A stretch of 58,018 nt of DNA, counting the filler, from Stramenopiles sp. TOSAG23-6 (taxonomy: Eukaryota): NCBI GenBank assembly GCA_900128565.1. It is 4 parts of 4 records of this genome, joined end to end, with 100 filler letters (N's around TTAATTAATTAA, not from the genome) between each part and the next. Parts side by side here need not be neighbours in the genome. Positions count along the whole stretch, not along the records: positions 14,609 to 29,055 come from LT636139.1; 3 more parts are not named here. The stretch is one strand, 5' to 3'. The translations under genes were made by a program, and so were the position numbers. Below the pieces are notes generated by a model that was not told where the DNA came from, did not search any database, and worked only from the letters and a program-made list of their open reading frames with translations. Positions 1 to 58,018 of this stretch are shown here, one piece after another (within the stretch, counting starts at the first letter, position 1; each line of letters starts with the position of its first letter).

Positions 1-65
1 AATCGTTAGGTACAAAATTTCGTAACNAAAAANAANTTCNAANTTNAAAAAAAAACAAAACATAC
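1..65 (-). mobile_element. Introner-family intron (partial, 5' part)
   Basis: Minus strand reads CAT|GTATGTTTTG...TACGAAATTTTGTACCTAACGATT. Truncated by the contig start. Confidence 0.85.
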
Positions 66-800
66 ATGCATTGATGCAAGTACTTCAGTGGAACAAGTTT
101 GAGCACGGCCTAAAGCGTCTTGATATTTTTTACTTAATTTTCCTATCCAACGTCCAAAAGGTAAACAAACTAAAACTAAAACTAGTACAACACCAACAAT
201 TATGCCTGTCAGTTTTGGTGAAATATAAAACATGAGAGAAAACGCAATAGAAGTTTTCACAAAAGATATCAAAGCATCAGGCATTGATGTAACTGTTGCT
301 GCCTGTACTGTAGTTGTATCTGACCCTAGACGTGAAACAAGTTCCCCGCTCTTACGGTGATCAAAGAATCCAATTTCCTGAGAAAGGATGGAGCGATATA
401 AATTATTACGAAGACGAGCAACTACACGTTCCCCCACTATACCTGTGATTGAAGAGCGGATAAAAGTGGCAAAAGCTCCACCAAAATGGCAAATGAATAC
501 TAAAATCATGGCCTTTTTAACTTCACTTTCCATTTCTTGCTTACTCTTTGTAGGATCCACAATGACATTGTAAGCATCCCTTAATATTATTGGAGGTGCC
601 AGTCCTTGAAATTCGCCAATTATAGACATTAAAAATGCAAAAAGAAGAGCAGGCCATTCGGGTCTTGAAACTAGAATCAACTTTTTGAAAGAAACTTTTG
701 TCTTTACGTCCTCAGCTTCGTCTTCTTTCGACTCTTGCAACATCTGAATCTTGATATCTTCATTGTTTATACTATCAGTTTCTTCGTATTTAATTTCCAT
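66..800 (-). CDS. ABC transporter B-family (ABCB10/TAP-like) half transporter, exon 1 (TMD); continues beyond contig start
   Basis: Motifs GERVVARLRNNLYRSILSQEIGFFD and SGELVSRLGSDTTTVQ. The ORF runs into an intron-family donor GTATGTTTT at 65. Confidence 0.9.
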
Positions 801-1181
801 TGTTTTTTATACTAGCAGTAAAGGGAAGTGAATGAAAAATATTCTAGATTTAGCTCAACGTCAAAGAATATGGAGTCTCTTGGCTGAAAATGTAATTGAG
901 AAAAATAATAATGAAGAATATTAAGAGAAACTCTCTTTTCCTCTCTTTTTGCGCTAGAAGTCAGTCGGTCCTATTTTGATGTTTCAAATCGAAATATTTT
1001 GAAAAAAAAAAACACGAAAGTGAATAAAGTGTTACGATTTATTTATCATATTTTTTCGTTTATTTTCTAGATTTCTAAAGTATGGTTTATAATAGCTCAC
1101 CTATAGCTATAGATTACATCAAATGGACGACCAATAACTGCCATAACAAATATGGCTACTACTACGGTACCAATATGCAGC

Positions 1182-1946
1182 CTATCTTTTTCTCTGCCGT
1201 TTCCACTTGTAAACAGCAGGTTTGTCACCTTCTGCATCTTTCACTTTTTTCCTACGACCTTTGCCTTGTCTATCCTTATGGCTTTGTAAATGTTGACGTA
1301 ATAAATCCATTTTTTCTACTCGTTTAATGCGCTGTCCAAGTTCTGAATATGCTTTATCTCGTTTCTTTTTAATCTTTGAAAGAGCTTTTAAGTCAGTTTC
1401 CAATGGAGCATCTACCAAAGAAGTGCGAAGAGTTTCTAGTCTAGGCCTATTAAAAGTTCGTTCAGCCAACTCTGGCACAGTATCAAAATGTTTACTAGCG
1501 CTCCACGACTTGACATCCTTTTTCTTATCCAGAAAAATTGTATGTTGTCCACGTGATTTTTCACTGAGAAAGTGGAGGTTAGCTTTTAACTTTTCAACCC
1601 TACGCTTCTCTTTTACTTCTGTCATTGACGCATACATAAGATCCTGCGTTTTTAACAGTTTCTGCATATCAGCTGTCATGCTAGCACCTTCTCCTCTACG
1701 ACTAATCTCATGTACACCATTTTTAGTCCGAGAATTTTTCATAGCAAAGTAAAATTCATCTGGATTACGAAAAGCTGCCTTGTCCTTCAATGCATTCAGT
1801 CGTTTGCGTTTTTTTGAGAAATCCTTTGCACGCTTCACATAATCTTTGTGCTTCTCTAATAGACCAAGTTTCTTTCTTCCATGTGGCTGAGCACGCTCTC
1901 TGTGTTCACGTCGGCGTTCCACATTACGCCATGAAGCTCCGGGCAT
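1182..1946 (-). CDS. UTP11: U3 small nucleolar RNA-associated protein 11
   Basis: HRERAQP...LGLLEKHKDYVKRAKDF, RNPDEFYFAM, and C-terminal YKWKRQRKR. Confidence 0.95.
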   Translation of the reverse strand: MPGASWRNVERRREHRERAQPHGRKKLGLLEKHKDYVKRAKDFSKKRKRLNALKDKAAFRNPDEFYFAMKNSRTKNGVHEISRRGEGASMTADMQKLLKTQDLMYASMTEVKEKRRVEKLKANLHFLSEKSRGQHTIFLDKKKDVKSWSASKHFDTVPELAERTFNRPRLETLRTSLVDAPLETDLKALSKIKKKRDKAYSELGQRIKRVEKMDLLRQHLQSHKDRQGKGRRKKVKDAEGDKPAVYKWKRQRKR

Positions 1947-2178
1947 CTTCTAAGTACAATTACGTGAAACGATTGAACTTGTTTGTAGTACTTACTATAG
2001 TACTACTGTGGTCAAAGCACACTGAACTGAACTTTAGGGTACCGGGTACTATGTAATTACACGAAATAAAGAAATAAAAAAAAAAGATATCGGCATTTTT
2101 CCTGAAATTTGGAGATTTTGGATCTTTTATTTTTTTTATCTTGAATATCTTTACTTTTTGGTACTATTTTCTTTTACG

Positions 2179-2853
2179 ATGACACTTTTCTACGCTGAAT
2201 GGGAAATTATGGGCTCTTGCATCGATGACTGCACTACTTATTTTAGTAGTATGGACGAAGCTGCTGACAAGAAGGATGCTGGACCTAACTGTGAATTAAT
2301 TGGACGGTGGAGTAATTTGGGGTCAAGCACCGGTTGCTGTATTTCTCGATGTAAAACGAGCGAAGACCTATCAAAATGGTTTTTCAATTGGAACACCATG
2401 GCCAAGATTAAAACCTATCCAATTCTTGATGATAATCAAGCTCGAGAGATTATTTTGGGTAAGAAACCTTCCTTCACTGTCCCATATTTGAACGTAGGTG
2501 ACGAGCCCAAGGAGGGGGAATCTCTCTATGTAGTCAAGTATAAATTCCAGGAGGGAAAGCGCATGGAAGGACATAAAGCGTTTGCAGGTATGACAGAAGA
2601 ACAGGACAAGGCTGACAGTGGAAACAATCGCGTACTCGGACGTTATCATAACCTTGGAAACGGATCAGGTATTTGTATTTGTGGATCGACCTCAGAAATG
2701 GATTTGTACAAATGGGCCTTCAATTGGGCCGGAATGTGTGACATTACTATTACTCCTGTAGTTACCGATAAGCAGGCTCGTAAAATTGGTCGAAGTGCTC
2801 CTGGTTATCAACAAAAACTTGATGCTCTGATGAAAAAGATGGGCATGGCGTAG
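2179..2853 (+). CDS. Tandem DUF3303-like domain protein
   Basis: Two internal repeats (LIGRWSNLGSSTG..LSKWFFNW..YPILDD / VLGRYHNLGNGSG..LYKWAFNW..TPVVTD). First ATG at 2179. Confidence 0.7.
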   Translation: MTLFYAEWEIMGSCIDDCTTYFSSMDEAADKKDAGPNCELIGRWSNLGSSTGCCISRCKTSEDLSKWFFNWNTMAKIKTYPILDDNQAREIILGKKPSFTVPYLNVGDEPKEGESLYVVKYKFQEGKRMEGHKAFAGMTEEQDKADSGNNRVLGRYHNLGNGSGICICGSTSEMDLYKWAFNWAGMCDITITPVVTDKQARKIGRSAPGYQQKLDALMKKMGMA

Positions 2854-3131
2854 GATGATGCAGGGGCAGCGTCTGGATCTGGAGTCAATGCAGTGAGGAA
2901 GTTGACTCCACGTAACTCAAATTGATTCATCATATAAAATCGAAGGCATTTCTATTGTATATATTCCAAATTTGTAAAAAGTGGAAGAAATGTCGTTTAT
3001 TATAAGCTTCTCCTTTGCCAAAATTCATTAATAAAAGCTCACTAATATAATAATAATACTCATATAGAAGAAATTTAATTTTATTCTAATATATACAAGA
3101 ACATATATACATATACTTTGAAAACATAATA

Positions 3132-4886
3132 TTAGACGCTTAACAAATGCCCGTGCTCAAAGACACAAGATTGACAAACACTGCGATATTCTTTTTGTTT
3201 AGGATATTTTTGAACTACGGTACATTCTGCACAGATTACTTCGCCACATTCACCACACACATATCTAGATACTGTTTTAAAATCATTTCCACAACTCAAA
3301 CATGAATTGATACCATCAGTTGGAACGTTCCATGATTTCTTTTCGTCTTCAGACATATCACCTAGTATCATTCCATCAAATGATGTTGACGTTGTTATTG
3401 ATCCAGATAAAGTTAATGTTTTAGCCTCTAAACACGCATTAAATATTTCGTATGGAGTTGGGGTTTGCACAAAGTTTTTCTGTCTAAATTCAAGAGTTAC
3501 AATCCCTGTAGAACTAAACACAAATGTACCACCAAAAGAGTATAATGCACCACCACTCGCTGGCGAAGTATCCCCGATACTCTTGGAATTTTTGATCGCT
3601 AACATAGTCTCTATATTTAATAGGTCTAAAAACGACCCATCTTTACGACACCCGAGAGCAGAGAACAAATCACCACTTACATCAACAACAAAATCGTCTT
3701 GCCAAAAATCTCCCGCCAAAAATGAATAAAGACCACGAATACCTTTCCCAACCCCAACAACATTGAAACCTACGTCTTTTAGCGTTTTTGATGTTTTTGC
3801 AAATTTTTTAAGCTGCTCTCGACAAATGCCACAACCATATCTACGTATCAAGTATAACACTACATTATTTCCCTTCAATATGTCTGTAATAGGAATAGAT
3901 TTTAGACAACCATCACCTGTAGGGGTACTAACTTGACATTTGTAAAGCATTTTGTAATTAATACTTCCTTCACGAGTAACTTCATCATCCGATACTAAAG
4001 GTGAACACATCAGAGGAGATGAGCACATGAGAGGAGAATCACAAATAGCAGTAGAGTCATCTATTGAATCATGTTTACCGAGTGAAAAATCTTTTAACGC
4101 CATTTCATCACCATGGATATCATCAAATAAAGCGGATAAATCTTCGGTGGTCGTCGAATCATTCAAATCATATGAAAATAAATCATCCAGAAATTTTGCA
4201 CTTTTCGTGTCATCCGAACCAGGGGAGTAGTCTGATATTATATTTTCAATCTTCTTGAAACGTTTCAACCTTGCATTCCGAGGTTTCTTAGCAACTTGCC
4301 TTTTCTTTTTCCTTTTATTCATCAGTTGTGTACTAGCTTTTAACAATTTTTCTATATCAGGAGTTGAATGACTTAACTCCACTTTGGAAAGAGAAGATAA
4401 CAACACGCAACTAAAACGCATCGCGTTCGTTGGAGAGGGACTGTTTGCAGTTTTCTTATAATGGGCGATTGACTCATTGTAGTCATCTACCGATACTATA
4501 TAAATATTATCCACTCCTGCAGTGTACACTAATACGAAAGAGTTGATCCGAATATCCAAAATTTCACTAACACGTACGTAAACAGCGTAACAAGAACTTA
4601 AGTTCGCGGTCACACGATACAAACGCTTGTTGAAAGAAATTTTTACTACTTCCTCCTTCACGGGGATTACTTTAGCCTTTTTCTTTACTTTATTGGCACG
4701 GTGTACCTTCAACTTGGACTTCTCGCAGGGATTACACACTAGTCGACGTCCGTACCTTTTTCGGGTACACTGTTCCCCAGGCTTGTGAGAGCAATTCGGA
4801 AAACCTGTACATCGACAATGAGTACACTTTGTATGGAGTGGGGTGCCTTCAGGACACCAAGGACATGGAATGCTTGAACGACCCAT
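3132..4886 (-). CDS. Multidomain protein: N-terminal Cys/His-rich region, peroxiredoxin-like (AhpC-TSA_2/PRXL2) domain, C-terminal FYVE-like zinc finger
   Basis: IRRYGCGICRE...GGTFVF (PRXL2-like). WNVPTDGINSCLSC...YVCGECGEVICAEC...RSVCQSC (FYVE-like). Confidence 0.75.
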   Translation of the reverse strand: MGRSSIPCPWCPEGTPLHTKCTHCRCTGFPNCSHKPGEQCTRKRYGRRLVCNPCEKSKLKVHRANKVKKKAKVIPVKEEVVKISFNKRLYRVTANLSSCYAVYVRVSEILDIRINSFVLVYTAGVDNIYIVSVDDYNESIAHYKKTANSPSPTNAMRFSCVLLSSLSKVELSHSTPDIEKLLKASTQLMNKRKKKRQVAKKPRNARLKRFKKIENIISDYSPGSDDTKSAKFLDDLFSYDLNDSTTTEDLSALFDDIHGDEMALKDFSLGKHDSIDDSTAICDSPLMCSSPLMCSPLVSDDEVTREGSINYKMLYKCQVSTPTGDGCLKSIPITDILKGNNVVLYLIRRYGCGICREQLKKFAKTSKTLKDVGFNVVGVGKGIRGLYSFLAGDFWQDDFVVDVSGDLFSALGCRKDGSFLDLLNIETMLAIKNSKSIGDTSPASGGALYSFGGTFVFSSTGIVTLEFRQKNFVQTPTPYEIFNACLEAKTLTLSGSITTSTSFDGMILGDMSEDEKKSWNVPTDGINSCLSCGNDFKTVSRYVCGECGEVICAECTVVQKYPKQKEYRSVCQSCVFEHGHLLSV

Positions 4887-5161
4887 CGCACAAAATTTTT
4901 AGTCGTTAATTATTCACGGAACACACCAAAGCTTACTGGTAGTACACCATGATGTAAAGCCCGACGACACAGGAGAACACAAGCAAAGTCCCGACAAGAT
5001 ATTATTGGGACCGGGTAACTATAACCGGGTACCGGGTTTCGTGACCAATCTGATCGGCGACTCTCTTGTCTCTCTTGTCTCTTGATACGGGTACTACAAC
5101 ATAAATTATTATTCATAAATTATATTTGGTAAGATTCAGATTTATTTTGTGACTGCTAGTA

Positions 5162-5512
5162 ATGAGTTTGAAACGCATCCTTTTATTAATTCGCGATGTT
5201 CCAAAGACGACAAAGTTCTATAACGAAGGATTAGGTCTTCCTGTAATTCACGCGTCTGACACGTGGGCAGAACTCAGTACCAATGGAGGGACATCTATAT
5301 GTTTGAGTCATACAGAAGGTGAAGCGGCGTTAACTACGGGTTATAGTCCTTTATTGTCCTTCAATGTTGAAGATTTAGATGAGACTGTTAATAAGATGCT
5401 GGCTCTTGACGCCACACTCGACGGGGCTATTAGATATGAAGACAGTGGTCGTGTCGCTGCACTGCGCTCTCCTGAAGGACAGATGTTGACAATATTTGAG
5501 CCAAATAATTAA
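5162..5512 (+). CDS. Glyoxalase/VOC-family protein
   Basis: KFYNEGLGL, LSFNVEDLD, ALRSPEGQMLTIFEP. Confidence 0.85.
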   Translation: MSLKRILLLIRDVPKTTKFYNEGLGLPVIHASDTWAELSTNGGTSICLSHTEGEAALTTGYSPLLSFNVEDLDETVNKMLALDATLDGAIRYEDSGRVAALRSPEGQMLTIFEPNN

Positions 5513-6063
5513 TATTCACCCCGTCAAGTATGGCACTGATTTTGGACAGATTATTAATATATATATAGTAGCATAAATGAATGTACACTGTCGAATAGAA
5601 CTTGTATGTTGTTTAAGAGGGATTCCATTTCAATTTTGTAAAGCGTTTTGAAAAAGAAAGTCATAATTGAAATAACTACCTCAAATAAATGAGTGTTTAA
5701 ATGATCTAAAAATATGTTTTTGGCATCAGTTTTATTTTACAAATATATTGAGCTAGTGATTCCAATGTTTCAGTGCTAATGTGTTATATTTTATATTTAG
5801 AAAAGTTACTTAATTACTAGCCATATCCTATGAAATTGTAGGGTTTAAGGTTAGGTGACTTAGGTCACGCCAAAGTGACACGTGTGTTTGCGTTTGATCC
5901 TAACAGAACAAGTAGCAAGACAAGAGCTACACCTAGCTACGTACTACCTGCTTATATGGATACGGGAACCAGACGTTCTTTGTATTGTTAATTGCGCTAC
6001 TTGATACATATTCAATACATGTCCCAAGAGTATATTACACTGTAATACTCGCTATTGGTTTTT

Positions 6064-6699
6064 ATGTTGCGCACTCTTTCAGCTAGAATATTTTCACCAA
6101 GTTGTTGGACTCGTCTCTATAGCGTAAATGGTAATGAAGTTAAGCGTGGTATGTTGGTTTCTTACAAAGGCGGTTTATGTAGAGTTGTTGAATCGCGTAG
6201 TGTAAAACCTGGAAAAGGTGGAGCGTTTCAACAAGTCGAACTTCGAGATATCGAGACTGGAAAGAAAAGGCAAGAACGATTTCGTGCTTCAGAAAAGGTT
6301 GAAATTAAGAGACTCGATAAAGAAGAAACATATCAAGTTCTTTACCGGGAACGCGATGGATATTTTGTGTTAATGCATGCGAAAACATATGAACAAATAG
6401 ATGTCCCCGAACACCGTGTTGGCGACCCAGGTCATCATTTTCTCAAAGATGGAATAGAAGTTGGTGTGGAATTATTCGAAGGTAAACCAATGTTCTTACA
6501 AATGCCAAAGAAAGTGCCTTTTGTTGTTGAACGAACAAATGCACCGGGGAAAGACTCTTCCCGAAATACAGATATATACAAAGATGCAGATTTAGTAGGT
6601 GCCACCAAATCTGTATTAGTACCTCAATTTATCGACACGGGTGATATTGTATTTATTGATCCAATAAATGGTGAATATAGAGGGAGGCAAAAAAAATAG
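6064..6699 (+). CDS. efp: Elongation factor P, probably mitochondrial
   Basis: VKPGKGGAFQQVELRDI loop and VPQFIDTGD..GEY C-terminus. Arg/Ser-rich N-terminal presequence from ATG 6064. Confidence 0.9.
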   Translation: MLRTLSARIFSPSCWTRLYSVNGNEVKRGMLVSYKGGLCRVVESRSVKPGKGGAFQQVELRDIETGKKRQERFRASEKVEIKRLDKEETYQVLYRERDGYFVLMHAKTYEQIDVPEHRVGDPGHHFLKDGIEVGVELFEGKPMFLQMPKKVPFVVERTNAPGKDSSRNTDIYKDADLVGATKSVLVPQFIDTGDIVFIDPINGEYRGRQKK

Positions 6700-6783
6700 A
6701 ATTAGTAACCCTAACCCTACCTTGTATTTCACAAATACAATTTTGTAGAGAATTAGTAACCTCCTTTACCACTTAATGCAAAA

Positions 6784-7447
6784 CTACGCAGGCATAAGAG
6801 CATCAAGAATACGATTATCATATACGGAAAAAGCTCTTTCGGTGGGTAGATTTACATCACCCATACCTGTAAATCCGGGTGATCCATAAAATAACGCATT
6901 TTTTTGGTCTTGTGGTTGATTATTAAAAAAACGATGCTCGCCACTCTCCAGGGTTCCAGGGATATTACCGAAGCCTCTCCGTTCTTGTGGGTAAACGTGG
7001 TAGGATTCTCCTTGTTGTTGTTGTGTGTATGGTGTATGTGTAGCAAACGTGGAAGGGTTATCTAACCAATCGCTGTAGATAATGTGTACAATATGAAAGT
7101 TATATAACAAATAAAAGAACAGTAGTGTCATAAAATATTGTATTGAACGTATTTATGATATTTCAAATACTGTCAAATTCGTTGCTTGAGTAAAAGAATT
7201 TGCTTCGCCCTATTCCTCTACCCCGACCTGAATAATGGTTATTTAAGTTTAAACCTAGTATACGTCTATGACTTCCTCTCACATTAGATTGATTGCTTTT
7301 ATTCTTCACGTTCATACGATCATAAGAACCGGTAAACGTTATTGTTGCTGTTGTACCGTGCACTAATGATTTCTTTTGAGTGGAGCTATAGCATAAAAGA
7401 ATATCCGACAAATGAAGAAGTAATAATATACTGATGAATTTTAACAT
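6784..7447 (-). CDS. Secreted hypothetical protein, probably two exons (7447-7171, 7085-6784)
   Basis: A signal-peptide ORF and a downstream ORF can be joined in frame by removing GTATTT...TTGTAC (7170-7086). Confidence 0.45.
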
Positions 7448-7695
7448 ACTTTTCCTTTTCCATGAGAAGACCTAGTAAAACGTCCTACACAGACAGATTT
7501 CAATAACACAAACATAATAATTTTCAAAAAATATAGCAGAAAATCCGATCTTCGTTCCTACTAAACGCAAAAATATCCGTTAAAATTTTTGTAAAATCCA
7601 AAAACTGATCCCGTATCCAGTCCAGTTCTACGCTTGTGCATCCTAAAACAGACGAGCTAACAAATTCAAAGTAGTTTTAAATTTGATCAATTGAA

Positions 7696-8211
7696 ATGCG
7701 TCTTCTTGCATCCAATATTCAGAGAATTTTCGCCTCGACAATTGTAGTTTTACTGTATGTCTCTAGACCTGCGTTATCCCAGATGAAACCGGAAATGATG
7801 ACACAGAAAGAAGCTTACCATAAATCGTACATGACTGAATTGCGTAACGTTCATGTCGGTGCCTCTTCATTTATTCGTGCAATTAAGCAAACGAATTCTT
7901 CAAAAATGCCTCGTAAAATCTTTAAGGACTTGGGTACTCGTTTTCATACGCTTCACATCAAAGCAAATCACCCTAGTGTTGACATCGAAGGACAAAAGGT
8001 TCGCGATGAAATTTCATACTTATACGATACTATGAACGAAATTCTTCATTTAGACGGACCAGGAAGAAAACATCGAAAGCATGGATATCGAACTACTGCG
8101 AAAGACTATGTACGCTCTCGATTGTTAAGCTCTGAGGTTAAGTCAAACGAAATGAAGAAACGTGTCATGATGAAGTTACGCAAGGAATTCGATTGGGAAA
8201 AAGATCTCTGA
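7696..8211 (+). CDS. Hypothetical secretory-pathway protein (signal peptide, C-terminal EKDL)
   Basis: 171-aa ORF with a hydrophobic N-terminus and a KDEL-like end. Confidence 0.65.
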   Translation: MRLLASNIQRIFASTIVVLLYVSRPALSQMKPEMMTQKEAYHKSYMTELRNVHVGASSFIRAIKQTNSSKMPRKIFKDLGTRFHTLHIKANHPSVDIEGQKVRDEISYLYDTMNEILHLDGPGRKHRKHGYRTTAKDYVRSRLLSSEVKSNEMKKRVMMKLRKEFDWEKDL

Positions 8212-8377
8212 TAAACTTTATTGTTTCTTCAACGAAATTGTTTCTTCTACATTAATATTGAATTTATCTATCAAATCTTAAAATTAAATTATTATTATCG
8301 ATAAGTTCAAATATATTCAATTTTCTAGCCAATATTTTATTTTTGTCAACACAAAACTGTTCTGTTTTTTTAAAAGG

Positions 8378-9733
8378 TTAGTTGCGAGTGGCATTTTTAG
8401 CTGCAGCCCACCACTGTGGCTGAACTCCTTTCTTCGTATCATCCAAATATTCATTCATTGCTGCTCTGAATTCGTGCACTGAGACAATTCCATCTCCATT
8501 AAAGTCTTTTGCGGTGGCAGCTCTCCACCAGATACATTGAAACTGCTCGTCGGTAAAATTGTATCCGATATTTTGGAAAATATCTCGAATTTCTTCCTGT
8601 CCTCGATCATCAAAAAAATCATTATTATCAACACCTTCACTGACAAAATGACTTGGTGCAAGGAGCTCTTGTGCAGTGGGATCTGTGCCGTAGTTATTAT
8701 TATCTGCTACTGACCGCCGTTTTGGAACAGGTCTGTCAGTTCGAAGAGAAGGACAACCGAATGTTCGACCATCAATATTAAAATTTCGAGTACCCCGTTT
8801 AATTGCTCTACCAAGATCATTATCAGGTAGCTGTTCTTCAGTTGTATATGTTCCGCGTATGCATTCAGCAGCCCCCCAAGCATCTTTTCCTAGTTTTGCG
8901 ACTGAAGACTGAGTTCCGAAAGTGATTCCATCTGGAGATGATTGTCCCAGATTCTTTGGTTTACCCAGTTGTTCTCGTTGCAGCTGATAATCAAATGTAT
9001 TTTTTGAAATAATATATGTATCTGGTGCATACGGGTTACTAATATTCTTTTTAAAACAACTTGCAGTATTCATATCAAGTCCTGCTACATCGACTTTTCC
9101 AAAACGGTGAGTTGTGGAATTGATTCCTCCCCAGTCATAACTTCGTGACTTTTGATTCCCTGGTGGTATCGTTCCATGACTTTTTGTGTATATCTTATCT
9201 TTCTCTGTTGTGTCTTCATGGTTTTCTGGATATATCAATGGTTTTGCAAATGACTCATTAGCTTTTTGGGCACCAACAATACCAAACGCATATTCTTTTT
9301 TTAAAACGTGTCCAGGTAAAGAAACATTCTTTACTTGGCTGATACTTTTTCCGAGAGGTTTACTTTTCAGTCCACGATACATTCGTTCCTTGTTGGCCTC
9401 GATTAATCTCTGAGCTTGAGACTGTGGTCCATTAGCCCAGGCGTCGTTTATATGGTCACTGCTCTTTGAATTCAACCCGAAGGTCTGGTCAGAGGCTGAG
9501 AGTTTAGACCTTGCTGCCCTGATCATAGCTACGTCATCTGCTGTACCATAATGAATGTGTCTATCACCTGGTTTAAAGCAAGACTTTCGGAATTTTTTAA
9601 TTTTATCCGGAGTCGCTGGTCGCTCTGGCACATTGAGGCAATATTTTGTTCCTTCGTCAGGTACGACCGAAGACACACCTGCAGCTCGCACTGCTTGGAC
9701 GCCATACCCTGACATTGATCGTCTATTTGACAT
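8378..9733 (-). CDS. EFHB: EF-hand domain family member B (CFAP21), flagellar microtubule inner protein
   Basis: FGCPSLRTDRPVPKRRSVADNNNYG motif, repeated xFGx units, C-terminal EF hand DFNGDGIVSVHEF. Confidence 0.8.
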   Translation of the reverse strand: MSNRRSMSGYGVQAVRAAGVSSVVPDEGTKYCLNVPERPATPDKIKKFRKSCFKPGDRHIHYGTADDVAMIRAARSKLSASDQTFGLNSKSSDHINDAWANGPQSQAQRLIEANKERMYRGLKSKPLGKSISQVKNVSLPGHVLKKEYAFGIVGAQKANESFAKPLIYPENHEDTTEKDKIYTKSHGTIPPGNQKSRSYDWGGINSTTHRFGKVDVAGLDMNTASCFKKNISNPYAPDTYIISKNTFDYQLQREQLGKPKNLGQSSPDGITFGTQSSVAKLGKDAWGAAECIRGTYTTEEQLPDNDLGRAIKRGTRNFNIDGRTFGCPSLRTDRPVPKRRSVADNNNYGTDPTAQELLAPSHFVSEGVDNNDFFDDRGQEEIRDIFQNIGYNFTDEQFQCIWWRAATAKDFNGDGIVSVHEFRAAMNEYLDDTKKGVQPQWWAAAKNATRN

Positions 9734-9945
9734 ATCCAAATTGATAAACTAAAGGGTTTCTCAATTGAAGGACACCCTTTACAGCTATCTATAGTATAAG
9801 GCAAATTATTCTATGATGTATTTGAGAAGATGATTTGCTTCTTCAAGATGTAAAGTGTAACGGTAATATATTTATTTGACAAAAAAAACAGGTTTGTTCA
9901 AATATATTTTTTTATCTTTTTTATAATTATCTAAATTAGAATTCA

Positions 9946-12900
9946 TTAGAATTCATCAATATCATCTAGTCCATATCCTACAGAATTCTCGATAGCTGTG
10001 ATAATTTTTGTCCTTAATACAGTTACTAATTCTGTCCTGAGTATATCCATATTCAGTTGGCGATTTTCAGCTTTAGAAATAGCTATTAGTGAAGACCAAT
10101 AATTTGGTAAATCTAGTGTATTTGTACATGTATGTGCAGTTGGCATTTTATTCATCTGGGCCTGGTGCTCATCCAACGCATACGTAATAAATGGCATTTC
10201 AATTCGAAGAAGTTCTGTGCCTGGGAAGGGAAGTCGAGCTATTCCAGTGACAAATTTAAGAAATTTACGTTTTTGTTTCGGTGATAATCCCGTCACAACT
10301 TTCCAAAACGCTTTACGAAGTACAATATTATCATCAGACACTAATTCAGCATCTTCAATTACACGAAATACATCACGAAAATCAAAATCGGTCGTTGAAT
10401 TTGTCTGCAATCCACAGATGATTTTACTTAGCTGATTTTCATTCATTCGCAATACAGTAAAGTTTGCTATATAGTTACCTAAACTTCTCTGAAATCCGTA
10501 TGTAATTGCATCTAACTGCCATTCCACCCCATCCATGATTACCTGCCGGCATATATGTTGTGCATATGCTTCTCTAGGTAAAAATACATTAAATCCTTCA
10601 AGTTTCATCAAAGCATCATATTGCGATTTAGGTAATTCAAGTACCTTTAAAACTCGAATAGAAATATCATTATTAAAATCAACTAAATCTTCAAATTGAA
10701 GACTCTCGCGAAATTCTTTGGCAGAACGTCCAACGGTCCCAATTAAGTGCCGAAATAATAACGAGTTTAATTTCATATTTACGGTGCAACGAGATGATAT
10801 TGTTGATGCTAACATTATTCCAAGACAAGTATACCGAATAGTATTCTTTTCATTTCTTTGAATTTTAGGATTTAACCAAAAGCTTTCACATTCCTTTATA
10901 TATCGAAGTAGAGGTATTTGTGAACGACTACGCATTAATTTTGCATCTACTACATTGAGATTTTCCGCTTCATCCGAAGGACAGAAAAATATAGAACGGC
11001 TATCTTCAATACGCTGAACTTCGACTTCGATGACATTGGTCAGAGTTACTATTTGTAGCCTATCACGTGGTTTGATTTCAGTATCAAAGGATGATAATTC
11101 ATTTCCACAAAGCTTTAAAGAACTAGACCTTGAGGAAACTAAGCCGCTAATTGGTTCATAATTCAGCCAAGTCTTGTGTGTATCCATAGATGCTAATTCA
11201 AAGAATTCTTTCCTTGGCCCGGAACCTTCACCTTCTTCAACAATGTGACCGTCTATTTTTTTGTTACCAAAACTTGATGTAAAGTACGTACGTAAACGAA
11301 GACAACCTGTGGTTCGACGTAATATTCTTCCTTCATCAGTAATAATTCCTTTTTCTTGAAGTGACTTAATGAAGCCTTGAAACGAATTTTCTCGATTACA
11401 AACAATAGATATATATTCAGATTGGTCCACTGTATCGTTATCATTGGCATTATCCGTTTTTACCTGGTGATTTTCGAAACCACTATGATTTGGGTTGCTA
11501 CTGATTGCTCCAAGATTTGCTATTACGCCTTTACTGACAAAATCCAAAAGCCTAGGTACACTTTCACAAGTAAATTCTAGATCATTCTCACAAAATGACA
11601 TCTCTCTGAAAAGCTGGAGTTGCATATCTCGAAAATGGACAACTGCATGATGCGTGTTGTGAATGTCACTCAAAAATACGGTTGCAAATATTCTGACCAG
11701 TTCATTCAGTGGCTTGCATACAAGATAGGTTTCGTATTGGCTTGCTATTTTTTCACTATCAAAGTCATAATGATTTTCTTTGTAAAGTTTATCTAGTGTT
11801 TGGTGAATTATATCAATCGCATAAAAACGAACAACCATTGGCGGTCCTCCATCTACTCCAACTTGCCATTTTTTTGTCTGTTCTTTATGCCATCGATATG
11901 TTGCATTAATGAGCACATTCATTAGTTTCTTTGGTGTTTCTATTAGAGACGACGAATCTATTTCTGCATAATTAATGATGCTAAATAATGGCCCTAATAA
12001 GATTGATGTCACTTTACCTATATTAGTATGATTGAACATTTTAGTTTTTCTAACCTTGTTCAATGCTTTGGTTATTGAACTCTTGATAGTGGAATGTTTC
12101 TTATTTCCTTTAATGCTTTTGATTGAATTAAAAAAGATGGACCAAACCTTTGCTGCACTCGAATCATTTTGCATCCATTGTTTCCATAAGTCGCTACTTA
12201 CTTTGTGGGATTCTTCACCAGTCGGTTTTGAAGTAAATGACAACTCAAGGGTCTTTCCTGGTTTATCTGTATTCATTTTCTTTTGTTGTATATCCTTCAT
12301 TTTCTTTTGTTGTACATCCTTCATTTTCTCTGCAGACATTGTTTTTATTTGTTTCACTTGCTTAATTTCTGGTATTTTGGATCCTTCCTCTATTAGTGCG
12401 TCTGGCCGAGGTATCACGAAGCGTACAACTCTAGGACCTCCTTCGAATTTTTTCATTGTACTTACTACTTCGCGAATTGAGTATTGAGATACATCCACTC
12501 CGTTGATAGTAACTACCCTCATACCTAAATCTACACCTTGATTTTGTGCAGGACTACCTCCATTTTGCCTAGGCCGAAAGCCACTAACATAGCAACCTTT
12601 TCGATTTTTCCGTTGTCTCATGAGAACAAATAATGATTCTCCTGCATCTACAGACACATATACTTCCTGTAAACCTTTACTAGTTGCCTTGGCATCTTTT
12701 AGCATATTTGTCACACCTTTAGTCGCATCTTTCAAAGATATCTTTGATGATTTCTGGTGATTTGATTTCTTCTTCGATTTCGTAACTTTAGAATTTCGCG
12801 ATGCAGATATGTTTTTAGTCATTTCAGTTGGTTCTGGGGGCGAATCATCAGCACTACTGAGGGAATCATCCGTCGTCGCGTCCATTGTAGCCAAAATACG

Positions 12901-13572
12901 ATCTCGCATATTTATTGAAATATCACTATCTTTATTTTCTTCTAATATATCAGCTCTGTCCCAATCAAATCGTCCAAATCCTGCACTTTTTTCAGCAGCA
13001 ATAGTTATACTTTTATCACTAGTGCCCAAATCTGATACATCTTCATCCCAGTCTTCTGTCAAATTTAAAAGTGCATCCAAGCTACTTACACCAGCATTTT
13101 CTTTACTTATACTAGAACTTTCTCTGTTTTTATCGTAACTGACTTTATCTGTATGGTTGGTGGAGTTTTGATTTTGTTTTACGTATTGTTTTACTGAACT
13201 CCAACCGCCTCCATCCATTGCCCAACCACCACCATCTATTGAGTAACTAACCAAGTCGTCTATGTGTTTTTTATGTGGAATGTTTTTAGATCTATACATT
13301 GTTGAGCGAACCTGTTCTTCTTCGATGCCAAGTATATTGTTCATTATAGCTCCTCCTTGACGCTTCAAACTACTACCACGTGAAAATATATCACTTGTTA
13401 CATTATTTGAAGGTGAAAGGTCTGCAGATTTTGAGATATTTTCATATCGAGACACTCTATTAGATTTGTTATACGAATTTCCGAAAGAAGAAAAGTTTGA
13501 TATGTCTTCAACAACTTTCAAAGGATGGTGGGGCTCAGTTTCTCGTAAAAGACGCTCTAATTCATCATCCAT
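9946..13572 (-). CDS. HECT E3 ubiquitin ligase with PDZ-like domain
   Basis: GEGSGPRKEFF, KFLKFVTG, PTAHTCTNTLDLPNY (catalytic Cys). PDZ-like SPAQNQGVDLGMRVVTINGVDV. Confidence 0.9.
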   Translation of the reverse strand: MDDELERLLRETEPHHPLKVVEDISNFSSFGNSYNKSNRVSRYENISKSADLSPSNNVTSDIFSRGSSLKRQGGAIMNNILGIEEEQVRSTMYRSKNIPHKKHIDDLVSYSIDGGGWAMDGGGWSSVKQYVKQNQNSTNHTDKVSYDKNRESSSISKENAGVSSLDALLNLTEDWDEDVSDLGTSDKSITIAAEKSAGFGRFDWDRADILEENKDSDISINMRDRILATMDATTDDSLSSADDSPPEPTEMTKNISASRNSKVTKSKKKSNHQKSSKISLKDATKGVTNMLKDAKATSKGLQEVYVSVDAGESLFVLMRQRKNRKGCYVSGFRPRQNGGSPAQNQGVDLGMRVVTINGVDVSQYSIREVVSTMKKFEGGPRVVRFVIPRPDALIEEGSKIPEIKQVKQIKTMSAEKMKDVQQKKMKDIQQKKMNTDKPGKTLELSFTSKPTGEESHKVSSDLWKQWMQNDSSAAKVWSIFFNSIKSIKGNKKHSTIKSSITKALNKVRKTKMFNHTNIGKVTSILLGPLFSIINYAEIDSSSLIETPKKLMNVLINATYRWHKEQTKKWQVGVDGGPPMVVRFYAIDIIHQTLDKLYKENHYDFDSEKIASQYETYLVCKPLNELVRIFATVFLSDIHNTHHAVVHFRDMQLQLFREMSFCENDLEFTCESVPRLLDFVSKGVIANLGAISSNPNHSGFENHQVKTDNANDNDTVDQSEYISIVCNRENSFQGFIKSLQEKGIITDEGRILRRTTGCLRLRTYFTSSFGNKKIDGHIVEEGEGSGPRKEFFELASMDTHKTWLNYEPISGLVSSRSSSLKLCGNELSSFDTEIKPRDRLQIVTLTNVIEVEVQRIEDSRSIFFCPSDEAENLNVVDAKLMRSRSQIPLLRYIKECESFWLNPKIQRNEKNTIRYTCLGIMLASTISSRCTVNMKLNSLLFRHLIGTVGRSAKEFRESLQFEDLVDFNNDISIRVLKVLELPKSQYDALMKLEGFNVFLPREAYAQHICRQVIMDGVEWQLDAITYGFQRSLGNYIANFTVLRMNENQLSKIICGLQTNSTTDFDFRDVFRVIEDAELVSDDNIVLRKAFWKVVTGLSPKQKRKFLKFVTGIARLPFPGTELLRIEMPFITYALDEHQAQMNKMPTAHTCTNTLDLPNYWSSLIAISKAENRQLNMDILRTELVTVLRTKIITAIENSVGYGLDDIDEF

Positions 13573-13862
13573 GGTATAAGCTTTTTCCAAAAGGAAACGA
13601 TGATCACCAACTACTCATTTTCCGCACGTTCTCTCCTCGCAAAAAACTTCTTTGTTTGTTAAATAGAGCTTTTTACTCGTCTCGGAAGCGTGCAAGTCGA
13701 AGTATACTTGCAAGTCCCAAGTGAGGCGACAGTTACGACTTCGACTTCAAATATTTTTTTTCGAACGACGACGTCGTGTGCTTGACGAAGTGATTGGTCA
13801 AAAAACATCAACAAAGAAAATGAGTTGGAATCTGAATCGATTTTACTTTTTCAAGCTCACCG

Positions 13863-14415
13863 ATGTTTGAATTTACACCGTTTAAGTTGATTGTATGCTT
13901 TCTTTTTGTCTGGATATTGCAATGGTGCTTTGTGCGGAAAGGTATACATATTTTTTTACAACGCATTGTGCCAAATGTGGATAGGCGTATCTCAAGACGA
14001 CAAAAACTTTTTTTGGAAGCTACTTCGCAAGATATTCTGTATTGTGCACTACTTGGTTTTTGTATTTTACGTTATCTTCAGCTAATTTATCGTGACTGTA
14101 GAATAAATTATGCATTAGAGACAGTAGAGCCGCTAATTAAACTTTTCGTTTTGCGACAGAATGAAGAAGAGGTATTCCTTCTCTGTCTTAGTATTTCCTA
14201 CTCCATATTTTGCACAACTCGTTCCATTCTAAATGCTCAGGAGTTAGGATTCCCTATTAGAAAACTATTGATAGCTACTCTAACACGTAGTTCGATTATA
14301 AATCTTAATAGATACACTACGTTTAAACCAGGTACATTGATCAAGGTAAAGGGTATTCCGTGTAGTTATTCAGTTGTAACTTCACTAAAGCCTGAAAGTC
14401 CTGCATATACAGTAT
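13863..14415 (+). CDS. Hypothetical membrane protein, exon 1 (partial)
   Basis: ORF with hydrophobic segments that runs into an intron-family donor at 14416. Confidence 0.6.
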
Positions 14416-14508
14416 GTATGTTTTATTTTTTTTCAATTTCAAATTCGATTTTGTTTCGTACGAAATTTTGTACCTAACGATTTTTTTTTGAAATATTTTT
14501 CCAAAATA
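14416..14508 (+). mobile_element. Introner-family intron (truncated at contig end)
   Basis: AT|GTATGTTTTATTTT...TTTCGTACGAAATTTTGTACCTAAC...CCAAAATA. Confidence 0.85.
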
Positions 14509-14608
14509 NNNNNNNNNNNNNNNNNNNNNNNNNNNNNNNNNNNNNNNNNNNNTTAATTAATTAANNNNNNNNNNNNNNNNNNNNNNNNNNNNNNNNNNNN
14601 NNNNNNNN
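14509..14608. other. Artificial contig linker (N-TTAATTAATTAA-N)
   Basis: Six-frame stop linker flanked by Ns. Confidence 0.98.
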
Positions 14609-14705
14609 TTTTTTTTTTTTTTTTGTATGATTTTTTTTTCGTACGAAATTTTGTACCTAACAATTTTAGTTTTTTTTTTTTTGCGAAATATTTTTCCAAA
14701 TACAT
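14609..14705 (+). mobile_element. Introner-family intron (partial, 3' part), AT acceptor
   Basis: TTTCGTACGAAATTTTGTACCTAAC...TTTCCAAATACAT|. Confidence 0.8.
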
Positions 14706-15126
14706 GTTCCTCTTCCGTCAGAAAAAGGGAAATGGTAAAATTTGGAGAGGAGGGGATGATAATCCATTTTTTATCTTTGGAGTGTCCGGTAAAAATGTTG
14801 ATGAAAATAAGATGTATTTTTATAATCCAGCTGGTACGATAAAAGATATGATCATTGATGCTGCTACACAAGATGATGTAGGTACTCGTTGGGGAAGACA
14901 ATGGTATACTAAAAACGCACCGTTTCGGATTGAGGAAGTACGTTTTTTTATCATGAATTTCAAATCTTTTTTTTTCGTACGAAATTTCGTACCTAACGAT
15001 TTTTTTTTGTATTTTTTCACAAGGCATGTACCCGATTTTGAGAAGAAGAGTCTTTGCGGGAAGAGCACGTGTCAATGTTTCCTAAGTAAGAGACCCAGGC
15101 TGGTAGATCCAGTGGTCAAAGCATAA
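14706..15126 (+). CDS. Hypothetical protein, 3' exons (14706-14937, 15028-15126)
   Basis: Coding-like segments between intron-family copies. Confidence 0.6.
14938..15027 (+). mobile_element. Introner-family intron, 90 nt, GT...AT (in frame, no stop)
   Basis: GAA|GTACGTTTTTTTATCATGAATTT...TTTCGTACGAAATTTCGTACCTAAC...AAGGCAT|GTA. An AG 4 nt upstream of the AT is an alternative acceptor. Confidence 0.7.
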
Positions 15127-15715
15127 TTCATGTTCAAATATTTCCATTGCTCTGTGCAATTTTAGATTCCTGCCATTGTTTTGAACTTAACTCAGTTGGT
15201 ACAAAATGATTGGTATAGAAATCTATATTGCATACAACACGAATTGAATTTAAAAAAGAAAAAAAAAGTTTGATAGTAGAGAGAGAGAAAGTATAAATAA
15301 TGTTTATTCAATGGATTAAAATTCCTGGGAGAGCCAGAGGGGATATAATATCCTTTTCACTGATAATCTCTCTGATTGACTGTAAACTTTAAACAAATTT
15401 TATTGTAGCAAAAGCCAAGTAATGTTGTACTAGTAGTAAGATGTAATAAATTTGAATGAAATACTGATGAAAAACATTTAATTTCAACTTTTTCCTCGTT
15501 TTCGACGACACAAAACTGTTTCTGAGCTGCAGTCAAAGACTCAAAGTTTTTTTTGTCAAGATGGTTCATATGATTCGGTTCAATTCACGCAACTTGCAAG
15601 AACTAGTTGCAATTGAATGAAATTGCAGCGCATTCTCAAATAGTTTTGAAAAAAACAACTCCCCCTTCTCTTGTAGTTGTCTATATCCATAAAGTAATGT
15701 CAAAAGGAAATTAGC

Positions 15716-15973
15716 ATGCTGTCTCCAAAGTCTCGATTAGTGAAAGCTCACACAGAACTACTTCGTCAATGCTCTTCTGAGATTTCGGGAAAACAACGTG
15801 GTGAACAACCTGCGCTGCTTGCGCTACAAAAAGACTTTAACGACGCTTGTGACTCCCTGAGCAATCTTGCACAAATTCGGCGGTATCAATTACTTATTCG
15901 TTTGGGGAAAGATACGGATTTTATGGCACGTAGTAAAGCTCTTCAAGAAAGTTTAGAAGCGATTTCCAAATAG
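15716..15973 (+). CDS. Small coiled-coil hypothetical protein
   Basis: 85-aa ATG-initiated ORF with coding-like composition. Confidence 0.5.
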   Translation: MLSPKSRLVKAHTELLRQCSSEISGKQRGEQPALLALQKDFNDACDSLSNLAQIRRYQLLIRLGKDTDFMARSKALQESLEAISK

Positions 15974-16175
15974 CTAGTGACTGCCAAGATTGTTTTTGAG
16001 ACGCTGGTACAATTCTTCTTAAAACATGAAAAAAACATTACTGACAATAATATCTCATGATATGATAATAGATTAAACATATATATACGCATTAAGTAAA
16101 AGATATTTTCAACGTAGCCATTCGGGTGATAATAAATTTATTTTACTCATTCACTTGAAGAGTCTGTTATTTTAC

Positions 16176-18552
16176 TCAATCACTTGAAGAATCTGTTTTT
16201 TTTCTTCCCAGTTTTGGAACGCTTAATATACCAATTTCATTATTGCGTGTAATACATGGAAGTGCTACTTTCTTTCGGGAACTAGAGCGATTTACAAAAG
16301 GTATTTGATCATATGGAACAGCCTCTCGTATTTGTCTTCTTACGATGTCCATATTATTTTCAGCAGAACTTTCAATATTTTCAATATTCAATGGCAAATC
16401 ACCAATCCCTTCACTATTACTATTACCACTAGTCAAGCAAATTACATCTTCAGATGGATCAGCCCACCACATATCTGATCTAGAGCCATGCCTCTTCAAA
16501 AGTTGCCGCCAAGAAGAATGTATTGTGAAAAAAAAAATGTAGTAAAAAAATTCGTTAAGTACGGATTTTCGTAGACAAATAATTTTAAATGTATGATGAA
16601 CACGTACAAACGAACCAATTCTTGAGATAGGTGTAAATGATTTATGTGAACCTGGAGATTGTTTTTCTATTTCCCTCTCCAATTCGTCCTCTTCACACTC
16701 AGCAGAATATCGAACTTCCATGTCTTCTTTTTTATCTAAAATAACCAATTTAACAAATTGGTCAAATATATTCTTGTCCATAAGATGAAACTTTCTTTCC
16801 ATATCACTCTCAAACCTAGTTACACTCTTTTCAACTTTACTTACCTGCAACTTCAAGGGTTTCCCATTAAAAAGAACACGTACGTAGAGCTTTTCATTGG
16901 GAGGAGTATTAATAGAAGAGTCATGTTTTGTGAAAAATATTATTATTTTTTGTAATTTCGTTAGGTACAAAATGTAGTACAAAATTTGGTACAAAAAATA
17001 TCTTAATAACAACGTATCTGTGTCTTTCGGTCAAACGTTAAGAGCTCAAAGCACAGCACCGAAGCATACGGGGGCCAACCTCATGTGATACTAAAAAATA
17101 TCTCAGAAAAAAAATCGTTAGGTACAAAATTGCTTACAAAAAAAAAATCGAAATTCACAATGAAAGCCTACCATACTCCGCCAAGATGAAATCCAATTCC
17201 TCTCCCTCACCAACAAGAGTTGCAAGAAGTGGTAGAATGGTTGTATCGTGTCCAACATATACTGTTAATCTTTGTGGAATATTAATTTCCTGTTTCCATT
17301 TTAAAGACAAAGATTTTGCGAAATCTACAGGAGATCCAGCAAAACTTCTTAAGGAATTAGAAGAAACATTTCTGGAAAGAGAAGGTGTCGTAGAATTGCT
17401 TGATGATTCATTAACAGGACTCTTAGATAAACGCGTAACCTTCTCAGCTTTTGGCCAATTCCATTGTGCGGTCATATTTCTACCAATTTCATATATCAAA
17501 GGCGCTGAACAAAGTCTTGCAGTATCCCAAGATTTATATCGTGAATGTTGAAGTTGTACAAAGTATTCAAGGCAAGTATTAGCTACTTCACTTTTATTGT
17601 CTAATGATGCAGAGCAGGTTAAAGTAGGAGACGGTGGAGGTAAATATGGTTGAAGTAGAGGTAGCTTATGTGCATATCTGGTAATAGCCCAGTCAGCTGC
17701 ATGCATCCAACCAAATGATATGTTACAAGTGCGAACAGCATCAATACCGAGAGTTATTCGTTTTTTTGCATTTTTGATTTTGGCAGATATTTCTGTTGTT
17801 TTACATTTATTATTGAATTGTTTCAGTCGCTTTCTTAAAGCTGCGTCACTTTTATTGAGACCTGAGGAACCAATGACTTTAGATGCAAAACTTCGAACTT
17901 CAACTTCAATTTGACATGAACTTTTATTCTTCTTTTCTATTCCGTCTTTCACAGTGATTTCCTTCTTTTCACCAATCAAAGATTTCGTAATACTATCAAC
18001 ATTTTTTTCACCATTCAAAGGTTTCTTAATACTATCAGGATCAATTGTCAAAGAAGAAACTTCATCATTTTCTAAAGGAAACATTCCAGCTAAAATACCC
18101 TGTGTTGTTTGAATTGTACGTTGTGTATCCGTGCTAAAACATCGAAAAGTATGCAATCTTTCATCATTTTTTTCTACACTGTCACTTGAGATTAAAGTTC
18201 CATACGCACTTTTTATTTTTTTGCCGAGGAATTTGGATTGCAAAAGCCCTTGCTGTGTCAAATGCCCAAAAGGTCGCTGCCACTTAGAAAGGCGAAAACT
18301 GTTCCCAGTGTCATGTCGAACAACCGGAAACCGTTCTGATAAGTTCGAGAGTGTATCATGTGTTGGCAACAACTTATTCCACAAATCACGCTCGGCTGTC
18401 TCAGAAGTTACGGGGCCTCCAGCTGCTGGATTACTTAATGGAGAACGATCTCCATGACGAATTACCAAATGTGCTTGGATGAGTTTAGCTCCGGGTGGAA
18501 GTGGCGCAGCCACCTGATCATTGAAAAGTTTCGCTTTGTGAGCTTGTTTCAT
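16176..18552 (-). CDS. Histidine acid phosphatase family protein (exons 18552-17172, 17082-17018, 16922-16608, 16517-16176)
   Basis: RHGDRSP and GHDTT motifs. The 65-nt exon supplies WPPYASVLCFELL, and the next exon supplies YVRVLFNGKPL. Confidence 0.9.
16518..16607 (-). mobile_element. Diverged introner-family intron, 90 nt, GT...AT (in frame, no stop)
   Basis: TTT|GTACGTGTTCATCAT...CTACGAAAATCCGTACTTAAC...CACAATACAT|TCT. Confidence 0.75.
16923..17017 (-). mobile_element. Introner-family intron, 95 nt, apparent AT...AT boundaries
   Basis: CAG|ATACGTTG...TTTTGTACCTAAC...CACAAAACAT|GAC joins the phosphatase exons in phase 0. Confidence 0.65.
17083..17171 (-). mobile_element. Introner-family intron, 89 nt, GT...AT
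   Basis: TATG|GTAGGCTTTCATTGTGAATTT...GTACCTAAC...TCACAT|GAGGTTGG. An AG 3 nt downstream is also frame-compatible. Confidence 0.75.
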
Positions 18553-19033
18553 TCTATATGTAAAAACTCTACAGTCACTCTATACTTCTATTTATTTTAC
18601 TTTTTATACACCACACTCCAAAAGCTTCGTCACTGAATATCAACAAAATGAAATCAAACAAGTCGAATGGTCAACAACATCTAACGCTGCCAATGTATGA
18701 ATGTTTAATATATGACTAGTAATGTACAAAACTAAAAAGATTCAACATGTTACACGTGTGGGACACTAATGGATGTGTGCCTTATGTCAAAACAGCAAAA
18801 AAAAGTCAAAAAAATGTACCTTTTGTATACCTTGGTAGTCAACTTTAAAATATATTTGTGATTATGATATTAACAATATCGGATTAATCCTGATTATGAT
18901 AATCAATGATTACCGTAATCAAGAATAAATAAACATCAAATAAATGGATCACCCAACCCAGATTTATAGAATGATATATCATATCTCTTTTAGAAAAATG
19001 ACTAGTTAATCATCAATTGCCCCGGATCAATTG

Positions 19034-20503
19034 TTAATCCGTGAGACCACATGGATTGCCAAGATTTGAATCTGGATTTAATGAGCCCCCTGGCTTTGTG
19101 CAAAACATGCAATTTCCTCCTCCACACCATTCAGGATCAAGGCCACAACAACCATCATTATCCTCATTTATTCCGCACATACATCTTGCCCATTTTGTAT
19201 CCTCATTACCCCTTTCTGCACATTCGCATACTTGTCTATATCCATGAACCCATTTGTTATATATCATACCCTTTGCAATACATGTACCCATACCTGGTAG
19301 TGGTGTATATTTTCCATTAGGACAAGCAACACAATTTGGTTGGCTATGATATGGCGTGAATGGATTATTTGGATTCTCTTGTTTATATCCAGGACCACAT
19401 AAACAACCATACTTGTCCTTACATTCTGAAGTTTCATCGGGACAATATTCCCAGTCATGGCTTGGCTTTTTACGATATTGAAAACGTCCGTTCTTTTTTC
19501 TGCATTTTCCATCTGGCTTTTTATTTTGACACGAATCTCCTGCTTTACAGTGACGGTCATATTGATACACTTTATAGGAAGATGATCCATTCCCAAGATA
19601 ATATCTACCGTCGTCGTATTTACAGTAGCATTTGCCATCGCGCTCGTCATAGTTGTATCCACAGTTACTCAAATGTCGACGTCGTTTCTCTGCATGACCA
19701 GAAAGTCGCAAAGCTTCATTTGCATCATCCTCCAGTTTTGCAACATCCGTAGCTTCGTTGATAGTAAATGCAGCACAAACCAAGTCGGATTCACAGACAA
19801 TATGTTCTTTGTTGCTACCGTCTACATAGGTTGATGTGCCATCCCATATTTTAAGATAGCCAAATCCACTTAAAAAATCAAACTGGACTCTCGTCTTACT
19901 GAATAGACGAGCATTTGCGACCTTGAAAACTGCGTGCACGGATGCCGAGTCGGCTTCGGAATCAATATATTTAAGTTCCAACCTTTGTACGTCGGCTAAT
20001 CTATCCAGAGGAAGAATGGGCGCAACAAAAAGTTTCAATTTTGTTTCAGCAAGCGACGTAGAGACAATGTTACCATTTTTGTCGAGCAGAGAATGATGTC
20101 GTGTATGGTTTTCCTTAGTTGCTTCATTGCCAACGAACACCGCACCAACCATTGCAGCACAGGCAAATAAGACTGTAAACAACAAAATTATTGAAATTTT
20201 AGTCCATGTTCGTGTTTTTTTCTCCTGCTTTGCAAGATCTTCAAGAATTTGGACGACTTCTTCTTTGGAGAACTTTCCATCCCCATTTTTATCGTAACTC
20301 ATTAAAATTTTACCGAGTTGAGACAATTGTCCAGTTGTTTTACCTCGTCCGTCAAAGTCATACATTTCTTCAAGCTTTGAAAGGTTATGAAGCGTTCCTC
20401 CTTGTTTTTCTTCTGGATTTAAAACATTTATCCGTGAGAGATCAATTCCACCATCTTCCTGCCTTTTTCCTTTCACCGTACGAACTTCATCATTGAGAGT
20501 CAT
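19034..20503 (-). CDS. Single-pass membrane protein: cytosolic EF hand, TM helix, Cys-rich/EGF-like ectodomain
   Basis: DKNGDGKFSKEE EF hand, TM ISIILLFTVLFACAAMVGAVFVG, then CGPGY...CVACPNGKY Cys-rich repeats. Confidence 0.75.
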   Translation of the reverse strand: MTLNDEVRTVKGKRQEDGGIDLSRINVLNPEEKQGGTLHNLSKLEEMYDFDGRGKTTGQLSQLGKILMSYDKNGDGKFSKEEVVQILEDLAKQEKKTRTWTKISIILLFTVLFACAAMVGAVFVGNEATKENHTRHHSLLDKNGNIVSTSLAETKLKLFVAPILPLDRLADVQRLELKYIDSEADSASVHAVFKVANARLFSKTRVQFDFLSGFGYLKIWDGTSTYVDGSNKEHIVCESDLVCAAFTINEATDVAKLEDDANEALRLSGHAEKRRRHLSNCGYNYDERDGKCYCKYDDGRYYLGNGSSSYKVYQYDRHCKAGDSCQNKKPDGKCRKKNGRFQYRKKPSHDWEYCPDETSECKDKYGCLCGPGYKQENPNNPFTPYHSQPNCVACPNGKYTPLPGMGTCIAKGMIYNKWVHGYRQVCECAERGNEDTKWARCMCGINEDNDGCCGLDPEWCGGGNCMFCTKPGGSLNPDSNLGNPCGLTD

Positions 20504-21088
20504 ATTGCGTGGAGAAGAAAACAGCACACTTTTCAATTGAAAACTCTGGTAACGTTTTCTAGTAGAAATAGTAGAAATAGTTTGTACCTTATAATAGTGT
20601 ACAGGGATACAGGGTAGGTTAGATCGAGGAGGTTAGATCAAATTTGACAATTTGACATTTTGATTGATGTCAAACGATGTCAAAAAAAAACAAAAACAAA
20701 AAAAAACGAAGTAAAAACCACAAAACAGTTTTGTTCCTCGAAGAGAAGAGAAAAGTTTTCTCTTTTCCGTCCTTTTCCGTCCTTTTCCGTATCCATCCAT
20801 ATATTTTTCTCTTTGCGCATAGATCCTTATCTTACTATTATCAGTGCTTGAAATAGATTTTTAGCACACTTGCTAACCGAGAGACGGGCTAAATATGAGA
20901 GGTACCTTAAAGTTCTTACACAGTAGTATTTTTCAATAGTTCAAGTACCTTTGGCACCAAAAATTTTGTAGTTTTGAAGGCAGTAAACATACACTACAGG
21001 ATTTGTGTTATTTGCTTTTAGTTTCATTTATAGTACGAAGAGCTGTAAAAGATAATGGTATATATATAGTTAGTAACAAATAGACATT

Positions 21089-21871
21089 ATGCCACGTTTT
21101 GAAGATAGTAGCAGTTCCAATCATAAGGGGCCAAGAGCAGATTTTTTGTTCGTCCTTTCAAATCTTACTTTTTTCGTGGCAGCTTCTTTGGACTTGGGGA
21201 TCCAAATAGTGGAATATTTCAAGAGAATCGAACGGCACACACATATGTATCTTGACGGTATTGTGCTCGGATTTTACTTTCTTTGTGCATTATTTGGCGT
21301 TTCTGCTTCAACCTTGGCTTTAACGCGACAAAACTCCCGACGAACAAAGAAAAACCAGGAGTTGATTGAAAATTGTGGTCTAGCAGACCCCGTATATTTA
21401 ACATTTATAGGGTTTATTTTATTTCTAGTTGCTATAATGTGGGAAATATTTTTTCGATTTGTATATATTCGTGGTGACATGACCTATCGTTCATTTTTTT
21501 ACAACGTCGGTGCCGACACAATGCTTTTATTAAGTAGCGTTTGTTTTTTATTTTCGGGAAGATTTTATGCCGAGGAACATAATTTAGATATTTCAATCAT
21601 TAAAAGTAGAAATTGTTGTAATGAAAAAAGTGAAGAGACACATATGGTATGGACAGCCATGGGGGATTGGTGTTTCTTCTGGGGCATTGTAGGTGTACTC
21701 TTTTATAATACGATTCAGTGGTCGTTGCCGAATGATTTTCCTGGTTACCCGCGAACTACCGAAACTTTTCTTTGGTTACTATGTGCAATTTTTTACATTA
21801 TCCCATGGCTTATGGAAAGAAATTCTAAATTGATGAAGGATTTTAGTGCAAGAAATGTTCGGATTGTATAA
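21089..21871 (+). CDS. Multi-pass membrane protein of unknown function
   Basis: 260-aa ORF with about 6 hydrophobic segments. Confidence 0.75.
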   Translation: MPRFEDSSSSNHKGPRADFLFVLSNLTFFVAASLDLGIQIVEYFKRIERHTHMYLDGIVLGFYFLCALFGVSASTLALTRQNSRRTKKNQELIENCGLADPVYLTFIGFILFLVAIMWEIFFRFVYIRGDMTYRSFFYNVGADTMLLLSSVCFLFSGRFYAEEHNLDISIIKSRNCCNEKSEETHMVWTAMGDWCFFWGIVGVLFYNTIQWSLPNDFPGYPRTTETFLWLLCAIFYIIPWLMERNSKLMKDFSARNVRIV

Positions 21872-22056
21872 ACAGTTTATTGGTATTGATGGCATAGAAT
21901 ATAGTTGACTTTGGTGACAACATGGAAGATCTTGGATAACTTATAAAGTATAAATGTAATGAATGTAAAACAAGAATTTATTTTTTTGATCTATAGTATT
22001 TTTTACACAAAGTTATCGATTCAATTCATCAATTTAATAATAGACGCGAAGATATT

Positions 22057-23870
22057 TTATACCATACCCTTGTACGTTTGGATTCCCTGAGTTTTCTCAT
22101 ACATTTTTATGTCACTTTGCTCAGTTGTGCGAGGCCTGGCATATTCATCATCTGCTATTTCTTCATATATACGCTGAACACTACTATTATGGTTAGTATA
22201 ATCCAAAGTATCATTCACATTAGACATCATATTTACCTGCCGATCTTGACCACCCGCAATTCTCTGATGATAGCCCCATAGCCTAGCTTGTTGTTCATGA
22301 TACCTTTGATATTGCCTAGCCTGTTGTTGCATCTGTGGTGGGGATAATCTTTGCCATCCCGTGATCGAGTTACTACCACTATAAAATGGTGCATTCGTTT
22401 GATTTTCGTATAAACGATAAGCTGCATCCTGCTCAGCACCAAGTGAAAATAGCAACACGAATGCTGTAACGAGTAATGCAAATTCGAAAACAATACAGAT
22501 AGGAAAAACTACTAAAAAATAAACATTCCCATTAAAAGAATGAGGTTTCTCCGGTTCATGAATATTTTGTAATATTGCTAGAACAACAGTTTGTGTGGCA
22601 ATAACCATACATGTATTATGAAAAATATTTCAAATGTTTTTTGTTAGGTACAAAACTTTGTATGAAAAATAAATTTTAAATTCATGATGAAAACATACAT
22701 GTACTAATAATGCATACAAGCATTAACTCGCGATAGCTTTTCCTTGCCCCATAGAATCCACTTACCGCAGATGCCATATCAAACAAACCTGTCCCGATCA
22801 GAACATATATTGTGAAATTTTTTTTTTAATAAAACATTCGTTAGGTACAAAATTGCGTATGAAAAAAAACCTAATTTGAAATTCATCATGAAAACACACC
22901 CATCCGTAATTACACATCATTCCTTCTTCGGAATGTGGATTGGTGCGCCCACAATCATCAAGACCAATCCAAACACCATAGCAGGTTTGTACTACTCCAC
23001 CTATGGCTACTATTACTGCTATCGCTTGAACAGCAAGCACGAGACGCGCCTGATGGTCATCTCGCAGAGCTCTCCAATTAAATGTACAGTGACAAACTTT
23101 AAAACAACAACAGCAGTGCTCTACACAACTGTGAAAAATACGAAAAATACCTCCTGATGCTGGGTTAGGACAAGGTAAATCAACCTCATCCCCGGTACTT
23201 CTTTGAATTTCTTGTAATAATCGTTCAAATGTCAAATCAATTTGTTCGTCTAATTTCGCTGAGCACTCCACGAAAGGACACCCCCAAAGACAAGCTAACT
23301 GCCTTCCTTCTTCCTTTGAAACCACTCATGTATTGTAAAAAAAATTAAATTCGAAATTTGTTAGGCACAAAATTTCGTACGAAAAAACAATAAATTTGAA
23401 ATTCATAATGAAAACGTTCGTTCATTGGTGAGATCACACTTCGTTCCTACTAAAACACGTGGCACAGACTTTGCATCCTCTCTGCCTAAGAGAACTAGTA
23501 ATCTATCGTTGATAAACTTTGCTATTTCGAATGAATACCGCGAAGCAACGGAGTAAACAATAAGATATCCGTGTACATCGATGCAATTACGAGGATGAAA
23601 CATACTTAACTGGTCCTGCCCTGGAGTATCACGAATATGAAGATGAATTTTAGCTCTTCGATACCTGAACATTTTTTCAAAAGTATTTCCAATTGTTGGG
23701 CTATAAACATCCACAAACTGGTTATCAACGTACCGAATGATTAAGGCAGACTTTCCCACACCTGGATAACCCAATACAACTACAGCACGATCCACTACTG
23801 AGTTACGCCGACCGTGCCTACATCTACCGCTCATGGGTGGCGAAGGAGAAAAGGCTACTGAAGCATCCAT
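22057..23870 (-). CDS. Rheb-like Ras GTPase fused to a C-terminal 4-TM (tetraspanin-like) domain; exons 23870-23420, 23327-22900, 22804-22699, 22610-22057
   Basis: GYPGVGKS, YSPTIGNTF, DTPGQD, GTKCDL and ECSAK motifs. Three intron-family copies join four exons in frame. Confidence 0.85.
22611..22698 (-). mobile_element. Introner-family intron, 88 nt, GT...AT
   Basis: ACAT|GTATGTTTTCATCATGAATTT...GTACCTAAC...AATACAT|GTATG. Confidence 0.85.
22805..22899 (-). mobile_element. Introner-family intron, 95 nt, GT...AT
   Basis: TGG|GTGTGTTTTCATGATGAATTT...GTACCTAAC...CACAATATAT|GTTCTG. Confidence 0.8.
23328..23419 (-). mobile_element. Introner-family intron, 92 nt, apparent GA...AT
   Basis: GAAC|GAACGTTTTCATTATGAATTT...TTTCGTACGAAATTTTGTGCCTAAC...ACAATACAT|GAGTG restores DLTNERVVSKEEG. 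Confidence 0.8.
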
Positions 23871-24161
23871 TTACATGTATATTGTCAAGGGAACCTTACT
23901 AGAAAAAGAAATCTATTGAAAAGAAACTATTATGTAAGCAATAAACCTCCTTTTATCGATTCGAAGTTGGAACAATGGCTTGGTTCGAACGTCGATCGAT
24001 GATGGCTTCAATGACATTCGACTAGTGCCCTCTTGCGGGTGTCATAATAAATATAGGCTAGGGTTAGGGGTTTTAGTTTCAAAATCAAACTTAAAAAGAG
24101 ATGAAAAGATGATATGATGATGAAATAGAATAATTTAAATAGTCTTCTAAAACCTATCACA

Positions 24162-25842
24162 ATGGCTGTGCCACCTGCAGAAGTTGCTGATGATACTGGT
24201 GGTTATTTTTCTGATGTTTTTACACTTTGGACCTTGATGTTGACGGATAAGTTTGTGCAATCTGTGGTTAATATTTGTATCATTCTAATTGGTACAGTTG
24301 CTTTGTGTTTTTCTTTGGTGAAACTAAGTGCTATTTTAATTCCATTAGCGTTTGCTTTGTTGTTAACTGAAATGGCAAAGCCTTTGGTAGAATTTATCTC
24401 TTTTTGTTTATGCTATTCTCTATTTGGTTTTTTTGAACACAACAAATGTGACAATGATGAAACAATTACTAGTTTACTACATAAACCCCACGAAACAACC
24501 TCACTTGTCGACGGTCAAGATTTAGAATATAAGCACGAAGCGACGCTTGTTTCAACAAAGGAAAAAAAGAACAAAATATGTCGTTCAATTTGTTCGTGTA
24601 ACTACAGAATTAAGCACTACATAGCTGTATTTGGATCACTCTGTATTATTTGGGGAGCAATTCTGGGCATGATAATTATGTTAGTCAATGCACTAGTCAA
24701 CTTTCAAACTGATCATTATGACGGATATAAAAGTGAGTTTTATGAACAATTAGGCTCTATTGGTCTTTGGCTTCAGTCGGTGTTTGACGTCAATCAGACT
24801 TTTGTAGATGATTTAATTAAACGAATTGAGAGTAAAATACCAATTACTCACTACTTTAAATTTGTCATTCTTGAGATTACTGATATGTATGTTTTATTCT
24901 GTTTTATTTTTTTTTCAAATTCGAAGTTTTTTTTCGTACGAAATTTGGTACCTAACGATTTTTTTTTCAAATATTTTTCCAAAATACATGCTACTCAAAC
25001 TATTCGGAGTCTTTTTGTTTATGGTTTATTTTCTATGTGATAGTAGTTATATTGAACAAACTAGGAAGACACAAAATATTCGGTACTCACTCAATCGTCG
25101 TGCTTCATATATATCCGGAGGAGAAGATTGGAGTTTTTGTGGTCAAATGTATGTTTTATTTTTTTTTTCAATTTCGAATTTATGTTTCGTACGAAATTTT
25201 GTACCTAACATTTTTTTTTGTGAAATATTTTTCCAAAATACATTCAGTTGGGCATTCATCGATACATCCATTTGAAAACCTTAATATCTTTATTTGTTGC
25301 TGTGGCAGTGTTTATTGTTTTATTCTGCCTACATTGCAATTTAGTAGTTGCAATTGGTGTGGTCACTTTCTTCTGTAATTTTATACCCAATGTAGGCCCA
25401 GCCCTTGCAACAATTCTACCTGCACCTGTAATCCTATTTGATCCAATTATGCCTGGGTTTAACAAATTCTTATGTTTTTTACTACCACTTACTATTCATA
25501 CAATAGTAGGGAATTTTATTGAGCCTCGTTTGTTTAGTTCGTCGATGGATATCCATCCTGTCGTGGTATTGTTGGGATTGGCATTTTGGTATACACTGTG
25601 TACGTTTTAGACATTCATTTCATTTTTTTTATTTTTATAGTAAATTCTGTACCTAACAAAAACATCAAATTTTTGAAATATTTTTTCAAAATACATGGGG
25701 AGTACCTGGTGCTATTCTTTCCATCCCTTTGCTGTCTTGTGTCACTGTGATTCTCAATAATATGAACCACCCTATTGCAGTTGCTTTAAGTACAATAATG
25801 AAATCACTGTGGTTAAATGTAAATGTATTTAAGCAAGAATAA
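24162..25842 (+). CDS. AI-2E (PerM/TqsA) family transporter; exons 24162-24886, 24990-25148, 25244-25599, 25697-25842
   Basis: RYIHLKTLIS, NFIPNVGP, GNFIEPRL, HPVVVLLGLAFW, and spliced WGVPGAILSIPL. Confidence 0.9.
24887..24989 (+). mobile_element. Introner-family intron, 103 nt, GT...AT
   Basis: GATAT|GTATGTTTT...TTTCGTACGAAATTTGGTACCTAAC...CCAAAATACAT|GCTA. Confidence 0.9.
25149..25243 (+). mobile_element. Introner-family intron, 95 nt, GT...AT
   Basis: CAAAT|GTATGTTTT...TTTCGTACGAAATTTTGTACCTAAC...CCAAAATACAT|TCAG. Using the nearby AG gives a stop. Confidence 0.9.
25600..25696 (+). mobile_element. Introner-family intron, 97 nt, GT...AT
   Basis: CTGT|GTACGTTTT...GTACCTAAC...TCAAAATACAT|GGGGA restores YTLWGVPG. 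Confidence 0.85.
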
Positions 25843-25912
25843 TTTCAAAACCATACATCAATTTTCCTATAAAAATATAATACAAAAATGTTTTATTTTT
25901 TTTAACTACAAC

Positions 25913-28900
25913 TCAGAATTCAACAGCTGAATCTGAGCTACTCAAATCAAGGGTACTTGAATCTAAATCTAATGGACCCTCATCGACTGTATTCGCTAGA
26001 GGAATATCATTATCATTTCGAACAAATTGTGCAACAGGCACATCATCATGTACATTCACAACTTCTAAGTTTCCACCATCATTTTGTGCAATGGGCACTT
26101 CTTCGTCATGTAAATCAACTACTTCTAAATTCTCACCCTTACTGTCATCTTGTTCATCATTTTCTTCAATTTTATCGCGTATTTTCTCGTCGCGCATTTT
26201 CTCTTCATTTTTTGTAAGATTTAACCAAGTACGATCGTTATGTGCTTGATCATCAACTTTACTCTCACTATATTTAACCTTCTTTTTTGATGATTTCTTC
26301 ACTTCCGTTTTACTCTCCATATACTTCATCTTCTTTTTCTCCATTTTCATTGGTAAAGGATGAATTTTCTCCTCGACAAACTTTAAGCTGACACTTTCTT
26401 CACTAGTTGAATTGATGCTATCAAAACTTTGATCATCCGTCTCAAGATTTGATGGACCACATCCAACAGAATGTCCATTCGTGGAGTCAGTAGGAGTAAT
26501 GGCTGCTAGACATGATGACGCAGAATGAGATCTAGCCTTCTTATTAGATCTTCCGATAGTAAATTTCTTGAAATTCCACGCGGTTCTTTTCTTCTCCGAT
26601 AAACCACGTTCTACATCCATGGCCCCAGTACCAAGTAAACTTGTTTCTTTGTCGACAGTTCCATCTTCAAGATTAATCATTGTCTGGCAACCTGAATCCA
26701 CTGAATCAAATTGAATAGAAACCTCGCGAGACTGTTTTCTCCGACGTCGTATTCTCATGACATATGCAGCTATTCCAAAAATAGTAGCAAAAATTGTTGT
26801 ACAAATCAAAGCAATTACAACACCTTTGTTTTCTTTGCGACCACGATCCAAAAGTACAGCAGATTTTGTAAAAGATTTGTCAATTTTCCGTGTAATTGTT
26901 CCTGTGTATAACTTCCCTTTAAAGTCCTTTATCACTGAGTTGACACTATCCACATTTAATCTTCGACTGCCAACAAGATAAACTTTCGCTAAAATTGCAT
27001 CTGCATCAATACCGTATTTTGAGTCACCTCCACCATCGGGTATTTCACCGTCACCACCGTATCCATAAGGTTGCACAGATGCAATTATAACAGTCCCTAC
27101 TATACTAGAATCATCATCATCACTACTATCTGATGGCATTCGTCTCCTATTTTGCGTTTCATGGTCATGTGTATTGTTTTCACCATAATATTGTGCAGTA
27201 TCGTGCAGTTCATTTTTATTCAAATTATGAAAACCATCACTACTGTACCCAAGTTTACGTGCAAGTGAGCTATCCAAGAGAGCAAGTTTTCGCTCTTCTT
27301 CTATGGTATGAACATGCATTGCATTGACATATTCGTTTTGTTTACTTTTTGTTGGATTCATTACTAACTTCCGATTTTTGCGACCTTTTCGTTTTCTACT
27401 TGTTAAGTGAGCAAATCCTTCGGTGATTTCATTCTCAAAAGCTTTTATCCAAGAACTTGGATCTTCCCAATATTCTGAGAACTTTTGATGAACTTTAAAT
27501 GTGACAAGAATAATTGTAGCTTCCCGACCTTCACAAAGACCAACATTACATGATCGTCCTTGAAGTGATGGTCCCAAACCTAAAGCTATGCAACTCAATC
27601 CTTCACCCTTAGGCGATGGATTAGTGCATGATCTGTGTCGTATTTGCAAGCCGATAAAAGACCCCTCATAACCCTCGCACTTAGTCGAACACTCAGACCA
27701 TTCAGAATACGCGGAATATCCACCATCTATCGCATCTGTACCTAATTTCTTATCCATGTTTTCATCATTATAGACAATTGTACCACGATTCAGCATTGCG
27801 GGTCCGCGCCCATTCTCTATAGCAGGTGTAGAAACGTACAACTCTGTGCCTGTTGTCCAATCACATAGAGGATCATTTTTACAATCAGCAAAAGGATGTT
27901 CACTGCATGTTTCCGCAATATCCAATCGAACTCTACAATGACCAGGATATGTATTGTGGGTTTCTTTTATCCAACGGCACGCAGTTGTTTTGTTATCGGA
28001 AAATTTCTTAGAATTGCACAATGGAGATGATGTAATCGAGTCACAGGCTACTGCAGCCCAGCAACCACCAATAAGACGTTCACTCCATGTATTCCCAGCT
28101 GAAGGAGTAAGATTGAACGCAGGAATATCTGTTCTCAGTTGAAAACCTGAAGGGTGAGCAAGAGTTCGAATATTTCCACCAAAACTACTTGGATAAGCTC
28201 GAGGAAGTTCATTACATGAACCCTTATTAGTCATCTCAATACTTGTTATTGTACCATTTCCATCAACCAAGTATTTCCCTATAGGTTTGCTAGAACATTT
28301 CCCGCCACGAAAGACAATGTCACCTGATACATAATCTTTCCCCCCCGAGATAATTACGACCTTAACCTGAAAGGGGGCACCACCTTCTGATATAACACTA
28401 AACATAGCTTGCTTACCATCAATAAAAAAGACAGCTTTTGCACCAGCTTTAGACGCCCTATCGACATAATTCCATAAATGAAAGCATCTACACACTACCT
28501 TGGATGCCCGTAATATTATTGAATATTTGTTCGTCGCTAAGCAATGAACATTTCTGGCATTGAATCTGATCATTAGAGACACAAAATGAGTGTAGATGAT
28601 GAACAAGTTTCACATTAAGTTTAGATAAAGCTGGATACTTGATAGGATTAAACTCTGCTTGCCCAACTTCATAATAGTCCGCAATACTTGATGGTGCAAC
28701 TAACCTCACTTCAGTAGATGACATTTGCGATGATGATGGACAACTTCCTTCAGTTGAAAGTGCTTTTCCAGCTACAATCTTTGGGAGATAAAATTGGGTT
28801 GTTCCAGAACCATCAATAGCTTTTTCTAATATTTCACCCTGATGTGTACGTACAACAAACGTAGGAATCAATCTTTTTGCTTGAGCATGTATTGGATCAC

Positions 28901-29055
28901 TACCTAATGTGAAGACTGTTTCACCTTCAATAACAATCACAACACCTTTACCATCACATGCTTTGCATGCACGAGTTATTGTGTCCCATTCACCCAAACA
29001 ACTAACTTCTTTGGAAAATACCAAAGCAATTTTATCTCTCAAAGCAGAACAGTTT
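25913..29055 (-). CDS. Type I membrane protein with PA-like domains and a thrombospondin type-1 repeat (5' partial; frame break near 28490-28600)
   Basis: DRASKAGAKAVFFI (PA-like), DGGYSAYSEWSECSTKC...RHRSCTNPSP (TSP1), TM VVIALICTTIFATIFGIAAYVM. Confidence 0.75.
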
Positions 29056-29155
29056 NNNNNNNNNNNNNNNNNNNNNNNNNNNNNNNNNNNNNNNNNNNNT
29101 TAATTAATTAANNNNNNNNNNNNNNNNNNNNNNNNNNNNNNNNNNNNNNNNNNNN
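29056..29155. other. Artificial contig linker
   Basis: N-TTAATTAATTAA-N. Confidence 0.98.
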
Positions 29156-29610
29156 TACCCAACATTGCCTTTTTATGTGCTTCTTTATTTGTATTAGATA
29201 GTTCATCGCATGGTAATTGATTTAATACACCGAGTAAAGCTTGTTTGTGTTGAATAAAGTTGGCTTTCGACATTTCTAAGCATGGAAGTGTGCTCAATAT
29301 ACCCAGCATTGCCTTTTTATGTGCTTCTTTATTTGTATTAGATAGTTCATTACATGGTAATTGATTCAATACACCGCGTAAAGCTTGTTTGTGTTGAATA
29401 GAGTTAGCTTTCGACATTTCTAAGCATGGAAGTGTGCTCAATATACCCAACATTGCCTTTTTATGTGCTTCTTTATTTGTATTAGATAGTTCATCGCAAG
29501 GTAGTTGATTCAATACGCCGAGTAAAGCTTGTTTGTGATGGACAAAATTAGCTTTCGATAACTCTGAACATGGCAACTGGCTTAATACATCTTGCATACG
29601 TCGTTTATGT
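29156..29610 (-). repeat. Coding tandem repeat, 72-bp units with 144-bp higher-order period
   Basis: CATTGCCTTTTTATGTGCTTC recurs every 144 bp. Confidence 0.9.
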
Positions 29611-30317
29611 ACTTGCTTGTATTTTCTACGGTCAATATATTTTTTAGATGGTTTCAATTTTGCTAGATGATTGAAGAATTTAGTTTTAGCTCTATTACCA
29701 ATAGTTTGCAAAGAATGGTGTAATAACTCTAAAGATTTTGCATGTCTCATATACTTCTGTAATTGCACATCTAAATCATCTATTTGATTTGTCCAGTTAT
29801 CAATGTAGTGTTGCAGCTGTTTGTCTTTTATACTCAATTCAGTCGTTGATTCATCGTTTTGTTTTCCAAATTTTAAAATTTGTTTGTGATGTTGTTCAAC
29901 TAGTGAATTTTGTTCTTTGTATGCGTTTTCAAGTTTGGGGATTTTTAGTAATACATTTCTCAAAGATTCTATCAATCTTTCTTGCAAAATGTGTAGTATA
30001 CTTTGCTCAGTGGTTTTGACCTGTTTACTTTTATCAATTCCCGAATTTCCAGTTATTCGTCTTTGTTTTTGTTGGAGTTGCTCAATTCTATCACTTACTT
30101 TTTGTCGATCTTTCTCAAATAGTTTACGTTGTGTACGTGCAATTTCAAGAGAACCACACGTTCGAAAGAGATTTCGCTTCGCATTAGCATAAAATGAGCG
30201 TTTTCCAAATTTATCGTATATTTTCACTGATCTTCCTAAAGATAATTGGGCTTCTTTCATCTCTGCTTTATTTCGCTTCCAGCTTCTTTTCGATCGGGAT
30301 CGAGATAGAAAACTCAT
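29156..30317 (-). CDS. Coiled-coil protein with C-terminal 24-aa tandem repeats (3' partial)
   Basis: Long ORF with alternating HKQALLGVLNQLPCDELSNTNKEA / HKKAMLGILSTLPCLEMSKANxIQ units. Confidence 0.75.
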
Positions 30318-30668
30318 CAAATTATTTTAGCATTGTAAAACAAAAATGTATAAGGAGTGTGATTATATCTATGAGAATATTCAGATAATCTTTGCCAAGA
30401 AATACAAATTAGTATTATACTTGGTTTTCGATCAGGTGAATAGTTAACTGTGGTGTCAAGTCATCTTCAACTGCTGATGTTGACTCAACGGTCGAAAAAT
30501 GATTCCGCTTCTTTTGAATCTTTTCGCCAGAATAAATAGGACTTGTGTGTTCCTTCGTGTGCCGGACAACGATTACTCTGCAAGTATAAACGATCAAAAG
30601 GTGGTTTTATATTTTATATTGCCCACCAGTGGGATACATTCAATAATATTCACGACCATCTCTTCTGC

Positions 30669-30845
30669 ATGTTTAAATTTCTCCGTACTCGGACTGGCAA
30701 CGTAGTTGGAGCCTTTGGAATTCTAGGTGTTATTAATGCGCTTGTATATTTGAAGTCGTATTCCCGGTCAAAACAGATTGAAAAAGAGTACACAGCAGAG
30801 TCCAATATTATTTATCTTTCTGATAGGACCGATAAAACTGTATGA
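30669..30845 (+). CDS. Small single-TM protein (possibly mitochondrial)
   Basis: MFKFLRTRTGNVVGAFGILGVINALVYLKSY. Confidence 0.5.
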   Translation: MFKFLRTRTGNVVGAFGILGVINALVYLKSYSRSKQIEKEYTAESNIIYLSDRTDKTV

Positions 30846-30872
30846 ATAGTACAACAAGTAAATTGTGATCAT

Positions 30873-31637
30873 ATGAAGAAGCGTCGTGTACCAAGGAGAG
30901 CTAAGAAGCATCAGCCGAAAAAGAAGCGTAAAAAAGAAGCCACAGTATCCGAAGCGCAACGCACGGATGATGTTTGTTGTTCTATATGTCTTGATAAACT
31001 TAAAATGACTTCAGGTGTTGCAACATTGGATTCTTGTAGACATCGCTTTCACTACCACTGTATATTAAAGTGGGCACTTCAGAATAATAGTTGTCCAAGT
31101 TGCAAGAAAATTTTCAGAACAGCACGTCACTGGCAAACAACATCTTCGTCCCAATTAATACCTTCCAAGATAGTTTTACCAAATAGTTTGCTAAGGTCTG
31201 TGCCTGATACTGATACTAATCAACTTAGGAATAATAGTTCAATTAGGATTGAGTCAAAAATATCTCAATCAAGAAGGCAATCAGTTCGTCTCCAGAATAG
31301 AGAAAATAATAACCGTCTAGATGTTCAACAATATGCTTCAGATCGTTTATCACGTGTAATTGCACGTGCAGAGTTAGAATATGAAAAAGCAAAGGTACAA
31401 TCAGTGTCTATTGAAACGCGACGACTCAAACGAAAAATAAAAAATATTGATAAATTGAATGAGGAAATAACAAATAGTAGTAAAAATATTAAAGAACCTA
31501 GTATACAACCAGTATCAATACCTAGAATACATGTTTCATCATTTGCCTCTTTTACAGTGGATACCTCTGAAATTGATGAATTGAGACAAAAGAATTTAGA
31601 ATTGCAAAGACAGATTGATGCAATGGAGAAAAAATAA
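30873..31637 (+). CDS. RING-H2 finger protein
   Basis: CSICLD...CRHRFHYHCILKW...SCPSCK. Confidence 0.9.
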   Translation: MKKRRVPRRAKKHQPKKKRKKEATVSEAQRTDDVCCSICLDKLKMTSGVATLDSCRHRFHYHCILKWALQNNSCPSCKKIFRTARHWQTTSSSQLIPSKIVLPNSLLRSVPDTDTNQLRNNSSIRIESKISQSRRQSVRLQNRENNNRLDVQQYASDRLSRVIARAELEYEKAKVQSVSIETRRLKRKIKNIDKLNEEITNSSKNIKEPSIQPVSIPRIHVSSFASFTVDTSEIDELRQKNLELQRQIDAMEKK

Positions 31638-31913
31638 AGTTAAATTTCGAACCCTAACCCTAATAAAAATTTTCTAAACTTTTTTGATGTTTGACTCGCG
31701 ATGTTCTGAAATTTATAATTTTCACATGCGACGACTACCTGATAAAGCCATACTCCTAATATCAAACTTGCGTATGAAAAACTGGGTACCTATTAAGTAT
31801 ATCACCGTATGATAGATATCGATATTGTGTCTTTGAGTCCCAGCCTTCTTTCTCCTTTACTATTATATTTTTTTAGTAGGATAGCCTAAGAATATATTCT
31901 CTGTGTAAAGTCC

Positions 31914-32624
31914 ATGGAGGGAAGTAATGATATGGGACTATCCTGTAAAAGTGCAGATTCCGTACCTATGTGTAAAGCATGCAAACACAGACATTTTCCA
32001 GGTCAGAAGTGCCCAATATGTGGACATAATGGAAAAGGAAAAAAATATAGGAAATTTCAGAGTTTTTGTAAAACTACTGGTCCGACTCCTCTCACACTAC
32101 ATTTCAAGACGTTTGATATGTCCACTAGAGTAGAAGAACGTAATAGACTTTGGGCGTTTGCAAGAATAATAAGACGTCACGTCTTCGTCGAAGAATGTAA
32201 AATTCCAAGTAAGATAGAATTTGGCGAAATTGATAGCAATAGTCGTCATATTATGGCTTTTATTGGTGACTCGCCAGTTTCATATTTACGTTGGAGAATA
32301 ATTAGTTCCTCTGATGAGTTATTGAAAAGTTTAGGCGTGACTGGACAAAGTTTTGCTATAATTGAAAGATTATGTACATTAAGTCGTAATAGAAAAAAAG
32401 GTTTAGCTATACAAATATTTGCGCAATGTATTCAAGATATTTCTCTAATTGCAAAAGCAAATAAGTTGTCTATATCTGCAATAATATCACATAGTTCACC
32501 AGACAATACTATAGCATTACACATTTTTGAAAAGTTTAACTTTAGAAAAGTAGGTCATATCATTGAAACTGACAGAGGACTTAGGCAAACATTGCTTCTA
32601 CCACAAAATGATCTAAAAAAATAA
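31914..32624 (+). CDS. GNAT (ElaA-like) acetyltransferase with N-terminal zinc-finger-like segment
   Basis: IRRHVFVEEC, IERLCTLSRNRKKGLA, and CKACKHRH...KCPICGH. Confidence 0.75.
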   Translation: MEGSNDMGLSCKSADSVPMCKACKHRHFPGQKCPICGHNGKGKKYRKFQSFCKTTGPTPLTLHFKTFDMSTRVEERNRLWAFARIIRRHVFVEECKIPSKIEFGEIDSNSRHIMAFIGDSPVSYLRWRIISSSDELLKSLGVTGQSFAIIERLCTLSRNRKKGLAIQIFAQCIQDISLIAKANKLSISAIISHSSPDNTIALHIFEKFNFRKVGHIIETDRGLRQTLLLPQNDLKK

Positions 32625-32731
32625 TAGTATATAAAATATAAAATTAATTTTCGTTTTGATTTATTTTCTATAAAAAGAAAGACAAAAGTCCGAAATTTGG
32701 AATCATATCAAGGTGTAATTGTACATTTTTA

Positions 32732-33913
32732 CTACTTGAACCAATCATCCGCATCACCCCAACCTCCACTACCTTCAATACTTACATGTCGTCCACTACC
32801 AACAGCAGCAGAAACTTTTTTCTTTACTTCTGGCTTTTTCGTGGTTGAAACTGTAGAAGTATTTTTTTTCTCAGTTTTTGGAATGTCAGTTTTTGGAATC
32901 TCTTTTTCTGGAATCTCTTTTTCTGTTTTCTTTGTAGTTTCTTTTTTTGGATCGGACGCATTTCCATCGTCATGTATCCAACTATCCATATCATTACTAT
33001 TTGAAGTATTTTGAATATTTGGTCGGGTCTCTTCTGCAGTTGACTGAATACTTATTATTTTCTTCCTAATCGGTTTCTTTTTAATTTTTTTACGACGACT
33101 TAGAAGAGAACCTCTATTTGTAACTCTTGACTCTACTTTCCCACTTATATTGGATGATGTCATGAGGCTATACATATTCTTCTCTTTTCGATCATCTATT
33201 GATTGTGGAATTTGTGGGGGTAGTTTTAGTTCAAAAGATGGTGTTTCATTTACTTTTGGTGCAGGAGGTAGAGTTGATAATTTAGGAGATGATTTCATCG
33301 CATCAGCCAAAGAAAATGCAGAATTAGTATCTCCCCAACCACCATCATCAGACTCAACTTCAGTAGGGGCAGGATTTAGTTTTGGACTTTCAACGCTCTT
33401 TGACGAATCAGAGGAAGTCTTCCCTGATAAACCCATTTCAACCATCATTGCCATTAGTCCCATATCACCACCAACCATTGGCTTTACAACGTTTCCACTG
33501 TTTGCTGGAGATAAAGGTGGCGTCGCACATACCTGCACCAAGTCTTTTATACGTTTGCGATATTTCGCAGCAGCTCTTGAATTATATTTTGAAGTTGCCT
33601 TGCCATGTAATTCACTGAAGCCATTTTTAACAAAGAATTTTCGAGCCGCTTCATTTCCGCCAGATACCATTGCTTTTATTTCAGCAGGTTTCCATTTATC
33701 TAAATCTAAAGATCGTACAAAACTTAAGTGAACACCAAGGTTACGATGAACACCAGAACAGTCAAAGCATAAAAGTACTCCATATGTTACAGATGCCCAC
33801 GATGGATTCTTTGCCGGGCAGTCAAAGCATGTCTTATTACCACGTTTCATCTTAAGTTTACGGAATAGCGGTGCTAAGAGTTCCGGTTCAAACGCTCCTG
33901 GAGTACCTGCCAT
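32732..33913 (-). CDS. ADP-ribosylation factor GTPase-activating protein (ArfGAP2/3-like N-terminus)
   Basis: [43 protein letters not shown]. Confidence 0.92.
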
Positions 33914-34225
33914 TATACACAATATAATATAGATGTCACACAGAAGTGAGTGGATTGATCTCAAACTCAAAGAATATAATTATAATATTGAATTGATCTC
34001 TATAATTATGTCAACACTCAATTCTGGTAGCTAACAGACACCGGTCGTTCAGTTCCTCGTACATGTATTTATCACGAAATATCGATGTTTATTAGCGATC
34101 AGATCTGAGATCAATCAGATTCTCAATCAAATGCAATCAAATGCCAATCGCAATGCAAATTGTACGGAATTGTACGTAGTCCTATATTATAGAATCTGAT
34201 ACTTCAGATAGTCTTTCGGAGAAAT

Positions 34226-34831
34226 ATGTATTTACGATTGCGTACACAAGCTCGCCACACGTTTGCCCCAACTCTTCGTTATTTTAGTAATGGGCTTCCT
34301 GACCATGATCAATTAGTATTACCTTCTTTAAGTCCCACAATGGAGACAGGTGTAATTGCTCGTTGGAATGTTAAAGAAGGTGAGTTCATTGAGGCAGGTT
34401 CTATTATCTGTGAAGTGGAAACTGATAAAGCAACTGTTGATTATGAGTCTACTGATGATGGTTGGTTAGCTAAAATACTAAAGGGAACTGATAGTGGGGC
34501 AATGGCAGTTGGAACTGTTATTGGAATCACTGTAGAAGACGAGGAAGATATCGCTGCTTTTGGAGACTACTCTATATCTGAAGCTGTTGAAAATCCACCA
34601 ACACCATCGCATGAGGCCCCACCAACACCGATAGCAAATAATTCTTCGGTTGCTTCAACTACTGAAGTTCCTAAAAAAATACAAGCCCCACAACCAAGCG
34701 TAGCAGTTGATCCTATATGGAAGAAAAATTTAATGTCAACTCCAATAGGTACAATTCTTGCACAGCAGCAAAGGGAGTATATTGAAGAATATGGTGACTG
34801 TGGAACAGAACCTTTAGATTATAATGTTTGA
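34226..34831 (+). CDS. Mitochondrial stand-alone lipoyl-domain protein (PDH E2/E3BP-type lipoyl domain)
   Basis: LPSLSPTMETG...EVETDKAT lipoyl motif, presequence, Pro-rich linker, short C-terminus. Confidence 0.85.
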   Translation: MYLRLRTQARHTFAPTLRYFSNGLPDHDQLVLPSLSPTMETGVIARWNVKEGEFIEAGSIICEVETDKATVDYESTDDGWLAKILKGTDSGAMAVGTVIGITVEDEEDIAAFGDYSISEAVENPPTPSHEAPPTPIANNSSVASTTEVPKKIQAPQPSVAVDPIWKKNLMSTPIGTILAQQQREYIEEYGDCGTEPLDYNV

Positions 34832-34894
34832 TTCAATTAAGAAGAATGTTAATGTAGGAGTATATTTTTTTATGCTTTTGATTTCTAAATAAGT

Positions 34895-37802
34895 TTATTT
34901 AATATTATATTCCTTCAATGTATAATCAACAGCAAGAGCTACCGAATCTGGAAAATGATGCCGAAGAGGTCGACTGCTTATCATTATTTCAGTAAAGTCT
35001 AATCTGTCATACACCCACTCTGCTCTGACACCATTATACCCTTTTACTATATTTTCATCATCGAGTTTCGATTTACGATTACAACACAACTTATTTCCAT
35101 TTTTTTCTAGACTTTTATCTTTTTTTACTTCGAGTTCTTCTACATCTTGAAATGTGTGTTTCGTTGCAATGTGTAAAATTCTACCAGGCACACACATTTC
35201 ACGCGTAGAATCCATATTAAAGTGACGTGTAGAAGCCAAATACCGATTAAGTATCATTTCAGTTTTCGGCGAACTTGCGTATCCATTTTGAAATTTACAG
35301 TAATTTTTAATGTCTGCTTTCACATTGATGCTATATCTATTTCGACGAATTTTCATACTTTCAGTGGACATATTACTATGATCAACATTACTAACTTCTT
35401 TACTTTCTACATTAGCTGTTTCAATATCCAATTTGTTATCAGTGAAACTATTTGTAGAATCAAATGAATTTGGCAAATCTTTACGATCTTTTCCAGTACA
35501 CTTTCGTGACAGGCAACACCCACAACCTAGTATATCAAGTAGTAAACCAGTCTTGGATGCATTTGTTTCACATGCGACTTGTACTATATTATCTCTAAGA
35601 CTTTCTAATGAAGACAATGAAAGGCGTGGTATTATATCTTTCCCTACTATTAACGTTGTAATGAAAGTTTTTGTCCATTCTGCTATACCTTGAGTAAGTA
35701 AAGCTCCTGGGGGTGAATAAGCAATACATCTTGTGGAAGGATATTGATTTTTAAGAACTAAAGCTAATAGAGCAGCAACTCCTGCACCTAGAGAATGCCC
35801 AGTGATGACAAGTTCATAGGATTTATCTTTTGATTCACTGAATTTTGACCAGTCAAAAGATGACATCATTGTTATATTTGATTGATCAAAAACATTTGCA
35901 TTTGTCATATTTTCATCATTGTTATTCTGTACATTATCAATATTGGCATCTTCATTATATTCCAAAACATTTAATTCACACAACTTTTTCAAGAGACCAA
36001 TGTATTTTGAAAAATATTTCAAAAAAAAACTCCTTAGGTACAGAATTTCGTACGAAAAAAAATCGAATTTGAAAAAAAAATAAAACATACATGTTACGAA
36101 GTGCCTTTGAAATGAAAATAGCAGATTTCCACATACTGTGATGAACACCTTCACCTTCACCTGGAAAACCATATAAAACACCTTCTTTGTCTAAAGCATG
36201 AAATGTTTCTCTGGTCCTATTGTTATCATTTACATGTTCTGAAGAGTTTTCAGAATATTTCAATGATTTATTTTTATCAGTCATTCGATTTTCAGGTGCA
36301 ATAAAACATACATCTGTAAGTACATCTAAAAGTGATAATGTACCTCGGATAGCTATAATAATACTTTTTGTACGATGATCAACACATACATACCAATGTT
36401 TTTGTAAAAAACTATTTTCCATAGCGCTGTTGAAACATATTAAATCATTTTTATTGAGGCATGTTTGTTCTACTATTGAGGAAATGTCTAGTTTATCTAC
36501 GAGACTTAATTTATTCAATTTATTTGGTAAATTATCATTATTTCTTTCAGTATTTGGTAAATTATCATTATTTCTTTCATTATTTGGTAAATTATCATTA
36601 TTTCTTTCATTATTTGGTAAATTATCATTGTTTCTTTCATTATTTGGTAAATTATCATTATTTCTTTCATTATTTGTTTCACTTACCTTTATAGCACATG
36701 TATTCCTTTTAACAGTTGCAGTTCCGTCATTATTTGGAGTAGTATTATAAATACAACAACCACAAATATTGCAACTACGAAGATGTGAACAATCGATTCT
36801 ACCCATATCAATATACGCATGTAACAAATATCCATACGCCGCAAGTGCAAATTGCATACCCCAACCGAAATCACGAAGAACGTCAACTTCACTCTTGGTA
36901 TTATTATTATATGGCACGGAACTGCTTACACTAGACCAATATTCATTATATTTTGTAGCTTTTTTAGTTTGAATTTCAACATCATCATTATTGATACTTT
37001 CGTCACTAACAAACTCTTTAGCGACCTCATCGGCGATCTTGACTTGTTTTGTATGTTCTATTTTCAATTTTTGTATAATTTGTTTTCTTCGGAGAAGCGG
37101 TAGTGCTACAAATAAATCTGAATGTGTCAATTGTGCATCTTTGATAGGGTTGTTGTAGCGAGAAAGTTCAGAAGATAGAAATTTAGCGATGAGCGATATT
37201 TGTAAAGCTTCATTCTTATTATCATCTTGATGACATCGAAGAAATGGATTAGAACGGCAACAGCGGAAGCAGCAAAATTTGCAACAGACATTGACGCACA
37301 AACACTTACAACAACAACCACATGGACCACGACCATGCAAGGCAAATAGAAGGAATAAAACTAATAGTTGAATGAATGCTACAACTACAGATATAGCAAA
37401 CATTACGTCAAACAAAGGATCATCTGTAAAAGTAACTACGTAACCCCAATAACATGTCGTGCAAACAGTGGCAAAAAATAATACAAGGCGAATATATACA
37501 AGTGGTTGAATAATCCAGTCAGAAGAGTCATCTAATAACTTCACACGAACGCCAAAACAAAATATAATCGTGTCAACTATGAAGTTAGCAGTATATAGAG
37601 CAGCAGCAAAAAAACCTGACCAACTGTGATCTATGCTGTCAATACTCCAGTCACTTGGGTCTTCCAAAACCATAAGCTCTCGATAAACTGCCCACATAAG
37701 TAAAGCAGCGACGAAATACCAAAAGCCTGACATGGCGGCAGGTAAAGGAAGATCATCACCACTGATATTCCAACGCTTACAACATAAATTAAGCTGAGGC
37801 AT
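34895..37802 (-). CDS. sn1-diacylglycerol lipase-like (lipase class 3, N-terminal 4 TM); exons 37802-36091, 35999-34895
   Basis: IAIRGTLSLLDVLTD, GHSLGAG, AYSPPG, KDIIPRLS, HHFPD. Confidence 0.9.
36000..36090 (-). mobile_element. Introner-family intron, 91 nt, GT...AT
   Basis: AACAT|GTATGTTTTATTTT...TTTCGTACGAAATTCTGTACCTAAG...TCAAAATACAT|TGGT joins the lipase halves in frame. Confidence 0.9.
36519..36676 (-). repeat. Coding 30-bp tandem repeat (NNERNNDNLP x~5)
   Basis: TATTTGGTAAATTATCATTATTTCTTTCAT repeated on the + strand. Confidence 0.95.
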
Positions 37803-38025
37803 TCTAAATAGATTTTAGATTGAGTTTAAATACAATTGGATTCTATCGGCGCTAACAAAGCAGCAATGTCCTTTATCAAAAATTGTGTTTCAATCGCCAA
37901 TATAGTAGTTCAAAAATGGCAAAGCGCAGGAGAGGCGGAGAGATGTCTGATCTTGAGATAAGAGATTTAAAAAAATTATTTTGTTTGTGACAATTTTTCG
38001 ATTTCGATTTGTTTATTTTATCATT

Positions 38026-41000
38026 TTATAATTCGTTGTTAACAATACCAGTAGGTTTCTTATATGTTGTTCTACCAGTTGCAAGTTCAATATAATATTT
38101 ATGTCCATTACTACGACTAACCGCTGATTTCCAACCACTGGGCAAAATTTCAGCAGTTTTTGGTTGAGATTGATCAAGTGTAAGTTTTGTTTTCTCTTCT
38201 TTTACAGAATTTTTATTTTCCATTGGAATATCTTTTGTAGTTTCTACTGTACCATCATCACTGACTTTGGTATCATCACTGACTTTGGTATCATCACTGA
38301 CTTTGGTATCATCATTGACTTTGGTATCATCACTGACTTTGGTATCATCATTGACTTTGGTAATTTTAGTTTCCACGACCTCTGGAGAATGTATTTGCAA
38401 CTTATTAGTATTGTTTACAGCAATTGGAATCGTGTTTCTTATATCTGCGGCCTTTTCTGTGATATGTTTTTTATATTCTTCAATTGCATTATCTGTATAT
38501 GAAATCCCATCATTGGAAATATTTTTAATTGCATTATCTGTATCTGAAATCCCATCATTGGAAATATTTTTAGAGATTTTTGATTCTATATACTCAGATA
38601 CCTTTTCGTTATCTTCAGATATATTATTAGCAGTACCAATAGTTGATTGGACACTCACCTGGCTTATATTACTTTCACCATCACTTACAGCATCACTTCG
38701 TACATCACTTATTGCATCACTTACAGCATCACTTATTGCATCACTTTCTACATCACTCACAGCATCACTTACAACATCGCTAAGTTCACTTATAGTAGAT
38801 CTTACTTGACTTTCGTCATCAATAGCATTTCGATCAACTATTTCTGACTCAATATGTTCACTCTTCACAGTTTCAGATTTATCTTCATTAGGTTGACTAG
38901 TATCACTCATCATGCCGCTTGTACTTTGCTCCTGAAAGTCTTCTTCAGTGTGTGGCGTAATACTATTATTAAAATCTCTATTCATACTCTTATTTTGTTC
39001 TCGCTCTTCATCGCATATAGAACGAACGCTTGAAGCAACATCCAAACTCCATTTTGACGAAGTAACACTAGCATCATCTTTATATTTAGATGGTAATGTG
39101 TTATTGGTATTTGATCCTAGATGCCATTTAATTCCGTTATCACTATTACAATTATCGACAGGTGAAATATCTAACCATAAAGGTAAAGTACCATCAGATG
39201 AAATTCCTAACTTATTACCATAGGGTGTTTCCAACAATTGAAGCAAATATTGATGTAGTGTCGCAGATCTTGGTTGTTCAGTTTCAAGCAATTTGAGTAG
39301 GGTAGCCACTGCATCTTTCATTTCACCCAATGCATTTAACTTTTCATCTACACGTATTTTTTCATCATTTTTCATCTCAAAATAGCAAGGTTTTTCTAAT
39401 GTTGAAAACATATTCATTTCTGTCATAGATCTACGAAATGATGTTAATGATTCGTTATCGTGTTCATTATCAGATGAATTTGCACCACTCTCAGCAATTT
39501 GAAAAAGAACCTGCAAAGCGGTATAGGCTGTTGTCTCTTCTTCCTTAAGTTCACTTAACCAGTCATGCATTTTATCATTAATATTATTTTCATTTTTATC
39601 TTTTAGAAAACGACTTTTAGAATTTTCGTCTCCTTTAAATACTTTTCTTGGTGATGATGATTTATGGGTATAATTGTTAAGCACTTGGCCTTTATTTTCA
39701 TCTCGTACAATCGTTATGTCACCATTTCCAGTGCCAAAAACAGTAGCATGTTGTATTTTGCGATCTTCTCTTTCTTGGTACATTTTCCGAAGTCCTGCAA
39801 TTTCCGCATTGTGACCCTGAATCAATTTCAACGAATTAACTTGCATTTCATACATTTTTTTTATTGTCTCCTGAAGACCACTATTTTCTACTGTATCATC
39901 CAACATAAAAGTAGAATTGGTTTTACTTTTACTTTGAATTTTACATGAAGTGTCTAAAGTATTTAAATTTTTCGGAGTTGATAATGCTGATTTAGGTGTT
40001 TTTACATTTTGATCAACTTCACTATCAATTGTATCGTTATAATATTTATGCTGATACCTATTTTCTTTGGTTAGTGTATTTCTTCGCTTGGCTCTCTGTG
40101 ACGGGTAGTAATTAGACCCAAATCCTTCTTTTGGGGATCCAACGATATTTTTCTCATATACCCTTTTCGAAATTCCTCTTGAAGGTTTCTGGTTGGCACC
40201 CCATAGAGATTGTTTGTACTTTTTACGACTTCGTTTTGGTTGACTTAATTGAGCCATTGCTTTAGCTTGTTCATGTGGATTTCTATAACGATTACTACTG
40301 TGTTGATTACTTTCTTTTTTTGGGGTTGGAGAATAATACTTAGCATACTTTTGGGGAGAATGACCATTACTAATGTCGTTTTCATTAGATCGCCATTCAT
40401 ATGTAAAATCTCCACTACAATTAGATTCTGATACACCATTAGTTGTATTGTCATTGTTTTCAAAAGAAGTTATATATTCGTTGGACGAAACAACCCCATT
40501 TTGGTATATGCTTCCACTAATATCTCGCCCTCGACCAAAAGCATCAAATGATTGCAGATCAACATATTTAGGAGATTTATTACTATCAGGTGTTTGAACT
40601 CTATCGGAATACTTTTTATACGGGGTATTTGGTTTTGAAGGAACATATCTGAAAATAGTAACTGCCAAAGTAATAGTTTTTTTGACCTCAGATGAAATGC
40701 ACTCGTGTAATGTTATATGATGAAGATGTTTATTCTTTTCATTTTCACTGAAATGTGGCGAAAGTAAGGTGTTAGCAGCATTTTCTTTATCATCACCATA
40801 TCCTTTATGTCTTTTTGTTTTATCTTCATTCAAAGATTTTACAGTTGAAATTAATTCATTTACAGAAATTACACCTCTACCAATAAGAGAGTCGCCATTA
40901 AAAGTATTTTCATCCCAAACTGATACCACAAATACATTATCGTCGCACTTTTGAGTTTTTATTTCATTACATTCATTATTCTGATTAATTTTGTCAGATA

Positions 41001-43545
41001 CTGACCGTGTAATAATAACTTCACCTATATTAAGTTCGTTTGAATCTAGTGAACTCCAGACTGGTCTTGATGTACTTGATATTGTATCCGTGCGCATATC
41101 TAAATACCTCTGGCTTTCAGGAATAGAAACGTTGTAAGAATTTACTTTGACATTTCCTTCCCCTGCTAGTTGTGATGTTTTTGATGGACTGTACTTAATA
41201 TGAACATAAGAATTACATAATTTCCCGTCGAAACGGGAAATATTTATTCCTTTGATTACTTGTACTTGGAAAATCAAATCAATATTTTTCACTTCTTGTA
41301 TTAAATGATGTCGATCATTAAAGCTTTGCTTATTGTATATAAATGATTTACTTCCATGAATGTGTTGAATAGTACTACTATTCAATTTACTCAAAGTTTT
41401 CTTCTTTTCTATTCTTTTTTTTTCTTCTTTTTTTCGTGCTTCAATATTACGTTTTTGTCTATTATAAGCAAATGATGCCGGTAAAGGATTTTTATCTAAA
41501 GTATGCAATTTTGGACAGATGTGAATGAGAGCAGGTCTGTAATTACGTAAATTTGATATTGGATTCCCTTCTAATTGAAGATGTCTCAATCCCGTGACTA
41601 ATGATATTGATCGCAAAGCAAATCCATTTAATATTTTATTACTCCTCAAATCTAAATCTGTTAATCTTGTAAGGGCATTTAAGTGATCTGGAAAACGTAT
41701 TCTATTATGAGATACTAGTAACTTCGTTAATGATGCACATTTACTTAGTCCTTCCAGGGAAGTCAAGCGATTGTGTGATAAGTTCAATTTTCTTAAGGAA
41801 GGCATAGTTTGAAATACATTTAAATTTTCTATATTTGATATATAGTTATGTGAGACATCTAATTCACGAAGACTATTTAAATGGGGTAAAGCAAGAGTCG
41901 ATGAATTGATAGATTCAATGTTATTATGGGAAAGATCTAAAAATACAATACAAGCAGTATTGTTCCATTCAAGTCCTGCTCTAGACAGACTTACTAATTG
42001 TCTACCACTTAATCGCAATGTTTGATTTTCAATTATTTCATTTTGCGGAATTCCATTTGAATCGAACAAATTTTCTTGTTTCGAAAGAGATTTTAGTGAT
42101 TCTGGATTAGATTCATTTAAAGCACTTTCTACATCATCTTCGGATTGGTCAGCATTATCCTCAATTTTTGTATTTTGTAATGGATGTAATGTTTCATCTA
42201 CTTGTTGCCGTAATTGATTATTGTGATTCATACTATTTATGCAAAAATTATGGAATGTACTTGAATTAACATCATCAGCATCAGCTGAAAACCAGAAGTT
42301 CACCTCCGCATTAATTGTCGACAGATGTTTTGGACGATTTCCATACTTTACAATATTTACGCGTCTACTTATAGGTGTTGTAACATGAATTGGTATGTTA
42401 TCATTGTCACGATTAAACTTTAAAAAATTCCATTCTTCAAGAATAGATTTCAAACCAATACGCGCTATATATCCTTCTGCATTGGGGGTAACTATTTCCT
42501 CTGGATCTTCAATAATTGTGGTTACTTTTGGTTGTGGAATTAGTGAAATTGATATATGCTCATTGCCGTCAAAATAGCTATCAAACTGAAACTCTACTAT
42601 ACTTTTGGAATCTTTACGAATATCTATGTCACGTTTTTGTCCATTAAAATGAAGAACACATTGATTCTGAAATAATTGATCCACGGTCTCATTTTTGTGT
42701 ATGGTTGGAATAATGTTAATACAAACTACGTGAATTGCCATTAATACAGGTATGTCTTCTTTTTTCGTTTTATTGTCACCATGAGAAGCTTCATCTATTT
42801 CAGAAATGTCGGATGAAATACCGAAAGTGTCTGTGTATACTGTATCCTCTGTGTTTTGCGAATGTACAAGCGACTTTGCTGATTTTGATCTAATCTTCTT
42901 TTTTCGGGACTTCTTTGAAGATTTTCGCTTTTTCATTACAACGTTTTTGCTTCAAGCGTTCGTTCTATATGCGATGAAGAGCGAGAACAAAATAAGAGTA
43001 TAGTCCTGTGAGTCTACTGTATTTGAATGATCACTATTTTTTGCAAAATTTTCTTCTTTAGAAGCGTTGGAGTTTGGATTTTCGCTTTCTTGACTGAAAG
43101 TATTCGTATCAGTGCTACTACTTTCATAATTACTTTGTACATTTTCTGTAATAACTTCTTCTTTCATTGTGCTCTTTGTATCCATATCTTGATGACTAAT
43201 ACTTTTATCATTACTTTGTACATTTTCTATAATAGGTTCTTCTTTTATGTTTGTTTCAACATCTATAGAATTTGAGACGTCATTTGGTATTACAATACTA
43301 TCAACATTATCTTCCACAATACTATCAACATTATCTTCCACAATACTATCAACATTATCTTCCACACCAATGATACTATTTTTATACTCGGCAATAATGT
43401 CATTTTCAATTCCACCGACAGCTTCTTCTTCAGTGTATTCTATCTCTTTATTTACTTCATCACTAGAAGGAATTTTGCTTAAGACTACAAGTGCATCAGG
43501 CGATGCTTTTGGTGTTTCATATTCATCATCTTCAAGTTTATGCAT
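38026..43545 (-). CDS. Large LRR + C2 + WW domain protein (5' partial; one in-frame TGA inside an inverted 55-bp insert)
   Basis: LRRs (LDLSHNNI, LNLSHNRL, LEGNPI), C2 (VSVWDENTFNGDSLIG), WW (LPSGWKSAVSRSNGHKYY). ORFs 43545-42952 and 42936-38026 share a frame. Confidence 0.8.
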
Positions 43546-43645
43546 NNNNNNNNNNNNNNNNNNNNNNNNNNNNNNNNNNNNNNNNNNNNTTAATTAATTA
43601 ANNNNNNNNNNNNNNNNNNNNNNNNNNNNNNNNNNNNNNNNNNNN
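43546..43645. other. Artificial contig linker
   Basis: N-TTAATTAATTAA-N. Confidence 0.98.
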
Positions 43646-44324
43646 AGTTTCCTGAAGAAAAGAAATGTGATATCAATAGAAGTCCCTTGGGAAAATACAC
43701 AAATATTAATGATACTACTTGCGTTCAAGATACGCGAAAAATATTTATAAAATCTCGAACAAATTTTGAAAATTTTGAAATTTTGGATTTCTGAATTTTG
43801 AAAAATTTGAAAAATTTGAAGAAACTCCATCATATGGAAAGACCACAGGAAATAAAACATTTCAGACAGGTCCAACCAATGTCTATTTGGCCTAAATTGA
43901 TAGAATTTATTATTACAAATATGGAGACCAAGGAAAATGAAAAGAATATAATACAATTATAAAAGTAAAAAAAGTAAAAAAAGTAGCAATATATGAATAA
44001 AAATATATCTTTGTTAATTTTCTTTATTGTTATATGATTGAATTTGTAGGACCCAGTGTATAACTGAATTCTTCTTTGTTGGATGATAATCTTTGTTTTG
44101 TAAGTTTTTCTCCTTCAAATGTAAAATGTGATGTTGAAATACAATCCAATTTTAATTTAGCACATAATAATTCTGCAAAGTTTACACATTTATGTAAACT
44201 TTGTTTTGTGTATAATGTCCTTGCTGGCCAAGATTGTTACCAGTGGGGAATAGTTGTAAATGCCCATAACATGATATGCCTTGACTTGTCTGTCATAATA
44301 AATCTCCAACTGAGTTTATTACTT

Positions 44325-46471
44325 TTATATGTAGCTTCTGTCAACTGCTCTGGTGACTCCAATGGATTTTACAGTATCTTTTTTCTGGGATTTTTTATTC
44401 TTGGGATCACTCAATTCTGATGGTTTCACAAAAGCCTCAGCTTTCTTGATAGAATGGGTACAAACTTGGTCACAGTATTCTACATTGTAGTATTCTATGA
44501 AATTCTTCCATAGATTGTTAGAATTTCCTGTGCAATTGACAGTTATTTCATCTCTATCTTCTGTAAAATCTTTCTTGAAATCATCATTCAACACATATTT
44601 TTCCCCATTTGCTTCAACCACAAGGCTACCATCTTTATCTAGCTTATAACCTCTATTAGGACAATAGTCATTATGATTAAGCTGATTAAGCATTATATGA
44701 CAATGCCTGGCTGCATGTTGTTGGCAATGAATTTTAGTGCTTCTGCTTTTCCATTTTGACAGCACAATGATTTATTAATTTGGAACTAGAAACAGGTCCT
44801 GCATGAGGCACAAAGGGAGCAGCATTGGCAGACAATCTAGAAACCAAAGAAGAAGCCTGTTCACTTCTACCAAAATCATATAATGGAGTTGGTGATTGGT
44901 TTTTTGAATGTGCTACTACTTTTCCTTCAGCATTTTGCTTTCATATTTTAAAGTAGGCTTTTGGTTTGTTGCAGTCATCTTTGGAGCATTGTGGTTTTCT
45001 TCTGTGTCTTACACAATATCCTTTAACATTACCAATGGTAGCTTGAAGTTTTTCACAACCAGGCTTCTGACATTTTGGGATTTTTTTTTTAGAAGAATGA
45101 TGTGATTCACTCCTCTGACTCAAACATCATGTCTTTTACTTCAAGGGGAGCTTCAAGTTTAGTATCATCCAACAATAAAAGGTGAACATTGCAAGACACC
45201 TTTGGTCTCCAAATCTTCTTCCAAGACAATATCACCCCCATAAAAAATTGGTATGATAGCATCACATTTTAAATCGATTTTGGCAAATACTCCATAATGA
45301 TTAATTTCTCCGGTCATTTTGTTGTGGATATCTTTAAGTTCTTCATATGTAACCTTTAATCCATCCTTGTTTTGGGTGTCAATTTTTTTTTGTTTTGGTT
45401 TTAAATAGATATTAATACTATTTTTCAAGGCATTTTTAAAATCGACATTAATTGTCTGATCCCCATTTAATATATCTTCTAATTTTTTCTTAAAACAAAC
45501 AATATGACATAACTGAATTGGTTTTTGTTGCAATGTAGTATTCTCCTTTATAAAGATAAAAAGCAAAGTGTTAAAGGCTATTTTTTTTTCAGCTGGCTCA
45601 ACACATACAAACTTTACATCATCATCATTATTTGAGATTGACTTGTGAGAATGTTTCTTCCCATTATTGTTAGTAGATGAATTGTTGATTCTCATGCATG
45701 TTGTTCTTCATTTATACCCTCTCTATTTTGTGCTTGGCATTCTGTACGATTTTCACAATACATTGGACAGGATAGATTGGGGAATCCAAATCATCTTCCA
45801 CCCTCCTATCCACCACTGTAATTGACACCACTTCTTGAGAGCCAATAGCATGAAACCAATGAGCTAACCCAGAAGAAAGGGTTACATTGAGGGTTTGCCT
45901 ATTCCTTTCATTTATTACTTGCCATTTCGATTGACAACTAAATCCATGATACAAATTGTCTGTAAGTTGGCATTCATTTGGCCAAATACATCAGATTTTC
46001 TTTTTCTTTTCGAGCTTTTTCTTCTTGATCAGCTTTTTCTTTTTTTTTTCGCTCTTTTTCTTCTCAATCAGCTTTTTCTTTTCGAGCTTTTTACATACAG
46101 CTGGGTGATTTTCATCTATTGCTCATACCTCAATGAGGTCTTTCAATATCTGCATGTTCCCTACCTGTTTTGGCTCTTTTACATTTGTTTTCTTGAGTTT
46201 GTTTTGGCCAAATAGGATCAATTGCTGCTTGAACAGCTTTTTGAAATTGTTTTTTCATTTCTTGTACAGTACCTTTAAAGTTCTTCCATCCAATACCCAT
46301 TATTAGGTTTTTTACTTTTTCTACTTTTGTTTCATCAAAAATTTCATTTGACCCAATTGTTTTATGTTTTATTGTGGTTTCATTGTTTGAATGTTTTAAT
46401 GTGAAAGTAACTCTTGTATCATTACAATTGTAATAAACATCTGCTATTGACCAATCATCTTCATTTGCCAT
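44325..46471 (-). pseudogene. Decayed coding region with SET-domain-like and Cys-rich fragments
   Basis: Co-oriented broken ORFs with YGVFAK..IFYGGDIV, LNHNDYCPN, DEITVNC and CQKPGC..GYCVRH, within CpG-depleted DNA. Confidence 0.35.
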
Positions 46472-47291
46472 AATAAATTTTCTACTATAGTCAATGTAAC
46501 TTCTGTTGTTACTTCAACATATTGTTTCACTTTGTACACTCATGCCAGAAAACTGAAATGCCTTTGTCACATATTCTTTCAGATTGTCAATTGTATGATG
46601 TTTTTCTTTAGTGGGGAATTCAAAGTTTATAACCAGATCTTCAACTGATTAGAATTCATCACAAATATGGGAGTGAGAGGTTCTGTGCACAGGTTGCAAA
46701 AGCTGGGGGGGGGACTATCAAAGGTTTCACCATCTTTGGCTGAAAACAAAGGGTCATAAAACTTACTGGAGATCTTCATGGATTGGCCTCATGTTTGTCC
46801 AATGGAAGACTTGCTTTTGACCTTGCACCATGAATATATCTGGCACTAAAGCCAGGGGTGTGTTACTGTGATACAAGTGAGAGTATCATCAAAACTTTTG
46901 TAGGACACCAATTGAAAATGTGATGTGATATATCTTTGATATCAAGTGGTCCATTTTTTGCATTTGGTTCTGAAATTACTTGTGACCATTTCAGCTTTTT
47001 ATTTGCTGGCAATACCCTCTACAGGTAAATTGCAAATGGACTTTTTGGGTTGCATTCACAAATCTTTTGTGGGAGATCATTCTGAGTGATATGGGGGTCC
47101 CACTTGTATTCACACAAATAATCATACTGACACCATCAATATTAATCACCAACTCTTTACATGTATCATGCTGACAATAGTTGACCATTGCTACAGTACT
47201 AAGAAAGTTTTGCTCAGAACCTGAAGAAGTTGCATGACATAAGGTACAAGGGTAATATAACCCTAACCCTAACCTTAAAGAAATTGTTTCA

Positions 47292-47665
47292 CTGAGTTTA
47301 CTTTTTGTCAGTTTTTTGTACAAATAAACAGTGCTATAACCATTGTGCTTATATACATGTTGTTGCTTTATAACACTAGACCATAAAGTATCCATAGTGG
47401 TTACTCCTGATACACCATTATGGCTCACAGGTGAAATGTAATCTATGTTCTGTGTGAGACACAATTAGTTTTTTAGGAAACTTTTTTGCTGAGTTTACTT
47501 TTTGTCAGGTACAAATAAACAATGCTATAACCATTGTGCTTATAAACATGTTGTTGCTTTATAACACTAGACCATAAAGTATCCATAGTGGTTACTCCTG
47601 ATACACCATTATGGCTCACAGGTGAAATGTAATCTATGTTCTGTGTGAGACACAATTAGTTTTTT
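47292..47665. repeat. Direct tandem duplication of ~180-bp unit (about 47292-47474 and 47489-47665; partial third copy near 47741-47800)
   Basis: Near-identical CCATAAAGTATCCATAGTGGTTACTCCTGATACACCATTATGGCTCACAGG... copies. Confidence 0.9.
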
Positions 47666-48076
47666 TTAACAACTATTGTTACTACAAAAACAATACACAC
47701 ACTGCTCTCTACACATACCAAACACTGAAACATACAATGAGTATCCATAGTGGTTACTCCCTATCATTGAGGTATACATGTTGCCATTGTGGCAACAGTT
47801 AAATGTAGTCCAGTTGAAATTGTTCTGTGTACTTTCTGGAGGTGTTACTGTTCTTTAGACTGGAATATTGATAGTAACATAAAAAAAAAAGACTCATGTC
47901 AGCTGATCAGGCAGATTTGATTCTGTTATGAAAAACAGGTTTGCGCCACATTTTTCTCGATCTGACAAGTCGAAGTGACTCACACAAACTTCGATGCTCT
48001 GACACCACTACCACTCTCGAGAACGATTACGTAGAGTAGAGTAGGAATAATAGATCAGTAGAACAAACATTTTGGA

Positions 48077-48412
48077 ATGGGAGACAATGGCCAACCCATT
48101 CTCAAGACTTCAAAGGTTTTAAATGGAGCATCCAAATTAATAGGTGTAGCATGTGCAGTAGAAAATCGTGCGTTTATTATGTGCAAGAAGGAAAATGCAA
48201 ACCCCGAAGCTTGTGTTAATGAAGGTGTCAATGTTACTACGTGTGTTAATAATGTTGTGCGCACAGCTGTCGATAAATGTGGAGGCGACTTTTCAGCATA
48301 CTGTAATTGTTTACATGATAATGCGCATGAATTTGATCAATGTCGTGATAAACAGTTTTCCCTCCGTTCTTGTTTCTCTGAAGCACGTGCAAAACAACTT
48401 GGTCTTGAATGA
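48077..48412 (+). CDS. NDUFA8: NADH dehydrogenase (complex I) subunit A8, twin CHCH protein
   Basis: TSKVLNGASKLIGVACAVENRAFIMCKKENANPEACVNEG; four CX9C-type pairs. Confidence 0.85.
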   Translation: MGDNGQPILKTSKVLNGASKLIGVACAVENRAFIMCKKENANPEACVNEGVNVTTCVNNVVRTAVDKCGGDFSAYCNCLHDNAHEFDQCRDKQFSLRSCFSEARAKQLGLE

Positions 48413-48841
48413 AGGAAAATGACTGTACGACACAAACTCAAGCGATAATAGTAACTATGAATGTGACAAACAAATAAATGAAATACATCACACAACATTT
48501 AAGTTTATATTTGATTAATAATAAACACTTTAAAATATCTATTCGTCAAATAATACGTAAAAAAAGTCTCACTGGTGAGGTCATGATTTCGTACCAATTG
48601 AAGCTACATGCACGTATTCCTGTAGTATTTCCTTACAAGTATTCATGTTTTTTGTTTATAGATGTGTATATATCGTTATTTATTGTTTATAATTTCAATA
48701 TCTGTATTCAGTTATCATCCATAAAACGACTCAGTTTGAAACTGACCCCAAAATAAACTAAAAATTAATTTCAAAAAAAATGCTTACAGTTTTCACATTT
48801 TATATCGTATACTTCCTAACGAAAGACACATCAATTCAATA

Positions 48842-48925
48842 GCACGAATGACGGAGTGGTCTAACGTGGTGCTTTCAAGCAGCATTCCTCGCATGAGGGC
48901 CAGGGTTCAAATCCCTGTTCGTGCA
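48842..48925 (+). tRNA. tRNA-Leu(CAA)
   Basis: Acceptor stem GCACGAA/TTCGTGC, D-loop GGAGTGGTCTAA, anticodon arm GTGCT-TTCAAGC-AGCAT, long variable arm, T-arm CAGGG-TTCAAAT-CCCTG. Confidence 0.93.
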
Positions 48926-49119
48926 ACACATTGAATCTTCTTTTTGATTTTATTCTTTTTTTGTTTTTTTTTCACTTTTCGAGTACCGGGTATCGGAACT
49001 TTGGCCAACTGAAACTGGAACGTAACTTACTAATAGTAGTGTACTTATATTTGTTGCAAGATACTACGTATATTGTATTCCTCTGCAAAGTATTCAACGT
49101 ATACATAATGTATTACTCA

Positions 49120-49497
49120 ATGAAGATTTTATTAGTGTCATTTTTGTCATTATGTGTCTGTAGTTTTAGTTATCGTGATCCTAATCGAATAGAAATAGTT
49201 CACGCGAGTCGAAAGTGTCAAACAAATTCTTGCCCGCATGGAAAATGTCACTTTACTGGTTGCAAAGAACCAGCATCTTGTGAAGGTGGCCATTGTAAGT
49301 TCACTGGATGTAAGTCACCTACTTGTCGTGGCGGTCATTGTATATTTGAAGAATGTAGTAATCCGAGTTGTTCGGGGGGAATGTGTCACTTTATAGACAC
49401 AAAAACAACACTTAAACATGGTTATTGCGAAGGAGATCATTGTAAAATAGATGGAGAGGTTGTATCTAGTAACTTTGAAGGCGATCTTACATTTTAA
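49120..49497 (+). CDS. Small secreted Cys-rich repeat protein
   Basis: Signal peptide MKILLVSFLSLCVCSFS, then repeats of CxGGxCxFxxC. Confidence 0.8.
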   Translation: MKILLVSFLSLCVCSFSYRDPNRIEIVHASRKCQTNSCPHGKCHFTGCKEPASCEGGHCKFTGCKSPTCRGGHCIFEECSNPSCSGGMCHFIDTKTTLKHGYCEGDHCKIDGEVVSSNFEGDLTF

Positions 49498-49691
49498 TGA
49501 GTTTTGTTTTATAGTTATATGATTATATTTTAAAGGTTCAAATCTTTGTATATTCTTTCTAATAAATACATACAAATAGACATAAATACATTTTATTATC
49601 ATACACTTTAATCAAAATAAAACGTATAGTATACAATTTGGGTTATAATAGTATACAATTTGGGTTGTAGTTTTCAAAATTAACTCGAAAA

Positions 49692-52324
49692 TCAAGGTAT
49701 ATGAGAAGAAGCAATTTGAAGACGTGCTCGCTCTCTAGCACGTTTACGTGCCGCTAATATATCAATTTGTGCTTGTTTCGTATAGTCAACAAATACATCT
49801 TTTGATATTTTTGCGGGTCGTTTTGTAGCTGCACCTCTAGCTAATATTTCAGCTTGTTTTTTATCAAATTTTTTCTTGTTTTTAAGAGATGAACTTTGAA
49901 ATGATGTTTTTTTCATACCAAAGCTATTTTTTTTATTGTGTTGAAATGATGTTTTTTTCACACCAAAGCTATTTTTTTTATTGTGTTGAAATGACATTAT
50001 TCTCTTGTTTACTGGTATTTTACTATTATTAGTAACATTTCCAAATAAATCAGATATTGTACCTGTGTTTTCATTATTTTCATTATGTTCATTATTTTCA
50101 TTATTTCTGATATCTATTGTAGTTTCTAGTAATTTTGATATTATATTTTCGATACTTCCATTATACTGTTTCATTGCTTCGATACATTTGTTTCTTTCAA
50201 AGCCCATATTTAAAAGTACCTTCAGATCTGATTTTGAAGTAATTGTTTTATTTTCTTTTCTTTGTTTTTCGTCTCCAAAAAAATCAATATAATCATTTTC
50301 ATTTGTTTTTGTTTCGACATTTACAATAGTATTATTGTTTTCTCTTTCTTGTCTTACAATAGTATTATTGTTTTCTCTTTCTTGTCTTCGATGTCGTAAC
50401 AAACCTGATGATGTGAGATCATATATAGATGGTGATGGTAGTTCTGATGGAGGTGTATTGTGGTTTATATCACTCAAATCATTTGAATCGTTGCTATTTG
50501 GTAGTAAAAGTGGATTAACTATATTATCTGTATTTAAATTATTCACATTTGCATGTATTGTATTAGATTTATATTTTGGTGAATTTATGAGTCTTTTAGC
50601 GCTATTCGCTGCAGCCGATTGTATAGATGTATTTATAGTATTCATTGTAGATGTTTTAGAATTTTGATGTTCATGTCCATCACTATAGTGAACAGAATGT
50701 ATCACACGCACAGTATCATTATTCACCATTACATCACTTACAGGAATACTATCTGAGATGTTTGAAATATCTTTTGGGGGAAATCCAATTAAGCATTTAA
50801 TATGAGAAGTTTGACTCCAACCACTTAATTTTAAAATTGATTTTCGAAGAGAGCGTAACGGTAATGTGGGATCAATATTGTGTAGAGTATGTGTCGTATT
50901 GCCGCTCAAGTCAGAGCGTATACGAATTCTCACTGACCAAAAGTCAGTATCACATTTCNTACCTAATGAATTTCGAATTTGTTGAGTGCTAATTTCACTA
51001 CTACTATTATGATTATCATTATTATTATTATTGTCATTATTATTATTATTACTACTATTATATAATGTTTCTACATATTGTGAATTATTACTGACTATCG
51101 ATGCTTCTACTTTGTTGCTTTTTACATTATAATTAGTATTACTTTTTACATTATAATTAGTATTACTTTTTACATTATTATCAGTTGTATTTGTCGATTG
51201 GTGAATATTCCATCTATTACCTCTTTTATACGTAAAAAGTGGCGACTTCCCTCCACCCAAGACATTACCAATACCAGTAAAACCTGTCGTTGCGATAGGA
51301 CCTCCACTACGCTTATTTTTTCTTCGTTTTTCTCGTTCTTCACGAGCTCTTGTCTCTGCTGCTGTATCGTTTTCATCTGTGTTACCATCAACCACATCAC
51401 TTTTTGGTGGATATGGTGGTGTATTCTTATTACTATTACTACTATTATAGTTCTTATTACTATTATTACTACTATTATAGTTCTTACTATTATTAGGGAG
51501 ATGCTTTATTCGAGGCATGATCCTTCCAGGTGTGTATTGTGAAAAAATATTTAATTTTGTTTTTGTTAGATATGAAATTTCGTATGAAAAAAAATATATA
51601 TATATAAATTTGAAATTCATGATGAAAAAACATACGTAATACCAGTATTCAATATAGTTGACTTTATGTCCAGAGGCGGCGCGAAATCGACAACAAGGTC
51701 AACATGTCCATATAAGCTAACAGCTCTTTCAGGTTTCAATTCTATTACATCAAGATAGTATTGTACACCTTGCCACTCGAGCATTACTGTCTGCCGCATC
51801 GTTAGTGCTGAAAACATACTAAATGTATTTTCTAATAATTTTTTAGGACCAACTGTTGCTGCCACATCGAGAAACGCCGAAGAATGTGGTTGAAAACGAC
51901 AATATGTTCCCCGTTTTAACTCCCGACAACTTCGAAGAGTGGCTGTGTCGCCTTCGTTCAANGAAAGATTTTTCATCATCCNGAAAGGTAAGAACGCTTT
52001 TCCTTCTGGTGCTGAGAATTCCATTACACCACAAAATTGTAGTTTTCGCTTTCGTGTAGTGTTTAATGTCGAGGTATTATGTTTTTCTACACGTCGTTTT
52101 CGAGAAATCTCTTCTTCTTTATCCGTATTTGTGACTCGAAAAAGTAATGGATAAGGAAGCCCAAGAACAGATATTTGATGTAAAGCTGACTGTGGTAATA
52201 CAACTTTATCACCATTCTCCAATTGCGGTTTGTCAACACAAGCAACACTAAAGCAACTATAACTCTCTTGGAACAAAGCAGCTCTCTTTGGACTCCGAGA
52301 ACGTCTCTGCGAAGGAAGATCCAT
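49692..52324 (-). CDS. UFD1-like N-domain protein with ubiquitin-like and UBA domains; exons 52324-51636, 51531-49692
   Basis: GDKVVLPQSAL, CGVMEFSAPEG, VDFAPPL (UFD1). LIGFPPK (UBX/UBL). LLNMGFERNKC (UBA). Confidence 0.85.
51532..51635 (-). mobile_element. Introner-family intron, 104 nt, GT...AC
   Basis: ATTAC|GTATGTTTTTTCATCATGAATTT...CATACGAAATTTCATATCTAAC...CACAATACAC|ACCT. Confidence 0.8.
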
Positions 52325-52609
52325 TAGGAGAAAGTAAACTAAATTACTCTATGAAATTCATCATCTATCTACCTGACTATTTATCTGGTTTACTATAATA
52401 TTGAAATAAGATGAATTTTCAATTTGACAGTTTCTTAGTAAATATAGCAATGAAACTGTGGAGAAAAATACCTATTACTACAAACTCTACCTCTTTTTTG
52501 CTTCACTCTTTTATTCGTCTCTTACAAAATAATAGTATAAATATCTTGGTAGTTAATCATCTCCAAAAGCAAAACTTGAGCAATCATTGATAAATGTCTT
52601 TTGTATGAA

Positions 52610-55453
52610 ATGGATCATAATCCATTAATCGAACTTCTAGAATATTATGTAAGCGAAGATGCCATAGCTGAACTTATCGAGAAGGATCCTTCAGTAACGC
52701 GAAAACTTGACAGATATGGTCGATATCCTCTCCATATAGCCGTCAAAAATAATCACTCCACAAAAGTAGTTGAAATTATTTTAGATACAAATCCTTTAGC
52801 TGCTTCCCATGCAGACAAGTATAATAGAATGCCTCTCCATTGGTCAAGTCAATCAACAGCGGCAGTATTAAAAAGTGTATTGAAAGCTTATCCAGCTGCT
52901 GTCGAAGTTGCCGACGAAAAGGACAGGTTTCCTCTACACTTGGCACTTCTAGAGTGTGCTCCCATAGCAAACATATATTTATTAACAACAGCATTTCCGG
53001 GTGCAGTCAAAGCAGTAGATAAAAATGGTCGGCTACCCCTTCATATCGCTTTACAAGCCTACGGATGGAATTTTGAGGTGATCAATCTTCTACTAGAAAT
53101 ATACCCCAACGCAGTGCGACAAAGAGACCAATATGAAATGCTTCCTCTTCATTATATATCTAGCTCTATCCCTAAAGAACACAAAAGGCAACACGAAATG
53201 TGTCGCAAGACGAAACCTGTTGAAAGACTTCTTGAATATNTCAGAACAAAAGTTCTACAATTACGGAAACAATCTAGAGAACATCAAATTTACGTACGTG
53301 AAAAAGCTGAAAAGAAAATGTTGGAATCAATGCGAGACCCAACGGCTTATTTAAAATCAAAGGCTTTGAGGGATGCTGTGGATGTACCCAAACGGGAGGC
53401 AAAACGTAAAAATGCCGCAAAAGAAGAAAAAGAAACTCTGGAAATTTTAGATTCAATGGGCAAAATAAAATATTTTAAAGGTGTCCTTGAAAATTCAAGA
53501 TTGCAGGTACTACAACAAATAAGCAGTGGTTACGCAGATGCAATGATATCTCCCGACACATCGGGAAATCTTCCGATTCACTGTGCGCTTTTACAACGAG
53601 CTGGATTAAAAATTATAGACGCCTTGGTACCTACATGGGCACGTGAAATTCCTAAAACAAAAAACAACGAAGGCTCATTACCCATACATTTAGCTTGTAG
53701 AAATGACGCATCATTAGCTATATTGAAACGTTTAATATCAGCTTTTCCCGAAAGTATTCGAGAACCAGATGATAATGGCAATCATCCATTACATCTAGCA
53801 TGTAAGTATAATTCTTCACCTGAAAATATTGAATACTTGTGTGAAACGCGTCAAAAGTCTGCTCGAACTCCAAATTCGTATGGGAATATACCTTTACATA
53901 TTGCAGTAAACCCAATACGTCCTTCCGTACTACAAGCCAATGCGATTGAAGAAGCTATAAATGCATCTAATGCAGCAACGGAGAAAGTTTTGAAAGAATT
54001 ATTAAACTATCAAAAGCGCACTAAAAAAAAAGAGAAAAGGCAATCTACTGGGAGAGGATCGCTAGATTTCCCATCAAAGATGGGTGGATTATCAAAGACA
54101 CCTGTAGAACCACTAATTGCGTCGGCTTCACTTAGAGTTATAAATATATTAATTGGTATCAATCCCAAAGGAGTTTCCACTCCAAACATAGATAAAGCTT
54201 TGCCTCTTCACATTGCAGTATTAAACAAAGCTCCCTTAGATGTTGTAAATCGACTTCTAGAATTATATCCAGACGCCACAAATGTTCCTATACGTGGAGG
54301 ACGACTTCCGATACATATTGCAACTACTCATGGAGCATCTATTAAAGTAGTAAAATCTCTCATAAATGCCTTTCCATCTAGTGTCTCTATCCCTGATAAC
54401 GCAAAACAATTGCCTTTACATAATGCTGTGCGCACAAAGGCAAATGAGTTAGTAATTGCCGCATTAGTTAAAGAAAACCCCAGCAGTGCAAAATGTTTTG
54501 ACAACGAAAATATGTTACCGCTACAATGGGCTTTGTGGCAAGGGTGTAGCACTAATGTAGTAAAGTGTATATTAAAAGCATTTCCAAAAGCAACATTGCA
54601 ACCTGATCAATACAAAATGTTACCAATTCATTGGGCTGCTTTAAACATAGCCCCTCTGGCACTCGTAAAAGCATTAATATTTGCAAACAAGAGTGCCTTG
54701 CAGAGAGGTGACTGTAACTTAAATTTACCTATTCATTTAGCAATGCAACCCAAAGCAGAAGTTCAAACGGTAAAAGCTATGATGAAGTCATACAGCAAGT
54801 CAATAAGCGCAGTGAATCACCATGGAATGACACCTCTGCATTGTGCGGCTAAAAATTCCGCTTCAGTGGAGATTTTACAAACTGTCTTGTCGTATCATAA
54901 TGAAGCCCGAAATACTAAAGACTGTTGGGGAAAGACGCCTTTACATTGGGTTGCCCAATGTAAAGGAAATGTAGCAACTCTGAATGTTTTACTAAATAAT
55001 TGCTTGACTGGTGCAACTGCAGTTGATGACGAAGGCAATACACCACTTCATCTCAGTGTAAAATATAATGCAACTCTACCAGTTATTTTACGATTAATTG
55101 GGGAATGTCCAGAAGCTGCAAAATGTGCAAATAATGATGACGAAATACCCCTTCATACTGCTGCGAGATTTTCTAATTCATGCATGGTAGTAAATGCTCT
55201 ATTAGAAGCAAATCCAAACGGATCGTTTACATATGCACGCCCAGAGGGTCCCAAAGGTCCACGTAAACTTCCTATATACTTTGCAGCTGCTCGAGGAGCT
55301 CCACTGGATTTTGTAAATGCTTTATTAAGCGTAAATACAAATACCAGCTTACAACCCGAAGGAAAGAAAAGATTACCACTCCGTGCTGCTAAAAAGGTTG
55401 CTTCTGAGAATGGCCATAAAGCTATTGTGGATCGGCTGAACGACTTCAAGTAA
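52610..55453 (+). CDS. Ankyrin-repeat protein
   Basis: Many G.LPLHxA repeats over about 950 aa. Confidence 0.92.
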   Translation: MDHNPLIELLEYYVSEDAIAELIEKDPSVTRKLDRYGRYPLHIAVKNNHSTKVVEIILDTNPLAASHADKYNRMPLHWSSQSTAAVLKSVLKAYPAAVEVADEKDRFPLHLALLECAPIANIYLLTTAFPGAVKAVDKNGRLPLHIALQAYGWNFEVINLLLEIYPNAVRQRDQYEMLPLHYISSSIPKEHKRQHEMCRKTKPVERLLEYXRTKVLQLRKQSREHQIYVREKAEKKMLESMRDPTAYLKSKALRDAVDVPKREAKRKNAAKEEKETLEILDSMGKIKYFKGVLENSRLQVLQQISSGYADAMISPDTSGNLPIHCALLQRAGLKIIDALVPTWAREIPKTKNNEGSLPIHLACRNDASLAILKRLISAFPESIREPDDNGNHPLHLACKYNSSPENIEYLCETRQKSARTPNSYGNIPLHIAVNPIRPSVLQANAIEEAINASNAATEKVLKELLNYQKRTKKKEKRQSTGRGSLDFPSKMGGLSKTPVEPLIASASLRVINILIGINPKGVSTPNIDKALPLHIAVLNKAPLDVVNRLLELYPDATNVPIRGGRLPIHIATTHGASIKVVKSLINAFPSSVSIPDNAKQLPLHNAVRTKANELVIAALVKENPSSAKCFDNENMLPLQWALWQGCSTNVVKCILKAFPKATLQPDQYKMLPIHWAALNIAPLALVKALIFANKSALQRGDCNLNLPIHLAMQPKAEVQTVKAMMKSYSKSISAVNHHGMTPLHCAAKNSASVEILQTVLSYHNEARNTKDCWGKTPLHWVAQCKGNVATLNVLLNNCLTGATAVDDEGNTPLHLSVKYNATLPVILRLIGECPEAAKCANNDDEIPLHTAARFSNSCMVVNALLEANPNGSFTYARPEGPKGPRKLPIYFAAARGAPLDFVNALLSVNTNTSLQPEGKKRLPLRAAKKVASENGHKAIVDRLNDFK

Positions 55454-55552
55454 GTTGCTTTAGAAACAATAATGTAGTATGTAAAAAATAAAAGTTATTT
55501 TATTACTCTATATAATGATGTGCAAAAAATAAAAATATGTTTTAAAATCATT

Positions 55553-56806
55553 TCATCTACAACATGCACTCTCAATACTCTCTTTCTTTATCTTTGTATT
55601 TTTATTCATCGGAGAATTCTGAAGAATCTTTAACTGCTCATTTGCCTTTGCAGTTTCAAGCTCCAATTGTAATATTTTTTGTCTTGTCTCTTCCCTTTTT
55701 GCCTCTTGCATTTGTATTTTTTCAAGCATTTCATTCTCTAGTTTCTGTTGCTCGCTTAACAGTGCTTGTGCCTCTGTGATTTCTTTCAGGCGAAGATCTA
55801 TCTTTTCTTGCTCTTCTTTGTATTTTGTCTCAAAATCAGTTGCATCTTTTTCTTTCTTCATACGTAAGTTTTTTCTGTGTTCCTCGGCGCCTCGTCTTAA
55901 TTCGGCACCTTCTTCCAGCAATGCGTACTGGAACCTTGAAATACTATCCCGAAATTTTTCGATTCCAGTGTTTTGCCTTTCTATCTCGGAATTCAAAATA
56001 TTCTGAAATTTATCTCGCAATGTTGTAAGATCTTTGTTTCTAGTGCGATTTAGATCATCCAGGCCATTTATGACATCTGATATCATTTCTTCAGTTGGAG
56101 AGCCGCAATCTCCAACGCTAGAAAGTTTGTTTTTTAACCTATTGAAATCTGCCTTATGTGAAAGTTGCATCTGCATCAATTCATCATAGAAGGCTAAGTG
56201 TAGCTTACTATTCTCTTGAATTATTCTAGCGTGTTCAATCTCTTCCTGTGTAAGACGTCCCAGATCCTCTACAGATGATTTCGTTTCTCCCGTTGCTATA
56301 TTGAATGCGTGTTTATACCCAGCAGCATTTTCAGTTTCATAATACTCCGATGGAAACATTGCCAAATGATGCTTACTTACTTCGCGTTCAGCATCATTCT
56401 TAACAGTGAAAAGAACTCTAGGATGTTCTGGTTTAGGTTCTCCCGGCTTCCGTTTGTTTGCGGGTATAAGGCAGGCCACTACCGAATATCCAGCATCATT
56501 ATGAGTTTCTCCTCTAACTAAAATGACATCATCTCCAAAACCCTTATATAAGTCACTTTCGCCAGCTTCTGTCGGAAATTTAATTTCCTTTTGATTTTTT
56601 TGATTTCCATTTTGCTCATCCAATTTTATAGAATTGTAAAAATCCTTAATGACTTGTTCATCACTCTGTATTTGGTTGTCGTCAATTTTAACACCATAGA
56701 GGGTATCAACATCATTCCTTCTAACAGAATCGTTCATACCATAGATGGAATCCAACTGAGAACCATACACCAATTCGTCTTCTGCAACGTCCGAAGTGCT
56801 GAACAT
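55553..56806 (-). CDS. Coiled-coil hypothetical protein ending SACCR
   Basis: 417-aa ORF with an E/K/Q-rich coiled-coil C-half. Confidence 0.75.
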   Translation of the reverse strand: MFSTSDVAEDELVYGSQLDSIYGMNDSVRRNDVDTLYGVKIDDNQIQSDEQVIKDFYNSIKLDEQNGNQKNQKEIKFPTEAGESDLYKGFGDDVILVRGETHNDAGYSVVACLIPANKRKPGEPKPEHPRVLFTVKNDAEREVSKHHLAMFPSEYYETENAAGYKHAFNIATGETKSSVEDLGRLTQEEIEHARIIQENSKLHLAFYDELMQMQLSHKADFNRLKNKLSSVGDCGSPTEEMISDVINGLDDLNRTRNKDLTTLRDKFQNILNSEIERQNTGIEKFRDSISRFQYALLEEGAELRRGAEEHRKNLRMKKEKDATDFETKYKEEQEKIDLRLKEITEAQALLSEQQKLENEMLEKIQMQEAKREETRQKILQLELETAKANEQLKILQNSPMNKNTKIKKESIESACCR

Positions 56807-57145
56807 CCTAACTATATGGTGATCGTTGTATCTTTTATTAATCGGGATTCGTCTTATATTTATTGTTTCTTAAAATATGTTCTCTTAAAAGAAGATACCG
56901 TAACAAGCAAAACCGTTACAAGCGGTACAGCGCTATATTTCCAAATATCTACTAGCTAGGGTTGGGGGAATAAAAAAGTTCAGCTTGGAATCAAAATATC
57001 TCGAAAAAACGAAATCTTTTTTAACCTTTTGCGTTTTCTTCAAACAGTAAAATTAGAATACCTGTGTATTATTTGCAAGAGCTACGAGTGTTTTATACCA
57101 ATGAGAGGTACTTACTTCGATTATGTAGATTTGTGATATGTTCCC

Positions 57146-57929
57146 ATGATAATTTATCCATTTAGGCTCTGTAGAACTCTCACTGGGCGATTTTCTTACG
57201 CATTGCCCAGTACAATTACCAAAAAGTTACCACTTGTTGTACCGCAGTTTCGACAGTATAGTTGTAGGTTCAGTGATACTGAGCTGCAAAACGAGTATAT
57301 AAGAGCCCGCTTAGGAACAAGTTTCATTGTAGTAGATAAACCTGCTGATATAACGTCTCACGATGTTATTGATATCATACGTGCTGCTACTGGGTTAAAA
57401 AAAGTCGGCCATAGTGGCACACTGTATTTTTTCTAAATGGTACAAATAGTATTCAACGATTCATCACTCATAGAATTCTTATTTTTCATGCATAGTACAA
57501 ATTTTATATTAAGCACAATATATAGATCCCTTTGCAACGGGTTGTTTGCCGATTGCTCTAGGTAAAACGACTAAAACGATTCGATTCTTGGAAGAGTATG
57601 AAAAAAAATACGAGGCGACAATGTATTTTTTATTTTTTTGAAAATTTGAATTTATTTTTTTCGTACGAAATTTTGTACCTAACAAAAAAATCTAAAAATT
57701 TTTTTTGAAATATTTTTCCAAAATACATTTCCTTTGGATTGAAAACATCAACTGGTGATGTTGATGGAGATATTTTACAGTCTGAAGTGATTCCAAATTT
57801 TTTAAAAAATATTCATCAAGATGAAAATAAACGGAAAGTCCAATTCGTATTGGATCAATTTCTTGGTAAAAGTGTACAGAAGCCTCCTATTTTTTCTGCA
57901 GTCAAAGTAAAGGGGAAAGCCTTATATAA
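57146..57929 (+). CDS. truB: tRNA pseudouridine(55) synthase TruB, organellar; exons 57146-57423, 57524-57622, 57729-57929 (3' partial)
   Basis: [12 protein letters not shown], spliced [54 protein letters not shown]. Confidence 0.93.
57424..57523 (+). other. GT...AT intron lacking the recognisable introner core, 100 nt
   Basis: ACACT|GTATTTT...CACAATATAT|AGATCCC restores catalytic GTLDP. Confidence 0.85.
57623..57728 (+). mobile_element. Introner-family intron, 106 nt, GT...AT
   Basis: ACAAT|GTATTTTTT...TTTCGTACGAAATTTTGTACCTAAC...CCAAAATACAT|TTCC. Confidence 0.9.
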
Positions 57930-58018
57930 GTACGTTTTCATTATGAATTTCATTTTTTTTTTTTTTTTTTTGGTTTCGTACGAAATTTTTTACCTAACAA
58001 ATGTTGAATTTATTTTTT
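57930..58018 (+). mobile_element. Introner-family intron (truncated at window end)
   Basis: TATAA|GTACGTTTTCATTATGAATTT...TTTCGTACGAAATTTTTTACCTAAC. Confidence 0.85.

Follow-up and report, generated by a model that had tools for sequence, protein, structure and literature searches.

Introns almost universally end in AG at their 3' side. Against this background, introners are intron-generating transposable elements that have been described from Micromonas, Aureococcus, Symbiodinium, Chrysochromulina, Florenciella and others (PMC9860276; PMC12130899). The borders described for them are GY-AG (rarely GA), and a 2025 introner survey gives 3' sites as AG or AC, families with unfamiliar sites having been re-inspected and those that failed discarded (PMC12130899). 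In Amoebophrya, a parasitic dinoflagellate and marine protist, repeated introns without GT-AG were found only after transcripts had been aligned without motif priors; as reported, they have direct repeats overlapping their borders but no dominant dinucleotide, inverted repeats of 8-20 nt pair their ends, and parts of U1 seem to be missing (PMC7789003). The nonconventional introns of euglenids, which are also removed without GT-AG, are described as having variable borders and a defining pairing of their ends (PMC4770533; PMC12501133). In the tunicate Fritillaria borealis non-AG 3' ends, including AU and AC, are reported as routine with a major-type spliceosome, GT/AG being kept in <10% of introns, with U2AF duplicated and divergent and m6A of the U1/U6 snRNAs changed (PMC13326754). 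GT-AT introns as such account for 7 of the 66 non-canonical U12-type introns listed for human and mouse, where they were splicing-competent in experiments and where one conserved U2-type case, in DGCR2, is given (PMC1557818). In Physarum they form 17% of ca. 1014 non-canonical U12-type introns, for which a transposon origin and a co-evolved U12 snRNA have been proposed (bioRxiv 10.1101/2020.10.12.336362).

The introns studied here, from a stramenopile close to MAST-3, resemble the described introners in that an aquatic protist carries many near-identical, short, AT-rich and sense-oriented introns in genes that are unrelated to each other, that their removal restores the mRNA exactly, and that they have short direct repeats at their borders, which may reflect target-site duplication. 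In contrast to the introners described, their 3' border is AT. With the Amoebophrya introns they have in common the repeated occurrence and the direct repeats at the borders, but their borders are uniform (GT..AT), their donor and branch site are of the classic form, and an end helix is unsupported; neither the variable borders nor the end pairing of the euglenid introns is seen. Their terminal dinucleotides are identical to those of the mammalian and Physarum GT-AT introns, which are, as described, either isolated exceptions, with a few in each genome, or equipped with U12 donor motifs, whereas here non-AG ends are the rule in every intron seen and occur with U2-type motifs. The 5' ends of introns of Fritillaria borealis, an animal, are reportedly mostly other than GT, whereas the present introns have a canonical 5' end and only their last base is altered (AG to AU). 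Our literature searches found no account of such AT-ending repeated introns.

A repeated intron family in the window

The window, i.e., the whole stretch of 58,018 nucleotides in four joined contigs, contains 14 complete introns and four partial copies. Their coordinates, taken from a preliminary description, were verified, and the sequences match what was described:

1-65, minus strand: 5' portion of a family copy with its donor GTATGT at 65, truncated at a contig end and located within an ABC-transporter-like ORF (6-806, minus strand); nhmmer E 9.5e-7
14416-14508, plus strand: family copy complete but for the final 3 nt, where contig 1 ends; nhmmer E 5.3e-14
ca. 14609-14705, plus strand: 3' portion of a family copy, ending ...AAATACAT, with which contig 2 begins; E 4.4e-10, envelope 14612-14705
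14938-15027, plus strand: family intron, putatively GT..AT, 90 nt; nhmmer E 3.5e-16
16518-16607, minus strand: family intron, GT..AT (or TG..CA, 1-nt ambiguity); RNA removal seen
16923-17017, minus strand: family intron, AT..AT, A at +1; acceptor set by RNA
17083-17171, minus strand: family intron, GT..AT (or TA..TG); donor at 17171 set by the start of an RNA piece, exon-length arithmetic
22611-22698, minus strand: family intron of the Ras-like gene; P0145 alignment, boundary scan
22805-22899, minus strand: family intron of the Ras-like gene, GT..AT (3' ...ATATAT); P0145 alignment, boundary scan
23328-23419, minus strand: family intron of the Ras-like gene, donor GA (GA..AT, AA..TG or AC..GA); Pfam Ras, P0145, boundary scan
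24887-24989, plus strand: first family intron of the AI-2E transporter gene, GT..AT (AT..AC equivalent); open 1386-nt model
25149-25243, plus strand: second family intron of the AI-2E gene, GT..AT (AT..AC equivalent); open model, boundary scan
25600-25696, plus strand: third family intron of the AI-2E gene, GT..AT; boundary class ranked first in comparison with P0001 and P0004
36000-36090, minus strand: family intron of the class-3 lipase gene, GT..AT, upstream ACAT repeated; nhmmer E 1.2e-13, in-frame join
51532-51635, minus strand: family intron past the UFD1 domains, putatively GT..AC; nhmmer
57424-57523, plus strand: intron of the TruB gene, the only non-family intron, GT..AT (or TG..TA); TruB_N placement, no nhmmer match
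57623-57728, plus strand: family intron of the TruB gene, GT..AT (AT..AC equivalent); TruB_N contiguity
57930-58018, plus strand: 5' portion of a family copy in the TruB gene, with GTACGT, where contig 4 ends; nhmmer E 5.9e-9

Thirteen of the 14 complete introns and all four partial ones are copies of one repeat family of ca. 90-105 nt. A search of the 58-kb window with an nhmmer profile built on these 13 introns (57424-57523 was not alignable and was omitted) recovered 17 family copies, with E values from 1e-6 to 4e-16, spread over at least eight genes, all in sense orientation relative to the host ORF or gene; the remaining seven matches (E 0.06-8.8) were antisense and all lay within known copies. 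This recurrence is far beyond chance, and with many similar introns in unrelated genes the family is of the introner type. Four of the eight contig ends fall inside family copies. An additional copy, on the unrelated metagenome contig L003, likewise gives an in-frame join with GT..AT borders. In the DNA run X2, 7035 contigs match a 14.4-kb stretch, and ca. 1000 contigs in each of two RNA runs match the family, in both cases stacked at the intron positions, with depths that are not copy numbers. The inverted repeat of the family is short and imperfect. The upstream exon end duplicates at least 2 nt of the intron 3' end in 8 of 15 cases, including 'ac' beside the sole AC intron, and the repeat varies in length; AT stands directly upstream in 8/18 (P 1.6e-4), CAT in 4/18, and G downstream in 10/16.

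Since 17 of the 18 segments are copies of this family, the sample speaks mainly for one family. Intron 57424-57523 has no nhmmer match, yet its termini GTATTTTTT and CACAATATAT are common with the family, and this single non-family intron suggests that the AT-acceptor rule is wider than the family. Use of AT acceptors throughout the organism would be an extrapolation from the one non-family intron seen.

Removal at non-AG borders

In sense orientation the 3' end is AT in 13 of the 14 complete introns and AC only in 51532-51635, and the donor consensus GTAYGT is upheld, with GT in 12 of 14 and the exceptions ATACGT (16923-17017) and GAACGT (23328-23419); both patterns had been recognized in the preliminary description. 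With the copy on L003 included, 12 of 15 introns are compatible with GT..AT, the remainder being one AT..AT, one GA..AT and one GT..AC. A boundary-shift scan found an AG-ending boundary that yields an identical mRNA, i.e., the terminal AG of U2-type introns, in 0 of the 15. The earlier claim that no intron requires GT-AG also stands, a canonical GT-AG intron being demonstrable nowhere in the window.

For the gene at 16-18 kb, removal was observed in RNA. A 1736-nt contig of a poly(A) metatranscriptome (X5 record 9) matches 16206-16517, 16608-16922 and 17171-18196, and its 64 intervening letters fit the 65-nt exon 17018-17082, the inner boundaries of which the RNA contigs set only as a sum; this one contig bears three precise removals. 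The exact 16517|16608 joint is present in RNA contigs of both X5 and X6 (X6 record 15) and has depth 0 in X2, the only DNA run compared, in which a metagenome contig (X2 record 2) continues unspliced across 16519-17132. Because the spliced RNA contigs and this intron-bearing DNA contig have four variants in common (16761, 16822, 16823 and 16881), they represent the same genotype. At 16923-17017 RNA pieces stop exactly at 16922 and no shift gives an equivalent mRNA, so that the AT acceptor of this AT..AT intron is set by the RNA contigs, as is the AT end at 16518. In 17083-17171 AGs lie 8 and 19 nt 5' of the AT site and appear to be bypassed. This RNA evidence covers one gene in two runs of a single study. 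A further contig from an RNA library (X7 record 23) is unspliced across 16955-17212, and the ca. 1000 family-matching contigs per RNA run indicate that retention or DNA carry-over is common.

In the other genes, removal restores open frames, as had been proposed, of 1386 nt in the AI-2E gene and 1539 nt in the Ras-like gene. The four-exon model of the latter is identical to P0145 at 216 of 323 positions and gap-free at all three junctions; P0145, whose contig may be either DNA or RNA, has a single ORF running across the three intron positions. When 307-739 open in-frame combinations were compared, the class made up of the earlier boundaries and any shifts with an identical mRNA scored highest for the three Ras-like introns and for AI-2E intron 3. 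A 10-nt direct repeat covers both junctions of 22611-22698, for which no AG-ending in-frame alternative exists within ±24 nt; the best such alternative scores 17 lower for 22805-22899, and those for 25600-25696 score 24-32 lower (against P0001 and P0004). The Pfam Ras profile is contiguous over 23328-23419 (2-121 | 122-161). In the TruB gene, with the join at 57424-57523 the TruB_N profile starts, at its position 16, with the first complete codon of exon 2, and the profile is contiguous across 57623-57728 (16-47 in exon 2; 50-106 in exon 3, beginning at residue 2) if the split codon is included.

The claim that downstream AGs give a frameshift or stop held for three of the introns for which it was made: the first such AG after 24887-24989, where homology does not fix the boundary, those following 36000-36090, where the Lipase_3 domain lies in the next exon, and every AG near 57424-57523 lead to both. 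It did not hold for 25149-25243, where a GT..AG pair at +4/+4 is in frame and open; with a score of 556 against 562-566, this alternative is disfavoured by homology, but weakly. An open in-frame AG also lies 9 nt downstream of the putative AC acceptor of 51532-51635. The AG options that had been left for two introns fared differently: that for 17083-17171 is disfavoured by the arithmetic of the RNA contig, whereas that for 14938-15027 stands. In the latter the 3' motif is mutated (..AAGGCAT), and use of an AG 4 nt upstream shifts the frame to an early stop, which could be tolerable in a last exon; retention of this 90-nt, in-frame and stop-free segment may be an alternative to removal. Homology leaves four junctions unfixed (14938, 24887, 25149 and 51532), three of which have open alternatives. 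The proposed removal at non-AG (AT) acceptors is borne out by the RNA contigs for one gene and by gap-free continuity of homologues or profiles at six more junctions. Removal at non-AG sites is shown at the RNA level, and conserved protein sequence is regained.

Splice signals and alternative explanations

In U2-type introns the branch site (yUnAy) precedes the 3' end by ca. 18-40 nt and has a pyrimidine-rich tract after it, while U12-type branch sites lie at ca. 10-26 nt without such a tract. The introns studied here run from GTAYGT over CTAAC to a terminal CA(A/C)AATACAT. Sixteen of 18 donors (12 of the 14 complete introns; the rest are L003 and three partial copies) begin with GT, as in U2-type 5' splice sites. 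A branch-like CTAAC occurs in 12 of 15 introns (CTTAAC in one, CTAAG in one, none in one), and its candidate branch A is located 31-46 nt from the 3' end with a T-run after it, as would be expected of a U2-type branch site; the stretch from there to the intron end is AG-free in 11 of 14. It seems probable that these are genuine stramenopile introns, mostly of one mobile introner-type family, that are removed at GU...AU boundaries.

GT-AT is also a documented, rare U12-type boundary tolerated by the minor spliceosome, and the branch motif ACCTAAC is similar to the U12-type branch motif TCCTTAAC. Nevertheless, it is unlikely that these are U12-type introns whose motifs have been transformed and which owe their spread to a transposon, as proposed for Physarum, since the donors are of the classic U2-type GTAYGT form, with RTATCCTT in none of the 18, in line with the earlier observation, and the putative branch A is too distant and has a U-rich tract after it. 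An Rfam search of the 58-kb window did not find U11, U12, U4atac or U6atac, its sole match being a tRNA. A removal in which base pairing between the two ends of the intron acts as the guide, apart from normal splice-site reading, as suggested for euglenids and Amoebophrya, is very doubtful. When the first and last 10 nt are set end to end, 101 of 150 positions are pairable, the best of 16 registers (others 44-95), the terminal bases always so (G-U 13, A-U 1, G-C 1); a GUAU/AUAC helix closes 5 of 14 introns in RNAfold, and the direct repeats at the borders recall the layout of direct and inverted repeats described for Amoebophrya (PMC7789003). Swapping of partners, however, gave a mean of 100.6, with 54% of 5000 permutations reaching at least the observed value, and thus no covariation; RNAalifold found 0 consensus pairs, and folding is weak (-5.4 to -13.1 kcal/mol, mean z ca. 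-0.6). The borders are uniform instead of variable and the canonical donor and the branch site are conserved, so that the combination of variable borders and a stable end helix that defines nonconventional introns was not found in this set, and the structure-guided mechanism offered in the preliminary description receives no support.

Least credible is the reading in which the segments stay in the RNA and the joined contigs go back to alleles that lack the introns, to excision from the DNA or to artefacts of assembly, the genes being read through or pseudogenes. Read-through of 14938-15027 and 16518-16607, both 90 nt, in frame and stop-free, would keep the ORF, and the unspliced X7 contig comes from an RNA run. 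This reading is largely refuted by the joined form, which is confined to the RNA runs (depth 0 in the DNA run X2), by the variants that connect it to the intron-bearing DNA contig, by the three removals on one contig, and by the conserved profiles and homologue colinearity regained in three other genes. Germline-limited DNA segments of the ciliate type (IES) were considered and rejected, the 16517|16608 joint having depth 0 in the one DNA run, which carries the segment.

Proposed mechanism and implications

For introns removed at GU...AU boundaries, the major (U2-type) spliceosome is, by motif resemblance, the most likely machine. The 5' splice site would be GUAYGU, and the branch site would be the CUAAC that comes after a small palindrome (CGTACGAAATTTYGTAC) and before a U-rich stretch. 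The 3' splice site would close the conserved motif CA(A/C)AAUACAU of ca. 10 nt, ca. 35 nt downstream of the branch A, in which the A at -2 presumably retains its usual role and U would be the last base. As a DNA element, the family may have spread by insertion at (C)AT|G-like sites. The known GT-AT introns, as described, indicate that G at +1 and U at -1 are chemically workable, and Fritillaria borealis, as reported, offers an earlier case of a retuned reader of the 3' splice site. Introns with ...ACAT ends in place of AG bend a basic rule of splicing, and standard gene finders would fail on them.

Intron boundaries from RNA and homology

The preliminary description, based on the DNA sequence alone, held that introns in all four contigs are spliced at AT or AC instead of AG. 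Each coordinate pair that it listed does yield the sequence that it reported and, read in sense orientation, 13 of the 14 complete introns end in AT and one in AC. Its GT donor consensus holds for 12 of the 14, since 16923-17017 begins with AT and 23328-23419 with GA. Routine splicing at AT acceptors is backed by homology and, for one gene, by RNA.

Three RNA runs and one DNA run were compared with contig 2 (14,609-29,055), and among the matches listed the RNA evidence concerns one gene only. A 1736-nt contig (record 9) of the poly(A) metatranscriptome run X5 aligned to 16206-16517, 16608-16922 and 17171-18196, and the 64 letters between the last two pieces correspond to the 65-nt exon 17018-17082 minus one base that is ambiguous at the joint. 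The 16517/16608 joint was found again in record 15 of X6, another run of the same study, and has a depth of 0 in the seawater DNA run X2, where a contig is continuous through 16519-17132. The variants at 16761, 16822, 16823 and 16881 are common to this DNA contig and the spliced RNA contigs and, therefore, the intron-bearing DNA and the intron-less RNA represent one genotype. With the RNA contigs, 16518-16607 is defined at both ends, 16923-17017 at its acceptor and 17083-17171 at its donor; of the inner boundaries of the 65-nt exon only the sum is defined. If this sum is split as originally proposed, splicing of 17083-17171 bypasses two AGs, which precede the AT site by 8 and 19 nt.

Homology bears on two further genes of contig 2:

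22057-23870, minus strand: Ras/Rheb-like GTPase with a ~350-aa C-terminal extension containing a cysteine cluster and hydrophobic segments
24162-25842, plus strand: eukaryotic AI-2E/PerM-family transporter with a ~230-aa N-terminal part without Pfam match

The four-exon model of the Ras-like gene gives an open frame of 1539 nt, and its product is identical to the metagenome protein P0145 at 216 of 323 positions, with all three junctions free of gaps and the closest gap 8 residues away. Its extension is conserved in part (67% identity over 323 aa with P0145; 40% over 309 aa with P0146, a second metagenome protein); the predicted architecture is an unusual one, that of a membrane-anchored small GTPase. 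The AI-2E model has an open frame of 1386 nt and homologues of 400-580 aa in metagenomes (P0003-P0005, P0007). Donor and acceptor positions were shifted within ±24 nt, and every combination with an open frame was scored against homologues. For the three Ras-like introns and AI-2E intron 3 the proposed boundaries, or shifts giving the same mRNA, formed the top class; AG-ending alternatives scored 3-32 points lower and do not exist for Ras-like intron 3. Neither HMM nor pairwise scans picked a boundary for the first two AI-2E introns, where conservation is poor. The Ras Pfam profile is contiguous over an intron (2-121, then 122-161). In the TruB gene, the TruB_N profile matches 16-47 in exon 2 and 50-106 from residue 2 of exon 3, positions 48-49 being taken up by the split codon and one further residue, and every AG near the intron 57424-57523 leads to a frameshift and a stop.

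When boundaries are shifted without changing the mRNA, none of 15 introns (the 14 and a copy on an unrelated metagenome contig, L003) can be made to end in AG. Twelve of the 15 allow GT..AT and only six allow AT..AC, which is impossible in the RNA-supported introns. Three introns deviate in this listing:

16923-17017: AT..AT, unique
23328-23419: GA..AT, AA..TG or AC..GA
51532-51635: GT..AC; an in-frame AG 9 nt downstream is also possible

An AG alternative had been left open for 14938-15027 and still stands; the one at 51532-51635 had been overlooked. A scan of ORF junctions for more introns, canonical ones included, returned 2230 candidates at 58 donor-like sites and is too noisy for any GT-AG intron to be called or excluded, and a Pfam search of the ORFs of 43.6-49.5 kb revealed no split domain. 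Candidate donors of GTAAGT type adjoin the start of the Utp11 gene (1950-1995, minus strand, where a 46-nt GT..AG segment is possible in the 5' leader) and lie at the stop of the ankyrin gene (55450, plus strand).

The intron repeat family and its putative insertion sites

A profile search revealed that the introns share a repeat identity, which is absent from the preliminary description. The profile was built from 13 of the 14 introns, leaving out 57424-57523, which does not align. In the window it found 17 copies (E 1e-6 to 4e-16), i.e., the 13 introns and, precisely at ends of contigs, four truncated copies:

1-65: truncated copy
14416-14508: truncated copy
~14609-14705: truncated copy
57930-58018: truncated copy

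The other matches are only seven, all weak, antisense and within known copies, because the core is palindromic. The consensus runs from GTAYGTTTT through a variable AT-rich part, a palindrome-plus-branch block CGTACGAAATTTYGTACCTAAC and a T-run to CA(A/C)AATACAT. Each of the 17 copies, like the one non-family intron, is in sense relative to the ORF or gene that contains it. Four of the eight contig ends fall within copies, so the assembly broke at the repeat.

In the seawater DNA run X2, 7035 contigs match the 14.4-kb contig 2 with a pile-up at intron positions, which argues for a very abundant family, although these depths do not equal copy numbers. Contigs matching the family number ~1000 each in X5 and in X7 (an RNA run of another study) and 64 in X6. 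At intron positions of contig 2 (e.g., 24731-25694) the summed depths of X5 and X7 reach thousands, versus ~10 on exons, and, in contrast to the spliced poly(A) contigs from X5 and X6, a contig of X7 (record 23) is unspliced over 16955-17212. From this contig and the many family-matching RNA contigs it follows that retention or DNA carry-over is frequent; the high depths could stem from retained introns, from excised introns that are stable or from DNA carry-over. Joints such as 24989/25147 also occur in the DNA run and connect different intron copies, and were rejected as repeat artefacts.

A scan of metagenome contigs for the conserved core gave five loci, of which L003 alone (E 9e-12) holds a full copy; its ends are those of the family, and its exons join in frame. 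L004 matches part of the core (E 2.4e-5), and the weak matches L001, L002 and L005 are confined to the core. The sole locus in genome contigs (L006) is a chance match within a Bacteroidales gene. Viral contigs yielded no loci with the core pattern and 19 with a looser pattern of the 3' half, none of which fits the family profile at E<=1e-4; the one inspected (L008) sits in a phage coding region.

The end of the upstream exon repeats the intron's 3' terminus by at least 2 bases in 8 of the 15 introns, including 'ac' beside the sole AC intron, and a 10-nt direct repeat lies on either side of one intron. Upstream AT (8/18), upstream CAT (4/18) and downstream G (10/16) are enriched over the window background (P 8e-5 to 4e-4). 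These footprints fit a family that would insert at (C)AT/G-like sites with a short duplication; the border repeat varies in length, and no parent element was seen in the window.

Splice signals and comparison with known systems

The motif CTAAC is present in 12 of the 15 introns, with near variants in two and none in the non-family intron 57424-57523; it lies 31-46 nt before the intron end and is followed by a T-run. Judged by their sequence, the GTAYGT donor, CTAAC and T-run are ordinary major-spliceosome signals. The final ten bases are as conserved as the donor, and the non-family intron has its termini, GTATTTTTT and CACAATATAT, in common with the family, a hint that selection by splicing acts on the termini. 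The interval between branch motif and intron end is free of AG in 11 of 14 copies, and common descent of the copies alone may explain this.

The preliminary description had also offered a structure-guided mechanism, and this option found no support. RNAalifold gave no consensus pair over the introns, and single-sequence folds are weak (-5.4 to -13.1 kcal/mol; mean z ~-0.6 versus shuffles). The first and last ten bases, laid end to end, are pairable at 101 of 150 positions, the best among 16 registers, but exchanging partners among introns gives the same number and hence there is no covariation. These data are best read as an introner-type family whose members a major-type spliceosome removes, accepting a 3' site that ends in ...AAUACAU.

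Among the signals of eukaryotic gene expression, the terminal AG of major-type introns ranks with the most constant. To our knowledge, few lineages have dropped it wholesale, i.e., Fritillaria, Amoebophrya and euglenids. Fritillaria borealis has 3' AU and AC ends and a duplicated and divergent U2AF (PMC13326754); Amoebophrya carries repeated non-canonical introns with no dominant dinucleotides and end-pairing repeats (PMC7789003). GT-AT is described as a rare variant of the minor spliceosome, with one conserved U2-type case in mammals (PMC1557818; bioRxiv 10.1101/2020.10.12.336362). Loss of Prp18 in yeast activates non-YAG 3' sites (PMC10711555), which points to second-step factors as candidates for a change here. 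For aquatic protists, introners with GY-AG borders are well documented (PMC9860276, PMC12130899), in contrast to the AT 3' border of the family described here. The 2025 survey reports 3' sites of AG or AC, with families showing unfamiliar sites re-inspected and failures discarded (PMC12130899); as it presents them, published surveys begin with annotated introns and expect AG or AC 3' ends (PMC12130899), and so could miss non-AG families.

The organism and implications for its genes

The window consists of four contigs of ~14.4 kb each with a GC content of 30-39%. Its gene set is plainly eukaryotic, with single-exon genes predominating, and encodes Utp11, a HECT ligase, ArfGAP, UFD1, EFHB, an ankyrin protein, a TSP1-domain protein, a class-3 lipase, the Ras-family GTPase, the AI-2E transporter and TruB. 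Other features are:

14509-14608, 29056-29155 and 43546-43645: artificial linkers (44 N, a 12-letter stop-rich spacer, 44 N)
6046-6696, plus strand: elongation factor P ORF with all three EF-P domains and a ~28-residue N-terminal extension
8381-9748, minus strand: ORF with the C-terminal EF-hand domain of EFHB
48842-48925, plus strand: tRNA-Leu(CAA), 84 nt

The tRNA is the single match of the Rfam search, and the sole Rfam or ARAGORN match, in the window. Single N bases are scattered at 27-46, 50959, 51962, 51982 and 53240, six of them within the partial copy at the start of contig 1. An organelle is the probable destination of the elongation factor P. EFHB belongs to the proteins of cilia, and its presence would suggest a flagellum-building organism.

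The closest non-self match of the Utp11 protein (91% identity) is a EukProt entry that we take to be a MAST-3 single-cell assembly, and the following matches are from oomycetes, brown algae and eustigmatophytes; on this basis we place the organism near MAST-3 within the stramenopiles. DNA almost identical to that of the window is present in seawater metagenomes and poly(A) metatranscriptomes. In the literature searched, neither GT-AT nor other non-AG introns are described for MAST or other stramenopiles, although supplements may hold gene-structure tables. In the accessible text of MAST genome papers, 'splice' and 'canonical' are absent from PMC5778133, 'intron' from PMC8163842 and 'splice' from bioRxiv 10.64898/2026.04.17.719054.

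It is possible, if somewhat short of probable, that in this MAST-3-like lineage the 3' rule followed by the major spliceosome for practically all introns has shifted from AG to AU, with the A at -2 retained and the last base read through pairing with the first; this rule would have allowed, or been driven by, a transposon-like introner with an ...AAUACAU end that populated its genes. The first/last-base pairing assumed here (G-U, A-U or G-C) is seen in all 15 introns (13, one and one, respectively). If true, a free-living protist would have rewritten the terminal-dinucleotide rule, which would explain the few gene models in its genomes. In Table 1 of PMC5778133, MAST-3 assemblies of 19-21 Mb have 3289 and 2694 predicted genes, and MAST-4 assemblies of 28-33 Mb have 4652-8537; a link between the low MAST-3 counts and introns of the type found here is speculation.

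Introns 14938-15027 and 16518-16607, each 90 nt, are in frame and stop-free, so ORF callers read through them (e.g., the 284-aa frame 16176-17030), and intron-derived peptides will therefore contaminate the predicted proteins of the lineage. Such genes will be broken up or read through by gene finders built on GT-AG. The finding would extend introners to a non-AG border and, with a canonical donor and branch site and the last base alone changed, would provide a clean natural experiment on the choice of the 3' splice site, i.e., on the pairing of the first and last nucleotides and the roles of U2AF1, Prp8, Slu7 and Prp18.

Follow-up and report, generated by a model that had tools for sequence, protein, structure and literature searches.

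An introner-like family of spliceosomal introns with a non-AG acceptor in an uncultured marine stramenopile

Here, we have characterised a family of introns found in a 58,018-nucleotide stretch of DNA from Stramenopiles sp. TOSAG23-6 (the window), which consists of four blocks joined by N44-TTAATTAATTAA-N44 linkers. We regard it as introner-like, with an acceptor other than AG and with more than one possible mode of insertion. We hold with good confidence that it is of the introner type, in that one short spliceosomal intron has given rise to copies in many unrelated genes of this uncultured marine stramenopile; this confidence extends to that core statement and not to the duplication step considered below. 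Each copy comes with its own donor (GTAYGTTTT), with a branch box (TTTTGTACCTAAC) that is strongly conserved, lies about 35 nt before the 3' end and precedes a T run, and with a 3' box (TTTTTC-A/C-AAATAC) that has AT directly after it. What is spliced out is exactly GT...AT, with A allowed at position +1 and C as the final base, and the coding sequence (CDS) is restored. A single Utp11 match appears to place the organism near the MAST-3 stramenopiles, the sole named near relative being labelled MAST-3.

The arrangement is well illustrated by an AI-2E-transporter-like gene on the plus strand, where three related introns fall within positions 24887-25696 and their excision as GT...ACAT yields one open frame that runs to a stop. 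Copy 1 (24887-24989, 103 nt) reads AT/GTATGT...ATACAT/G, where slashes mark the intron boundaries here and below, and its removal is needed for an open frame. Copy 2 (25149-25243, 95 nt) reads AT/GTATGT...ATACAT/T, and copy 3 (25600-25696, 97 nt), which is without a direct repeat, reads GT/GTACGT...ATACAT/G. PF01594 matches the exon at 25245-25598, extending to the residue just before copy 3.

The initial annotation had claimed that one repeated intron element occurs in unrelated genes, and this is borne out by profile matches at 17 loci and by host genes from seven protein families (ABC transporter, histidine phosphatase, Ras-like GTPase, AI-2E transporter, lipase, UFD1 and TruB). The nhmmer profile, which was built from the copies, gave 18 hits at E<=5e-10 in the 58-kb window, one locus being hit twice, and this corresponds to a density of 17 copies per 58 kb (about 1 per 3.4 kb). 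E values for the 17 loci range from 5e-10 to 6e-24 and the alignments span about 75-128 profile positions, so the likeness is not one of splice signals alone. A 21-nt core matched 14 times in the window at three or fewer mismatches, compared with no matches in 100 shuffles, and two further degenerate copies spotted by eye (57424-57523 and 45696-45763) bring the number in the window to 19. The family introns are 88-106 nt long, with ~95 nt being typical. Their description as near-identical was, however, overstated, since pairwise identity among the 14 complete copies is 61-89% (mean 72%), when shuffled copies already reach 60%. Two blocks, ATCATGAATTTCAAAT and the 12-nt palindrome TTTCGTACGAAA, have no evident part in splicing; they are common to the better-kept copies and decayed in others, and in an alignment of the copies the likeness is bounded by the intron-exon boundaries.

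Given that every intron located in the window has the same form, part of this likeness may stem from strict splicing requirements. Taken to its limit, this would mean that the family is not mobile, and that its members are unrelated old introns kept similar by the long and strict splicing signals that an intron-poor genome needs, a situation known from other intron-poor protists. All introns of the window do indeed share one donor, branch box and 3' box, even a degenerate TruB intron that keeps little else, and only two GTAYGT...CTAAC candidates lie outside the family in the 58 kb. Such constraint would not account for a likeness that runs the full length of the copies, including blocks that decay in older ones, nor for the confined length of the introns, nor for the thousands of metagenome contigs that match at 92% or more. 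Copies also break assemblies, with four of the eight contig ends (those at 1, 14508, 14609 and 58018) lying inside them; the initial annotation had noticed the four of eight. We consider an immobile set of old introns to be highly improbable, and infer that the family is mobile.

Seawater DNA provides a further view of the size of the family. When 5950 contigs from the seawater metagenome X2 were aligned at 92% likeness or more to 14.4 kb, mean depth was 17185 in the bin at 24731-25212, compared with 7-8.7 in single-copy bins (about 2000-fold extra); summed depth does not equal copy number, but this excess on the copies indicates a high-copy family. Alignments of foreign copies to copy 2 of the AI-2E-like gene begin at 25147, the A of the flanking AT, in seven of the eight joints among those listed, and 37 of 44 X2 contigs among those listed reach or pass 24989, with ends mostly at 24989-24992. 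A metagenome scan with a 22-nt core found one locus, on the unrelated contig L001, where the copy sits in a different gene. The 13 loci returned by a scan of viral contigs contained no copy by nhmmer and were set aside as chance matches.

Evidence for splicing comes from poly-A metatranscriptome contigs (X5 and X6), which skip three copies that are retained by DNA contigs. The stretches 16518-16607 and 16923-17017 are missing from both X5 record 9 (1736 nt) and X6 record 15 (701 nt), whereas in the DNA run X2 the depth for the two corresponding joints is 0 and the contigs run through the introns. The third skip, of 17083-17171, falls between two pieces of X5 record 9 (17171-18196 and 16608-16922, with 64 letters between them), its junction being deduced from the record coordinates rather than from a listed joint. 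The RNA support consists of these three junctions, observed in assembled contigs rather than reads from two runs of one study, and splicing of the remaining copies is based on frame and domain continuity. On the sense strand the skipped stretches have the ends GT...AT, AT...AT and GT...AT, which means that the terminal AT lies inside the intron and that no AG acceptor is used, in contrast to the GT...AG ends of nearly all introns. All three are on the minus strand. The first (16518-16607, 90 nt) reads TT/GTACGT...ATACAT/T, and the second (16923-17017, 95 nt) reads AG/ATACGT...AAACAT/G, an AT...AT intron without register ambiguity. The third (17083-17171, 89 nt) reads TG/GTAGGC...CACAT/G, and here two AG dinucleotides 3' of the branch box are passed over by splicing; an older GTATG also lies in the exon, 5 nt upstream of the donor. 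AG dinucleotides 3' of the branch box number 4 against 7.4 expected (P=0.08), which does not amount to clear avoidance. Pairing of the intron ends in RNA was considered as a means of choosing the 3' site and rejected as a general rule, with fold z-scores running from -2.7 to +1.2 and the copy in the UFD1 gene breaking the pairing. The initial annotation had proposed that the element supplies the GT donor, that an AY dinucleotide supplies the acceptor and that splicing restores the CDS exactly. The donor is supported, the acceptor is seen as AT (once AC) after ATAC, and the GT...AT and AT...AT registers proved by the RNA contigs support exact restoration.

Every complete copy restores an open frame on removal, and 12 of them, together with the TruB intron, are open only in this register class; Ras and TruB_N domain matches also continue across two copies. 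The copies in the Ras-like gene are on the minus strand, at 22611-22698 (88 nt; AT/GTATGT...ATACAT/G, with the 10-nt direct repeat TACATGTATG across both junctions), 22805-22899 (95 nt; GG/GTGTGT...ATATAT/G) and 23328-23419 (92 nt; AC/GAACGT...ATACAT/G, the donor being GA, or AA if shifted by one). Around the last of these, the Ras profile match at 2-118 ends at the exon end and that at 122-161 begins at residue 2 of the next exon. In the TruB gene, on the plus strand, the TruB_N profile is matched at 16-47 before and at 50-106 after the copy at 57623-57728 (106 nt; AT/GTATTT...ATACAT/T). The degenerate intron of the same gene (57424-57523, 100 nt, plus strand; CT/GTATTT...CACAATATAT/A; z=2.1) was missed by the profile, keeps both family ends around a decayed core and is followed by an exon that starts at TruB_N position 16. 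The UFD1 copy (51532-51635, 104 nt, minus strand; AC/GTATGT...ATACAC/A) is the sole one not to end in AT, and its terminal AC repeats the exon end; the frame would permit lengths of 98, 101, 104 or 107 nt, of which 104 was picked by the family register. A search with the UFD1 exon returned a single near-identical protein (P0001), which reads on into the intron and so gives no junction. Further complete copies lie in a lipase-domain gene at 36000-36090 (91 nt, minus strand; AT/GTATGT...ATACAT/T) and at 14938-15027 (90 nt, plus strand; AA/GTACGT...AAGGCAT/GTAC). Others are cut: by the window start at 1-65 (minus strand; AT/GTATGT...), where the copy interrupts an ABC_membrane domain, by a contig end at 14416-14508 (plus strand; AT/GTATGT...CCAAAATA[N]) and by the window end at 57930-58018 (plus strand; AA/GTACGT...), while the 3' part of a copy stands at a contig start at 14609-14705 (plus strand; ...CCAAATACAT/G).

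The terminal pairs raise the question of whether the family, which would then have expanded as minor introns did in Physarum, is spliced by a transformed minor (U12-type) spliceosome, a machinery known to accept GT-AT and AT-AT ends; such a history is compatible with an introner origin. GT-AT and AT-AT are recurrent among non-canonical U12-type pairs (Sheth et al., PMC1557818, in its accessible text) and account for 17% and 8%, respectively, of the non-canonical minor introns of Physarum (Physarum preprint). Both A and G at +1, and both C and T at the last base, are seen among the copies, the branch box is their best conserved block, and donor positions 1-4 and 7-9 agree with the motif [G/A]TATC[C/T]TTT given in the Physarum preprint. 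Positions 5-6, however, are GT and not CC/CT, the donor here being [G/A]TA[T/C]GTTTT, and a spacing of 31-46 nt (median 35) separates the branch A from the 3' end, compared with 9-12 nt in Physarum minor introns. There is, moreover, a long T run after the branch box, as in major-type introns. The terminal pairs are the same, but the family departs from U12-type introns in its donor core and in its spacing from branch to 3' end, and, in the accessible parts of PMC1557818 and the Physarum preprint, GT-AT and AT-AT are rare exceptions in U12-type genomes, unlike the present family. We regard splicing by a minor spliceosome as improbable. Rfam identified only a tRNA in the window.

How the copies were inserted is a more difficult matter. 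Terminal inverted repeats had been described in the initial annotation, and these hold as far as 4 nt (GTAT/ATAC), or 6 nt only if the flanking AT is counted. A longer inversion does not hold, with a 22-nt in-register inverted-repeat test giving P<0.01 against shuffles in 1 of 13 copies, and the family has no terminal inverted repeats of at least 6 nt, the rule of Gozashti et al. The best-kept copies do read AT/GTAT...ATACAT/, and the UFD1 copy AC/GTAT...ATACAC/, as had been described. The further claim that the flanking dinucleotide behaves as a direct repeat does not generalise, since it equals the last two bases of the intron in 7 of the 14 complete copies (permutation P=0.14), or 7 of 15 with the degenerate TruB intron added. 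The eight copies without the repeat follow exon ends AA, GT, CT, TT, AG, TG, GG and AC, all still end in AT, and three of them are proved to splice. The UFD1 copy, with AC on both sides, is the only locus-specific case, and an acceptor that arises by target-site duplication stays a proposal. An AT...AT flank is found in 9 of 10 copies of the GTAT-donor subfamily compared with 0 of 8 other copies (Fisher P=4e-4), and exon ends are AT in 8 of 18 known cases against a background of 9.9% (P=1.6e-4). A younger GTAT-donor subfamily may insert at exonic AT, after which AT would flank GTAT...ATAC on both sides. As AT is its own reverse complement, AT...AT may represent a target-site duplication, part of a 6-nt terminal palindrome or an unduplicated AT target, and this type of situation is termed 'ambiguous' in the accessible text of Gozashti et al. 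(10.1101/2022.06.06.494994). A 3-nt duplication (NAT or ATG) was rejected, given that the -3 base of the intron is always C whatever the exon has, and that the base after the intron is G in no more than 3 of the 6 complete copies flanked by AT (five from the window and that on L001).

Orientation bears on the same question. All 17 profile-detected copies are genic and lie on the strand of the flanking open reading frames (ORFs), though about 19% of the window is non-genic. The claim that all copies are sense within CDS thus stands for these loci and fails for a truncated 68-nt copy at 45696-45763 (plus strand; AT/GCATGT...ATACAT/; z=6.8 on the plus strand and 1.1 on the minus strand). The region around this copy has no recognisable gene and its only long ORFs run on the other strand, which makes the copy the single candidate among the 19 for a position outside genes or in antisense. 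The ORF adjoining it gave no homologues in our search and no Pfam match. Read on the minus strand, 45698-45761 would be a 64-nt GT...AT candidate intron whose removal puts two ORFs into one frame; this is unproved and we do not rely on it.

The uniformly sense and genic placement of the 17 copies is also compatible with an RNA route or with strong selection, and the same family could have spread without any target-site duplication, in which case the exonic AT would reflect site preference or survivor bias for good donors. This could proceed by reverse splicing of the excised intron into transcripts, which are then reverse transcribed and recombined into the genome, a route put forward for the introner-like elements of ascomycetes, or by blunt insertion beside AT. 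It would agree with homology that ends at the splice sites, with the shortness of the inverted termini and with the eight copies that lack the repeat, and families without target-site duplications or terminal inverted repeats are known, as the accessible text of Gozashti et al. (10.1101/2022.06.06.494994) indicates. A scan of 45 distinct ORF pieces from the window turned up no domain of a transposase, an integrase or a reverse transcriptase. The introns are clumped, with 18 falling in 9 of 31 genes (P=0.028), and this could reflect expression level. The AC on both sides of the UFD1 copy is, however, a direct and non-palindromic repeat, and the truncated copy runs against the local ORFs. In the same source, as far as its accessible text goes, the RNA route is an outlier confined to ascomycetes, and gene bias is common in DNA-based introners too (161 of 175 genomes). 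Taken together, these points make spread without duplication rather unlikely in our judgement. Insertion at the DNA level is what the UFD1 repeat, the truncated copy outside sense CDS, the clumping and the DNA-based nature of most introner families, as judged in the accessible text of Gozashti et al. (10.1101/2022.06.06.494994), lead us to suggest. That the family is, more specifically, a small non-autonomous DNA element which duplicates a 2-bp target is a tentative reading that we place just short of an even call.

Several known systems invite comparison with an introner-like family of this kind. Worden 2009 and Huff 2016 are reportedly the primary papers on the introners of Micromonas and Aureococcus. 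As described in the accessible text of PMC11282704, those of Micromonas pusilla and Aureococcus anophagefferens are likewise short introns that occur in many copies across unrelated genes; the element bears one splice site and the other is attributed to the duplicated target, with the CDS restored. They differ in ending in AG and, for M. pusilla, in having a 3-nt target-site duplication with adjacent terminal inverted repeats, whereas the present family has an AT end, at most 2 nt repeated in part of the copies and 4-nt inverted termini. The MITE-derived introns of the tunicate Fritillaria borealis also have AC or AT ends, their 3' site is ascribed to an exonic repeat (TAC) from insertion and the spliceosome is adapted to non-AG ends (accessible parts of PMC11282704 and PMC13326754). 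They belong to an animal host and have AG donors and varied termini, in contrast to the uniform strong donor, branch box and single 3' box of the present family. The introners of Amoebophrya (PMC7789003, accessible text) are similar in being repeated non-canonical introns of a marine protist with short direct repeats at their boundaries, but have inverted repeats of 8-20 nt, direct repeats of 3-5 nt and no preferred terminal dinucleotides, whereas the present family has no long inverted repeat and an almost invariant GT...AT. A genic bias is shared with the families of Gozashti et al. (10.1101/2022.06.06.494994) and with dinoflagellate ILEs (10.1101/2020.10.14.339549); some of the introners surveyed carry a donor and co-opt an acceptor (Chrysochromulina type) and some make introns in both orientations, but the co-opted acceptors are AG, and the accessible text of these two sources describes no family with a regular AT acceptor. 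Diplonemid-type non-canonical introns, with GC-rich paired ends and no fixed termini, are unlike the present family and were rejected as a model. In our literature search, which covered few subscription papers, neither this family nor any GT-AT introns of MAST lineages were described.

A GT...AT class as uniform as this, in which donor and branch box are both strong, would represent a clear-cut natural example of how a 3' splice site is chosen when there is no AG, for which the only comparable non-AG cases are Fritillaria and a few protists (PMC11282704, in its accessible text). Here the change of acceptor would be tied to an introner burst, and the family bears on whether intron invasions drive change in the spliceosome. 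We tentatively propose that, in this MAST-3-related lineage, AT (rarely AC) is the regular acceptor of essentially all nuclear introns, all of them derived from one introner family, although we lean somewhat against so broad a statement at present. There are also practical consequences, given that gene finders which insist on AG will break up or cut short each gene that carries a copy. MAST-3 assemblies list few predicted genes for their size, according to the accessible text of PMC5778133, and GT...AT introns may contribute to these low numbers. If AT is indeed the regular acceptor, then gene sets built on the GT-AG rule for such genomes would be systematically broken, and a free-living protist would have had its 3' splice code rewritten by an intron invasion.

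The interval 24887-25696 falls within a gene that has an AI-2E transporter family match (PF01594 positions 191-302) in its third exon, and contains three stretches of 103, 95 and 97 nt which start with GTAYGTTTT, carry ...TTTNGTACCTAAC in the middle and end in ...TTTTYCAAAATACAT. Excising these as GT...ACAT leaves a single open frame up to the stop, and no single open frame results if they are ended two bases earlier. Across the window, a 21-nt core gave 14 matches at three or fewer mismatches compared with none in 100 shuffles, and an nhmmer profile made from 13 copies returned 18 hits, representing 17 loci, with E values from 6e-24 to 5e-10. The copies are alike across nearly their full length, the alignment taking in the donor, ATCATGAATTTCAAAT (reading TTTTCAATTTCGAAT in another subfamily), TTTCGTACGAAATTTTGTACCTAAC with a T run on either side, and GAAATATTTTTCACAATACAT. 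The initial annotation had called these introns near-identical, which was not borne out: all 14 complete copies (13 window copies and one on L001, an unrelated metagenome contig) share 61-89% pairwise identity (mean 72%), yet they are related, as mononucleotide-shuffled copies were only 60% alike (maximum 65%). L001 holds the one further copy found among the public metagenome contigs scanned, in sense orientation within a different gene, itself an orphan (AT/GTATGT...ATACAT/G, slashes marking junctions). The repetition of these introns is real and exceeds chance.

The window comprises four blocks of about 14.4 kb linked by N44-TTAATTAATTAA-N44 (14509-14608, 29056-29155 and 43546-43645) and is not one molecule, so adjoining blocks may be far apart in the genome. 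Copies do contain four of the eight block ends (1, 14508, 14609 and 58018), as had been noted. All 17 profile-detected copies are on the same strand as the flanking ORFs, and the genes interrupted encode an ABC transporter, a branch-2 histidine phosphatase, a Ras-like GTPase, the AI-2E-like transporter, a class-3 lipase, UFD1 and TruB. Two more members were found by reading the sequence. One, a degenerate intron of 100 nt in the TruB gene (57424-57523), keeps both ends and a decayed core, and leaving it in place breaks the GHSGTL / DPFATG motif. The Ras profile (2-118) extends to the final residue of one exon and picks up at 122, residue 2 of the next, and the TruB_N profile runs from 16-47 and then 50-106 across the other, profile-detected TruB intron (57623-57728), so the inferred boundaries are correct to within one residue. 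Including the degenerate TruB intron, 18 introns occupy 9 of the 31 gene-sized ORF groups, a clumping that exceeds random placement by length (P=0.028), and ORFs of 1641, 1222, 957 and 898 codons are intron-free. The other member found by reading, a truncated 68-nt copy at 45696-45763 (plus strand; family likeness z=6.8 on that strand and z=1.1 on the minus) lies opposite the only long ORFs of its region. On the minus strand there, a 64-nt AT/GTATTG...ACAT/ stretch would, if spliced, link ORFs 45715-45990 and 45168-45707 in frame; a homologue search here gave none.

Contigs from three metatranscriptome runs (poly-A or other) and one DNA metagenome were aligned to 14609-29055. Two RNA contigs (X5 record 9 and X6 record 15) omit 16518-16607 (minus strand; TT/GTACGT...ATACAT/T, register free by one base) and 16923-17017 (minus; AG/ATACGT...AAACAT/G, an AT...AT intron with no register freedom), whereas the DNA metagenome, X2, has a depth of 0 at both joints and its contigs continue through both introns. 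A third skip, at 17083-17171 (minus; TG/GTAGGC...CACAT/G, free by one base), is implied by where the pieces of X5 record 9 align, and its splicing bypasses two AG dinucleotides. It follows from these skipped stretches that the AT after ATAC forms the intron's final two bases and that no copy uses AG. The proposal of an introner family holds both for the family and for its acceptor. The distance from the branch-box A to the intron 3' end is 31-46 nt (median 35). The exon base that follows ...ACAT is known in 16 cases and is G in 10 of them and T in 4, from which the 3' signal may reach one base into the exon. We found no GT-AG introns in the window, and outside the family just two GTAYGT...CTAAC candidates, neither of which links ORFs.

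At 17160-17180 (minus) the family's usual GTATG sits within the exon, 5 nt upstream of the GTAGGC donor that the RNA uses for 17083-17171, and the donor of this copy appears to have slid. The 90-nt intron 16518-16607 (region 16179-17030, minus) is in frame and without a stop; its retention would add 30 residues and not truncate the protein. Over 14609-29055, the summed depth in the RNA libraries X5 and X7 is 2000-3000 on intron copies and about 10 on exons, reflecting either abundant unspliced or excised introns or DNA carry-over; in X6 it is about 20 on intron copies.

The initial annotation also proposed terminal inverted repeats and a 2-nt target-site duplication (TSD). With the final AT removed, 5 of 13 complete window copies start with GTAT and end with ATAC, the terminal palindrome amounting to 6 nt once the flanking AT is counted. 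The inner TTTCAA/TTGAAA pair of the initial annotation is in register in the youngest copies. A 22-nt test beats shuffles (P<0.01) in only 1 of 13. The last two bases of exon and intron agree in 7 of 14 complete copies (AT in six, AC in one), which gives a permutation P of 0.14 because AT dominates the 3' ends; copies with no such repeat include all three whose splicing is proved by RNA. AT is nevertheless over-represented at exon ends (8 of the 18 known vs a 9.9% background, P=1.6e-4) and strictly tracks the donor, flanking 9 of 10 GTAT starts vs none of 8 GTAC, GTGT, GTAG, GAAC and ATAC starts (Fisher P=4e-4). Since AT is its own reverse complement, AT/GTAT...ATAC/AT can be read as a duplicated 2-bp target, a terminal palindrome of 6 nt or an AT target with no duplication, and Gozashti et al. 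treat such across-intron matches as ambiguous, requiring at least one locus-specific position. The sole locus-specific repeat is that of the UFD1 copy (AC/GTATGT...ATACAC/A), the 3' end of which was set by family register; frame alone would also permit ends 3 nt either side. In the copy at 22611-22698 (minus; region 22599-22710) a 10-nt direct repeat, TACATGTATG, spans both junctions and is far longer than the AT of other copies. No transposase-like domain was detected in 45 distinct ORF pieces scanned from the window. The inverted-repeat and 2-nt TSD anatomy is possible but unproved, with half of the copies speaking against it.

X2 gave 5950 contigs that align to 14.4 kb with a likeness of at least 92%, with mean depths of 17185, 7021 and 5567 in copy-bearing bins vs 7-8.7 in single-copy bins. 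Summed depth is not copy number, although we infer that it matches, in order of magnitude, the window density (a copy every 3.4 kb) when extrapolated to a genome tens of Mb in size. The stretch is present in seawater metagenomes and poly-A metatranscriptomes. Its intron-less Utp11 ORF (1185-1949, minus) shares 91% identity with a EukProt CDS that has a source label starting GSMAST32, the next named matches (43-53%) being brown algae, eustigmatophytes and oomycetes. For the UFD1 exon, no named relative exceeds 39%. From the one protein, we read the host as a probable stramenopile near the MAST-3 lineage.

Other features of the window include an intron-less ORF with all three bacterial-type EF-P domains (6046-6696, plus), which presumably serves an organelle, and an 84-nt tRNA gene (48842-48925, plus) matching a 71-position model at full length, which may thus hold an insertion or intron. 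At 28491-28609 (minus), a stretch with no RNA contig, ORF 28491-29099 overlaps ORF 25916-28609 in another frame, through either an assembly frameshift or a different kind of intron. A 144-nt tandem repeat occupies a contig start (29156-29614), and in-frame 30-, 18- and 12-nt repeats occur at 36490-36706 and 38236-38800 within large ORFs, including that of 1641 codons (38029-42951).

Introners were first seen in Micromonas and later interpreted as MITE-like, with 3-nt TSDs and terminal inverted repeats, carrying the donor and taking AG from the duplication, according to a review (PMC11282704). Other reports describe them from about 5% of the genomes surveyed, where they recruit splice sites in very varied ways, some families having no TSD or inverted repeat (10.1101/2022.06.06.494994) and some forming introns in both orientations (10.1101/2020.10.14.339549). 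Insertion-linked non-AG ends are described in the same review for Fritillaria (AG-AC and AG-AT, with the 3' site provided by an exonic TAC) and likewise, in PMC7789003, for Amoebophrya. GT-AT and AT-AT also occur as rare minor-spliceosome variants (PMC1557818 and a Physarum preprint), but the donor core and branch distance of the present family do not fit such introns. In the literature available to us we found no family that regularly uses AT as its acceptor and combines this with a strong GTAYGT donor and a fixed branch box, nor, in sources including passages of PMC5778133 and PMC8163842, any mention of MAST genomes having unusual introns. Introners as a kind are already known; the RNA-backed non-AG acceptor is the feature most deserving of follow-up, and if the 64-nt minus-strand stretch were spliced, the element would be functional in both orientations.

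Follow-up and report, generated by a model that had tools for sequence, protein, structure and literature searches.

A probable GT...AT intron before the catalytic aspartate of an organelle-type TruB gene in a marine eukaryote

We propose, with a probability of about 0.78, that positions 57424-57523 of the window (the whole stretch of DNA that was analysed, 58,018 nucleotides long) are a genuine spliceosomal intron in an organelle-type TruB gene of a marine eukaryote, removed as GU...AU (or UG...UA) under a regime in which the 3' splice site is of YAY type. Judging from its sequence, the host gene at 57146-57929 is a TruB-family pseudouridine synthase, a putative enzyme whose N-terminus, encoded in exon 1, looks like an organelle-targeting presequence. 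Its parts are the following:

57146-57423 (+), coding exon 1 of the TruB-family pseudouridine synthase, an open frame from the first in-frame ATG to ...GGC ACA CT
57424-57523 (+), intron 1, 100 nt, GT..AT (the same as TG..TA at 57423-57522), skipped by an RNA contig
57424-57432 (+), 5' splice motif GTATTTTTT of intron 1, 9.97 bits on the family 5' matrix
57514-57523 (+), 3' end motif CACAATATAT of intron 1, 11.78 bits on the family 3' matrix
57524-57525 (+), unused AG (context TATAG) right after the splice site, kept in the RNA contig
57525-57527 (+), GAT, the Asp of GTLDP by alignment with residue 48 of 1r3f_A
57524-57622 (+), exon 2, Pfam TruB_N 37.1 bits, covered by the RNA contig to 57615
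57623-57728 (+), intron 2, a family copy of 106 nt (nhmmer E 1.2e-13) that holds TTTCGTACGAAA and TACCTAAC
57729-57929 (+), exon 3, Pfam TruB_N 40.2 bits, profile positions 50-107
57930-58018 (+), intron 3, a family copy (GTACGTTTTC...) incomplete at the window end, nhmmer E 8.2e-09, model positions 1-68

The last part of exon 1, which ends ...VGHAGT, can be aligned with chains of TruB, Cbf5 and dyskerin (17 distinct PDB sequences at E<=1, the best being 1sgv_A at E 1.4e-05). Exon 2 opens with an Asp, at which the TruB_N match resumes (profile position 16) and which aligns with residue 48 of the E. coli TruB chain 1r3f_A, in DPLATG; we take this Asp of GTLDP to be the catalytic residue of the enzyme. 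Both exon 2 (57525-57620 as translated, profile positions 16-47) and exon 3 score above the Pfam cut-off of 27.3, and across intron 2 the profile passes from position 47 to position 50 with two residues between. Once 57424-57523 and 57623-57728 are taken out, a single open frame runs from 57137 to 57929 through exons 1-3, and a GHxGTLD motif with its Asp exists only when 57424-57523 or its equivalents are removed. Intron 2 has two possible readings, GT..AT or AT..AC, and the frame is open only in this register. Relatives of exon 1 were found at 25 loci, each matching only residues 39-95 at 43-70% identity; we read these loci as probable bacterial TruB genes, and no eukaryotic relative is among them. 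A word search for relatives of exon 3 at longer lengths gave 0 matches.

The intron is preceded by GGC (57416-57418), ACA (57419-57421) and CT (57422-57423) and opens with GT at 57424-57425; it closes with ...CACAATATAT, its AT at 57522-57523, and is followed by A (57524), GAT (57525-57527) and CCC. Joining 57423 to 57524 gives G-T-L-D-P within one open frame. A profile built from bacterial TruB homologues, 19 of the 25 loci, served to score 247 donor/acceptor pairs (13 donors by 19 acceptors); the other loci had been dropped for reasons such as a frame shorter than 150 aa or a contig end that cuts them. The top three pairs, at 154.4 bits, were TG..TA, GT..AT and TA..TA, all of 100 nt and all yielding GTLDP. 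The original prediction, that a GT...AT intron at this place restores GTLDP, is thus borne out by the scoring and, as described below, by RNA. It had also held that the AG two bases further on would shift the frame if used with the same donor, and this is what is seen: the GT donor with the AG at 57524-57525 scores 50.7 bits, with a frameshift and 10 stop codons. With AT..AG (57426-57525), the sole in-frame pair to end in AG, the Asp becomes Tyr, and an AT-AC register is indeed impossible at intron 1, the exon side being CT.

Five seawater metatranscriptome runs contain a small part of the words of 50000-58018, and four of these five were compared with 51983-58018. In X5, a poly(A) metatranscriptome, contig record 25 (350 nt, depth 2.8) aligns to 57167-57422 and then to 57523-57615. 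It skips 100 nt with the ends TG..TA, and one base of slack makes GT..AT equally good; the two forms give identical mRNA and are indistinguishable. According to this contig the mRNA reads ...CACT joined to AGATCC..., with the AG retained in the exon, so that the TA..TA and AT..AG forms of intron 1 are excluded. The junction of intron 1 is thus seen in RNA and matches the requirements of frame and homology. The junction for which a cDNA check had been called for is found exactly as proposed in one environmental poly(A) RNA contig, and the AG acceptor was unused, as claimed, despite a TAG 2 nt downstream. Support for the junction is one contig from one study, among four runs. Of its 349 aligned bases, 2 are unlike the window, one in each piece, so that the contig comes from a close but non-identical genotype; only 1 nt is common to both sides of the junction, which makes an artefact of 31-mer assembly or of template switching unlikely. 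A 151-nt contig from an RNA library, X2 record 12, is unspliced and runs from exon 1 into intron 1 (57284-57434).

Introns 2 and 3 belong to a repeat family, for which we built a profile from 12 copies, leaving intron 1 out, and searched with nhmmer --max, filters off. At E<=3.4e-6 this profile detects 17 copies across the window, including a previously unlisted one at 16607-16518 (-). All 17 lie in genes and in sense orientation, for which the chance is 2^-17. The host genes of family copies are:

ABC transporter gene
histidine phosphatase gene
Rheb-like GTPase gene
AI-2E transporter gene
UFD1-containing gene
TruB gene, by Pfam TruB_N
13.8-15.1 kb (+), a gene with three copies, its identity without a Pfam assignment
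34.9-37.8 kb (-), a gene with no match in the Pfam scan

The register of splicing was examined with the donor fixed at the family-homologous G in 13 introns (12 family copies and TruB intron 1). At first-pass coordinates, 12 of the 13 leave the frame open only in register 0 mod 3, ending after the terminal YAY; the thirteenth (fam5) fits with its donor moved 5 nt downstream to the family-homologous GT at 17171, a choice made post hoc. For two copies (fam10 and fam11) further registers are open too, and the test is weaker there. Whole-gene models of the AI-2E transporter and the phosphatase are open with three introns each removed in the YAY register. In the Rheb-like gene only the ...CAT register lets the Pfam Ras profile continue from position 121 to 122 over the intron with no indel, and the in-frame AG 3 nt further on would cost one residue. 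No AG occurs within 15 nt of the 3' end in 6 of the 12 family copies examined. Among the 13 complete copies the end is CAT in 11, TAT in 1 and CAC in 1, and the start is GT in 11, GA in 1 (in the Rheb-like gene) and AT in 1. The terminal pair GT..AT thus holds for most copies, the exceptions being a final AC in one copy, an initial GA in another and an initial AT in a third. Eight of the 13 complete copies have no exon-side AT, which excludes the AT-AC register for those eight; they still need the ...YAY register, and intron 1 is in this sense not the only decisive case.

Conservation in the family is highest, at 12-13 of 13, in CTAAC, about 45 nt upstream of the 3' end, and in the four bases that close the intron; it is lower in the palindromic core, and +5 is G in 15 of 16 family 5' ends. 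Individual copies show some variation. At 23419-23328 (-), the intron of the Rheb-like GTPase starts with GA (GAACGTTTTC), and its Ras profile boundary supports GA...CAT. At 51635-51532 (-), an intron after the UFD1 domains ends in CAC at the homologous position, which the frame needs, so that the terminal base is not strictly T. At 17017-16923 (-), an intron of the histidine phosphatase gene starts ATACGT, with A at +1, and the gene model is open once it is removed. The copy at 16607-16518 (-) is diverged (90 nt, E 1.5e-06), in frame and stop-free, its host frame being open whether the copy is spliced or retained. Contigs from three seawater RNA runs cover the family core at 57639-57840 to a summed depth of 8,090-13,833 and have a wide variety of flanks at their loose ends; environmental RNA libraries are rich in the family repeat, whether it is present there as RNA before splicing or as DNA carried over. 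A family 25-mer gave 0 matches in a collection of genome contigs and 0 in one of viral contigs.

Whether intron 1 belongs to this family has a different answer for its interior and for its ends. As predicted, it lacks the repeat core: none of the 10 window matches to the TTTCGTACGAAA core (0.2 expected) and none of the 13 to TACCTAAC (1.04 expected) falls within 57424-57523, the family profile gives no nhmmer match there even at E<=10, and in blastn the best non-self match of intron 1 covers no more than 18 nt (E 0.18). Summed depths in the RNA runs are 62 to 13,833 for the bin of the family core and 1.6 to 13.8 for the bin with most of intron 1, so that there is no sign of a high-copy family for intron 1. 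Its ends are family-like. The first 9 bases, GTATTTTTT, are the first 9 of intron 2; the 5' score of 9.97 bits is equalled or beaten at 47 of 116,016 window positions (real copies 7.9-14.4), and the 3' score of 11.78 bits at 21 of 116,016 (real copies 1.6-15.9), many of these high-scoring positions being the family copies themselves. With its final 10 bases, CACAATATAT, intron 1 ends just as the copy at 22805 (-) does; each strand of the window has this exact 10-mer once. Intron 1 also resembles the family in length (100 nt vs 88-106 nt) and in its sense orientation. It would be either a heavily decayed copy of which only the ends are kept or an unrelated intron with identical end signals, and it is non-family in its interior only.

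The description of intron 1 as a non-family intron consequently stands for the interior, which has no detectable similarity, and not for the first 9 and last 10 bases, which fit the family end motifs. Nothing dates 57424-57523, and its being old is left without support; the further claim that the AT acceptor is not just a transposon scar does not follow either, given family-like ends and an intron that may be a decayed copy. That non-family introns keep AT was upheld for intron 1, and for it alone (n=1), the other candidate in the window not being an intron. This second candidate, at about 28472-28613 (-), was rejected on its homologues (14 at E<=0.001, 8 fetched), which align unbroken through the stretch to 28467-28602; the overlapping frames at 28467-28609 (-), in a large TSP1-domain gene, point to a 1-nt frameshift or an assembly error. 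A word search for relatives of the ORF at 28608-29048 gave 0 matches. A matrix scan for GT...YAY pairs outside known copies returned six, one of which is TruB intron 1, the other five lying antisense to, or inside, long coding frames. At 25856-25732 (-), shortly after the stop codon of the TSP1-domain gene and on the strand opposite the final exon of the AI-2E gene, there is a family-like pair of end motifs, the 3' one with CAG at its end (CACAAGACAG).

In the mechanism that we propose, the pre-mRNA would be cut at GU...AU, or at the indistinguishable UG...UA, and the UAG two bases downstream would be bypassed. The 3' splice site would be a YAY triplet, mostly CAU or UAU, that closes an A-rich motif CA[A/C]AAUAYAU, instead of AG; the 5' site would stay of the ordinary U2 type, GUAYGU, and a CUAAC about 45 nt upstream in the family copies would be a branch-like site. 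The machinery would then be a U2-type spliceosome in which the choice of the 3' site has moved to YAY, the 3' end being the sole departure: GTAYGT, CTAAC and the T-rich tracts are all signals of the usual U2 kind. We infer this machinery, its branch site and the reading of the end motifs as signals from such features, which intron 1 shows in part. Its 5' end is GTATTT, most family copies having GTAYGT, in line with a GTRNGT-like consensus. At the 3' end it has AT where U2-type introns have AG, and its last three bases are the YAY triplet TAT. Intron 1 has no CTAAC; what it has are five candidate branch sites that fit yTnAy loosely, at distances of 17-60 nt from its 3' end. If the end motifs are signals that the machinery reads, intron 1 would be expected to keep its ends, with the rest of its similarity to the introner family lost or never present.

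The skipped 100 nt could also be explained by an empty site, the X5 contig having been transcribed from an allele or strain without the insertion and the copy in the assembly being a recent one. Introner-type elements are often polymorphic, the contig stems from a natural population and carries the two differences given above, and an intron-less allele would yield an identical contig. Recent transposition is nevertheless not indicated, as intron 1 is not a detectable member of the family; both neighbouring exons are intact, the codon interrupted is the one before the catalytic Asp of a conserved enzyme, and an unspliced allele would be null; the 17 sense-oriented family copies, which preserve the frame in the same register, point to splicing, and the X5 library was poly(A)-selected. 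We regard an empty site as improbable on this account. A shade less probable again is an intron of U12 type: the minor spliceosome tolerates non-AG ends, GT-AT is a known rare U12 pair, and intron 1 starts with GTATTTTTT and has a weak TATTAAG some 11-13 nt from its end. This TATTAAG is the only approach to a branch box TCCTTRAY at 10-26 nt from the 3' end, neither TCCTTAAC nor TTTGA occurs in intron 1, and the CTAAC of the family, about 45 nt from the 3' end, is too distant. The 5' box [AG]TATCCTT is not matched: intron 1 has T at +5 and +6, and at +5 the family copies have G with the one exception noted, where the U12 box has C. For comparison, the available text on Physarum gives its U12-type introns the 5' motif [G/A]TATC[C/T]TTT and a branch site 10-12 nt from the 3' end (bioRxiv 10.1101/2020.10.12.336362).

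The least probable of these accounts is a non-conventional excision that is guided by pairing of the intron ends, as in euglenids and hemistasiid diplonemids, and not by recognition of a 3' site. The minimum-energy fold pairs the 5' with the 3' end in 6 of 7 folded introns, intron 1 included, and the family has terminal inverted repeats, ATGTAT...ATACAT; the non-canonical introns of diplonemids have ends that pair, according to the accessible part of the source (PMC12621601). The folds are, however, no stabler than shuffles (z -1.05 to +1.65), the terminal helices have 4-10 pairs, mostly A-U, and GU...AU ends self-pair anyway. The 5' GTAYGT and the CTAAC are ordinary spliceosomal signals, and the ends here are uniform, whereas diplonemid ends are described in that part of the source as C/G-rich and without consensus (PMC12621601).

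Removal by a U2-type spliceosome at a YAY site, the reading that we prefer, appears to have its nearest described counterpart in Fritillaria. Non-canonical introns of the larvaceans Fritillaria borealis and F. pellucida were reportedly the subject of Henriet et al. in 2019. In the available sections of a later study, 3' AT is the most frequent intron end, at 34% in F. borealis and 44% in F. pellucida (Soo et al., NAR 2026, PMC13326754), and the sections at hand of two sources attribute to Fritillaria a YAY end, a MITE/introner origin with TIRs and TSDs, a U2-type spliceosome and duplicated U2AF subunits (PMC13326754; PMC11282704). On the strength of these excerpts, the shared traits would be the 3' AT, the YAY triplet, a U-rich tract that is kept, the link to introners and the U2-type signals, the last of which we infer for the present case. 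Unlike in Fritillaria, the host has no animal look, no YAY precedes the 5' site of intron 1 (ACT), and the introns start with GT in a yeast-like GTAYGT, whereas the major F. borealis classes in the same excerpts start with AG (AG/AC 18%, AG/AT 16%).

Introner elements offer a further comparison, those of Micromonas and Aureococcus reportedly having been described by Huff et al. in 2016. As far as the accessible portions of Gozashti et al. (2022 and 2025, PMC12130899) allow a comparison, the present family is like introners in being short and uniform (88-106 nt), sense-oriented and provided with its own splice signals, and in having TIRs and an AT duplication that would permit precise removal. 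Described introners were curated there with 3' AG or AC ends; the 2025 survey, in the portions consulted, accepted only AG/AC 3' sites and discarded families with unfamiliar sites that had no RNA support (PMC12130899). Intron 1 itself is unlike introners in that it is not a detectable member of the family. Amoebophrya is likewise a marine protist with introner-type repeats, which carry inverted and direct repeats, and with non-GT/AG introns (Farhat et al. 2021, PMC7789003), the boundaries of which are highly variable and strain-specific in the passages available, unlike the uniform GT...YAY here (PMC7789003). In the U12-type introns of Physarum, GT-AT is a real boundary pair and the 3' dinucleotide is flexible, again as far as the available text goes (bioRxiv 10.1101/2020.10.12.336362); the present introns differ from these in having no U12 5' box and no near-3' branch box, the family signals being of U2 type. 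We found no genome dominated by GT-AT introns described in the literature, in which the Fritillaria class tables may list GT/AT classes.

The 3' AG of introns is among the most conserved of eukaryotic signals, and its routine replacement by AT has so far been described for fritillariid tunicates. If our reading is true, a second and unrelated lineage with the YAY solution and a normal GT start would make the problem comparative: it could be asked which changes in U2AF, second-step factors or snRNAs have arisen repeatedly, and whether a spliceosome is driven by an introner invasion towards whichever ends the transposon has. In such genomes, gene prediction restricted to GT-AG would break essential genes, and here it would delete the catalytic Asp of TruB; introner surveys that trust annotated AG/AC ends would miss such families. 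A broader proposition, to which we give somewhat less than even odds, is that a marine protist has, independently of Fritillaria, shifted its major spliceosome from AG to YAY (mainly AU) with GU kept, that the shift is general and includes non-family introns, that introner invasion drove it, and that standard gene callers would in consequence mis-annotate most genes with introns in this lineage.

We take the host to be a marine protist and not a larvacean, as it has no animal look. A fritillariid host was considered and rejected on the relatives of the ArfGAP and on the EF-P and AI-2E genes. No animal-named protein is among the 120 listed ArfGAP relatives, the named ones being from green plants, green algae, a brown alga and an amoebozoan, and the window holds an EF-P with a presequence-like extension and an AI-2E transporter. 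To our knowledge, both EF-P and the AI-2E transporter are absent from animals. The EF-P gene at 6046-6696 (+) is complete, with KOW, OB and C-terminal domains and the presequence-like extension at its N-terminus, which suggests that EF-P would be organellar in this eukaryote.

The window consists of four contigs of about 14.4 kb with 30-39% G+C; the genomes of Amoebophrya are much higher in G+C. On the minus strand, a lone stop at 42952-42954 splits two long ORFs in the same frame, 43593-42955 and 42951-38029 (1641 aa); these are possibly neighbouring genes, unless the stop is an error. A gene cluster at 44.3-47.5 kb (-) comprises 4 ORFs without a Pfam match and gave no interpretable exon chain. 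Rfam detected no minor snRNA within the window, and a tRNA-Leu (CAA) at 48842-48925 (+), the one tRNA, is the only Rfam or ARAGORN match. The contigs are joined at 14509-14608, 29056-29155 and 43546-43645, each time by N44-TTAATTAATTAA-N44, a six-frame stop linker, and the two contig ends at the first of these gaps fall within family copies, as would be expected where repeats interrupt an assembly.
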